A stretch of DNA of 64,000 bases from Bugula neritina (Eukaryota; Animalia; Bryozoa). The stretch spans positions 33,098,773 to 33,162,772 of the forward strand of contig OZ037766.1 in assembly GCA_964035545.1 (NCBI GenBank), written 5' to 3'. Below, in pieces: positions 1 to 64,000 of the stretch; the first letter of the stretch is position 1; every line of letters starts with the position of its first letter. The notes under the pieces were generated by a model. That model saw only the letters and a program-made list of their open reading frames with translations. It was not told the DNA's origin and searched no databases. The translations under genes and the position numbers were made by a program.

Positions 1-99
1 GATTGTAGAATAACAGGGGTGGAAGGGAAGGAGATGGGTGGAGGGAGATGGAGTTTGACAAAGTTGAGTAATCACAGAGCAAACAAAAAGTGACTTTAC

Positions 100-875
100 C
101 TTGAGGTGTGACAATCCATCAGTTTAAAGAGTGCTACTAGAATCTACAATATAAAGTGATGTCATCTGATCCCAAATAAATGTTTACTTCACTTTTGTAC
201 ACAGCAAGATACAGGAAGTAAGGACTCCACTGCTTTCTCAACAAAATATTTCATTATATTGTGTAACAATTATTTCTTCTAAATCTAATAACAGACACTT
301 ATAGTAGTCATAACATGTATAATTATGTGATGTAATAATTAGTTATAATAATCAGTTATATATACTATAAATAAATACTTACAATCAATCTAACGCTCTT
401 TTATAATAATATAGTGTGTATATATATTATTACCTATATAACACAGTGTAAACTACACAGTATATTGTATAGTGTGTATATATATTATTATATGACACAA
501 TGTGAACTACATAGTATATTGTATAGTGTGTATACATATTATTATATAATACAGTGTAAACTACATAGTATATTGTATAGTGTGTATACATATTATTATA
601 TAACACAATGTAAACTACATAGTATATTGTATAGTGTGTATACATATTATTATATAACACAATGTAAACTACATAGTATATTGTATAGTGTGTATACATA
701 GTTTATTCATAAATTTAATATAAAGAATATATACTATAGGCTACTATATATAATATCTTAATAGAATCTAAAATACTGATAGGTATAAATTACCTTCTAC
801 CTAAATATAGTATGAATAATATCTCATGGTATGTATTCAGATACTCACAATAATGTACAAATACTGTCCCATCAT
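100..875 (-). CDS. 5' exons (signal peptide) of a fifth NHL-propeller array copy; the rest lies left of the window
   Basis: Exon 1 875-849 (MMGQYLYII, donor GTGAGT) and exon 2 143-100 (ILVALFKLMDCHTS, acceptor TTGTAG, donor GTAAAG), matching the 5' exons of the complete copies. Confidence 0.7.
411..700. repeat. 54-bp AT-rich minisatellite (about 5 units) in intron 1 of the partial copy
   Basis: Unit tgtaaactacacagtatattgtatagtgtgtatacatattattatataatacaa; it explains the YYYIIQCKLHSILYSVYT ORFs. Confidence 0.95.
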
Positions 876-924
876 CTCCTTCTGTTATTATGTAATACTA
901 TTGTTATTCCTGCTACTCTTACTC

Positions 925-962
925 AATATACTGAAATAAAGTTTATACTTCTTATATATACT
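925..962 (-). promoter_or_regulatory. Putative TATA box plus Inr core promoter of NHL array copies
   Basis: Minus-strand GTATATA(T/G) followed about 25-30 nt later by TTTCAGTA, about 55-85 nt upstream of the exon 1 ATG. It recurs near 7900-7935 and 15640-15675; the Inr reads TTTTAGTA near 21770-21810. Confidence 0.4.
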
Positions 963-1127
963 TCTCATATGTGTGATATGTTTATATAGAAACCAGTCAC
1001 ATGACAATTGATAAACTCAAGACATGATAAACAGAGCAGATATTTACAGAAACAGATATTAGGAGCAGGAAACAGAGTCCTGGATACAAATGTGTTTTAG
1101 TTGGGTGTCTGACATGCTGTCTGGCAG

Positions 1128-1220
1128 TGTGTTAGTATGTCAGCATGTTAGTATGTTAGTATGTTAGTATGTTAGTATGTCAGTATGTCAGTATGTCAGC
1201 ATGTCAGCATGTTAGTATCT
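1128..1220. repeat. 8-bp (gttagtat/gtcagtat)n repeat, present once in every array spacer
   Basis: Also at about 8105-8212, 15843-16015 and 21977-22230 with different copy numbers. Confidence 0.9.
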
Positions 1221-3187
1221 TGTGTGTTTATCATATTGTGACTTTTAAAGTAAGATTTGCAAGCAAATATTTATATAATTTTAAACTTATATATTTATTT
1301 TATATAATCAGAAGCTGACCAAAGGTTTGCTGACAGTAAACCTAGACCTGAGAAGACATGGACTAAGCTACAACATCTGGTACTGAGTATGTTATGTAGA
1401 AAGTAGGGAAGGAATTTGTGTTGTGATTGAATTACGTACGCTGATTGAAGACAGACTCTGTGTCAGATTTCTAGTTATGGTGAAACACATCACCTGATAA
1501 TAAACTTATGTTGACCTTGACATGTGAAAGATAGAGTATAGAGGACTTACTCATATAATATAATCTGTATTCAGGAGGCATATAATTTATCTAGTAGTGA
1601 ATTTAGTGCAGATGTACTGGCATATATAACATACAGTGTATAGTATACATCCACAGAATATTAACTATTGTAACAATGTTAAAATGCAGAGTTGTAACTT
1701 GTTAATATTATCCCCAGGAATGATTGTTGATAACTTAATTAAATCAGAGCACCTGGATTATCACTGTATTTATACATGTTTAGTTTATTAAGGTAAAGGT
1801 GTCAAATATTTATTCAATCATGTGCAGGTATAAATAATTTGATTCAATTTAACTCCAAAATGTTCCAATCTATCACAGAATCTATCAAAGCTGAGACTTG
1901 AAAGACTACCATGTTGCAATAACTTGGTAAATAAATATTCTGTGTATAACAGCTACAATGTGTTATTTAATGTTCTTTAGCTACTTGTTCTTATATAGTC
2001 ATTTATGTATACAACATGGCTGTGTGTATATTATATGATGTAATGTAATTTGATATGAGGATAAAGTTTCTGATAGATCAAATGATAGGATAAATATCTG
2101 CATTAAACCAGTTTAAACAGGATTCATGTCATGTGACAGAAATAGCCTGTGTTCTATCATTTTATTAAAGACAGGCATAGCCCGTGTTCTATTATCTTAT
2201 TAAAGAAAAATACAATAGCAGTTGTAGGCATCATTTCTATGTCATTAGAACACAGTTTATATCTGTGACTCCCAAATGTTTATAGTTCAATGTTTTATGT
2301 ATAAACTTTAATACTGTGTGTTTATTTTATTGAAACCTCAAATTTCAACTCTTAAATATTTAACAGAAAGATGTCATGCCAGATGTTTCTCTGTTTACTG
2401 CAGTGTTGATTTAACACAGTTTGCTTTCCAGCTCCTTTTACCATCACCAAAGTATATCGATATCATGTAACTCTATACTATCTGTAATTGCCTGTGGGTG
2501 TAGTATATTTAATTCATTTTAGTTTGTTATAGAAATTGATACTTTGCTAAACCAAACAGATGTTGATATTTAACTTGTCAGTATTATTAGGATATAAACT
2601 GACACAAAGACGTAGTTCAACAAGAAACTAGTAGAGTATTTTTAACCCTGACTTTCAGCAAAGATAATTTAACCACGTATTGTAGTATCATGGGTATACA
2701 AACCAAATTTTTCTTTGACTCTTTATTGATTCTCATGTCAATAACAAGTTCTGTGAAAAGCTACCAGTATTATATACTAAGTCATAATATTCTACATATA
2801 TAGTAGACAATACAATATTTTTACAATAGTATAATTTGTTGTTAAAGCTAATTAAGTATAAAAGCAAGCCTTCAATTTGAGTTATTCACATCGTCTACTT
2901 TCTCACATGCAGAGTAACTCACTTTAAATATTTACAGAGAATTACAAAAAAAGGAAAATAAGGTGAGTTTGATGTAGTTAAGATATGCATTGTACTTTTG
3001 TTAGTATACATGCAGCTGCTAAAATGAACTCATATAATAGTAGAATATTTGGCAAAAAGCTTAGAGCTATTTATTAAATGATTTAGTTTGTTTTTAATTT
3101 TAATCTTTTGCTGCGTATGTCAGCCATGCATGTTGAACTGATGTCTCCAGTGAAAGTTAGTGACAGAAGTCATTGGCAGAGTTGTAT

Positions 3188-6100
3188 CTAGCTACAGAGG
3201 TCATTGGCAGAGTTGTATCTCAGTGTTTTATCAGCACATGTAGAGAACAGTAGAAAGTGTATTCTCTCTCCTCTGGTATTTGGTCTAGCTTCAACAGTCC
3301 TGGAAAATGTACACAGTAAATGTTATAGCAAGCTGTACTATATATAGAAACAGTGACAACTGAAATCTAATATTTACATTCTTGCAGCATTTTATTACCT
3401 TATTTTATAACTTAATTGTGTATTTTACTACAAAATTATTAGCTGTTCGACCAAACTATAGAGAAAAACATTACCTGTGTAACTTCATAAAAGGACACTT
3501 TAAGAAACAGGCAACTCACCTATTTCTGGGTGCCTGAAACTTAACATTTGAGTATTCTGTCTCGTGACCAACCAGTCTCTCTCAGTTCATCTCTTAGTTT
3601 ATCAGGAACTTCCTTAGTGACTAAAGAGAAGGTCTTGTCAGTTGGCCAATAGACTGTCAGCTCATTTTTCTTACACGTATACCAAGTTTCTATCTCAGAA
3701 GACATGTTGCAGTCTAAATAAAATTAGTAAATATTCTAGTTTAAATAGTGATGACATTATTTTTCTCAATTTACCAATAATAATACAACAACAATAAAGT
3801 TACCATGAGCACAGATTGTTTGAAGGTGTCTCTTTTGCTGAGATATGGAAGGTATCAGGAACTCTCTGTTGTATGCATTCTTTACAAGCTGACAAGAAAC
3901 ATCATATCTATTCACAAACATCAGTCTCCTTGTTATCGGTGATTCTGTAAGTAAATATAAATAAAACACGGGATATAATGTGATCCTTGTTTATAACGCA
4001 AATAGGAAGTATTTTACTTTAATTTGAATGACCATGCATGACAATATACAGCATAATCAAAACCCCAAGTATATAACAGCATGAACTTGTATAATTAAAA
4101 CTTATAATATGCTAATAAATATATTAACATTATGTTATACCACATGATTACTCAATTCTTCATCTTAGCAGAAGTTCTATTATGATGACCTTTATTTGGT
4201 TTCTCCTCAAATATATTTGTTGAATTGACCGAATAGGTAAAGTAAATTAAGCTATAAAGTTGAGAAAAATACATTTTCATTTAAGTTTATTAAAATCATG
4301 ACTTACTCAAAACATTGATGTTGTAGACAGAACACTGTATAAAGAACTTGTGACTTCCTTCAGATAGATATGCTGTGGAGGAACATCCTGGTAAAGTGTA
4401 TGTGGTTGTACTCTGTCCTGGATCCAAGTATACAGTCACATTATGAGGCTCGCAGATATCTGAACCTGTATATGTTGAGAGGAATTTCCTGACTATAATA
4501 AACTTACTTAAAAGTTGACATAGATAATATTCATAAATTGGTCTTTGGATAAACCTAATTAGTAGATACAGTGTGATTTCATGCAAATATTTACAATATA
4601 GCAGCTAAGTTCTAATGTGACATAATTTGCAAACATTTAGATGTAGCTGTGATCGATTATAGAATAATTTAGTATGTATTCTATGTATATTTAGTCTATG
4701 TATATATGTATTCTATATTCTCACCACTCAACTTGTAGATGCCTTCACTCCACATACCAACATACACATCCTCTCCTACTTTCAGTAGAGAATATGGCTT
4801 GTCTGGTAATTGAGAGCTGATTGTACAGGAAGTCTCTCCATCAAAACACACAGGACCTACTTGTTTACTATTCAAATCTAACAGTCTGAGTACCTTGTTA
4901 TTATAATCAGCAACAAGATACATGTTGTACCCAACTCTTGTTATTCCTGAAGGATAATAAAACCTGGATGTATTGAAACTTCTATCAACATAACCAGAAG
5001 ATAATGAACCTGCTAGTTTAATGTTTGTAACAGATCCATCGGCATCCCAACTGACTTGAGATATGTAATGGTTATTAATCACTAGTAACTTGTTGTCAGC
5101 CCAAACTAAGTAACTAGGGTAGTTGAAACCTGAGTTAATAACAGTACTCAGTTCTCCTGTGTGAAGGTCTACAGATCTCAGTGCATGGTTATATCTATCA
5201 GTAACTAACAACCTGTCTGGGTTTCTAACATCTATCTCAATACCATAAGGGTAAATCAGTTTACCAGTACCTACTCCACCCTCAACATACCCCCATCTGC
5301 CACATGTCCCTGCTAAGGTACGTAAGCTGTTATCTACTCTGTTTAACATCTTAATACAATACTGGAAAAAATCTGCTACAGCTACATGAGTTTTATTCAC
5401 TTGTTTAAACCCTGCAATAGAACTTGACTGAATAGTTGCTAGAGTTGTAGGAGTTGTCCCATCTGTAGTGTTAAGGTATTCCCAGGTACTAAACATAATA
5501 CTCCCATCATCTCTGTACAGGTCCAGCTCCATGTGGTAAATGGCCTCATCAGTGTTAAGGAATATTTCTGGTTTGTTGAATGAAACACTGAAAGTAAGTT
5601 AAGCAGGTTCAACCATTAATACTGAATAGGAATGTTTTATTTTTGACTAAAACTCATTCAAACAAAGTATGATATACTGTGTTGTTATTCAAGATCACTC
5701 AATACCCTAATTTGCACTAAATGTGTGTATCAAGTGTGTCAATTAGTCTGATTATTATCTTAATGTTTTATAAAAGAATTACGACCTTCTTTGTCTAACT
5801 TAAACTTTATGCTTTGCTTCATTTCCAGCCAAAAATGTTATAACATCCAAAAATATATATAAATTTACTTCTATTTAAATTTATACTATCTAAATTGCTT
5901 TGCTTATAGTGCATGTTTATAAATTTAAGCATTTAAAAATGTGTTACATTAAAACTGTAATCATACGCAGTAAATTTAAGTCAATAAACTTGGGCTCAGG
6001 AGTTGACTGTAGAAGAAACAGGGATGGAAGGGAAAGAGATGGGGGGGGGGGAGATAGAGGTTAACAAAGTTGAAAAATCACAGAGCAAACAAAAGGTGAC

Positions 6101-7851
6101 TTTACCTTGAGGTCTGACAATCCATCAGTTTGAGTAGTGCTACTAGAATCTACAATATAAAGTGATGTGATCTGATCACAAATAAATGTCTGCTTCACTT
6201 TTGTACACAGCAAGATACTGCAGGGAGCAATTACTCCACTGCTTTCTCAATAAAATATTTCATTATATTGTGTAACAATTATTTCTTCTAAATCTAATAA
6301 CAGACACTTATAGTAGCCATAACAGGTGTATAATTATGTGATGTAATAATTAGTTATAATAATTAGTTATATATATATAAATAAATACTTACAACCAATC
6401 TAACGCTCTTTTATAATAATATAGTGTGTATACATATTATTATATAACACAGTGTAAACTACACAGTATATTGTATAGTGTGTATATATATTATTATATA
6501 ATACAGTGTAAACTACACATTATATTGTATAGTGTGTATACATATTATTATATAATACAATGTAAACTACACAGTATATTGTATAGTGTATATATATTAT
6601 TATATAATACAGTGTAAACTACACAGTATATTGTGTAGTGTATACATATTATTATATAATACAGTGTAAACTACACATTATATTGTATAGTGTGTATACA
6701 TATTATTATATAATACAGTGTAAACTACACAGTATATTGTATAGTGTGTATACATATTATTATATAATACAATGTAAACTACACAGTATATTGTGTAGTG
6801 TATACATATTATTATATAATACAGTGTAAACTACACATTATATTGTATAGTGTGTATACATATTATTATATAATACAATGTAAACTACATAGTATATTGT
6901 ATAGTGTGTATACATATTATTACATAATACAATGTAAACTACACAGTATATTGTATAGTGTATACATATTATTATATAATACAGTGTAAACTACACATTA
7001 TATTGTATAGTGTGTATATATATTATTATATAATACAGTGTAAACTACACATTATATTGTATAGTGTGTATACATATTATTATATAATACAATGTAAACT
7101 ACACAGTATATTGTATAGTGTGTATACATATTATTATATAATACAATGTAAACTACACAGTATATTGTATAGTGTGTATATATTATTATATAACACAGTG
7201 TAAACTACATAGTGTATTGTATAGTGTGTATACATATTATTATATAATACAGTGTAAACTACACATTATATTGTATAGTGTGTATATATATTATTATATA
7301 ATACAATGTAAACTACATAGTGTATTGTATAGGGTGTATACATATTATTATATAATACAGTGTAAACTACACAGTATATTGTATAGTGTGTATATATATT
7401 ATTATATAATACAGTGTAAACTACATATAGTATATTGTATAGTGTGTATACATATTATTATATAATACAGTGTAAACTACACAGTATATTGTATAGTGTA
7501 TACATATTATTATATAACACAGTGTAAACTACACAGTATATTGTATAGTGTGTATATATATTATTATATAACACAATGTAAACTACACAGTATATTGTAT
7601 AGTGGGTATATATTATTATATAATACAATGTAAACTACACAGTGTATTGTATAGTGTGTATACATATTATTATATAACACAATGTAAACTACACAGTATA
7701 TTGTATAGTGTGTATACATAGTTTATTCATAAATTTAATATAAAGAATATATACCATAGGCTACTATATATAATATCTTAATATAATATGAATAATATCT
7801 CATGGTATGCATTCAGATACTCACAATAAAGTACAAATACTGTCCCATCAT
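3188..7851 (-). CDS. Secreted NHL-repeat beta-propeller protein, copy A (2-nt deletion in exon 6 truncates the C-terminus)
   Basis: Exons 7851-7825, 6149-6106, 5587-4725, 4465-4307, 3944-3804, 3713-3520, 3299-3188, all GT-AG. N-terminus MMGQYLYFIILVALLKLMDCQTS is signal-like. NHL motifs include LAGTCG..GYVEG, YPYGIEID..LLVTDRYNHALRSVD and RFYYPSGI..YLVADYNNKVLRLLD. Exon 6 is 194 nt versus 196 nt in the paralogs. Confidence 0.8.
6421..7720. repeat. 54-bp minisatellite (about 24 units) in intron 1 of copy A
   Basis: Same unit as 411-700. Confidence 0.95.
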
Positions 7852-10366
7852 CTCCTTCTGTTATTATGTAATGCTATTGTTATTCCTGCTACTCTTACTC
7901 AATATACTGAAATAAAGTTTATACTTCCTATATACTTCTCATATGTGTGATATGTTTATATAGAAACCAGTCACATGACAATTGATCAACTCAAGACATG
8001 ATAAACAGAGCAGATATTTACAGAACCAGAGATATTAGGAGCAGGAAACAGAGTCCTGGATACAAATGTGTTTTATTTGGGTGTCTGACATGCTGTCTGG
8101 CAGTGTATCAGTATGTCAGTATGTCAGTATGTTAGTATGTTAGTATGTTAGTATGTTAGTATGTCAGCATGTCAGTATGTCAGTATGTTAGTATGGCAGT
8201 ATGTTAGTATGTTGTGTGTTTATCATATTGTGACTTTTAAAGTGAGATTTGGTAGTAAATATTTATATAACTTTAAACTTATATATTTATTTTATATAAT
8301 CAGAAGTTGACCAAAGGTTTGCTGACAGTAAACCTAGACCTGAGAACACATGAACTAAGCTACAACATCTGGTACTGAGTATGTTATGTAGAAAGTAGGG
8401 AAGGAATTTGTGTTGTGATTGAATTACATACACTGATTGAAGACAGACTCTGTGTCAGATTTCTAGTTATGGTGAAACACATCACCTGATGATAAACATA
8501 TGTTCACCTCGACATGTGAAAGGTAGAGTATAAAGGATTTTGTTATGATCTGTATTCAGGAGATAAATAATTTATCTAGTAGTGAATTTAGTGCAGGTGT
8601 ACTGGCATATATAACATACAGTGTATAGTATACATCCACAGAATATTAACTATTGTTAACAATGTTAAAATGCAGAGATGTAACTTTTTAATGTTATTCC
8701 CAGCAGGAATGACTGTTGATAACTTAATTGAATCAGAAGACCTGGATTGTTACAGTATTTATACATGTTTAGTTTATTAAGGTGAAGGTGTCAAATATTT
8801 ATTCAATCATGTACAGGTGTAAATAATTTGATTCCATTTAACTCCAGAATGTTCCAATCTATCACAGAATCTATCACAGCTGAGACTTGTTAGACTAGCA
8901 TGTTGCAATAACTTGGTAAATAAGTATTCTGTGTAAAATGGCTACAATAAATTATTCAATGTTCTTTAGCTATTTATAGTTTCTATATATAGTCACTTAT
9001 GCATACAAGATAGCTGTGTGTATATTATATGATGTAATGTATACAAGATGGCTGTGTATATATTATATGATGTAATGTATACAACATGGCTATGTGTGTA
9101 TATTATATGATGTAATGTATACAACATGGCTGTGTGTGTATACAATATGATGTAATGTAATTTGATGTGAGAATAAAGTTTCTGATAGATCAAAGGATAA
9201 GATAAATATCTGCATTAAACCAGTTTAAACAGGATTCATGTCATGTGACAGACATAGTCTGTGTTCTATCATCTTAATAAAGACAGACAGAGCCTGTGTT
9301 CTATCATCTTATTAAAGAAAAATACAATAGCAGTTGTAGGCATCATTTCTGTGTCATTGGATAGAACACAGTCTATATCTGTGACTCCCAAATGTTTATA
9401 GTTCAATGTTTTATGTATAAACTTTAATACTGTGTGTTTATTTTATTGAAACCTCAAATTTCAACTCCTAAATATTCAACTGAACTGCACATATCATACA
9501 GAGTGTTTCTCTGTGTACTGCAGTGTTGATTTAACACAGTTTGCTTTCAAGTCCCTCTTTACTATTACAAAGTATATCAATATTATGTAACTCTATACTA
9601 TCTGTAATTGCCTGTGGATGTAGTATATTTAATTCATTTTAGTTTGTTAGAAAGTGATACTCTGCTAAACCAATCAGATATTGATATTTAACTAGTCAGT
9701 ATTATTAAGATATAAACTGACATAAAGAAGTAATTCAACAGGAAACTAGTGGAGTATTTTTAACCCTGGCATTCAGCAAAGACAATTTAACCACATTGTA
9801 GTATCATGGACAAACACCTATGCTTTTCTTTGACTCTTTATTGATTTTGATATCAAGAACAAGTTCTGTGAAAAGCTACCGCAGTATTATATACTAAGTC
9901 ATAATATTCTACATATATAGTAGACAATACAATATTTTTACAATAGTGTGCAATTTGTTGTTAAAGCTAATTAAGTATAAAAACAAGCCTTCAATTTGAG
10001 TTATTCACACCGTCTACTTTCTCACATGCAGAGTAACTCACTTTAAATATTTACCGAGAATTGCAAAAAAAGAAAAATAAGGTGAGTTTGATGTAGTTAA
10101 GGTATGCAGTGTACTTTTGTTAGTATACATGCAGCTGCTAAAATGAACTCATATAATAGTAAAATATTTGGCAGAAAGCTTAGAGCTATTTATTAAATGA
10201 TTTAGTTTGTTTTTTATTTTAATCCTTTGCTGCGTATGTCAGCCATGTTAAACTGATGTCTCCAGTGACAGTTAGTGACAGAAGTCATTATGACAGAGCT
10301 GTATCTAGCTACAGAGGTCATTGGCAGAGTTGTATCTAGCTACAGAGGTCATTGGCAGAGTTGTAT

Positions 10367-13300
10367 CTAGCTACAGAGGTCATTGGCAGAGTTGTATCTC
10401 AGTGTTTTATCAGCACATGTAGAGACCAGTAGAAAGTGTATTCTCTCTCCTCTCGCATTCGGTCTAGCTTCAACAGTCCTGGAAAATGTACGGTACAGTA
10501 GAAGTCTTAAGACACAATAAAATAATATATGGTAACAGTGACAACTAAATCCTAATATTATACATTTTTGCAGAATTGTATTTCCTACTTTATTTTTGTG
10601 ACTTATTTGTGTATTTTATTATAAAATTATTAGCTGTTCAACAAAACTATAGAGAAAAACATTACCTGTGTAACTTCATAAAAGGACACTTTAGGAAACA
10701 GGCAACTCACCTATTTCTGGGTGCCTGAAACTTAACATTTGAGTATTCTGTCTCGTGACCAACCAGTCTCTCTCTCAGTTCATCTCTTAGTTTATCAGGA
10801 ACTTCCTTAGTGGCTACAGAGAAGGTCTTGTCAGTTGGCCAATAGACTGTCAGCTCATTATTCTTACACGTATACCAAGTTTCTATCTCAGAAGACATGT
10901 TGCAGTCTAAACAAAACACAAAAATATTCTATTTTAAATACTGATGACATTATTTTTCTCAATTTACCGATAATAATACAACAACAATAAAGTTACCATG
11001 AGCACAGATTGTTTGAAGGTGTCTCTTTTGCTGAGATATGGAAGGTATCAGGGACTCTCTGTTGTATGCATTCTTCACAAGCATACAAGAAACATCATAT
11101 CTACTCACAAACATCAGTCTCCTTACTATTGGTGACTCTGTATGTAAATATAAATAAAACATGAGATATAATATAATCTTATACCACAAATAGCTTCTTA
11201 CGTTACTTTGAATGACCCACCATACATGAAAGAATACAAATCCCTATATGGTATAACAGCACGAATTTATATAATTAAAACTTATAATATGCTAATAAAT
11301 AGATTATTGTACTGGGTGATCACTAATTCTTCATCTTAGCAAAAGCTCTATAATGTTGACTTATTTTATTTGGCTTCTCCTCAGATATGTTTGTTGAATT
11401 GATCAAATAGGTAAAATGAATTCAGCTATGAAATTGAGAAAAATACATTTTCATTAGGGTTTATGAAACGTATGACTTACTCAAAACATTGATGTTGTAG
11501 ACAGAACACTGTTTAAAGAATTTGTGACTTCCTTCAGATAGAAATGTTGCGTAGGAACATCCTGGTAGAGTGTAGTAAGTCTTACTCTGTCCTGGATCCA
11601 AGTGTACAGTCACATTATGTGACAAACAAACCCCTGAAACCATAAGTCAGACATGCAAAAAGATTTGCTGATTATTTAAGTCTTCTTTGATTGTTCTAAA
11701 ACCTTATATAAAATAGTCAAGTGAAAACTGTTTGTCAATGGGTCATTTTACTTAATTTAGTACACACTCAAAATCTTCAGTTTTTGGCTATTTTTCACAA
11801 TTCAGCTGGTAATGAACATGGTTTTTTGGATAAAACTAGTAAAACACCAATAAATACACCTAAATAATCAAAGTTCTTTTTAGTTTTGCTTCATTTCCCA
11901 TGTTTTTCTCTAATTATTCAGCTAGTTTTGGTCACGGACCGTTACGGTTTTTTCGTAACGGTCTGCACATATAGAATATTAAGTGCATATGACAATGACT
12001 TGTGCTTTAATGTTGGGGAATCCCCTTCCAGCCTTTTCTGTTATGCGTAGTTAAGACCAGCACATAAAAATACCGTGTATAGTAAATTTCAATTGATTTT
12101 GAGCAAACTTTAATGTTAGGTCATAAGTTGCTGGTGTGTACTAAATAAAGTAAACTGACTCCAATGTAAAATAATTGCCCCCACTGGGAATCGAACCGAG
12201 TCCTCTGGCTTGCAAGCAAGTGTGCTACCATTACACCACCGGGGCCACTGGGTTAACTCAACACTACACCCTACCCAGTTCTCTGAACTCCACTGGCCTA
12301 TCTACTACTCCTTCAGTCATCAGGCTCCAATGGCCTCTCAACTCCCTCGGAATATACTGCAACTACTACATTTCACTAAAGGCCGAAATAGCTTGTAAAA
12401 TAATTGCCCCCACTGGGAATCGAACCGAGTCCTCTGGCTTGCAAGCAAGTGTGCTACCATTTCACCGCGGGAGCCTCTGGGTAAACGCAACGCTACAGTT
12501 AATCCAATTACTCGAACTTCAAAACATATACAGCATTTGACAATATCATAAGTAGATATATAAATAAGTACACATAAATTGGTCTATTGATAGACTCACT
12601 TAGAGGTTACAACAGGTCCATTTGTAATTTCTATTCATATTTTAATTTCTAATATTTGAACTTATTGGCTATATAGTTTTTGATATACTTTAATAAGTTT
12701 ATATAATAATAGTTTGAATTTAGAAGATACATTATAATTTAAATTTTATCAACAGTGTGCAAAAATAAAATTAAGACACGTTCTTTATATGAGCTCACAC
12801 TCAGTATTTTTTAAACCAAAGAGCTGTGAAAACATAATTTTGTATCATTTTCACCATCTTGTTAGACAAAAACATTTTATAGAAATTGAAGTCACTGTAG
12901 TGTTTCACTAATATGATAACACACAGAATAGCTAGCTATTAGTTTGAGGGAGATTTATAGAAATTATATGACACGTTCAAACAGATGTATACTGATTGTT
13001 ACACACATATATTATAATATATTCCTCACCACTCAACTTGTAGATACCTTTATCCAAAGTACCAACATACACATCCTCTCCTACTTTCAGTTTAGACAAT
13101 GGATAGCCTGGTAATTGAGAGCTGATTGTACAGGAAGTCTCTCCATCAAAACACACAGGACCTACTTGTTTACCATTCAAATCTAACAGTCTGAGTACCT
13201 TATTATGATCAGCAACAAGATACATGTTGTACCCAACTCTTGTTATTTCATTAGGATAATAAAACCTGGATGTGTTGAAACTTCCATCAACATAACCACG

Positions 13301-15590
13301 AGATAATGAACCTGCTAGTTTAATGTTTGTAACAGATCCATCTGCACCCCAACTGACCTGGGATATGTAATGTTCATTACTCACTAGTAACTTGTTGTCA
13401 GCCCAAACTATATTCCTAGGGTATCTGAAACCTGAGTTAATAACAGTACTCAGTTCTCCTGTATGAAGGTCTACAGATCTCAGTGCATGGTTATCTCTAT
13501 CAGTAACTAACAACCTGTCTGGGTTTCTAACATCTATCTCAATACTATAAGGATAGCTTAGCCTACCAGTACCTACTCCACCCTCAACATACCCTCTACT
13601 ACCACATGTCCCTGCCAAGGTGCGTAAGCTGTTATCTACTCTGTTTAACATCTTAATACAATGCTGGGAATAATCTACTACAGCTACATGAGTTTTATTC
13701 ACTTGTTTGAACCCTGTAATAAAACTTGACTGAATAGTTGCTAGAGTTGTAGGAGTTGTCCCATCTGTAGTTTTAAGGTATTCCCAGGTACAAAACATTA
13801 TACTCCCATCATCTCTGTACAGGTCCAGCTCCATGTGGTAAATAGGCTTTTCAGCGCTAAGGAATAGTTCTGGTTTGTTGAATAAAACACTGAAAGTAAG
13901 TTAAACTGGTTCAACCATTACTGAGTGGGAATTTAATTTTTGACTAAAATTCATTCAAACAAAATATAATATACTGTATTGTTTATTCAAGATCACTTTA
14001 TACCTTAATTTGCAATAAATGTATTTTCTGCCATATATTCTACTCATTACGTTATAGAAGATTATTCTCTTAGTATTTTATAAAAGAATTACGGCCTTCT
14101 TCATCTAATTATGTTTTATGCTTTGCTTCATTTCTAGCCAAAAATGTTTTAACATCCAAACTGGCAAAAAATATGTAAAGTTGCTTCTATTGAAATTTAT
14201 AGGCTACTGTCTAAATTGCTTTGCTTATAGTGCATGTTTATAAATTTAAGCGCTTAAAAACGTGTTACATTAAAACTGTAATCATACAGTAAATTTAAGT
14301 CAATAAACTTGGGCTCAGGGAATGGGCTGTAGAAGAAACAGGGGTGGAGGGAAGAAAATGAAGAGGGGAGGTAGGAGTTAGCAACTACAGAGCAAACAAA
14401 AAGTGACTTTACCTTGAGGTGTGACAATCCATCAGTTTAAAGAGTGCTACTAGAATCTAAAATATAAAGTGATGTCATCTAATCACAAATAAATGTCTAC
14501 TTCACTTTTGTACACAGCAAGATACAGGAAGCAATGACTCCACTGCTTTTTCAATAAAATATTTCATTATATTGTGTAACAATTATTTCTTCTAAATCTA
14601 ATAACAGACACTTATAGTAGTCATAGCAGGTGTATAATTATGTGATGTAATAATTAGTTATAATAATCAGTTATAATAATTAGTTATAATAATTAGTTAT
14701 ATATACTATAAATAAATACTTACAACCAATCTAACGCTCTTTTTATAATAATATAGTGTGTATATGTATTATTATATAGCACAATGTAAACTATATAGTA
14801 TATTGTATAGTGTGTATACATATTATTATATAACACAATGTAAACTACACAGTATATTGTATAGTGTGTACATATTATTATATAACACAATGTAAACTAC
14901 ACAGTATATTGTATAGTGTGTATACATATTATTATATAATACAATGTAAACTACACAGTATATTGTATAGTGTGTATACATATTATTACATAACACAATG
15001 TAAACTACACAGTATATTGTATAGTGTGTATACATATTATTATATAATACAAGGTAAACTACATAGTATATTGTGTAGTGTGTATACATATTATTATATA
15101 ATACAATGTAAACTACATAGTATATTGTATAGTGTGTATACATATTATTATATAATACAATGTAAACTACATAGTATATTGTATAGTGTGTATACATATT
15201 ATATAATACAATGTAAACTACACAGTATATTGTATAGTGTATACATATTATTATATAATACAATGTAAACTACATAGTATATTGTATAGTGTGTATATAT
15301 ATTATTATATAATACAATGTAAACTACACAGTATATTGTATAGTGTGTATACATATTATTATATAATACAATGTAAACTACACAGTATATTGTATAGTGT
15401 GTATATATATTATTATATAACACAGTGTAAACTACATAGTGTATTGTATAGTGTGTATACATAGTTTATTCATAAATTTAATATAAAGAATATATAGGCT
15501 ACTATATATAATATCCTAAATATAATATGAATAATATCTCATGGTATGTATTCAGATACTCACAATAAAGTACAAATACTGTCCCATCAT
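10367..15590 (-). CDS. Secreted NHL-repeat beta-propeller protein, copy B (intact, about 510 aa)
   Basis: Exons 15590-15564, 14456-14413, 13889-13030, 11633-11481, 11137-10997, 10906-10711, 10478-10367. Phases join into an open frame ending YNSANDLCS*. Confidence 0.85.
11737..12166. mobile_element. MITE-like element in intron 3 of copy B
   Basis: Imperfect ~30-bp inverted ends (caatgggtcattttacttaatttagtacacac / gtgtgtactaaataaagtaaactgactccaatg) and an internal hairpin gaccgttacg..cgtaacggtc. No clear TSD. Confidence 0.45.
12175..12246 (-). pseudogene. tRNA-like sequence (tRNA pseudogene or SINE head), copy 1 of a tandem pair
   Basis: GCCCCGGTGGTGTAATGGTAGCACACTTGCTTGCAAGCCAGAGGACTCGGTTCGATTCCCAGTGGGGGCA has A box, B box and cloverleaf stems. 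The anticodon loop is only 6 nt (TTGCAA) with stem mismatches, so the isotype is ambiguous. Confidence 0.65.
12404..12475 (-). pseudogene. tRNA-like sequence, copy 2 of the tandem pair
   Basis: Near-identical to 12175-12246, with a period of about 229 bp. Confidence 0.6.
14753..15461. repeat. 54-bp minisatellite (about 13 units) in intron 1 of copy B
   Basis: Same unit as 411-700. Confidence 0.95.
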
Positions 15591-18009
15591 CTCCTTCTGT
15601 TATTATGTAATACTATTGTTATTCCTGCTACTCTGACTCAATATACTGAAGTAAAGTTTATACTTCCTATATACTTCTCATATGTGTGATATGTTTATAT
15701 AGAAACCAGTCACATGACAATTGATAAACTCAAGACATGATAAACAGAGCAGATATTTACAGAACCAGAGATATTAGGAGCAGGAAACAGAGTCCTGGAT
15801 ACAAATGTGTTTTAGTTGGGTGTCTGACATGCTGTCTGGCAGTGTATCAGTATGTCAGTATGTTAGTATGTTAGTGTATCAGTATGTCAGTATGTTAGTA
15901 TGTCAGTATGTTAGTATGTTAGTATGTCAGTATGTTAGTATGTTAGTATGTCAGTATGTTAGTATGTTAGTATGTCAGTATGTCAGTATGTTAGTATGTC
16001 AGTATGTTAGTATGTTGTGTGTTTATCATATTGTGACTTTTAAAGTGACATTTGCTAGTAAATATTTATATAATTTTAAACTTATATATTTATTTTATAT
16101 AATCAGAAGCTGACCAAAGGTTTGCTGACAGTAAACCTAGACCTGAGAAGACATGGACTAAGCTACAACATCTGGTACTGAGTATGTTATGTAGAAAGTA
16201 GGGAAGGAATTTGTGTTGTGATTGAATTACATACACTGATTGAAGACAGACTTTGTGTCAGATTTCTAGTTATGGTGAAACATCTCACCTGATGATAAAC
16301 ATATGTTGACCTTGACATGTGAAAGATAGAGTATAGAGGACTTTGTCATATAATATAATCTGTATTCAGGAGGTAAATCATTCATCTAGTAGTGAATTTA
16401 GTGCAGATGTACTGACATATATAACATACAGTGTATAATATACATCCACAGAATATTAACTATTGTTAACAAAGTGTTAAAATGCATAGATGTAACTTGT
16501 TAATATTATCCCCAGGAATGATTGTTGATAACTTAATTGAATCAGAAGACCTGGATTATCACTGTATTTATACATGTTTAGTTTATTAAGGTGAAGGTGT
16601 CAAATATTTATTCAATCATGTACAGGTGTAAATAATTTGATTCAATTTAACTCCAAAATGTTCCAATAATTATCAGAATCTATCACAGCTGAGACTTGTT
16701 AGACTAGCATGTTGGTAAATAAGTATTCTGTGTAAAACAGCTACAATATGTTATTCAATGTTCTTTAGCTATTAGTTCCTATATATAGTCACTTATGTAT
16801 ACAACATGGCTATGTGTGCATACCATATGATGTAATGTAATTTGATATGAGAATAAAGTTTCTGATAGATCAAAGGATAAGATAAATATTTGCATTAAAC
16901 CAGTTTAAACAGGATTCATGTCATGTGACAGACATAGCCTGTGTTCTATAATCATCTTACTAAAGACAGGCATAGCCTGTGTTTTATTATCTTATTAAAG
17001 AAAAATATAATAGCAGTTGTAGGCATCAGTTCTATGTCATTAGAACACAGTTTATATCTGTGACTCCCAAATGTTTATTGTTCAATGTTTTATGTATAAA
17101 CTTTAATACTGCGTGCGTTTATTTTATTGAAACCTCAAATTTCAACTCCTAAATATTTAACTGAACTGTACATATCATGCCAGATGTTTCTCTGTTTACT
17201 GCAGTGTTGATTTAACACAGTTTGCTTTCCAGCTCCCTTTACCATCACAAAGTATATCAATATTATGTATTTCTATACTATCTGTAATTGCCTGTGAATG
17301 TAGTATATTTAATTCAGTTTAGTTTGTTATAGAAAGTGATACTTTCCTAAACCAATCAGATGTTAATATTCAACTAGTCAGTATTATTAGGATACATAAA
17401 CTGACACAAAGAAGTAATTCAACAGGAAACTAGTGGAGCATTTTTAACACTGACATTCAGCAAAGACAATTTAACCACATGGTAGTATTATGGACAATTT
17501 AATCATGATGGTAGTTTCATGGGTATACAAACCAAAGTTACTTTTTGACTCTTTATTGATTCTCATATCAAAAACAAGTTCTGTGAAAGGATACCAGTAT
17601 TATATACTAAGTCATAATATTCTACATATATAGTGAACAATACAATATTTTTACAATAGTATAATTTGTTGTTAAAGCTAATTAAGTATAAAAACAAGCC
17701 TTCAATTTGAATTATTCACATCGTCTACTTTTTTACATGCTGAGTAACTCACTTTAAATATTCACCGAGAAATGCAAAAAAAAAAGGTGAGTTTGATGTA
17801 GTTAAGGTATGCATTGTACTTTTGTTAGTATACATGCAGCTGCTAAAATGAACTCATATAATAGTAAAATATTTGGCAGAAAGCTTAGAGCTATTTATCA
17901 AATGATTTAGTTCGTTTTTTATATTAATCTTTTGCTGCGTATGTAAGCCATGTTCAACTGATGTCTCCAGTGAAAGTTAGTGACAGAAGTCATTATGACA
18001 GAGTTGTAT

Positions 18010-21000
18010 CTAGCTACAGAGGTCATTGGCAGAGTTGTATCTCAGTGTTTTATCAGCACATGTAGAGACCAGCAGAAAGTGTATTCTCTCTCCTCTCGCA
18101 TTTGGTCTAGCTTCAACAGTCCTGGAAAATATACGGTACAGTAGAAGTCTTAAGACACAATAATATAATATGGTAACAGTGACAACTAAAATCTAATATT
18201 ATACATTTTTACAGAATTGTATTTCCTATTTTATTTTTGTAACTTAATTGTGTATTTTACTATGAAATTATTAGCTGTTCAACAAAACTATAGAGAAAAA
18301 CATTAGCTACCTGTGTAACTTCATAAAAGGACACTTTAGGAAACAGGCAACTCACCTATTTCTGGGTGCCTGAAACTTAACATTTGAGTATTCTGTCTCG
18401 TGACCAACCAGTCTCTCTCTCAGTTCCTCTCTTAGTTTATCAGGAACTTCCTTAGTGACTACAGAGAAGGTCTTGTCAGTTGGCCAATAGACTGTCAGCT
18501 CATTATTCTTACACGTATACCAAGTTTCTATCTCAGAAGACATGTTGCAGTCTAAACAAAATACAAAAATATTCTATTGTAAATAGCGATGACATTATTT
18601 TATTTACAAACAATAATACAACAACAATAAACTTACCATGAGCACAGATTGTTTGAAGGTGTCTCTTTTGCTGGGATATGGAAGGTATCAGGAACTCTCT
18701 GTTGTATGCATTCTTTACAAGCATACAAGAAACATCATATCTACTCACAAACATCAGTCTCCTTACTATCGGTGATTCTGTGTGTAAATATAAATAAAAC
18801 AAGGAATATAATATAACCTTTGTTTATAACGCAAAGTATATAACAGCATGAACTTATATAATTAAAACTTATAATATGCTAATAAATATATCAACATTGT
18901 ACCACATGGTTACTCAATTCTTCATCTTAGCAGAAGCTCTATAATTTTGACTTATTTTATTTGGGTTTTGCTCAGATATATTTGTTGAATCGACCTAATA
19001 GGTAAAGTAAATTAAGCTTAAAGTTGAGGAAAATACATTTTCATTTAAGTTTATTAAAATCATGACTTACTCAAAACATTGATGTTGTAGACAGAACACT
19101 GTTTGAGGAACTTGTGACTTCCTTCAGATAGATATGCTGTGTAGGAACATCCTGGTAAGATGTATGTAGTTGTACTCTGTCCTGGATCCAAGTATACAGT
19201 CACATTATGTGGCTGGCAGATACCTGAAACAGTATGTTGAAAAGAATTTCCTGACTATAATAAACTTACTTAGAAGTTGACATAGATAAATACTCATAAA
19301 TTGGTTTTTGGGTAAACTTAATTAGTAGATACAGTGTGTTCACATGCAAATATTTGCAATACAGTAGCTAAGTTCTAATGAGACATAATTTACAGACATT
19401 TAGATGTAGCTTTGATTGATTATAAAATGATTTAGTATGTATTCTATGTATATTTAGTCTATGTATATGTTTGCTATGTACTTGCCACTCAACTTGTAGA
19501 TACTTCTCCACATACCAACATACACATCCTCTCCTACTTTCAGTATAGACAATGGCTTGGCTGGTAATTGAGAGCTGATTGTACAGGAAGTCTCTCCATC
19601 AAAACACACAGGACCTACTTGTTTATTATTCAAATCTAACAGTCTGAGTATTCTATTATTATAATCAGCAACAAGATACATGTTGTACCCAACTCTTGTT
19701 ATTCCCTTAGGCCATGAAAACCTGGATGTATTGAAACTTCCATCAACATAACCAGGAGATACTGAACCTGCTAGTTTAATGTTTATAACAGATCCATCGT
19801 CACCCCAACTGACCTGAGATATGTAATGGTTATTACTCACTAGTAACTTGTTGTCAGCCCAAACTATATTCCTAGGGTATCTGAAACCTGAGTTAATAAC
19901 AGTACTCAGTTCTCCTGTGTGAAGGTCTACAGATCTCAGTGCATGATTAAATTCATCAGTAACTAACAACCTGTCTGGGTTTCTAACATCTATCTCAATA
20001 CTATCAGGTCCATCTAGTCTACCAGTATCACCTACTCCACCCTCAACATACCCTGCTATACCACATGTCCCTGCTAAGGTATGTAAGCTGTTATCTACTC
20101 GGTTTAATATCTTAACACAATGCTGGGGATAAGCTACTACAGCTACATGAGTTTTGTTTACTTGTTTAAACCCTGTAATAAGACTATTTTGAATAATTGC
20201 AAGAATTGTAGGAGTTGTTCCATCTGTAGTTTGAAGGTATTCCCAGGTACTAAACATAATACTCCCATCATCTCTGTACAGGTCCAGCTCCATGTGGTAA
20301 ATGCCCTTTTCAGTGCTGAGGAATAGTTCTGGTTTGTTGAATGAAACACTGAAAGTAAGTTAAACTGGTTCAACCATTACGGAGTATAGGAATGTTTTAT
20401 TTTTGACTAAAATTCATTCAAACGAAATATAATATAATGTGTTGTTATTCAAGATCACTCAATACCTTAAGTTGTAATAAATGTGTGTGTATCAAGTGTA
20501 TCAATTAGTCTCATTATTATCTTAGTGTTTTTCTAGAAGAATTACGGCCTTCTTTGTCTAACTTAAACTTTATGCTTTGCTTCATTTTCAGCCAAAAATG
20601 TTTTAACATCCAAAAATATATATAAGTTTGCTTCTATTGAAATTTATAGGCTACTGTCTAAATTGCTTTGCTTATAGTGCATGTTTATAAATTTAAGTGT
20701 TTAAAAATGTGTTACATTAAAACTGTAATCAAACAATAAATTTTAGTCAATAAACTTGGGCCCAGGGAATGGGCTGTAGAAGAAACAGGGGTGGAGGGAG
20801 GAGATGGTAAGAGAGAAAGTTGAATAATCACAGAGCAAACAAAAGGTGACTTTACCTTGAGGTGTGACAATCCATCAGTTTAAAGAGTGCTACTAGAATC
20901 TAAAATATAAAGTGATGTCATCTGATTACAAATAAATGTCTACTTCACTTTTGTACACAGCAAGATACAGGAAACAATGACTCCACTGCTTTCTCAACAA

Positions 21001-21719
21001 AATATTTCATTATATTGTGTAACAATTATTTCTTCTAAATCTAATAACAGACACTTATAGTAGTCATAGCAGGTGTATAATTATGTGATGTAATAATTAG
21101 TTATAATAATCAGTTATAATAATTAGTTATAATAATTAGTTATATATACTATAAATAAATACTTACAACCAATCTAACGCTCTTTTATAATAATATAGTG
21201 TGTATATATATTATTATATAGCACAATGTAAACTACATAGTATTTTGTATAGTGTGTATACATATTATTATATAACACAATGTAAACTACATAGTATATT
21301 GTATAGTGTGTATACATATTATTATATAACACAATGTAAACTACATAGTATATTGTATAGTGTGTATACATATTATTATATAATACAATGTAAACTACAC
21401 AGTATATTGTATAGTGTGTATACATATTATTATATAATACAATGTAAACTACATAGTATATTGTATAGTGTGTATATATATTATTATATAATACAATGTA
21501 AACTACATAGTATATTGTATAGTGTGTATACATATTATTATATAATACAATGTAAACTACACAGTATATTGTATAGTGTGTATACATAGTTTATTCATAA
21601 ATTTAATATAAAGAATATATACCATAGGCTACTATATATAATATCTAAATATAATATGAATAATATCTCATTGTATGTATTCAGATACTCACAATAATGT
21701 ACAAATACTGTCCCATCAT
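18010..21719 (-). CDS. Secreted NHL-repeat beta-propeller protein, copy C (GC-AG intron 3)
   Basis: Exons 21719-21693, 20899-20856, 20348-19486 (donor GCAAGT), 19223-19071, 18777-18637, 18551-18356, 18121-18010. The frame stays open throughout. Confidence 0.82.
21195..21588. repeat. 54-bp minisatellite (about 7 units) in intron 1 of copy C
   Basis: Same unit as 411-700. Confidence 0.95.
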
Positions 21720-23699
21720 CTCCTTCTGTTATTATGTAATACTATTGTTATTCCTGCTACTCTGACTCAATATACTAAAATAAAATAAAGTTTATACTTC
21801 CTATATACTTCTCATATGTGTGATATGTTTATATATAAACCAGTCACATGACAATTGATAAACTCAAGACATGATAAACAGAGCAGATATTTACAGAACC
21901 AGAGATATTAGGAGCAGGAAACAGAGTCCTGGATACAAATGTGTTTTAGTTGGGTGTCTGACATGCTGTCTGGCAGTGTATCAGTATGTTAGTATGTTAG
22001 TATGTCAGTATGTTAGTATGTTAGTATGTTAGTATGTTAGTGTATCAGTATGTCAGTATGTTAGTATGTTAGTATGTTAGTATGTTAGTATGTCAGTATA
22101 TTAGTATGTTAGTATGTTAGTATGTCAGTATGTTAGTATGTTAGTATGTCAGTATGTTAGTATGTTAGTATGTCAGTATATTAGTATGTTAGTATGTTAG
22201 TATGTTAGTATGTTAGTATGTTAGTATGTTGTGTGTTTATCATATTGTGACTTTTAAAGTAAGATTTGCAAGCAAATATTTATATAATTTTAAACTTATA
22301 TATTTATTTTATATAATCAGAAGCTGACCAAAGGTTTGCTGACAGTAAACCTAGACCTGAGAACACATGAACTAAGCTACAACATCTGGTACTGAGTATG
22401 TTATGTAGAAAGTAGGGAAGGAATTTGTGTTGTGATTGAATTACATACACTGATTGAAGACAGACTCTGTGTCAGATTTCTAGTTATGGTGAAACACATC
22501 ACCTAATGATAAACATATGTTGACCTTGACATGTGAAAGATAGAGTATAGAGGACTGTGTCATATAATATAATCTGTATTCAGGAGGCATATAATTTATC
22601 TAGTAGTGAATTTAGTGCAGATGTACTGACATATATAACATACAGTGTATAATATACATCCACAGAATATTAACTATTGTTAACAATGTTAAAATGCATA
22701 GATGTAACTTGTTAATATTATTCCCAGGAATGATTGCTGATAACTTAATTGAATCAGAGCACCTGGATTATCACTGTATTTATACATGTTTAGTATATTA
22801 AGGTGAAGGTGTCAAATATTTATTCAATCATGTACAGGTGTAAATAATTTGATTCAATTTGACTCCAAACTGTTCCAATAATTATCAGAATCTATCACAG
22901 CTGAGACTTGTTAGACTAACATGTTGCAATAACTTGGTAAATAAATATACTGTGTATGACAGCTACACAGAGAGAAATATTAGTGTTAGAGTGAACATTA
23001 GCTGACAACTAAAACAGCTCGTTTTTTGGCTCCTAAATTGACCAGCAGTGAATAGAAATTAGTGTCAGGTACTGTTCACAGTGAATAGTATGTTAGATCA
23101 ATGTTAGTATAAAGAGTTGTGAAGTTGATTCTTTGTATTTATCACAATGAGCCAAGTTATGTTCAATGGTGATCTTATATATGTTTAATAGTGATCTTAT
23201 TTATGTTTAATAGTGATATTATATCTGTTCAATGGTGAGCTTATATATATTCAATGGTGATCTTATTTATGCTCAATAGTGATATTATATATGTTTAATG
23301 ATGATCTTATTTCTGTTCAATGATGATCTTAGATATGCTCAATGCTGAACCAAGTTATATTCAAAGCTGAACTTATAAATGTTCCATGCTGCTCTAATTT
23401 TTGTTGGAAATAAGCTTCTGCAAAAATTATTACTGATCACTCTGAACTAACTTGTCATAACTTCTAATCAGTGTGAGAGTATAGTAATGTGGATTTTATT
23501 GTATATGATAGTTGAATATAAGAAATGCAACAAAAAATAACTTTTAAAGATTAAGATAAGAAAAAAAACATGAAAATAATATTATACATTTGCAGAATTT
23601 TTCTACGACTCTAAATTCAGTTAACTTTTTTCAATATTAGCAGAACCTGCTAAGAACATAGTGTGTGCCATTACATTCTTGCTCTGTAGTGTAGTGATA

Positions 23700-24000
23700 A
23701 CCAAGCAGTTGTGGTGTGTAATGGTTAGCGCACTTGTGTGCAAGTCCGAGGTCTGTGATAGTAACCCAAGTACAGGAGGGGGAAGTTTTATAACTAATTC
23801 CAGCGGTTAGTGAAGTGTGGTAGTACTCCGAGAAGAGTTGAGTGGTCAGGGAAACTTGAAGTAGTAGTATAAAAAAGGTAGCTGAGTTCTTGAAAAGTGG
23901 GTAAGGTGTAGTGTCGAGAGCACCCAGTGACGCTTGCAATGTAGTGGTGAGTGCGCCTGCTTGCAGGCTGAAGGTCTCAGCATGATTCAAAGTTTTGTAG
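23700..24000 (+). pseudogene. Degenerate tandem tRNA-like dimer carried inside the transposon
   Basis: ggtgtgtaatggttagcgcacttgtgtgcaag.. and gtagtggtgagtgcgcctgcttgcagg.., plus a spacer homologous to the reverse complement of 12246-12404. Confidence 0.5.
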
Positions 24001-26251
24001 CGGTCAAATTCTTTTTTGTGCTCCTATGCAGCATCTTTGAGTGCATGTTCTCAAAAAATGTTATGGGATCTACAACAAAAGATAAAAGTTGGGTAATATT
24101 TAAACTGTATTAGTATGAACAGTAAAAATTTAGTTAAGATATACAATCACAAGCAGCGTAAATAAATTAAGTTCAACTTTGAAGAAGCTGAAGTCTAAGG
24201 CCAAAACTAATAGTATAGTATCAATGATGTTAGCTATGAATCTTTCAGCATATTTTCAGCACCATCGTACCAATCGTTTGACTCTGAATAACCACACAGG
24301 CTTTGGCAAACTTATGATCATTATGTTGCGTAGGGTTTGGGTTGGTTTGAGCTTATCAAAATTTAGTAACAATTTTGGCCATCATTTTTATTTTACTTCT
24401 TTCTTAATTACAAATGCAAGAGCTGTTGGGCATAATTAGTTTAGTTAATAGAAGCTTCTCTGCATTAAAATTATCTCAAAATGTCAGTGAACCACAATTT
24501 AAGCTAGATTCAGCGTTTTATATGGACCCCTCATATCGAGATAACAGATATTGATAAGTTTCAGTATGTCTATAAATTGAAAAACAAATAAAGTACTACC
24601 AAGAAAGATATTGCTACTTAAACACGTTTTTATATTTAATTGTGCTGTGCAAAGACAAATAAAAGAATAAACTGGTAGCAAGGAAGTTAATAAAAGATTT
24701 TGCCAACTTTGCCAACTCACCACTAATATTGGCATTTTGGTACTTAGCTATAAGACAAGAAGCTAGCTTGGCAGCTGCTTAAGGCTAATAACTACTTGTA
24801 GGCTGCTAAACTGCATTATTAACAATACTTCTACAATGGGGGGGGGGGGGAGAATTCAAATTAATGAATTTAGCACAACTTGCTAGAAGGTGAAGTGGAA
24901 ATAAAACGCTAAATTTTTTGAAAATAGATTGTTACAGGAAAACTCGTATCAAATTGATATAGGAATAGAGTAGTTTGGGAAATATCAGTCAATGTGGTCT
25001 CTTAAAAGTTATAGTTGCACAATTAATTCAATTATCTGTCTACAGCAATAGTCATACTGTCATTGTGATATAAAATGACAAATGATTGAGCTTACCTTTT
25101 GCTGCAATGACAACTTCAGTTCCTAACTCTGAAAGAAAGTGATCATCTTCTATCTCTGAGAGGTAGCTGCAATCTTTACCCATTTGATGAAATGATTCAA
25201 TGTTTTCCATGTTGTGAAGTTGTTTGGAAGCACAAATTCACTGAATCTCAAAGCACAACCTCTTAGTCTGAGCCTCTGGTGTTCACTATGCCAGCAAAAT
25301 ATTTCTTCTGTCAATAGCCGTGAATGAAAACGATGTGCTGTTATGTAATAACCTTTGTTTTGCTCTTTCGATGCTTGGTAAGCCAGTTTCTTGCCTTTGA
25401 ATTACAATTTAAATATTTCTTTACTATAGCTCTGTTATGCAACATCTTCTTTTGTTCCACCAGGTAGTTTACACAAGTTACTTAGGCTTTTGAAGTGGTT
25501 CACCTGATCCACAATTGACTATTCAGTAGCTTGCTTCATTGTTAATTTTAAGCTTCTTGTTTAAAACACATTTGCTGATAACTGAGTACATTGAAGTTTA
25601 ATGGTGCATCTCCCCGATCTCTCTTTTACACACATTTTAAATTAGTTTGCTTTCCTTTCCATGAATGAAATTGACTAGTGAAGCCTAAACTACCCATGCA
25701 AGAGATATGTGCAGTTGAAGTTTTTTGTTGATAAATTCAACTTAAGTCTTTGATAAACAGAGTGGGGCGATGTTTAATAGTAGTCTGGTAACAAGCTATT
25801 TGAAAATGTCTTGGGTTCAAAAAAATCTACAAATCATAAACAGCTAGTAGGTTGAAGGAGTTTCATTTCACTTATATGCTCCCCAGTTAGGTTGTATTTT
25901 TTGTTTTGGTACTAAGTATTATATACCTATATACCCTTATATAACTTTCATATCGATTGCTAAACATAAATTATAACCATTAATATGATATATTTGCAAT
26001 AATATTTAAATTTTCCCAAATTTGTGTTGAAAAAAAGCATTAAATGCATTAATAATAACATTTTTTTCCAAAAAACAAAAAAATATAGAAAATGCAAAAT
26101 TAATAAGTTTATTCAGAGCAAAGAAATTTATTTCTGTGCCAATTATAAAAAGCAATTGACTCAAATTTATTTAAATACACATATATTTCAATAGTGTTCA
26201 AATAAATTGCATGTAAAATGTATAATTAGCATCTAACTGGGAAGCACCAAT

Positions 26252-29200
26252 AGACCATGTAAAACTCAGCCAATCAGCGAAGTGTACCAGGTCAATGTCT
26301 TACCATTGTAACTGATATAAAATTCTGCAAGTTCAATTGCAAAATGCATGCTTCTAAAAGCTAGTTGTGCAACTTTTTTTTCATGCATTATTTAATTTCA
26401 TATCTTAAATTGATGACTCTTGAAATGATTTTTCAAAATGTCTAAATTAAGTGTTTATAAAACTCAATTAAAAATTGCATGTCTAGAAAAATGACCTGGT
26501 ACACTTTTGCAACTTAAGGCCAATTATTACATAACTGCCAGCTTAGTAGTTATTTGTTGTTGCAGCTTGAATGGGTTATTGTTTAGCATTGGAAGCTTGC
26601 AGTAAACATCTGTGAATTTGGTACATGACTTCGATTGGCTGGTTTTTGAATGGCCCTTTAGTATATGCATCTGGATGGCTGGGTAGTGTAAACTCCGCCT
26701 ACATCTAGCTAATGTACAGTAGCCAATCCACAGTAGTATTACAAAATTTCTGTTTAAGAAATAAAATATTCTGGTCATTTGTTTTGTACTTTACAATAGT
26801 AAATATTCTATTCAACTAGAATTTTATTGTTTGTAAGCCATGGGAACTACTAAGAGGTTAAATCAACCACCTATGCTGGTAATATTGTTGCTCGCAGTAA
26901 TAGCAAGTCCACACCGTATAAATATACACATAAGCTATTATGTGCAGCTTATGAATGCTGAAATGACCCCATTTCTTACTTTCAATTTGAAAAAAATTGT
27001 ATTACATATTCTGCCACTTCTGCATCAAGAATTTGTTTTCCTTTTAAATTTTGAAAATAGTAGTCAGTTTCTGCAGCAGTCAACTGCATTCACAATAAAC
27101 AACGTAAGCCTTCAAATAAACTATAAATATATGAAATATTAGTGTGGAAACAATGTAATTTAGTTCTTGCTATGATGAAAAATTACAAGAATATTATATA
27201 AAAGCTAGATATAGATTTCTATATAATGGCACAGGTAAAAATAACACATTTTTACTTCAAATTCTAAATTTCATCAGTCACCAATGGTGGCTGTAGATTA
27301 CAGAGAGCACAGCAGACTATCATAATCATAAGGATGGTCAGTCCACTGAGCAAAATCCAACTCCAACCTTTCATTTGGGTTACCAACGCACTAAAGCATA
27401 TAATGTAAGACGCACAAAAAACAGTGGTTTTAATGAAACATGTGAAGGAAGCAAACAGAAAACGTTATCAACAGAGTCAGCTGATATAGAGCAACAGAAC
27501 TCATCTGACAGCCATCCTCATAGTCAGGCTTCATCAGAAGTAACTGAGTTACCAGAATCATCAACTACTTAGAAAAAATGATCTGCACATTCTATTGATA
27601 GACGAAAATCAAAAGTTGGAAGAAAAGGCTTAAAAAGTTCCACGTTTAAACAAAAAGCAACTATTGAAAAAGTAAAAGTTTTTAAAACTTTCACCACTAC
27701 AGATGAGCAAACTAAATTCTATACTGGAATACCTACACGTTTTCTATACTATTTTTTAGCAAGGTGAAAATTATAATTTTCTTATTGCAAAGATAGACTA
27801 TGGTTTATTACAAATAAACAATGCAAGTCTCACTATGCTAAAATTTCTACATTGATTAAATTTGATGTGTAGTAAAACTGTCATTTTAATTAAATTTGTT
27901 GCAGTGTGAGTACATCATTCATACATTTTTTATTAAAGATGTTGTTTTATGTAAGATATTCATAAATACCGCAGTGGTCATCTGTATGCTTTGACTTATT
28001 TAGTTTAGGGTTTTATTTAAACAAGCAGCAGTCTTTTATTTGTGGCAAATTGACTCACTTTCTCCAGGAAAAGTAAATTGTTTTGACTTAAATTTTCCTT
28101 GGTTTATTTTAAAGCTTATCAAAAGTGGCCTCCTAATCTAATTTTTAGCTGAAACTAACTCAGTGTTCAAAACTAAAATGGCATACACTTGTTACTAGTT
28201 TCACTTATTCACAAACATTATTAAATGCTATTCTAGAAATAATATGGATTTGAATTAGTTATAGTATAATTATAAAATGAAGTAATAAGTGTTTGTCAAC
28301 ACTATTTGTTTAAACTCATAACTTCATTCAAAGCATGTATTCATACAACTAGCTTACCATGTACTGTTACAATATTATGTAACACATGTTGACACACATT
28401 ACATTCTGTTTGGATGGTGATATATTGGGTCAAGCCTTCAGCTAGCAGTTATTGAACTTCATAGTTGTTGCAAAATATAACTGAAGCTACTTACCAGAGG
28501 GTAAAAACTGCTGAATGAATACAAACTAAGCCCAAAATTTATTTAGCACATACATTATAATTTGAATCATAATTTAATTTTCATTCTTTATTTTCTATAT
28601 TTAGATTTATATGTCCGGAGATAAAAGTTCTCACTCTCAGAAAAAAGTTAACAAGACAAGATAAACTTTTATTGGCTTTGATGAAGCTGCGTCAAGGTTT
28701 ACAGTTTCAAATACTTGCTGACCTTTTTTATATCTCTAGATTGCTAGCAAGCAAAACTTTCAAAAACACATGAGATATTTTAGCAAGAGAACTGAACAAT
28801 CTAATAGTTTTTCCAACAAGAGAGAAGCTGAACATCCCTCTGAGTTTTCAAAGCCAATATGCTACCATATATTTATAGTTAATTTGAAAGCTTACGTTGT
28901 GGATGTTGACTGCTGCAGAAACTGAATACTATTTTCAAAATTTAAAAGGAAAACAAATTCTTGATGCAGAAGTGGCAGAATATGTAATACAATTTTTTTC
29001 AAATTGAAAGTAAGAAATGGGGTCATTTCAGCATTCATAAGCTGCACATAATAGCTTATGTGTATATTTATACGGTGTGGACTTGCTATTACTGCGAGCA
29101 ACAATATTACCAGCATGGGTGGTTGATTTAACCTCTTAGTAGTTCCCATGGCTTACATACAATAAAATTCTAGTTTAATAGAATATTTACTATTGTAAAG

Positions 29201-29737
29201 TACAAAACAAATGACCAGAATATTTCATTTGTTAAACAGAAATTTTGTAATACTACTGTGGATTGGCTACTGTACATTAGCTAGATGTAGGCGGAGTTTA
29301 CACTACCCAGCCATCCAGATGCATATACTAAAGGGCCATTCAAAAACCAGCCAATCGAAGTCATGTACCAAATTCACAGATGTTTACTGCAAGCTTCCAA
29401 TGCTAAACAATAACCCATTCAAGCTGCAACAACAAATAACTACTAAGCTGGCAGTTATGTAATAATTGGCCTTAAGTTGCAAAAGTGTACCAGGTCATTT
29501 TTCTAGACATGCAATTTTTAATTGAGTTTTATGAACACTTAATTTAGACATTTTGAAAAATTATTTCAAGAGTCATCAATTTAAGATATGAAATTAAATA
29601 ATGCATGAAAAAAAAGTTGCACAACTAGCTTTTAGAAGCATGCATTTTGCAATTGAACTTGCAGAATTTTATATCAGTTACAATGGTAAGACATTGACCT
29701 GGTACACTTCGCTGATTGGCTGAGTTTTACATGGTCT
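26252..29737 (+). mobile_element. Nested ISL2EU-like (PIF/Harbinger group) element with ~880-bp inverted arms and a decayed THAP/HTH transposase
   Basis: Termini AGACC..GGTCT with an AT TSD in a caATtg target. Arms 26252-27132 and 28866-29737 are near-identical inverted copies. Remnants include THAP-like LCAAYEC..; HKDGQSTEQNPTPTFHLGY (about 27326-27385); FYTGIP; and HTH-like DKLLLALMKLRQGLQFQILADLFYIS..LIVFPTRE (about 28660-28825), with stops. Confidence 0.8.
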
Positions 29738-31519
29738 ATTGAAATGACCCAAATGTAGGGTTCAACTTCATCCTAGCTTCCTATAAAGGTTTGTGATCAT
29801 CATTAGTGCGCATGTGAACGAATAATGTTGTTAGGTGAACAACTGCCAATTGTTCCATAATTCTTATGTAAATAAAATTTTGCTTGAACATATGTAGTTG
29901 CAGCATTGATCTCACTTTCTGCTCCTATCAACTACTGTTTAGCTTCATTCAGACCTAGGGATGATGATTACGTAATACTTGTGAAAAGTAGCTTTGACTT
30001 AACAACTAAGTGGTTTCAGAGCTACTACAAAATATTTTTCAGCTTACACTAATCAGATTAATTTTCAATTTCATTAAAATAAGTGCAGGTCTAACAACTA
30101 TTAGAGGTGTGGTGCAGGCTATACCGACAATAAAAGGCTCTTTGAACAACTTTAGTGCAAGCGCTGCACTAATATTTCTCTCTGTGTACAATATGTTATT
30201 CAATGTTCTTTAGCTATTAGTTCCTATATATATAAGTCACTTATGTATACAAGATGGCTATGTGTATATTATATGATGTAATGTATACAACATGGTTGTG
30301 TGTGTATACAATATGATGTAATGTATACAAGATGGCTGTGTATATATTATATGATGTAATGTAATTTGATATGAGAATAAAGTTTCTGATAGATCAAATG
30401 ATAGGATAAATATCTGCATTAAACCAGTTTAAACAGGATTCATGTCATGTGACAGACAGAGCCTGTGTTCTATCATCTTATTAAAGACAGGCATAGCCTG
30501 TGTTCTATTATCTTATTAAAGAAAAATACAATAGCAGCTGTAGGCATCATTTCTATGTCATTAGAACACAGTTTATATCTGTGACTCCCAAATGTTTATA
30601 GTTCAATGTTTTATGTATAAACTTTAATACTGTTTGTTTATTTTATTGAAACCTCAAATTTCAACTCTTAAATATTTAACAGAAAGATGTCATGCCAGAT
30701 GTTTCCCTGTTTACTGCAGTGTTGATTTGACACAGTTTGCTTTCCAGCTCCCTTTACCATTCCAAAGTATATCAATATTATGTAACTCTACTATCTGTCA
30801 TTGCCTGTGATTGTAGTATATTTAATTCAGTTTTAGTTTGTTATAGAAAGTGATACTTTGCTAAACCAATCAGATGTTGATATTTAACTTGTTAGTATTA
30901 TTAAGATATAAACTGACACAAAGAAGTAATTCAACAAGAAACTAGTGGAGTATTTTTATCAATGACATTCAGCAAAGATAAGTTAACCACATGGCAGTAT
31001 CATAAACACAAACCAAAGTTACTTTTTGACTCTTTATTGATTCTCATATCAAAAACAAGTTCTGTGAAAAGATACCAGTATTATATACTAAGTCATAATA
31101 TTCTACATATATAGTAAACAATACAATATTTTTACAATAGTATAATTTGTTGTTAAAGCTAATTAAGTATAAAAACAAGCCTTCAATTTGAGTTATTCAC
31201 ATCGTCTATTTTTTTCACATGCAGAGTAACTCACTTTAAATATTTACCAAGAATTGCAAAAAAAGAGAAATAAGGTGGGTTTGATGTAGTTAAGGTATGC
31301 ATTGTACTTTTGTTAGTATACATGCAGCTGCTAAAATAAACTCATATAATAGTAAAACATTTGGCAGAAAGCTTAGAGCTATTTATTAAATGATTTAGTT
31401 TGTTTTTCATTTTAATTTTTTGCTGCGTATGTCAGCCATGTTAAACTGATGTCTCAGTGAAAGTTAGTGACAAAAGTCATTGACAGAGTTGTAGACAGAG
31501 GTCATTGGCAGAGTTGTAT

Positions 31520-34500
31520 CTAGCTACAGAGGTCATTGGCAGAGTTGTATCTCAGTGTTTTATCAGCACATGTAGAGAACAGTAGAAAGTGTATTCTCTC
31601 TCCTCTCGCATTTGGTCTAGCTTTAACAGTCCTGGAAAATGTACACAGTAAATGCTATAGCAAGCTGTACTATATATAGAAACAGTGACAACTGAAATCT
31701 AATATTTACATTCTTGCAGCATTTTATTACCTTATTTTATAACTTAATTGTGTATTTTACTATGAAATTATTAGCTGTTCGACCAAACTATAGAGAAAAA
31801 CATTACCTGTGTAACTTCATAAAAGGACACTTTAGGAAACAGGCAACTCACCTATTTCTGGGTGCCTGAAACTTAACTTTTGAGTATTCTGTCTCGTGAC
31901 CAACCAGTCTCTCTCTCAGTTCATCTCTTAGTTCATCAGGAACTTCCTTAGTGACTACGGAGAAGGTCTTGTCAGTTGGCCAATAGACTGTCAGCTTATT
32001 ATTCTTACACCTATACCAAGTTTCTATCTCAGAAGACATGTTGCAGTCTAAACAAAATACAAAAATATTCTATTGTAAATAGCGATGACATTATTTTTGT
32101 TTATTTACAAACAATAATACAACAACAATAAAGTTACCGTGAGCACAGATTGTTTGAAGGTGTCTCTTTTGCTGAGATATGGAAGGTATCAGGGACTCTC
32201 TGTTGTATGCATTCTTTACAAGCTGACAAGAAACATCATATCTACTCACAAACATCAGTCTCCTTACTATCGGTGATTCTGTATGTAAATATAAATAAAG
32301 CATGAGATATAATATAATCTTCGTTTATATCATAAATAGCAAGCAGCTTTTACTAAATGGTGATTGACCTACCATACATGGCAGAATACAAACCCCAAGT
32401 ATATAACAGCCCGAACTTATATAATTGAAACTTATAATATGCTAATAAATATATTAACTTATATCACATGATTACTCAATTCTTCATCTTAGCAAAAGCT
32501 CTATAATTTTGACTTATTTTATTTGGCTTCTCCTCAGATATGTTTGTTGAATTGATCAAATAGTTAAAAACAATTCAGCTATGAAATTGAGAAAAATACA
32601 TTTTCATTTAAGTTTATTAAAATCATGACGTACTCAAAACATTGATGTCGTAGACAGAACACTGTATAAAGAACTTGTAACTTCCTTCAGAAAGATATGC
32701 TGTGGAGGAACATCCTGGTAAGATGTATGTAGTTGTACTCTGTCCTGGATCCAAGTATACAGTCACATTATGTGGCTGGCAGATACCCAAACCTGTATGT
32801 TGAAAAGAATTTCCTGACTATAATAAACTTACTTAGAAGTTGACATAGATAAATACTCATATATTGGTCTTTGGATAAACTTAATTAGTGGATACAGTGT
32901 GTTCTCGTGCAAATATTTACAATACAGTAGCTAAGTTCTAATGTGACATAATTTACAAAAATTTAGATGTAGCTTTGATTGATTTTGAAATGATTTAGTA
33001 TGTATTCTATGTATATTTAGTCTATGTATATGTTTTCTATGTACTCACCACTCAACTTGTAGATACTTCTCCCCATACCAACATACACATCCTCTCTTAC
33101 TTTCAGTATAGACCATGGTACATTTGGTAATTGAGAGCTGATTGTACAGGAAGTCTCTCCATCAAAACACACAGGACCTACTTGTTTACTATTTAAATCT
33201 AATAGTCTAAGCATTCTATTTTTATGATCAGCAACAAGATACATGTTGTACCCAACTCTTGTTATTCCCTTAGGCCATGAAAACCTGGATGTAATAAAAC
33301 TTCCATCAACATAACCAGGAGATACTGAACCTGCTAATTTAATGTTTGTAACAGATCCATCGTCACCCCAACTGACCTGAGATATGTAAAGGTTATTACT
33401 CACTAGTAACTTATTGTCAGCCCAAACTATATTCCTAGGGTCTCTGAAACCTGAGTTAATAACAGTACTCAGTTCTCCTGTGTGAAGGTCTACAGATCTC
33501 AATGCATGATTAATCTGATCAGTAACTAACAACCTGCCTGGGTTTTTAACATCTATCTCAATACCATAAGGCAAATCTAGTCTACCAGTACCTACTCCAC
33601 CCTCAACATACCCTGGTATACCACATGTCCCTGCTAAGGTACGTAAGCTGTTATCTACTCTGTTTAACATCTTAATACAATACTGGTTAGTAGCTACTAC
33701 AGCTACATGAGTTTTGTCCACTTGTTTGAACCCTGTAAAAGAACTTGTCTGAATAGTTGCTAGAGTTGTAGGAGTTGTCCCATCTGTAGTTTTAAGGTAT
33801 TTCCAGGAACTAAACATAATACTACCATCCTCTCTGTACAGGTCCAGCTCCATGTGGTAAATGGTCTTATCTGTGTTAAGGAATAGTTCTGGTTTGTTGA
33901 ATGAAACACTAAAAGTAATTTAAACTGGTTCAACCATTACGGAGTATAGGAATGTTTCATTTTTGACTAAAATTCATTTAAACAAAATGTAATATAATGT
34001 GTTTTTATTCAACATCACTCAATACCTCAAGTTGCAATAAATGTATTTTCTGCAATATATTCGACTCATTACGTTATAGAGTGTTTTATAAAAGAATTAC
34101 GGCCTTCTTCATCTAATTATGTTTTATGCTTTGCTTCATCTTCAGCCAAAAATGTTTTAACATCCAAATTGGCAAAAATATATATAATTTTGCTTTTATT
34201 GAAATTTGTATGCTACTGTCTAAATTGCTTTGCTTAGCGCATGTTTATATATTCAAGTGTTTAAAAATGTGTTACATTAAAACTGTAATTATATAGTAAA
34301 TTTAAGTCAATAAACTTGGGCTCAGGGAATGGGCTGTAGAAGAAACAGGGATGGAGGGAGGAGATGGGGAGAGAGAGAAAGTTGAATAATCACAGAGCAA
34401 ACAAAAAGTGACTCTACCTTGAGGTGTGACAATCCATCAGTTCAAAGAGTGCTACTAGAATCTACAATATAAAGTGATGTCATCTGATCACAAATAAATG

Positions 34501-34804
34501 TCTACTTCACTTTTGTACACAGCAAGATACTGCAGGAAGCAATTACTCCACTACTTTCTCAACAAAATATTTTATTATAATATTGTGTAACAATTATTTC
34601 TTCTAAATCTAATAACATACACTTAAAATAACCATAGCAGGTGTTTAATTATGTGATGTAATAATTAATTATAATAATCAGTTATAATAATTAGTTATAT
34701 ATACTATAAATAAATACTTACAATCAATCTAACGCTCTTTTGTAATAATATAGACACCATAAATAAATACTTACAACCAATCCAGAGTAAGATGCCATTC
34801 TCAT
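31520..34804 (-). CDS. Secreted NHL-repeat beta-propeller protein, copy D (intact, divergent exon 1)
   Basis: Exons 34804-34775 (MRMASYSGLV), 34461-34418, 33908-33049, 32792-32634, 32278-32138, 32047-31852, 31631-31520. Confidence 0.82.
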
Positions 34805-35394
34805 CTTCTGTTACTCTGTAGTCAACAAATATAAGAACTGTTTTACTTACTTCTGTGTGAAGCAGTTGAAGTTATATAAATCAGTATAGAATCTCACTGA
34901 CCCTTAGGGGAAAGGCAAGCTACTAGTACAACGTGTGAGTACTAAGTTTAACTGTCACTTCTTATATATGAGATCCAAATCAGAACCACATGCAATAGTA
35001 TTTACTATAGCTAGCCAAGTATATCTGTTTTCCTGTGCATTTACAAATACTTATATTTAATATTCAACAGGAATTGCCCTGCCAAATTCTTCAATAGCTT
35101 TTCAAATTAGAAAGAAATGTTACTAATACACAAAACTTCCATCTTTACTAATCTCATCACACAATGGCTATCCAACTCACAAGATATGTGGGGTAAACAA
35201 GGCACATGCAAGTATGTCTTTTAGCAGCTTCTGTTATTGTATGTGAGAAGTTTGTTGAGCTGTGAGGGGCAGACAACTTTAAATTAGAAATCTCACTTTA
35301 GAAATAATGTGTTTATTACAGGATTATATTATTTGTGTGTTGAACAACTGCAACAGAAGTACCAAAAGTAACAATATTTCTGTATCATTTATTA

Positions 35395-35602
35395 TGAAAC
35401 TACATAATACAATGTAAACTACACAGTATATTGTATAGTGTGTATACATATTATTATATAACGTAGTGTAAACTACACATTATATTGTATAGTGTGTATA
35501 CATATTATTATATAACACAATGTAAACTACATAGTATATTGTATAGTGTGTATACATATTATTATATAACACAATGTAAACTACACAGTATATTGTATAG
35601 TG
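35395..35602. repeat. 54-bp minisatellite (about 4 units) directly after the PLA2 stop codon
   Basis: Same unit as the NHL intron 1 minisatellite. Confidence 0.9.
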
Positions 35603-35605
35603 TCA

Positions 35606-37615
35606 TCATAGTTCTTCCTTTAACTCCTCTGTCTGTCTCTCTACACACTCACAAGCCTTAGACTGAGCTTTTCTAAACTTCTGACAGCCCAACAGGGTGG
35701 TTGTGTGATACAGCATGTCTGCTATTGTCTCACAGGCTATAAATAATAACATAACATAATATCATTATTATAACAAACATTATCATAAAAAAATGATAAT
35801 ATTATTACAATAAAATAATAATGTAGGAATAAAGCCAAAATGATTAACATAATATATAGATAGCATTGTTTGTATGTATTATATACTACAATAGATGAGA
35901 TACTAAACAGTTCAATACACTGTACCATAATACACTATATTACACTGTATTATAGTACTACAATACAGTACACCACACACTACTGTACTACCACAACACA
36001 CTATACACTATTTTAATAACACACCAAATATTTAAAAATAAACTTTTTAAAATATTCAAAATTGAATTATTTTGCTTAAGACTTCAAATATACCAGAAAA
36101 TATTTGTGCCAGGCACAAAAGATAGCAAATATTATATGAACCATTTGTCAATATTGTGTTAGGGAAGAAACAGTTTTATTATGAATAATATTTCTGTAGT
36201 TTTTAAGAGAATAAATATTTGGACAGCTATTAACGCTTGATTACATAACTACTACTGCTTTCCTGTTGCTAAAAAAAGTCAACTTATCTGATGAAAAAGT
36301 GTTGAATGTATAAGCAAGGTTAGTTAGTTTAGCTGTGTTTATATCCATGATATATATGAGAGTTGAGGCCGCACCTTCGAGTGACTCGTCTTGAAGAGGA
36401 GCCTCGTCCGAGTTGGCTGCATCAATACACGTGTTATGAGCACATTCCCGGACCTCCATGTCACACTCACTCTTGTTCTGTCTGCACTGTTCGTAGCAGT
36501 AGCCGTGCTGGTCACAACACTCTTTCATCAGAGGAATGTTCTCCAACTCTACCTGTGTGCATTCAACCATATCCAAACATATTCCACTGTTCATGAACAG
36601 TAGTCTAGCTGCTGCCCTAACATTATCTTTGTATATTCTATGCTTACTGACAAAATCTTAATTGAATATAGCTAACCATAGATGCTGTAACTCCATTTCT
36701 AAAAGAAACAATACCTAGATTTGCAAAAATGGATGTTGAAATAGTATGTGCATTACCTCAGCACCAAAGGTTCCACACCCAGAAGGTCTGTACTGGTAAC
36801 TAGACCTGTGAATCAGCTGCTCTCCTGGAAATATATTATGCTATGTATGCTATGTTATGTAACGTATTCTAAATTAAGGTAAGTATAATAGTAATTTTAT
36901 AATCTAAGGAAACCCATGCGTCTTGTCTTTTTCTCAAAACCAATTAAAGCTTATGCTAAATACTTTGCTAAGAAAATGATTTGTTAAAAACATATTAGCA
37001 ACAGAAATCAAGTAACTTATATGAACAAACAATTAATAATTGACAGCTTTTACCGGAGCTGATGGCACACATTGAGACAAACACGCCTCCTCCCTCTCCC
37101 TCCCCCTCCTCCCCTCCCCCTGCCTTTCCCATATGATAACTACAAGCTCGAGCAGACAACTCTCAAAATGAGTGAGAAAAAAATGATTAGCGACTTTTCA
37201 CTTCCTTGGTTTCTTATTCAGCACGCTTAGCAAGTTAGGTTAGTATATATTTATAAATTAGTAAACACTGTATATAGCTGCAAATAAATAGGACCCCCAG
37301 ATGATGCATAAATCAAATTGGAAAAATATTACAGCTAATTTATTCTACTGAAAGAGCTTATCAAACGAGACAAGGGCAAAATCTGATGTTTTCTGACTTG
37401 AGATATTAAAGTTTACCTTCTTTGCAGCTCAATGAACAGCCGTTCTCTCCTATTCCAAACATGTCTATCAGAGATTCTAAATTCTTAAACATTTCACCAA
37501 AATCTAGAGTGCTGAACTCCAGGGACGACTCAGCAACGCCCCAGCCACACTTCAGCAACACAATCAATGTTCCAGAAAAATAAAATAATTTTAAAAAATA
37601 AGCCACAAGCTTCAT
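35606..37615 (-). CDS. PLA2G12: Group XII secretory phospholipase A2-like protein (191 aa; Asp49->Gly; C-terminal KEEL)
   Basis: Exons 37615-37417, 36824-36757, 36552-36375, 35736-35606 (576 nt). Signal peptide, then CSLSCKEG..PSGCGTFG..IPLMKECCDQHGYCYEQC..KSECD..C..C and ACETIADMLY..LGCQKFRKAQSKACEC..KEEL, which follows the group XII sPLA2 cysteine pattern. Confidence 0.9.
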
Positions 37616-37907
37616 GATGTTGAATGGAGAAGAGTCTATTTAGTGGTGCAAACCCTGACACTTTAGGCAACTTGCGCGTGGCTGAGGGATAATAATTATG
37701 GACATTCCTCACATCTCCACAGCACAAGTAGTTATAGAATGTCGTGTCAGCCACCATAATTTAACTCATGACATTTCTATTTAAATTCTGAAATTTCTAT
37801 CTTTTTCATGACGTGGCTATTTTCATACTCTACCAGCATTTGTGTAATTCACAGTAATTTATATTATTATTAATACACAGAGGTTTTTGGCTACTTCCTT
37901 GCTATAA

Positions 37908-38238
37908 TTGGTGTAGTTGCCCCCTTTAGTATAAGTGGTGTAGCTAACCCCTATAGTATAAGTGGTGTAGCTAACCCCTATAGTATAAGTGGTGTAGCTG
38001 CCCCCTATATAGTATAAGTGGTGTAGCTAACCCCCTATAGTATAAGTGGTGTATAGCTGCCCCCTATATAGTATAAGTGGTGTAGCTAACCCCCTATAGT
38101 ATAAGTGGTGTAGCTAAACCCCTTTAGTATAAATGGTGTAGCTAACCCCTATAGTATAAGTGGTGTAGCTAACCCCCTTAAGCTATAAGTAGTGTAGCTA
38201 ACCCCTTTTAATATAAGTAGTGTAATAGCTAACCCCCT
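37908..38238. repeat. ~27-29-bp minisatellite upstream of the PLA2 gene
   Basis: Unit tagtataagtggtgtagctaaccccta, about 12 copies. Confidence 0.9.
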
Positions 38239-40753
38239 TGCTCTGAAAGTTTGCATAGCTTCAATTTTATCTCTGTAAGGCATAAAACAGTTAAATCCTG
38301 TAATAACTGATATCATTTGCATATCAAACTTTGTAAATGACTAGAGATATGAAGAATTTTTAAAAACTGGGAACAAGTTGTTTACATAATCCAATCTATT
38401 AGTCAGTTGGTTAGACACAGCAGGACTGTGAAGGATTGTAGCAAATATTAGTTAACTTCTAACGTTGACTAGACTAAGCTATGCAGGTAAAAAATAATGT
38501 GTGCTCTCAGTTACAGTAATTAGTCTACCTGTAGACATTCTGTAACCACCCATCTAATAGTAGTCTAGGTCATAATATACAAGAGGGGGGAAAGATGATT
38601 ATGCAGATACTGTTGGTCAGGTATTAGCATTTCTCTAAAGACACATTCAAGTTGGTACACCTGTGATGTACCTATAAGAAGGATGCTTAGACTATACACC
38701 AGGTGCATTTCTTAGACTTTGTTGGGTAAATCTATAAAAACAAGTCAATTATAATACATAAAATTATAGTAATTTACCTATAAATTAACTCAGTATGGTG
38801 AATTACATATCTAAATTATATGAGCTATATAAGAAATATGACTGAGATATAGCCTACATAATATTATCATAATTTAGAAATAAGGAAACATTTAGGCTGA
38901 TTTCACAAAGAGAATCAGTTTAATGTAAAAACATAAATTAACAAAATACTTTCATAATTTTTTATTTTAGTTTCTTATAAAGAAATATGTTTGTTAGCTA
39001 AAAGCTACAAGAATATAGGTTATCTCATATATTCCTCTGCATGCTTTTCTTATTCACCAGATTAACGTTATGCAATTTTTCAACTCGGTGAGACAGGGTA
39101 ATCCAGCTCCTAGCCCATGAACTTAACGCAGGCATTGCCCGAGTTCTCAACACCGTTCTCTGCCTGTGCAGGACCCAGTCTAATACAGGAAATAATAACA
39201 TATGCATATAGCAGTATGCTTGAACTTTAGGCAAGTGATTTCAGGTGCTTGAAACATACAGCTGTAACGAAACCAAACATGATGACACCTGTTGTATTGC
39301 TAACTTTTACGTCACTTTCCTATTACCAAATTTAGTGTACATTTCATTTATCCAATCATATTTCAACTTTAATGTGAATTAATTATTGTTAATAATGTTT
39401 AGAGTTTAATCAAATCTATTTTACAGCTGAGTATATTTTTCCTCTTGTTATTTACATATACGCGTGTACCAAATTGTGTAACATAAATTATGGTAAATAT
39501 ATTATACTACTGTGGGATATATTTTATTATGTTAAATATATCATAATGAACTATGTTAAATAAAGTGAAATGTATTACTAAGAAGTCAATTGCTGTACAT
39601 TATAATATGAAATGAGAATTCAATACAACTTTAAGAGATGAGTTCTAAACCATAACAAACACTGATAAGTATGTTAGAAGACTTAAGAGCTCATGTTAGG
39701 AGATAAGAGCCCATATCAGGTCCGAGTTATCTATGATTACTAAACGAGTGGCTTGAGAAAATATACTAACTGTTAGCTTTTACTAAGATCAAAGTGATCA
39801 CTTGTCACTTTGATCATTAGTACTGAATGGCCAATACTCATTTATTCTAAATTGGGCAGAAAAACTTTCAGTTGTGAGTGAAGTTAGTTTTATTTTCAGG
39901 CTTATAATAAAAACATTGCATAATTAAATTCAATACTTATAATTACATAGAACATATAAATAGTTTCCTACAAGTGAAGTTTTTATCTATAGTTATGTTT
40001 TATGAAAAAATTTAGATCCTGAAACAACATTGAAAAAATAATATTTTATTTCTCAGTATTTTTGAAAAGTAAAAGCAAATGACTTTCACATTAATTTTAT
40101 GACAGTTGTTTTTAAAAATTGTGCATATTTCATTGTTTTAATTTTTACTGTACAGCATATATATAGCTGTTAATTGAACCACTTTTGTTGAAAAGATTCA
40201 TTTTAAGTTGTTCTATTTTTTAATTATGACACATATGTAGCATGACTGTTAATTTTCTATCATAGCTGTGACTCTCAGTTCAGTTTAGACGTCAAAACTC
40301 TAACATCCTCAAACTCTGCAATGAAGCAATCTGAAGGAGTCTGCTGTTGTTTTATGCTCTGGCCAATGGAAATATTCTATTTGTATTCATTACATTTAAG
40401 TAATGGCTTGTAACAATAGCTGTCACAAGTTGCAGCTGTATAAGTTTGCATGATGAAATGTAACCTTCTAGCTTTTAGAGCATTAAAGCTGCTGCATTAA
40501 TCAGAAATGAGTAATTCCAGGAAACACCGTAAAAGTGCTAACTTCATTGAATAATGTATTCCGAAATTGATTACTACTGAATAGCAGACATATACTGTAT
40601 ACTACATATAGCAAGGAGGGGGAGGGGGAGGGGGTCTTTCCACCACTAATGTACTCAATAAACCAATATAATTACATACTCATGTACCTGCAAGCAACCA
40701 TTTCCACACACTAGTTGCCTCAGCTATCAAGGAAGTTGTAGGGAAGGTTTCAA

Positions 40754-40792
40754 GGTATATAAAGATGAATTAAATTTGTGTGCAAGCAGTAT
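40754..40792 (+). promoter_or_regulatory. Putative TATA box plus Inr of the orphan secreted gene
   Basis: GGTATATAAAG, then GCAGTA about 30 nt downstream, about 90 nt before ATG 40848. Confidence 0.45.
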
Positions 40793-40847
40793 ATTTCTAC
40801 CGTATTAAGTTATATCTGTATTTCAGTAGAAGTAATAAATATTGATA

Positions 40848-43800
40848 ATGTATATGGACTCTTACAAGACGAGTAGCTTATTAGTCTTAGTTGTTCTCTT
40901 GGGTATGTTATATTATATATTATATTATATAAAAAAATACTGTATTATATTATATTGACTATATGATGTCATAAATGTTATATTTTATTATATGAAATGT
41001 TTCTTTGATTGCTGGTAAAGTTACCATTACTGTTTAAAGACTGAGCCATAGTGAAAAATTATTATTATAAATTTATTTAGATTTAATAGATTTGATTCCC
41101 ATAAATCAGTTAGGCAAATTTTTAAGACTTAGAATGGTGAGCTAGGTAGAATGGTGAGCTAGGTAGAATGGTGAGCTAGGTAGAATGGTGAGCTAGGTAG
41201 AATGGTGAGCTAGGTAGAATGGTGAGCTAGGTAAGATTAAGGTGAGCTAGGTAGGATTAATGTGGGCTAGGTAGGATTAAGGTGAGCTAGGTAGGATTAA
41301 GGTAGGCTAGGTAGGATTAAGATGGGCTAGGTAGGATTATGGTGAGCTAGGTAGGATTAAGGTGGGCTAGGTAGGATTAAGGTGGGCTAGGTAGGATTAA
41401 GGTAGGCTAGGTAGGATTAAGGTGAGCTAGGTAGGATTAAGGTGGGCTGATGATGCAACTAATTCTGTAGGAGGGATTTCTCCTGGAAGCAGCAGACCTG
41501 TAGTCAGCTACTTCAAACACTCGATGGCAAGTTTCACCAAAATAGTAACTGGATTTCTAATAATAGATGAATTTCTGGTGAGTACGATATCGATAAGATA
41601 CACGATATGATACATGATTTGATATACGATATGATATACAATATGATATATAATATGATATACGATATGATATACAATATGATAGACGATATGATATACA
41701 ATATGATATACGATATGATATACAATATGATATACAATATGATATACAATAATGTGATATACAATATGATATACAATATGATATACAATATGATATACAA
41801 TATGATATATAATATGATATACGATATGATATACAATATGATATACAATATGATATACGATATGATATACAATATGATATACAATATGATATATAATATG
41901 ATATACGATATGATATACGATATGATATACAATATGATATACAATATGATATAATTGGCATTGTTGTATTTAAACAGAAAAGTTTGTTTCCTCTAATATT
42001 GTATAAATCTTCAAGTCAATAATTGATATCAGCATATTTTATAAATTCTGACCAAAATTTCCTTACATGTTGCATATTATTGTCAGCTTATACTTAACTT
42101 GTGCTTTATAATATCTTATGACAACACAAGAAATATATATTATGTACAGTCAGAAACCTTCATTTCCTCACGTGGTATAAATATCTTGTGTTATTTATTA
42201 AGAGTAGAATATTGTATCTAGAAAAAATATATATTGTTAAATAAAGAGCAAATTAAACAGTTTACTTTAATGTTTAAAAAGTTGATAGAAAAATTATTTT
42301 AATTTTAATTTCAAAATGTTTGCTTTGTTTTAGGCTAATTATTTTATAAATGCTACAATAGATGACTCATCTAGAACAGTTGACTGTCCTTCATTGTTGA
42401 GTTTAACTAGACTCCAGGTGAGAGAAATCCATTATATTGCAATATAATATATTATATAACTATATAATATATTATATAACTATATAATATATTATATAAT
42501 AATATATTATATAACAATATATTACGTAACTTTCACTCTATGGCTGCATGTATGATCATATAACTTATGAAAGACTCAAATTAAAAACCTAGTCATTTAC
42601 TTTGAGATTTGGTTTAGAATGGTATTGGAAAGTGCAGTACCTCTAATACTTATCTTTTATATTTACCTCTGTATACTTACTTCTAACACTTACTTCTGGT
42701 ATTGGTTCTTGTAGTTTAGTGACTCTTTGAACGAAGATTACCTGCTGTTTGCCAACTGTCTCGCTCCATACGACTTCCTGTCCAGCACCAGCCGCAGCTC
42801 TCTGATAGACACCACTGCCTCCGTCATCTGTGGGATGAAACAGAACGCTGACTGCACGTCTGATAATGGAGGAAACTTTTATCCTGACGGTGCATTTCAG
42901 GGTCAAGGAACTTGTGATGAAACATGTAAGTGTTATAAGTATAAGTATTGTAATATAAATATTTATATATAATATGTTTTTTTATATTATATAAAATGTA
43001 CTATATATTATACGTTATATGCTAAAGTAGCTCACCTGTTTACTATTTATTATAACCAGTATCAAACATTAAAGTTATAGTTGAATTGTTTATAAAGCAG
43101 AACCAGTTTTATTTAACCTTTACTTGTTTTAAGGTGCAGTTTTTTTCTGATTTCAAAAATGTTTCATAAAAAATTACTGCAACAAAAATGTAGTTGAATA
43201 AATCACATTAATATTTACCAGTGTGCTGTTTAAAATAGATTGAAAATAATTATTTCATTTTGATTTGAATTTTCTGCTTTTGTATTTGCCTAAGAAGCCT
43301 GTAGTTTGTATTTGGTGTTAATGTTTACTGTAAAACATGTAAAACAGCTTTTAGTACTGTAGCTTCGCCTTCTGCTAGGAATTTACACTGAAGTAGCTGA
43401 TAATTAAATTCTACTCCACTTCTCTAACCCCCTTACAATAACTGCACCACTTCCTTAACTCCCCTACGCTAACTTAGCTTCAAAACCTGCTGTGTTACTT
43501 TCTGGCTTTTACAAAACTAAAATGAAAGTAGAAACAGTTTTAACATCGGTATGAATCTAAAGAGTAGGAGTTGATACTCATGGATTTCATTCTTTTCAGA
43601 TCTATAACTGCTATTGTTGTTATTCTAGCTTCTTTCCAAGGGAATCCAAATAATCATCGAGGTTAACATATTTGCAATATCTACACTCGCTCTTATTACA
43701 TTTTAGGTAACTCAAATCATAAATTTATTTATTAAAAATATCATAAATGGACCCAACAAGGAAATAATAATTTGACTCATTTAGGCATCTAATGAAGCAT

Positions 43801-44336
43801 GACTGCAATCTTGTAGAAAGTATATGAATAAGTAGCCCATCCCTTCCCGCTGGCTAGTAAGAGCATTAAAATGACCACATGACATTGTACTTTGTAAGGA
43901 AGTGGTCCAGTTTGGTTCCCAGCATAGTACATTGCATCATCCAATGAGCAACGAGCTAGCAACTTTTACGGAAAGCTTTAATCTTGCTAATCTTGACAAT
44001 GTTGTTCTAAGTATAACTAAACATGACTAGTATTATATTTGCACTTTAATTTAAATTGGTGTCTAGGCACATCAAAATATTGTTTATTAACATTTGTATA
44101 ATTTTATTATTAGATCTAACCATTTGATTAGTAGTTAAGATACTAGTACTAATGTACTAACACATTTTCATTGTTTACTTGAAACTTTATATTATAATGA
44201 GCAAACCGCCATAGTTTACAGCATTTACTTATATTTTTATTATTGTTATGCTTTAGATAGCAGAAGGAAAGTGGTGAATGCTTTGGCCCACCTTAGAGCG
44301 CAGCTAGACTGTGTCATCAACCCTGCCAAGCCTTGA
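40848..44336 (+). CDS. Orphan secreted Cys-containing protein (about 187 codons) with an apparent in-frame TAA in exon 5
   Basis: Exons 40848-40902 (MYMDSYKTSSLLVLVVLL), 41471-41526 (GC donor GCAAGT), 42334-42417, 42715-42925, 43629-43706 (TAA at 43664-66), 44257-44336. Phases are all compatible. No family recognised. Confidence 0.6.
41131..41447. repeat. 17-bp shifting to 20-bp minisatellite in intron 1 of the orphan gene
   Basis: agaatggtgagctaggt units followed by aggattaaggtgagctaggt units. Confidence 0.9.
41583..41953. repeat. 12-bp (atatgatataca)n repeat
   Basis: Direct inspection; it explains the IYNM/ILYI ORFs. Confidence 0.95.
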
Positions 44337-44341
44337 CATCC

Positions 44342-44492
44342 TATGCTGACACCTCATACACTGACACCTGATGCTGACACCTCATACACTGACACCTGAT
44401 GCTGACACCTCATATACTGACACCTGATGCTGACACCTCATATACTGACACCTGATGCTGACACTTCATACACTGACACGTGATGCTGATAC
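44342..44492. repeat. 28-bp minisatellite immediately after the orphan gene stop
   Basis: tgctgacacctcatacactgacacctga, about 5 copies. Confidence 0.9.
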
Positions 44493-47118
44493 CATAATTT
44501 GGACATAATTTAATTTAATTAATAACGTTCATTTATCAAAAACTTCTCAAATTTAGGTGCTAAAATTTAATCTCTGTTTATTAAAAGAACTATATGCTAT
44601 ATTTATTACTAATTGATAGCTTTTGCTGATCATTTTCTAGGAATCTCATTCCTAACTTGAAATGCTAGCAGCGTTTTAATAGCTAGAAAGTATCTTTTTA
44701 AATTATCAGTTAAATTGTTTTAATTATTCCATCCGACATTACGAACATATAAGCCCTGTTTAATCCATCCTCAGCACCCGCCTCTTTTCTATCTTTATAT
44801 TATGTTGTTATTTAACTAATTTATTTAACTTATAAATATATATTTTTGTGCTTTAATTATTCTGAGTCAATGCTGAATTTATCAACTTCATCCTACAACC
44901 TCTTTAATATTCACAAAAATAACTTATATTTATGAATTTTCTTTCCCTCCTTCACCTACATGTATGAGTCATTTAGACAAAATATATCATTCCAAACTTG
45001 TTCAAGTTATTTTGATGTCTGTATGCTTCTATTGATAGTCGTGAAATGTTAAGTGCATGCGGAAAACTTTGCAGAAAGGCTAAATAACACAGAAAATTGA
45101 TGGTATAAGTCCAAAGAAAATTATTGCCATTTCTTTGTGAAATGTGTTTACGAATTCCCTACTCTACAGTCACTGATAAACTTGCCTCTACTTTACTGAA
45201 ATTAATACCATTGCCTGTTTACTATGCACATTACTATACAAGTAAATTGACTCATTTGTAGTCTATGCATATTTGTAATAAATATATATATATATATTTA
45301 TATAATATATATTAACATAAATTATAACTATGCAGCAATGTGATTTTCTTAATTTGTTTTCTTGCTCCAAATTTTAGCCATCTCACCCCAAATTAAATAA
45401 AAGGTTCTTAGAGACTTATTCAACCAGATTCTGCTATTCATTTATTCTCAGTGTGTATACTATTGCTTTAAGTACCCCCTCCTGTCATCTGTATTCCAAA
45501 AACGCCCTATTTTATCTAGGGCCCGGGAGGCCCCGGTTGTGTTCTAGGCTTGAGATAAGACAACCTTTAGCTTTGAGCTGGCGCCTACAACTAGGCATAT
45601 GTACATGGGCGTTAAACAAGGCACCCCAGCTATAGGCATATGTACATGGGCGTTAGACAGGACGTGCCCACAACCAGCTGCTGTTGAAGTTCTCAATAAA
45701 TAAGAGAAATAGCTCTTTAGTTATGCATAATGTTATATATTGACAAAAAGAGCGGAGTATTCCGAATCAGTAAAGATTACACTTGTAACCAAATTTTTAA
45801 TCTTCCTTCTAATATTGTTGGCGGCGAGTACAGTTAGTAAAGCATAAAAAACCGCTGTTTATTTTCATACAACACCACATACAATTTATATAAAAACCTT
45901 TATTTAATAAATTACTACGACTAATATATTTACATTACTCCCAAAATATAGATAAAACAATAATAATTAGTATTGTCAATAGTCTTTTTTGTTTTTCAAT
46001 TGACATTTAGCACACTGTGGTTTTCGATTGCATTTTGAAGGCGTTACGGAAACTACACCATACAAGGTGTGAAAAGCAAAAGAGCACGAGAAAGCAACTC
46101 CTTTGTAGATAATGGAAAATATTTGATAATGTCGAGATCTGCTCATCATAGAAAGTGTTGGTTGGCAGTGCCGTGTAATTTCAACTATATAACAGAACAG
46201 ACTGTTTGACTGGCAGATGGTTTCGCCTCCAACCAAGCGGAACTAGTTTCAGAATAGTTGAAATACTTGTAGAATAAACTGAGGTAACTAATGAGCTCTG
46301 ATGGCAATGTCCATCACAAAGAATGTGTGTCTATTACTATGGTGCGTAGCAGTATGCACCTCCTGGTGACTAATATTCTAGCACTTACTAAGGCATACAT
46401 ATATAGTATAATATACTCTCACTTTACACCGAGAGAACATTGTGAGTTCTAGGCTCTATCTAACCATATAGTCATGAGCCCAGATCATTATAGCGACTCG
46501 CAACTCATGGAGTTACTTCAACTCACTCACCTAAATTTTCTCCTCTTAGAAAAATTAGTCAGACAGCAGTTTGCTTTATTATTCCTGCATTTGATGTTTG
46601 CCATAATGTTATAATATTATATATATAGTGAGTTTTATATCCAAAGAGTGATCATGGAGTTATGATTCAACTACTGGTAAAATGTTATTCTAATTTAAGT
46701 TTTAGGTTTTTAAGTAAATAAATGTATAAATGATTTTTGTGGTGCATATATGATATAGCAAAATACCATATCAAAGAGGTAAATCTTTACTGTAATAGAG
46801 TTAGGAGTAGTTTGGGAGTTGTCTTTCCAAACAAGTGATGAAGCTCATACTAATGCCTATAAAATATACTTTTATTTGTAAATTATATGGTATTTTATAG
46901 ACAGTGTAAATGTAATGATTATCATAACTTTAAAAAGTATCACATAATGAGAAATGTTTCGTAAACCCGTCAGCAGCATATCACAGAGTTATCTTCCCTC
47001 TGCGTGTTGAGATTTGATGGACTATAAATAGTGACTAAACAGCACCAGTGCTAAGATATCAGTAGCCTAGGTATAAAATATAGAGTCAGCAGGTAAATAT
47101 ATAGACTACCAGGCTAGT

Positions 47119-47245
47119 TGTGGTCTGCTTATGTACCAGAGAACTCAAGCTATGTGTGGTCTGCTTATGTACCAGAGAACTCAAGCTATATGTGGTTTGC
47201 TTATATATAGGAGAACTCAAGCTATGTGTGGTTTGCGTATGTATC
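47119..47245. repeat. 36-bp tandem repeat duplicating the ABCG stop codon region
   Basis: tgtggtctgcttatgtaccagagaactcaagctatg, about 3.5 copies. Confidence 0.85.
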
Positions 47246-50200
47246 TGAGAACGAGATAAGTAGCCACTCTAGTGAGTAGCATGAGGGAGATACACACAAG
47301 TATGTGGTGCCACACTAGCCAACCCTCCTGGGTCAGTGTGTACTCATCTAGCAAATCTTGCTGGGGTATGTATCGGGTAGCATTTGAACTCATCGTAGAG
47401 TTGTCCCCACTCCTGCACGCTAGAAATCTGCTGTTTTCAGGGGCACATCTAAAAGGGAACAACTCCTTTACATGTCACATGAAAAACTCAACTGGTTTGG
47501 TAGTTGTCTTATAATGAAACCATATTTACTATATGAATACTTACTCTATATGAATACTTACTCTATATGAATACTTACTCTATATGAATACTTACTCTAT
47601 ATGTATACTTACTCTATATGAATACTTACTCTATATGAATATTAGTCAGGTCTACAGTAAGTATAGCGTAGTAGGCGTGTTGGGTGAAGGCCAGGTATTT
47701 GATCCACCTGAACCACACAGGCACATTTCTGACGTAATATCCACCAGCCAGAGTCAGCACAAGCATTGTGGTGGTCGAACACATCATTGATACTTGGATG
47801 TCGAGGATTAGAGTTGTATAGAACAGTCCAATACTCTGTGAATAATATCATAGCAATATAATATAGTAATATAGTATTGTAATATAATAGTAATATAATA
47901 GTAACATAGTAGTAATATAGTATAGTAATATAGCAGTAATATAATAGTAATAAAATAGTAACATAGTAGTAATATGATAGTAATAGCCTATAACAGCAGT
48001 ACTTCTAGAAAAGCTAAAGTTGCGTTTATACCTTCACGATTTTCGGTCAAAATTTCAATTTGGCCGGGTTGAAATTTCTCCGAGTTGAATTGCATTGTAA
48101 AAGCCACTCGTTGAAATTTTTGTACTGTGATAACTTAATCGGCCAATTTTAGAATAGGAGTAATAACTCCTTGTAAACATAGTTATTTAGTTATTACTTT
48201 GGCGATTAGACAACGTACTCATACGGTTATAATTATATTATAGCCTACGCCTTCTCAATTATCGCTTTTATGCTGTCCGCTTCACTAATTCACAACGTTT
48301 TACAATTTCAGAAAGTGAGCAATCACATCAATATGATTTCAACGAGTTTCAGTTTGACTATAAAGGGGTACCCGGAAAAGCATTATTAACTTAAACTCGG
48401 TACTTTTTTCAGCAGAGGTATAAACGCAACTTAACTCTACTAACACAAATACAACAGCTGTGTGGAATAGAAACTCACATGACTGAGTAAAGATGTCAAG
48501 GTCATGCACAGCCACATTTGCAAATAGACTGAGAACTTGATATTGATGACTGAGAGCCAGTAGGTGATGGTGATGTAGATCAGCGGTAGAATACAGAGAA
48601 GTGGGACATCACTGGAGAGTTTGGCTAAATAGTAGGCTGAGAGTCTGTAGTAACCCGCAAGTCTCTCTTTGTTTAGTACAGTCCGCTCTCCTGGGACTAC
48701 AATATTGATACTTTGCTATATAATACAATGTAATATAATACAATATAATGTAATAGTATGCAATATAATGTAATATAATATTAAGCAACATAGTAAGATA
48801 ATAATATAATATAATAAGATTATACATAATAATTATTACTATATAATATAATGTAATATTATAATAAGATAATGTAATGTAATAATATAATGGTGTAAGT
48901 TACTAGAAGTATACTTACACGACATCATTGCATCTATTAGAGTGTAAAATGCGAGGAGAATGAGAGTGAAGAAAACCTACAAACAAATATAACTATTTAA
49001 ATCAACATCTTCTGTAAATACAATAATTAGGAATTCAATGAATAATAATTCTAAATTTTATTACCCAGATGTTTAAGTCAACCTAAAGACAGAGCACCTG
49101 CTCTCATGACAGGGCACCTGCTCTCAAGACAGAGCACCTGCTCTCATCACAGAGCACCTGCTCTCATGACAGGGTACCTGCTCTCAAGACAGGGCACCTG
49201 CTCTCATGACAGGGTACCTGCTCTCAAGACAGAGCACCTGCTCTCATGACAGGTTACCTGCTCTCAAGACAGGGTACCTGCTCTCAAGACAGAGCACCTG
49301 CTCTCATGACAGAGCACCTGCTCTCATGACAGGGTACCTGCTCTCAAGACAGAGCACCTGCTCCAACACTGAAACTCACCAGACCCTGTCTGTCAAATAT
49401 GGCTGCCTCTTTAGATTCAGTTTTGAACCAGAGAACTCCGCTGAAGATGGCAGTGATGATAATCTGCAGGACGTTCCACTTGCTCAGTATTCGGGGGATG
49501 GCCTGCTTCAGTGACCTGCAACATACAGGTACAACCACCTTACCTGCGTGTCAGTAGGAGTTGTCTGTACAACCACCTTACCTGCGTGTCAGTAGGAGTT
49601 GTCTGTACAACCACCTTACCTGCGTGTCAGTAGGAGTTGTCTGTACAACCACCTTACCTGCGTGTCAGTAGGAGTTGTCTGTACAACCACCTTACCTGCG
49701 TGTCAGCACGGTGTACTGCAACCAGAACCCGGTCGGCCATTTTGCGCTGTACTCCGTCTTAAATCGCACCTCGTCAGAGTCAGTGGATGAGGAAGCAGAG
49801 TCGTCAAACTTGACATCTCCTGCGGTTGTGTAATATATTGTATAATATGATGTAATATATTATATAATATGGTGTCATATATTATGTAATATGATGTCAT
49901 ATAATATATAATATGATGTCATATATTACATGATATGATATTATATAATATGATGTCATATATTACATGATATGATGCTATCTGTAATATATGATGTAGC
50001 CTACGATATAATATAAAGTCATAACCAAATCATAAAACATTAAACACATAATAAAAAATGTCACAGTAAGTTCAATTGTCACTTATAAAGGAGCACTATT
50101 CTATAGGCAGCTCTAAGTTGAGGGTGAATGAGTGCACTAGTTTAGGGTTTTCAAGTTTAGAGTTGAGGAACTTGAGTCTAAACTTGAAAACCCCCAAACT

Positions 50201-53200
50201 ACTGCACTCAGTCACCCTCAACTCAGAGCTGCTTATAGAATAATTCCATCAACTCACCTGTCTCAAGGTCACCAGTCTCAAGGTCACCGTAAGAAAACTT
50301 CTCCGGGTAGTTAGAGTTGGTATGGTTGGTAAGAGCGCCGTTGCCATTACACATGCCGTTGACATGCAAATGATCAACATAGCCATTGTCCTGTATTAGT
50401 GCGACTCTGTCTGCTGGGGTATATTCAGTGCGATACGTCAGGCCGTTACCGTGGTGACCAACTTGCCTGAGTTCCTCGGGGTACCAGAGTTCCTTCCTTC
50501 AATGTCATAGGTCATACACTATATATATATTTACCTTAACACATACACTATATACATATTTACCGTAGTACATACACTATATACATATTTACCGTAGTAC
50601 ATACACTATATACATACACTATATAATACATAGAAGCAGCACACACAGTGATCTTGTAACTCATTTCATCTAAGGACAACCTTAAACTCAATGGGGAAAA
50701 GCTGACACTGAGATAATGTTATAAAAAACAAATTCTCAATTTCACTTTAAATGTTAAAACACATTCAGTAATAAACAAAGTACATAATGAAGAAAATAGT
50801 ATAAATGATGAGGGGGATAACTCCTTCAAAATTTTCCTTAGCAGGTCAGTGACACCTGTAGAGTACATCTAACTGAACTCTAACCTTTGCTCCTGTGCTC
50901 TCTCTAGTATGCGTGACTTCACTTCCGGCTCCTTCACCTGGTCCACTGTGTCAACATAATAACATTGTTTTACAATCCAAGTCAATTAAAAACTTGAATA
51001 GTGGGAGTTAATGAGATCATTTAGTAGCCTAAGTATGTATGCACGTCATAATGTCACTAAATTTAGTTAATTCAACAATCTACAGGTACTAAGAAGAGAT
51101 TAATAAACATTAATGTCACAATTTCTGGAGTGTAAGTTCCAACATAAACTCAACAGACATGGTTCTACTTCTCTACTACTCACTCACTTTGCTATTCACA
51201 CTCTACTTCTCACTCTCTACTGTTCACACTCTCTACTTCTCACTCTCTACTGTTCACACTCTCTACTTCTCACTCTCTACTGTCCATACTCTCTAGTTAT
51301 AGTTACCTACTGACACAGATTGTGACAGCGAGACAGTAACTAACGCTGCCCATCCAGTAACAGGATGTATTTGTGTCAACGACTTCTCAGAATTTATAAA
51401 AATACGTCTGAACTGGCAGCAATAAAACGGAGAGAAGTAATCAGGCGCCTCCAGACTGCCAAGTTCACAATAATACATGCAAAAACAAACTTTAAAATAA
51501 TAAGTCAGAAGCCAATGTGCTGGAAAATGAGAAAAATTGTATAAATCTTTTGCCTAAAAAAACTTTTGAATAAACAGTTAACAAACGCGAACCCGGTTGT
51601 GGTGTTGTGTGAATATATATTTGTTGTTATTCGCGCGATCTTCATGGGGTTAATTAAAAACCAATATTTGCTTAGGTTACGGAGAAGGTTTCTGTTAGCA
51701 ATGTCAAAAATCATAAGCGGTTATTCATGTTTACACAACATTTATTTTCCGCCTGTTTGTCGGCAGAGAATCAATGTCAAAAGATGAAAATGACTTGTAC
51801 GAAGATGCGACCAACTTTTCCAGTATTTCAAGTAACCATTGTTTATCCATTCCACAGACTACTACTAGAATATATTCAACTACTGGTTTGAGAAGATGGA
51901 AATTGCTTGTGTAAAATTCCAACAATAGTTGAGAATTTTAGAATCTATTTTAGAGCTGCATAACTTGAATATTAGACTAAAATATATGGAGAATATCCAG
52001 CTGATGTATCTGAAGACTGTGGAAGATGCTGACAGCACGGCAGCACGTAGATGATGGCGTTGACAAATTCAATCTGATTGGCCAGCACAAGATGTTTGAA
52101 GAAAGTACAACCATGTTGCAACACAGTTGATGATACACTGGCACTTCACTCTCTCTGTTGTATATAGTTGTATTAAACTTGTTGAGATAGAGTTGATACA
52201 GTATACAATACTCAGACTAGAGTACTAAGGTGAGATAGAGTAGTACAGTATACAGTACTCAGACTAGAGTACTAAGGTGAGATAGAGTAGTACAGTATAC
52301 AGTACTCAGACTAGAGTGCTAAGGTGAGATAGAGTAGTACAGTATACAGTACTCAGACTAGAGTACTAAGTTAAGATAGAGTAGTACAGTATACAGTACT
52401 CAGACTAGAGTACTAAGTTAAGATAGAGTAGTACAGTATACAATACTCAGACTAGAGCACTAAGTAAGATAGAGTAGTACAGTATACAATACTCAGACTA
52501 GAGTACTAAGTTAAGATAGAGTAGTACAGTATACAGTACTCAGACTAGAGTACTAAGGTAAGATAGAGTAGTACAGTATACAATACTCAGACTAGAGTAC
52601 TAAGTTAAGATAGAGTAGTACAGTATACAATACTCAGACTAGAGTACTAAGTTAAGATAGAGTAGTACAGTATACAGTACTCAGACTAGAGTACTAAGTT
52701 AAGATAGAGTAGTACAGTATACAGTACTCAGACTAGAGTACTAAGTTAAGATAGAGTAGTACAGTATACAATACTCAGACTAGAGTGCTAAGGTGAGATA
52801 GAGTAGTACAGTATACAATACTCAGACTAGAGTACTAAGTTAAGATAGAGCAGTACAGTATACAATACTCAGACTAGAGTGCTAAGGTGAGATAGAGTAG
52901 TACAGTATACAATACTCGGACTAGAGTACTAAGGTGAGATAGAGTAGTACAGTATACAATACTCAGACTAGAGTGCTAAGGTGAGATAGAGTAGTACAGT
53001 ATACAATACTCAGACTAGAGTACTAAGGTGAGATAGAGTAGTACAGTATACAATACTCAGACTAGAGTACTAAGTTAAGATAGAGTAGTACAGTATACAA
53101 TACTCAGACTAGAGTACTAAGTTAAGATAGAGTAGTACAGTATACAATACTCAGACTAGAGTGCTAAGGTGAGATAGAGTAGTACAGTATACAATACTCA

Positions 53201-56200
53201 GACTAGAGTGCTAAGGTGAGATAGAGTAGTACAGTATACAATACTCAGACTAGAGTACTAAGGTGAGATAGAGTAGTACAGTATACAATACTCAGACTAG
53301 AGTACTAAGGTGAGATAGAGTAGTACAGTATATAATACTCAGACTTACGGATATGATCTGCCAGGTTATAGTTAGTTGGACACTTGAGGTCGATGCTGCT
53401 AAAGAAGTCAGCACATCTCTGTATGTCACCGAAGAAGGCCACTTCGCCATCACACAATAGCAAGAGCTTATCAAACAGGTTGAAGATTTTACTTGATGGT
53501 TGGTGAATAGACACAATGACAGTCTTCCCGGAAATCCTAGCAAAGTCTTTAATGGTTGTGCATAGATTGTAGGCGGTGGAGGAATCTAAGCCAGAGGTTG
53601 GCTCCTAAAACATTTGGACAAATTAGCAAACGAGTGTATAAATTTCTCTTACAAACAGAATGACCCCCTTTCTGTATCCTACCATCTCTCTGTATCCTAC
53701 CAAGGTCTCTGTATCCTACCAACTCTCTCTGTATCCTACTAACCCTCTCTCTGTATCCTACCAACTCTCTCTGTATCCTACCAACTCTCTCTCTGTATCC
53801 TACCAACTCTCTCTCTGTATCCTACCATCTCTCTCTGTATCCTACTAACTCTCTTTCTGTATCCTACCAACTCTCTCTGTATCCTACCAACTCTCTCTGT
53901 ATCCTACTAACCCTCTCTCTGTATCCTACCAACTCTCTCTGTATTCTACCATCTCTCTCTCTGTATCCTACCAACTCTCTCTGTATCCTACCAACTCTCT
54001 TTCTGTATCCTACCAACTCTCTCTCTGTATCCTACCAACTCTCTCTGTATCCTACCAACTCTCTCTGTATCCTACCAACTCTCTTTCTGTATCCTACCAA
54101 CTCTCTCTCTGTATCCTACCAACTCTCTCTGTATCCTACCAACTCTCTCTGTATCCTACCAACTCTCTCTCTGTATCCTACCATCTCTCTCTGTATCCTA
54201 CTAACTCTCTTTCTGTATCCTACCAACTCTCTCTGTATCCTACCAACTCTCTCTGTATCCTACCAACCCTCTCTGTATCCTACCAACTCTCTCTCTGTAT
54301 CCTACCATCTCTCTCTGTATCCTACTAACTCTCTTTCTGTATCCTACCAACTCTCTCTGTATCCTACCAACCCTCTCTGTATCCTACCAACTCTCTCTCT
54401 GTATCCTACCATCTCTCTCTGTATCCTACTAACTCTCTTTCTGTATCCTACCAACTCTCTCTGTATTCTACCAACTCTCTCTGTATCCTACCAACCCATC
54501 CCTCCAATTTATCAATTCCACTATTAAAACTCAGCAAAAATACTGCAGATGTTACCCTGTATAGCATGAGATCTTATGACATATATTACTTGGGCCTTGA
54601 CTAGGTAAGTACGGGTAGTGGCGTAGGCTACCCAGTGCAGTGTGTTTGTGAATTGTCAGAGTCTGAGCTAGTACGTCATCAGAATGGTAAATGTCACAGA
54701 AGCTATAATGTCAGGTGGGGAGGTGAAAACTAAGCAGGCATTCTCTCTAAATGCGCATTACGGTCGTTGGCTTACAGCAGGCTGCTATGACGTAAGTAGA
54801 CAAATCAGCAAATATAAATAGAAAATCACATGTTGCTGTTTACGAGTCCAGATCACATATGAGTGGTTCTACCTTTGGAGTTTTTTTATAATCTAAATTC
54901 GTATGAATGTCAGTATTTCCACAAACAACATATCATAATAAAAACCATGGAGAGCAGAAGTTTTAGTGTATACCACAACTCACTTACATCTAACAGCATG
55001 AGGGTTGGGTTTGTCAGCAATTCACAGGCTATTGTGGTTCGCTTTCTTTCTCCGCCCGACAGTCCAGCATGTCCGGCATCTCCCACTCCTAAAGTATTAC
55101 AGCAAGTCACTCATATTACAGGTGGGCTGAAGAAAGACTTCTATTTTAGAATAAGTTTACATTTTTTATTCAAATGGATATAAATGTAAAAAGTTTAAAA
55201 ATAAAAAACATTTTGATAAGCAGGCTATGAGAGAAGAAGGGGTGGTCTGATACACCTGCCCATAGAGTAACACAAGAAGGTGGATATCTGTAAGTTATAT
55301 AGAAAGTGAGCGTATGCTTAGTACAGATGGAACCAGCTAGCTAAATAATGTGTCAGCTGATAATGTGTCAGTTAAATAATGTGTCAGCTGATAATGTGTC
55401 AGCTGGTAATGTGTCAGCTAAATATTGTCTCAGCTGATAATGTGTCAGCTGATGAAACAGAAACTCACTCGTGTTGATACATTTCCGCATTTCCAGGGCG
55501 TCGATGATTTCATACACCCTTTTCTTCTTTTCTGCCATCGGCATTGACCCTGGTAGACGGAGTAGGGCTGTGTACTAAATATAGCAACATTATAGCATAG
55601 TTAGTTAGTATATTTAAAATATATCAACATTATAGCATAGTTAGTTGATATATTCTAAATATATCAACATTATAGCATAGTTAGTTGATATATTCTAAAT
55701 ATATCAACATTATAGCATAGTTAGTTAGTATATTCTAAATATATCAACATTATAGCATAGTTAGTTAGTATATTCTAAATATATCAACATTATAGCATAG
55801 TTAGTATATTCTAAATATAGCAACGTTATAGCATAGTTAGCCTAGGGCCACACGGTGCGTATTTTCGCATGCGAAAATTGAAATCACAAGTAGCAAAGGT
55901 GTCCACTGTGCGCGTTGAGAAAACCTTCGCACTTGTCGTTCTGCATTTTCAACGCAAGTGCGAACCGTCTCTGTCGTCGTCACCTAATTGGCTGGTAGCT
56001 ATTCAGCGAGCCCAATTTTTTTATTTAGTGCTATATTCCAGTAAATTGCGTTTTATTGAAAGCGAGTGCGATTTAAAAATGAAAGCTTTATTTATCACGC
56101 ATCACTGACGCTACAGTGGACACCTTTGCTACTCGTGATTTTAATTTTCGCATGCGAAAATACGCACAGTGTGGCCCTAAGCTTAGTTGATATATTTAAA

Positions 56201-59200
56201 ATAGAATGTGATATTATTATTTATTTATTAACAGAATATGATATAATTATTAGATACCAAATCATATACTGTGATATTATAATATACGTATTAATAGAAT
56301 GTGATATTAGTAGATACTAAATAATAGAATGTGATATTAGTAGATACTAAATAATAGAATGTGATATTAGTAGATACTAAATAATAGAATGTGATATTAA
56401 TAGATACTAAATAATAGAATGTGATATTAGTAGATACTAAATAATAGAATGTGACATTAGTAGATACTAAATAATAGAATGTGACATTAGTAGATACTAA
56501 ATAATAGAATGTGATATTAGTAGATACTAAATAATAGAATGTGACATTAGTAGATACTAAATAATAGAATGTGATATTAGTAGATACTAAATAATAGAAT
56601 GTGATATTAGTAGAACTATACAGTCTAGGTCAGAAAGCTCACAGTACTAATCTAAAAACAGAACAGAACCTTTCTATGGATATATAAGTCTATGATGTCA
56701 TTTTAAGGCAGAATAAATGTATTACTGGATATTCCAAGAATTTCCAGACCAGCACATAAACAAGAGAGAGTTGGGTGAAGAAATGAGATTGTTGTCCCAA
56801 GGCCCTCAACATACAGGATGATTAAACAGTGCAGTGTTTAGCTAACACACATCAGCTGTTAGACAGGGCTCTGCATCAAACGGAATCAAAACATGCAAAG
56901 TTTTAGACCTTGGATAGAATTTGAGACGTTTGAACTTTTCAGAAAGAAAAGGCACAACTCCAGAACAGAAATAAAATCAACAGAACTTGTTTTTGATAAT
57001 AAATGTGTTGATGTTACAGAAAATGCCAAAACACAAGAGCTAAACTCAGACCAGAACCAATGACTATCTGTGTAACAAATAAGAACTCAATTCAGGCAAA
57101 TTCATTAATTTTATTGAAAAATTTTTTTATTTCAATAGATAATAATACTTCCATCACCTGAAAAAATATTATTGATCTATCAATCTATTGATCTATAGCA
57201 GGTGATAAATTAGTAGTCAAGGATGGATGGAGAACTGACACTTCACTCACCTTCCAAATATAATAATTGATGACTGTCAAGTTTAAAGGAAAGCTGGCAC
57301 ACCAACAGCTGTTATTTACAATTTTAAAGGTGTTTTTGATATTTTGCAATTTATCCATTTCAGCATTGGGATATGAAAACATGCTGCCCTATATGTAAAC
57401 AACACACTGGCAACTTGCATTTAGAGGCAGGCTCACAGAACTGAATGTTTATGCCACCTGGGGTGCCTTATTCTGGTCATGTCAAATAGCATATTATAAC
57501 TTGGAGTTGGAAACTTGACATTGAAATCAGCTACCTGCTCACAATGCCAAAATTGTGTTGGCATTGTGAGCAGGTAGCATACAGTGCCCTGGGATACACT
57601 GGCAATGCCCTTCAAAAGTACTTTACACTGCACTACTCTACTCTATACTCTACTCTATACTACTCTATACTACTCTACTCTATACTACTCTACTCTATAC
57701 TACTCTACTCTATACTACTCTACTCTACTCTATACTACTCTACTCTATACTACTCTACTCTACTCTACTCTACTCTACTCTACTCTACTCTACTCTATAC
57801 TACTCTACTCTACTCTATACTACTCTACTCTATACTACTCTACTCTACTCTACTCTACTCTATACTACTCTACTCTATACTACTCTACTCTATACTACTC
57901 TACTCTACTCTACTCTACTCTATACTACTCTACTCTACTCTACTCTACACTACTCTATACTACTCTATACTACTCTGCTCTATACTACTCTATACTACTC
58001 TATACTACTCTACTCTATACTACTCTACTCTATACTACTCTATACTACTCTACTCTATACTACTCTACTCTATACTACTCTATACTACTCTATACTACTC
58101 TACTCTATACTACTCTATACTACTCTATACTACTCTACTCTACTCTATACTACTCTATACTACTCTACTCTATACTACTCTACTCTACACTACTCTATAC
58201 TACTCTACTCTATACTACTCTATACTACTCTATACTACTCTACTCTACTCTATACTACTCTATACTACTCTATACTACTCTACTCTACTCTATACTACTC
58301 TATACTACTCTACTCTATACTACTCTACTCTATACTACTCTACACTACTCTATACTACTCTACTCACCCATATTGTCTCCCAACATGTTAGTTCAGATAG
58401 AAATATATCGTTTTGCAGAACAAAGGAGATTTTTCTCCGCAGCTGTTTGTTGATTGGTGAAAGGTCCATGCTGATGCTGCCGCTGTCCGCGTCCTTACGA
58501 CCAGCCAGACAGTTCAGCAGCGTCGACTTTCCAGCACCTGAAATCATAAACTATGTGTAGTTCTGATGGCTTCATAAAAACTTGAGAATATTTCTCACGG
58601 AGGTGGAATTTAGTTGGTACTGGAATGTTGGGCTGGGACAGCCACTCGCCTCTACAAAGCTGAACGCTGCCAGAAAACTGTCTGCCAGAATATTGTGAAA
58701 CTCATTAAATATCACCCACAGGGATTATGGGAACAAATAGATTTAGCTGAGAAATGTGTTGGAAGTGTTGGGTGTTGACACCAGAACTGATAGGTTCACA
58801 CAAGAGATACCTTAACTGTATACACCAAACAGGTTACACAGCTTAGTTTTAATTTAAATTCTTTTATGAAAAAAGGAATGAATGTTGAACTACAACTAAA
58901 GCATATCTAGCCTTCCTTAACCTTCATTCTAAGGTTAACTAAACCTTGGCAACTTTTTACAGAAGTCATAAAATAGTAATTTAATACTAAGAATGTTATT
59001 AAAGTTCATTTCTATAAATACCATCAATCAAAGTTCAACCTAAAGTTCGATGGCATTGAGTGACACGAAAGGAGGATCAGAAAGTAAAGACATTCTCAGC
59101 AGTTTCCAACATCTCAGCTTTACAAATATCAGACATATTGCAAACAATAAAGAGCAGATGCATGAAATTCACCTCATATGCAGCCCGAAATATGCTGTCA

Positions 59201-61286
59201 AAAAATTGCAAAGCAGCAACACGACTAGAAATGCACGACAGGAAATAGGAGTAGCTAATCTGAGTGGTGGAGACTTTCTCAAGGACATACTGGGGTCAAC
59301 TCACCGGAAGGGCCCATCAGTGCCAACATCTCTCCCGGTTCTGCCACTCCACTCACTCCGGAGAGGATGTCTTTCTTCCCGATCTGCACCCCAACATCCT
59401 TGAACACGAGTCGGCAGCCCCGAGATTGGTGCCTCTCTCCTGATCTACACACAGTTGTATACACTTACAGTTGTATACGCTTACAGTTGTATGTACTTAC
59501 AGTTGTATGTACTTATAGTTCTATATACTTACAGTTGTATGTACTTACAGTTGTATGTACTTACAGTTGTATGTACTTACAGTTGTATGTACTTACAGTT
59601 GTATGTACTTACAGTTGTATGTACTTATAGTTCTATATACTTACAGTTGTATATACTTACAGTTGTATATACTTACAGTTGTATATACTTGCAGTTTCAG
59701 TGCCATGAACTACTTTAACAATTACTTTAAAATATCAACAGGGAAAGATAGGGAGTTACCTGTACATGGAAACTACACGATTATAATACCATTCAGGAGT
59801 GAATTAAACATTGAAGCAGCAACACTGACCAGCTGTGGTTACTACACTGCAACCATCATCATCCTTATAAACTGAAAGACATTTCTAGTTTTGTCTGAAT
59901 ATGATGGAGCTTACTAGCACAGCATTAGCTTAGGGCAGGGCTAGTATATGACAGAGCTAGTATATGACAGAGCTAGTATATGACAGAGCTAGTATATGAC
60001 AGAGCTAGTATATAACAGAGCTAGTATATGACAGAGCTAGTATATGACAGAGTTAGCATATGACAGAGCTAGTATATGACAGAGCTAGTATATGACAGAG
60101 CTAGTATATGACAGAGCTAGTATATAACAGAGCTAGTATATGACAGAGCTAGTATATGACAGAGTTAGCATATGACAGAGCTAGTATATGACAGAGCTAG
60201 TATATGACAGAGCTAGTATATAACAGAGCTAGTATATGACAGAGCTAGTATATGACAGAGCTAGTATATGACAGAGTTAGCATATGACAGAGCTAGCATA
60301 TGACAGAGCTAGTATATGACAGAGCTAGTATATGACAGAGCTAGTATATGACAGAGCTAGTATATGACAGAGCTAGTATATGACAGAGCTAGTATATGAC
60401 AGAGCTAGTATATGACAGAGTTAGCATATGACAGAGCTAGCATATGACAGAGCTAGTATATGACAGAGCTAGTATATAACAGAGCTAGTATATAACAGAG
60501 CTAGTATATGACAGAGTTAGTATATGACAGGGCTAGTATATGACAGGGCTAGTATATGACAGAGCTAGTATATGACAGAGCTAGCATATAACAGGGCTAG
60601 CATATAACAGAGCTAGTATATGACAGAGTTAGCATATAACAGGGCTAGTATATGACAGAGCTAGTATATAACAGAGCTAGTATATGACAGAGCTAGTATA
60701 TGACAGAGCTAGTATATGACAGAGCTAGTATATGACAGAGTTAGTATATGACAGAGTTAGCATATAACAGGGCTAGCATATAACAGAGCTAGTATATAAC
60801 AGAGTTAGCATATAACAGGGCTAGCATATAACAGAGTTAGTATATGACAGAGCTAGTATATGACAGAGTTAGCATATAACAGGGCTAGCATATAACAGAG
60901 CTAGTATATAACAGAGCTAGTATATGACAGAGCTAGTATATGACAGAGCTAGTATATAACAGAGCTAGTATATGACAGAGCTAGTATATAACATAGCTAG
61001 TATATGACAGAGCTAGCATATGACAGAGCTAGTATATGACAGAGCTAGTATATGACAGAGTTAGTATATGACAGAGTTAGCATATAACAGAGCTAGTATA
61101 TAACAGAGCTAGTATATAACAGAGTTAGTATATGACAGAGCTAGTATATGACAGAGCTAGCATATAACAGAGCTAGTATATGACAGGGCTAGCATATAAC
61201 AGGGCTAGTATATGACAGAGCTAGTATATGACAGGGCTAGCACAGTATCTTGAAGTGGGCTGGCTACACACTCACCCCGCACTCAT
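47217..61286 (-). CDS. ABCG (White-family) half-transporter, NBD-TMD order, about 685 aa
   Basis: 14 exons: 61286-61276, 59444-59305, 58537-58368, 55574-55469, 55088-54988, 53604-53349, 50945-50885, 50496-50258, 49819-49696, 49515-49380, 48976-48919, 48696-48479, 47835-47630, 47448-47217 (2058 nt, open). Walker A GPSGAGKST, signature LSGGERKR, Walker [45 protein letters not shown]. The start may lie further upstream. Confidence 0.92.
47530..47640. repeat. 17-bp repeat made of the exon 13/intron 13 donor junction
   Basis: Minus strand (ATTCATATAGA|GTAAGT)n, about 6 copies. Confidence 0.9.
48018..48431. mobile_element. PIF/Harbinger-type MITE in ABCG intron 12
   Basis: TIR AGTTGCGTTTATACCT / AGGTATAAACGCAACT with TAA TSD on both sides. 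Confidence 0.8.
49087..49364. repeat. 20-bp minisatellite next to the exon 10 donor
   Basis: acagagcacctgctctca(t/a)g, about 14 copies. Confidence 0.9.
49529..49707. repeat. 38-bp repeat containing the exon 9 donor and filling almost all of intron 9
   Basis: Minus strand CTGACACGCAG|GTAAGGTGGTTGTACAGACAACTCCTA, about 4.7 copies. Confidence 0.9.
50097..50242. mobile_element. Palindromic mini-MITE or hairpin (~65-bp arms) in ABCG intron 8
   Basis: tattctataggcagctctaagttgagggtga..ttttcaagtttag / ctaaacttgaaaa..tcaccctcaactcagagctgcttatagaata. Confidence 0.65.
52185..53345. repeat. 47-bp minisatellite (about 24 units) starting at the exon 6 donor
   Basis: gagatagagtagtacagtatacaatactcagactagagtactaaggt. 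Confidence 0.95.
53671..54495. repeat. 20-22-bp pyrimidine-rich minisatellite
   Basis: (ctctctctgtatcctaccaa)n. Confidence 0.95.
55575..55840. repeat. 40-bp repeat containing the exon 4 acceptor
   Basis: ctaaatatatcaacattatagcatagttagttgatatatt; on the minus strand most units end in TATATTTAG. Confidence 0.9.
55845..56177. mobile_element. PIF/Harbinger-like MITE with ~65-bp TIRs
   Basis: GGGCCACAC.GTGCGTATTTTCGCATGCGAAAATT.AAATCAC.AGTAGCAAAGGTGTCCACTGT and its reverse complement, flanked by TA. Confidence 0.8.
56290..56593. repeat. 30-bp minisatellite
   Basis: aatagaatgtgatattagtagatactaaat, about 10 copies. Confidence 0.95.
57632..58365. repeat. (TACTC/TATAC)n simple repeat starting inside the exon 3 donor
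   Basis: Minus strand TGG|GTGAGTAGAGTAGTATAG...; it explains the LYST ORFs. Confidence 0.95.
59451..59695. repeat. 16-bp repeat abutting the exon 2 acceptor
   Basis: (acagttgtatgtactt)n. Confidence 0.9.
59936..61243. repeat. 16-bp minisatellite (about 80 units) in the first coding intron of ABCG
   Basis: (ctagtatatgacagag)n. Confidence 0.95.
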
Positions 61287-64000
61287 CTCTTGGCAGTCTG
61301 TAGACCCACAGGCTCTAAAATATAAAAATTGACATAAAATATTTAACACAAACAGTTCTCACCTAAACAAGAAGTCTACAGGCACAAGACTAGTGAACTT
61401 AACATGTCTAGCAGTTCAACTCGCCTTTAGAGAGAGAGAGTTGTTAGAACCGGTACAGAATATTAGGAAATAAAGTGTTGTGCAGCATGTCAGTTTACCT
61501 GTAGGTGTTTACCTGTAGGTATTTACCTGGTTCATGGTCATACATAACTTTAAATTCAAAAACATCAAAAACTTGGCAATATTAAAATTAAATATGCATC
61601 CAGTTAATCAACATAAAGGATGTGAGAGAAAATGTAAATTTAAATGATGTATCACTGAAAATCAACAAAATAATGACAGTAACTGTGAATAGATTGATGG
61701 TTGCAGCATTGGACTTATCAGTTATTCAATAGTGCAGTGTGTAGTTCCCTGTGCCAGTGGCTGCAAGGTTACTCACACTTTGACCTTGATAAAGGTCGAC
61801 ATAGACAATATGAAATACAATACCATGACACGCCTTGCATCATACCAGTGAAATGCTTAACCTCACAGACAGGGGTGTAACCAAACTATGGCTTTAGGGG
61901 GCAAGTCATAGAGTCTACCATGTTACAGGCAACATGGTAGACTCTATATCTGGTCATTATAAAGAAGTGTAAGTATGTGTAACTTGGCAAGCTGTTAGAA
62001 GTGGTTGTATGATGACAATTGCTACATAAAGGTTGGACTCTGCAGGGGGACATGACTGTGACATTTCAAAGAGAGAGAGAAGGTGCGTTTTTTACTGCTT
62101 TCCTATTCAACACAAACCTCTATTTTTATGAATCAACTGATCCTGATAGCGTAAAAGAGCCAACTACAGCTGGAAAGATGGGATTATGTATGAACAGCAG
62201 GGATAACATTCATAATGCAACACTGAATGTTGTGGCTAATCAATAGGAGATTAAATTACTAAATGTTCAACACCAGGCAGGCTAATGTGGTGTATAATTA
62301 GCTCATGGTTAGTGTTACCCAGTATACTACATAATATGCTGTCAACTATCAGATAGTATGTCATAGTTATGATGTATTACACAGCTGCACCAATACTGGT
62401 AGAATGGTGGTAAGGATTGATTTCAATGTAAATGCATATTTAGCGAAAAAAACTCACAGTGAAATTCAAACATCTTTAAAACTCCTAAAGATAAAAACTC
62501 TGTTTTAAATTTCAAGCTGCAGTTGGCACTCATTTTTCAAGCACTTTAAAAGACAATGAAACTGAGTAAGCATGGAGAATCAAATATAATATATATCAAT
62601 ATCTTGCAGTTCAGTAAATATTTCCTATTTATACTAAAGGCAGGAATAGTAGCTTCACATTAAGCTGGGGTGATAGTGTGTGTTGAATAGAGACTATAGT
62701 TATTAGAGCTGTACTCTAGGGTATTCATTACTTTGTTAGGTGAAACAGACTGAAGCAGCAACAGCAGCAGCAGCAGAGCTATGCTGCTATAGGAATACAA
62801 GAGGCAGTAGTATTATCAGCTTCTAAGTGATGTACTGAAATTTTTTTCCCAGGGATGAAGGCTTGCTTATAGGTGGTTCAATATTACGGAGAATTTTAAA
62901 ACTAAAAGATGTTGGGGAGTGCAAGTGCACCAAAGTACACCTGATATAACCTACATAAAAGAGCCATTATAGAAGCAATAATGTTAGTACTTTGGTGTGT
63001 AATCAAAGGGCAGTGTGGAAGTTGGCATGGCCTGTAGGTATTGACTATCACTTTGATAGAATATGAGTGAGACACCCTGAGTTGTTAGAGTGTTGCTGGT
63101 AGATTGCTGTCAGTTCCCAGTACCACCATATAATACTATTTCTTTCAAATCATGTGTACATCACAGATATTTTATACCATTTATGTATACCTTAACTAGT
63201 CTACAGTATAAACCCAAAAGAAAACCAGGTTTACAAATTAGAATCAGTTATTTCAAATATAACTGGCTAAAATAACCTAATCATTTCTAGAAATGACTGA
63301 GAGGAGATTTCTGATCTTGAACACAGTTAGATTTTATCTAAAATCAAAGCTAAAATCATATGTAATTAAAATAAATAAAATTTATTTTGTCAAAACTTTA
63401 CAGTCTACATAAAGCAGTTTTATAATGTTTCTGTCTTGTACACAAATTTTACAACTTCCACAATGGAAGAGTCTGCAGCTAAAACCCTTTGACCAGAACC
63501 TAGAGTTCTAGCATCTGAATATCTCCCAGGTGATGAACTTTCAACACATACTTAGCAGACTGACTGAATGAGACTCATTTTCAAGTCAACAACCCATCAC
63601 TAGCTGCAATGTAGGTGCATGTGTTCTCAGATAGTAATTGCACTGCTCAGGGGGTTATCTTTATTATTAACACAAATAATTGAAAGATCTAAGTAAATAA
63701 AGTGTGGCATTTTGCAATTAACCAGCATGTCAAGTGTGCATGAAACTTAGGCTAAATAGAGATCAGTATGAGAGGTGTTGCACCTGCCCAGCAAATATTT
63801 CTCTTACGATACAACATTTAGTCTGATCTCCTGACATAAGGTCAAGACTGCCAGGCAGAGTCTTAAATCAGGCTGCCATTAGTTTTCATACAGCATATGA
63901 CTTACAGAGTATTACTTACAAAGTATTACTTACAGAATATCACTTACAGAGTATTACACTGTAAGTTCAAGATCTCACTCAGAGCAGAAGGAAGAGTGAG

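Follow-up and report, generated by a model that had tools for sequence, protein, structure and literature searches.

Tandem NHL-propeller genes of Bugula neritina with diversifying selection on one propeller face and a conserved tail

Organization and expression of the genes

The analysed window, a 64-kb stretch of the Bugula neritina genome, contains four paralogous propeller open reading frames, all on the minus strand, whose deduced products show 81–86% protein identity (Table 1). Each gene follows a plan of seven exons: two for a signal peptide, the third for a six-bladed NHL propeller, and the last four (4 to 7) for a tail of about 200 aa that contains cysteines. These genes are members of a large lineage-specific multigene family: the genome carries at least 126 propeller exons, which are clustered, and all 32 that we inspected, including 21 from more distant copies, keep their frame open. 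A second subfamily (C7) sits on a different chromosome from the C2 copies. Full-text literature searches returned no paper on a bryozoan NHL family.

Table 1. Exons, open reading frames and minisatellite arrays of the four genes, in window positions
Feature	Position	Strand	Basis or remark
Propeller open reading frames	4696-5532, 12977-13834, 19454-20293, 33017-33853	-	Open reading frames
Gene 1 exon 2, end of signal-peptide h-region	6106..6149	-	Acceptor and donor read; joint 5587 to 6106
Gene 1 exon 3, propeller	4725..5587	-	Open frame and GT-AG joints; 287 whole codons (5586-4726)
Gene 1 exon 4, first tail part	4307..4465	-	Splice sites; contig joint 4463-4466/4723-4725
Gene 1 exon 5, tail	3804..3944	-	Conserved among nine paralogs, p-distance 0.038
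Gene 1 exon 6, tail	3520..3713	-	194 nt vs 196 nt in seven of nine copies
Gene 1 exon 7, last coding exon	3188..3299	-	Joint 3298/3520; TAG stop 3190-3188
Gene 2 exon 3, propeller	13030..13889	-	
Gene 2 tail exons 4-7	11633-11481, 11137-10997, 10906-10711, 10478-10367	-	Intact, 200 aa
Gene 3 exon 3, propeller	19486..20348	-	Donor GC instead of GT
Gene 3 tail exons 4-7	19223-19071, 18777-18637, 18551-18356, 18121-18010	-	
Gene 4 exon 1	34804-34775	-	ATG at 34804; pattern unique in window
Gene 4 exon 2	34461-34418	-	
Gene 4 exon 3, propeller	33049..33908	-	
Gene 4 tail exons 4-7	32792-32634, 32278-32138, 32047-31852, 31631-31520	-	
54-bp minisatellite, gene 1	6420..7720	.	24 copies, in place of exon 1 and promoter
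Same array, gene 2	14752-15463		
Same array, gene 3	21194-21588		
Same array, gene 4	35404-35603		Upstream of the intact exon 1

The copies differ in their completeness. In gene 4, exons 1 and 2 encode a signal-peptide-like N-terminus (MRMASYSGLV followed by ILVALFELMDC...), and homology between this gene and the upstream copy U1 continues through the exon 1-2 region. No match to exon 1 was found elsewhere in the window; genes 1 to 3 lack this exon, and at its expected position the 54-bp minisatellite abuts intron 1. In addition, exon 6 of gene 1 is 2 nt shorter, in a (GA)n run near position 3575, than in seven of the nine copies, and the resulting frameshift truncates the tail at a TAA stop (3546-3544) that precedes the last junction by about 25 nt. 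Of the depth of RNA-like contigs at 3575, about half includes the extra two letters. If the frameshift is real, exon 7 of gene 1, whose TAG stop lies in the reading frame of the intact copies, would be untranslated. The absence of exon 1 from three genes, together with the frameshifted tail, means that some copies may be non-secreted or decaying.

Contigs assembled from RNA-like runs bridge introns of gene 1, with GT-AG ends, at the joints 5587/6106 and 4465/4725, and the expression that the earlier note had asked for is thus supported by spliced molecules. These contigs are only 93–96% identical to the propeller exon of gene 1, so expression is shown for the subfamily and not for single copies. 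A transcript-derived protein of 520 aa, P0053, maps exon by exon, through seven exons, onto a member of the C7 subfamily and starts with a clear signal peptide. By eye, no membrane anchor was seen in P0053 or in the tail translations from the window, and P0053 has no C-terminal hydrophobic stretch. A natural transcript shows secretion for one member of the family. The earlier note had called all the products secreted; of the window genes as assembled, this is predicted for gene 4 alone, the first exon being absent from genes 1 to 3.

Fold of the propeller and conservation of the tail

An AF2 model of the gene 1 propeller reached a pLDDT of 95.5 and a pTM of 0.92, with 24 strands arranged in six blades. 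Foldseek matched it to NHLRC2, Thin, TRIM71, the teneurin NHL domain and PknD (probability 1.00, TMq 0.65–0.74), and phmmer comparisons with PDB sequences retrieved the NHL domains of SOQ1 and NHLRC2 (E 1e-12 to 1e-9). We read the window propellers as divergent NHL domains with a predicted six-bladed fold. The assignment made in the earlier note thus stands on structure and on matches to PDB sequences but not on the Pfam NHL model, which scored below its cut-off of 20 in all four window copies (18.1 bits, 14.2 bits or nothing); a precomputed PF01436 match is present in some other family members. The architecture is not that of TRIM-NHL proteins: P0053 carries no RING, B-box or coiled-coil Pfam domain, and the N-terminus of gene 4 consists of the two short signal-peptide exons. 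The distant C8 cluster was considered as a candidate TRIM-NHL group; at the single locus opened there, no RING was found within 4 kb upstream.

The tail was found to be conserved, as the earlier note had stated for exons 5 to 7, which diverge by 2–4% (nucleotide p-distances of 0.038, 0.021 and 0.039, respectively, among nine copies). The dN/dS ratio of the tail exons is 0.37–0.72, with low dS. Pfam gave no match to the tail, either exon by exon or in P0053; a word search for full-length relatives with the P0053 tail returned only P0053 itself, and the ESM Atlas gave no usable match. An AF2 model of P0053 residues 319-520, from a shallow alignment, had a pLDDT of 43.8. Judged tentatively from MAFFT misalignments of short exon fragments against P0053 and from the secondary structure of this weak model, the tail might consist of two modules of about 100 aa each.

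Diversifying selection on one propeller face

The three invariant stretches on which the earlier note drew are present in the four propeller exons, and all the variable motifs that it quoted (among them IYPYG/SYPYS/DGPDS/DLPYG, DFFQY/DYSQH/AYPQH/ATNQY and CGRW/CGSR/CGIA/CGIP) were found at their loop positions. Its description of introns and spacers as nearly identical was mistaken, because they differ by 8–13%, the same as the propeller exon: alignable intron sequence has a p-distance of 0.08–0.13 and the propeller exon one of 0.10, all partition distances being BLAST-based, since a nine-copy whole-gene MAFFT alignment misaligned the introns. The propeller exon is thus not more diverged than the introns, and the argument for selection rests on site-wise dN/dS instead of on a contrast between exons and introns.

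Site models were run with our own implementation, and not with PAML or HyPhy. Whereas ω for the whole propeller exon is 0.73–0.77, comparison of M1a with M2a in the C2 set gave a likelihood ratio test (LRT) statistic of 214, with an ω2 of 7.7 at about 10% of codons and 18 selected sites; ω is 0.13 at 57% of codons. Likewise, the C7 subfamily yielded an LRT of 229, an ω2 of 10.9 and 19 selected sites. Ten selected sites are common to both subfamilies (Fisher p 1.6e-10), and the selected positions include residues 15, 74, 98, 112, 131, 197, 210, 213, 263 and 265 (in gene 1, the codon for residue r of exon 3 starts at position 5586-3(r-1) and continues over the next two lower positions).

The PHI test detected recombination in the C2 copies (p <= 0.001), showing that they exchange sequence through recombination or gene conversion, and was not significant for C7 (p 0.087). 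Because recombination can inflate the LRTs of site models, we countered this effect with segment trees, with the less recombining C7 set and with pairwise counts. Four segments of the exon, each with its own tree, gave LRTs of 26–54. At selected codons, dN was about 0.66–0.71, as compared with a neutral value of about 0.13, and in cross-validation the sites picked in the other subfamily had a dN of 0.71 against a background dS of 0.13. Codon differences of a single nucleotide at selected codons amounted to 15 synonymous and 320 nonsynonymous changes, and to 17 and 152, respectively, in C7. Path averaging over multiple hits accounts for the elevated NG86 dS of the selected codons. A mutational hot spot or hitch-hiking was rejected, given that the dS of codons adjoining selected ones equals the background. 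Our results show that about 20–30 codons are under strong diversifying selection, with ω well above 1 at the variable sites, whereas purifying selection acts on the cores of the blades and on the exons of the tail.

The same data bear on a non-adaptive explanation, by which unconstrained loops in decaying duplicates were scrambled by gene conversion. The whole propeller exon being no more diverged than introns, the three window genes without exon 1, the frameshift in one of them and the detectable recombination would all fit it. We nevertheless disfavour this explanation as highly improbable, because relaxed constraint cannot raise dN to about five times both dS and intron divergence, and because synonymous changes make up 4–10% of the single-step changes, against about 25% expected. 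Nor does it agree with the open frames of every inspected exon and the low ω at most codons, with selection on the same sites in two independent subfamilies, or with the rejection of the nearly neutral M1a model at an LRT above 200.

In each blade, selected codons either lie beside the conserved NHL proline, where strand A is entered, or come after the strand-B aspartate. They belong to the d-a and b-c loops, which places them on a single propeller face; 16 of 18 sites in one subfamily, and 19 of 19 in the other, belong to this top half, as assigned from the strand topology in the DSSP string of the AF2 model and not from coordinates. A partition of the exon defined a priori gave a dN of 0.204 for top loops, 0.053 for bottom loops and 0.067 for strands. 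Brat and TRIM71 bind their ligands through the corresponding face. Selected residues are therefore clustered and not scattered, and the proposal of diversifying selection on the top loop face of a propeller with a conserved tail is strongly supported.

This location would also suit secreted enzymes or toxin-like effectors, with a pocket at the top of the channel diversifying as part of an arms race, be it against prey, predators or fouling organisms. In comparable six-bladed enzymes, of the lactonase, PAL and strictosidine-synthase types, the active site sits by the central channel, where the selected residues ring the entry of strand A, and virginiamycin B lyase appears in the Foldseek list. 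Set against this, non-enzymatic NHL domains (of NHLRC2, SOQ1, Thin, TRIM71 and teneurin) provide the best matches in both sequence and fold, and no Pfam enzyme family matches, so that we regard an enzymatic or toxic role as improbable.

Proposed function and comparison with known systems

The family combines a tandem multigene organization, a signal peptide, no anchor and positive selection on a surface patch. We consider it probable that it constitutes a germline repertoire of secreted propeller binders with a variable face and a common tail. The variable face would be the putative ligand-binding surface, and the products would be soluble, germline-encoded binders of many specificities, most likely directed to non-self ligands of microbial, symbiont or conspecific origin. 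The conserved tail may have the same task in all members, for instance to assemble the products or to dock them to one receptor or effector that they share. That the binders serve recognition, be it immune, allogeneic or of symbionts, is the hypothesis that we put forward from their sequences. More tentatively, the family could possibly be the principal extracellular non-self recognition repertoire of the bryozoan, an NHL counterpart of VLRs and FREPs in which more than 100 germline specificities share a common tail and act against microbes, perhaps also policing the bacterial symbiont or neighbouring colonies. To our knowledge, no molecular players in bryozoan immunity or allorecognition are known.

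The colonial habit of the host and the strong diversifying selection on a surface patch might instead suggest that the variable face carries labels of individuality that decide on the fusion or rejection of colonies, in the manner of Alr1/2 in Hydractinia and FuHC in Botryllus. Another sample contained seven more distinct variants of the C2 type, each with at most 87% protein identity to any genome copy, which would accord with such a role. We consider this role unlikely, if slightly less so than an enzymatic one. Known allorecognition systems depend on one or a few loci, mostly for membrane proteins, at which allelic polymorphism is extreme, whereas the diversity here is spread among paralogs, more than 100 in number, that code for a soluble protein. 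As for the additional variants, they are not alleles, since they have diverged as much in introns as in exons (about 90–92% identity); JGI contigs L044-L046 were accordingly rejected as alleles and represent either more paralogs or copies of a lineage that has diverged. The literature search yielded no bryozoan allorecognition gene for comparison.

A repertoire of secreted binders would provide a large and concrete set of candidates, with about 20–30 variable residues mapped on one propeller face, as targets for cloning and binding assays. Its rigid scaffold, modelled with high confidence, tolerates radical changes at defined positions and may interest protein engineers.

Among known NHL proteins, NHLRC2, the SOQ1 lumenal domain, TRIM71/Brat/Thin, the teneurin NHL domain and the PknD sensor share the six-bladed propeller with the bryozoan family. 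Their RING/B-box/coiled-coil, thioredoxin or kinase partners are absent from it; the bryozoan proteins have instead a signal peptide and a novel Cys-containing tail of 200 aa without Pfam match, and they form a hypervariable family that has undergone massive expansion. Tachylectin-2 and the tectonins are secreted propeller lectins of innate recognition, with binding sites repeated in each blade. They belong to another propeller family, either five-bladed or built of tectonin repeats, and show no sequence or Pfam match to the bryozoan propellers.

Snail FREPs, amphioxus VCBPs, sea-urchin Sp185/333 and lamprey VLRs are secreted products of many tandem genes, in which a variable binding module is joined to a constant part and positive selection acts on the binding surface. 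We found no evidence of somatic diversification in the bryozoan family, which resembles these systems in its tandem genes, its predicted secretion and its combination of a variable module with a constant part. It differs from them in its scaffold, an NHL propeller in place of fibrinogen, Ig, LRR or repeat-peptide modules, and may thus exemplify convergent evolution, with another scaffold adopting the variable head and constant tail of antibodies, VLRs and FREPs.

Gene architecture, fold and family size

The DNA is AT-rich and eukaryotic (GC ~0.3), from a genome of 216 Mb in which it lies on the chromosome-scale contig C2. Its four propeller open exons encode 278–285 aa each, with a mutual protein identity of 81–86%, and every invariant stretch and variable motif described in the earlier note was found in them at the place given there. 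The exons of gene 1 were defined using contigs from three RNA-like runs and one oligo-dT metatranscriptome, with boundaries read in the sequence. These contigs were restricted to exon-sized blocks, the intervening stretches being spliced out at GT-AG boundaries. Splice sites were kept across the nine close copies; the exon 3 donor of gene 3 is GC, and GT in all other copies.

Exhaustive search of representatives retrieved a 1925-nt contig encoding P0053, a full-length family protein of 520 aa. The protein opens with a clear signal peptide, carries its propeller at residues 38–320 and ends in a 200-aa cysteine-containing tail lacking a hydrophobic end. This spliced contig maps as seven blocks on another chromosome (G000:C7:14593649-14598085; identity 79–98%), thus confirming a seven-exon architecture. 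Exons were joined locally only to establish the reading frame, and database searches were run on single exons.

Using 31 family sequences, AlphaFold2 modelled the gene 1 exon 3 product as 24 strands in six blades (pLDDT 95.5, pTM 0.92). Foldseek matched this model to the NHL propellers of NHLRC2, Thin, TRIM71, teneurin, PknD and SOQ1, and phmmer matched the NHL domains of SOQ1 and NHLRC2 (E 1e-12 to 1e-9); the Pfam NHL model scored under its cut-off with the window copies. From the model and these matches, we read the exon 3 product as a divergent NHL propeller.

The propeller exon has at least 126 matches in the genome, clustered on C2 (24–28 Mb and 33 Mb), C7 (13.5–14.7 Mb) and, more distantly, C8. 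Nine close copies, 82–87% identical to gene 1 in protein, constitute the C2 subfamily: the four window genes, a pair immediately upstream of the window and three more within ~170 kb. More distant propeller exons were intact in 21 of the 21 examined. In the genomic stretch L043, a member of the C8 cluster (22–30% identical) has a short ORF containing a transmembrane-like stretch 3 kb upstream of the propeller and no RING in the 4 kb upstream; the C8 genes may constitute a distinct family of propellers with a membrane anchor.

Features of the window and of L043 (G000:C8:7923500-7930500)
Feature	Position	Strand	Remark
Propeller open exon, gene 1	4696-5532	-	open frame
Propeller open exon, gene 2	12977-13834	-	open frame
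Propeller open exon, gene 3	19454-20293	-	open frame
Propeller open exon, gene 4	33017-33853	-	open frame
Gene 1 exon 2	6149-6106	-	end of signal peptide
Gene 1 exon 3	5587-4725	-	propeller
Gene 1 exon 4	4465-4307	-	tail
Gene 1 exon 5	3944-3804	-	tail
Gene 1 exon 6	3713-3520	-	tail
Gene 1 exon 7	3299-3188	-	tail
(GA)n run, gene 1 exon 6	3575		
Exon 3 donor, gene 3	19486		
ATG of exon 1, gene 4	34804		
Tail exons 5-7, example	31852-32047		
54-bp minisatellite	6420-7720, 14752-15463, 21194-21588, 35404-35603, 410-700		AT-rich, 4-24 copies
Insertion, gene 2 intron 3	11621-13007		
tRNA-like sequence	12176-12245		ARAGORN
Insertion, spacer of genes 3-4	22957-30186		
Inverted duplication	26527-27142 vs 28892-29462		within the spacer insertion
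Unrelated ORF	36241-36594	-	
Long tandem arrays	41534-41961, 52089-53468, 53621-54460, 57516-58560, 59775-61100		periods 5-47 nt
L043 ORFs	2419-3459, 6457-6642	-	positions in L043

Diversifying selection on one face of the propeller

Pairwise Nei-Gojobori comparison of the whole propeller exon gave a dN/dS of 0.73, unusually high for a domain with ~70% of its residues invariant among the four window copies. The hypervariability claimed in the earlier note was evaluated with site models, using our own Goldman-Yang likelihood code (F3x4, every branch length optimised). For the nine C2 copies plus two outgroups (M0 omega 0.77), M2a (lnL -3976.80) outperformed M1a (lnL -4083.78; LRT 214), with omega2 of 7.7 at 9.7% of codons and 18 sites at P > 0.95. 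The C7 set, ten copies ~55% identical to C2 (M0 omega 0.82), gave lnL values of -3947.80 and -3833.27 for M1a and M2a (LRT 229), with omega2 of 10.9 at 7.4% of codons and 19 such sites. There is recombination among the C2 copies (PHI p <= 0.001), whose exon segments yield differing trees. We therefore reran the M1a/M2a comparison separately for four segments with individual trees, obtaining LRTs of 26.2, 46.2, 51.8 and 53.5. The recombination signal in the C7 subfamily was weak (PHI p 0.087).

The two subfamilies have ten selected sites in common (in the numbering of the gene 1 exon 3 translation, residues 15, 74, 98, 112, 131, 197, 210, 213, 263 and 265; odds ratio 64, Fisher p 1.6e-10). As a non-circular check, sites picked in one subfamily were measured in the other: C7-chosen sites had a dN of 0.71 in C2, where the remaining codons had a dS of 0.13, and C2-chosen sites in C7 gave 0.58 versus 0.11. 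Single-nucleotide differences at the 29 selected codons were synonymous and nonsynonymous in ratios of 15:320 (C2) and 17:152 (C7). Neutral decay of the copies was rejected as an explanation. Codons neighbouring the selected ones had a dS equal to background, so the pattern is not explained by hitch-hiking or by a local hot spot of mutation.

Residues were partitioned a priori from the strand order of the model. The d-a and b-c loops (91 codons) showed dN 0.204 and dS 0.193, the a-b and c-d loops (53 codons) 0.053 and 0.116, and the strands (143 codons) 0.067 and 0.125. Selected sites lay in d-a/b-c loops or adjacent strand ends in 16 of 18 (C2) and 19 of 19 (C7) cases, and only one was in an opposite-face loop. 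As the earlier note had seen, the recurrently variable positions are of two kinds: -2, -1 and +1 relative to the conserved NHL proline, where strand A is entered, and those directly following the strand-B aspartate. In a four-strand meander the d-a and b-c loops necessarily share one face, the ligand-binding 'top' by NHL/WD40 propeller convention, and the selected sites would form a contiguous patch there.

Divergence, rearrangements and the tail

The introns are not nearly identical, as had been supposed: among the nine copies, alignable introns diverge by 0.08–0.13 per site versus 0.10 for the propeller exon. The only conserved parts are exons 5, 6 and 7 (0.038, 0.021 and 0.039), as noted earlier, exon 4 being intermediate (0.08). 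The tail had no Pfam match and was poorly predicted by AlphaFold2 (pLDDT 43.8); it is homologous across subfamilies, with just 30–40% identity. In the C2 subfamily, purifying selection acts on it (dN/dS 0.37–0.72), and dS in exons 5–7 is low (0.03–0.08), two- to four-fold below the dS of the propeller exon (0.13) and the divergence of the flanking introns (0.08–0.13), which could be due to selection on RNA or exon-limited homogenisation.

The earlier claim of secretion stands in part. Gene 4 has a signal-peptide-like N-terminus, encoded in its exons 1 and 2, but genes 1–3, as assembled, have no such start, exon 1 occurring once in the whole window. In these genes and one upstream copy, homology to the 5' region of gene 4 ends ~20 nt below exon 1, and the 54-bp minisatellite starts at that break. 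The minisatellite lies upstream of every gene copy, with a different array length in each. Of six tandem copies, four have lost to it a stretch of ~650 bp that comprised exon 1 and the presumed promoter. At the 3' end, exon 6 of gene 1 and of one upstream copy (in L031, outside the window) is 2 nt shorter in a (GA)n run; the frameshift creates a stop ~25 nt short of the final exon junction, and the message should thus escape nonsense-mediated decay, with a tail of 157 aa instead of ~200 aa. This slippage provides an alternative short C-terminus, and RNA-like contigs include both lengths.

The 13.5-kb spacing of genes 3 and 4 is due to a ~7.2-kb insertion, probably a transposable element, with a ~600-bp inverted duplication. 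The ~1.4-kb insertion specific to gene 2 contains a tRNA-like sequence, which suggests a tRNA-derived SINE. Immediately upstream of gene 4 lies an unrelated ORF whose CCxxHxxCY-like cysteine motif recalls secreted proteins of the phospholipase A2 type. Tandem arrays fill the right-hand third of the window, where long ORFs are repeat artefacts.

A candidate recognition repertoire

This very large tandem family encodes proteins with a signal peptide, followed by an NHL propeller and then a constant tail; strong diversifying selection recurs at ~20–30 positions of one propeller face. The family has been shuffled by duplication and, for the C2 copies, also by inter-paralog exchange. The variable face would be a putative ligand-binding surface and the tail might serve a shared assembly or docking function, the family representing a germline repertoire of candidate soluble recognition proteins. 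Microbes, a bacterial symbiont, conspecific tissue or prey are candidate ligands. General non-self recognition, of immune type, ranks first. Classical allorecognition comes below it, since the diversity lies between paralogs and not demonstrably between alleles; diversification of an enzyme or toxin ranks lower still. Full-text literature searches returned no published description of such a family. The design, a diversified secreted recognition family, is already known; its NHL-propeller scaffold and bryozoan setting are new.
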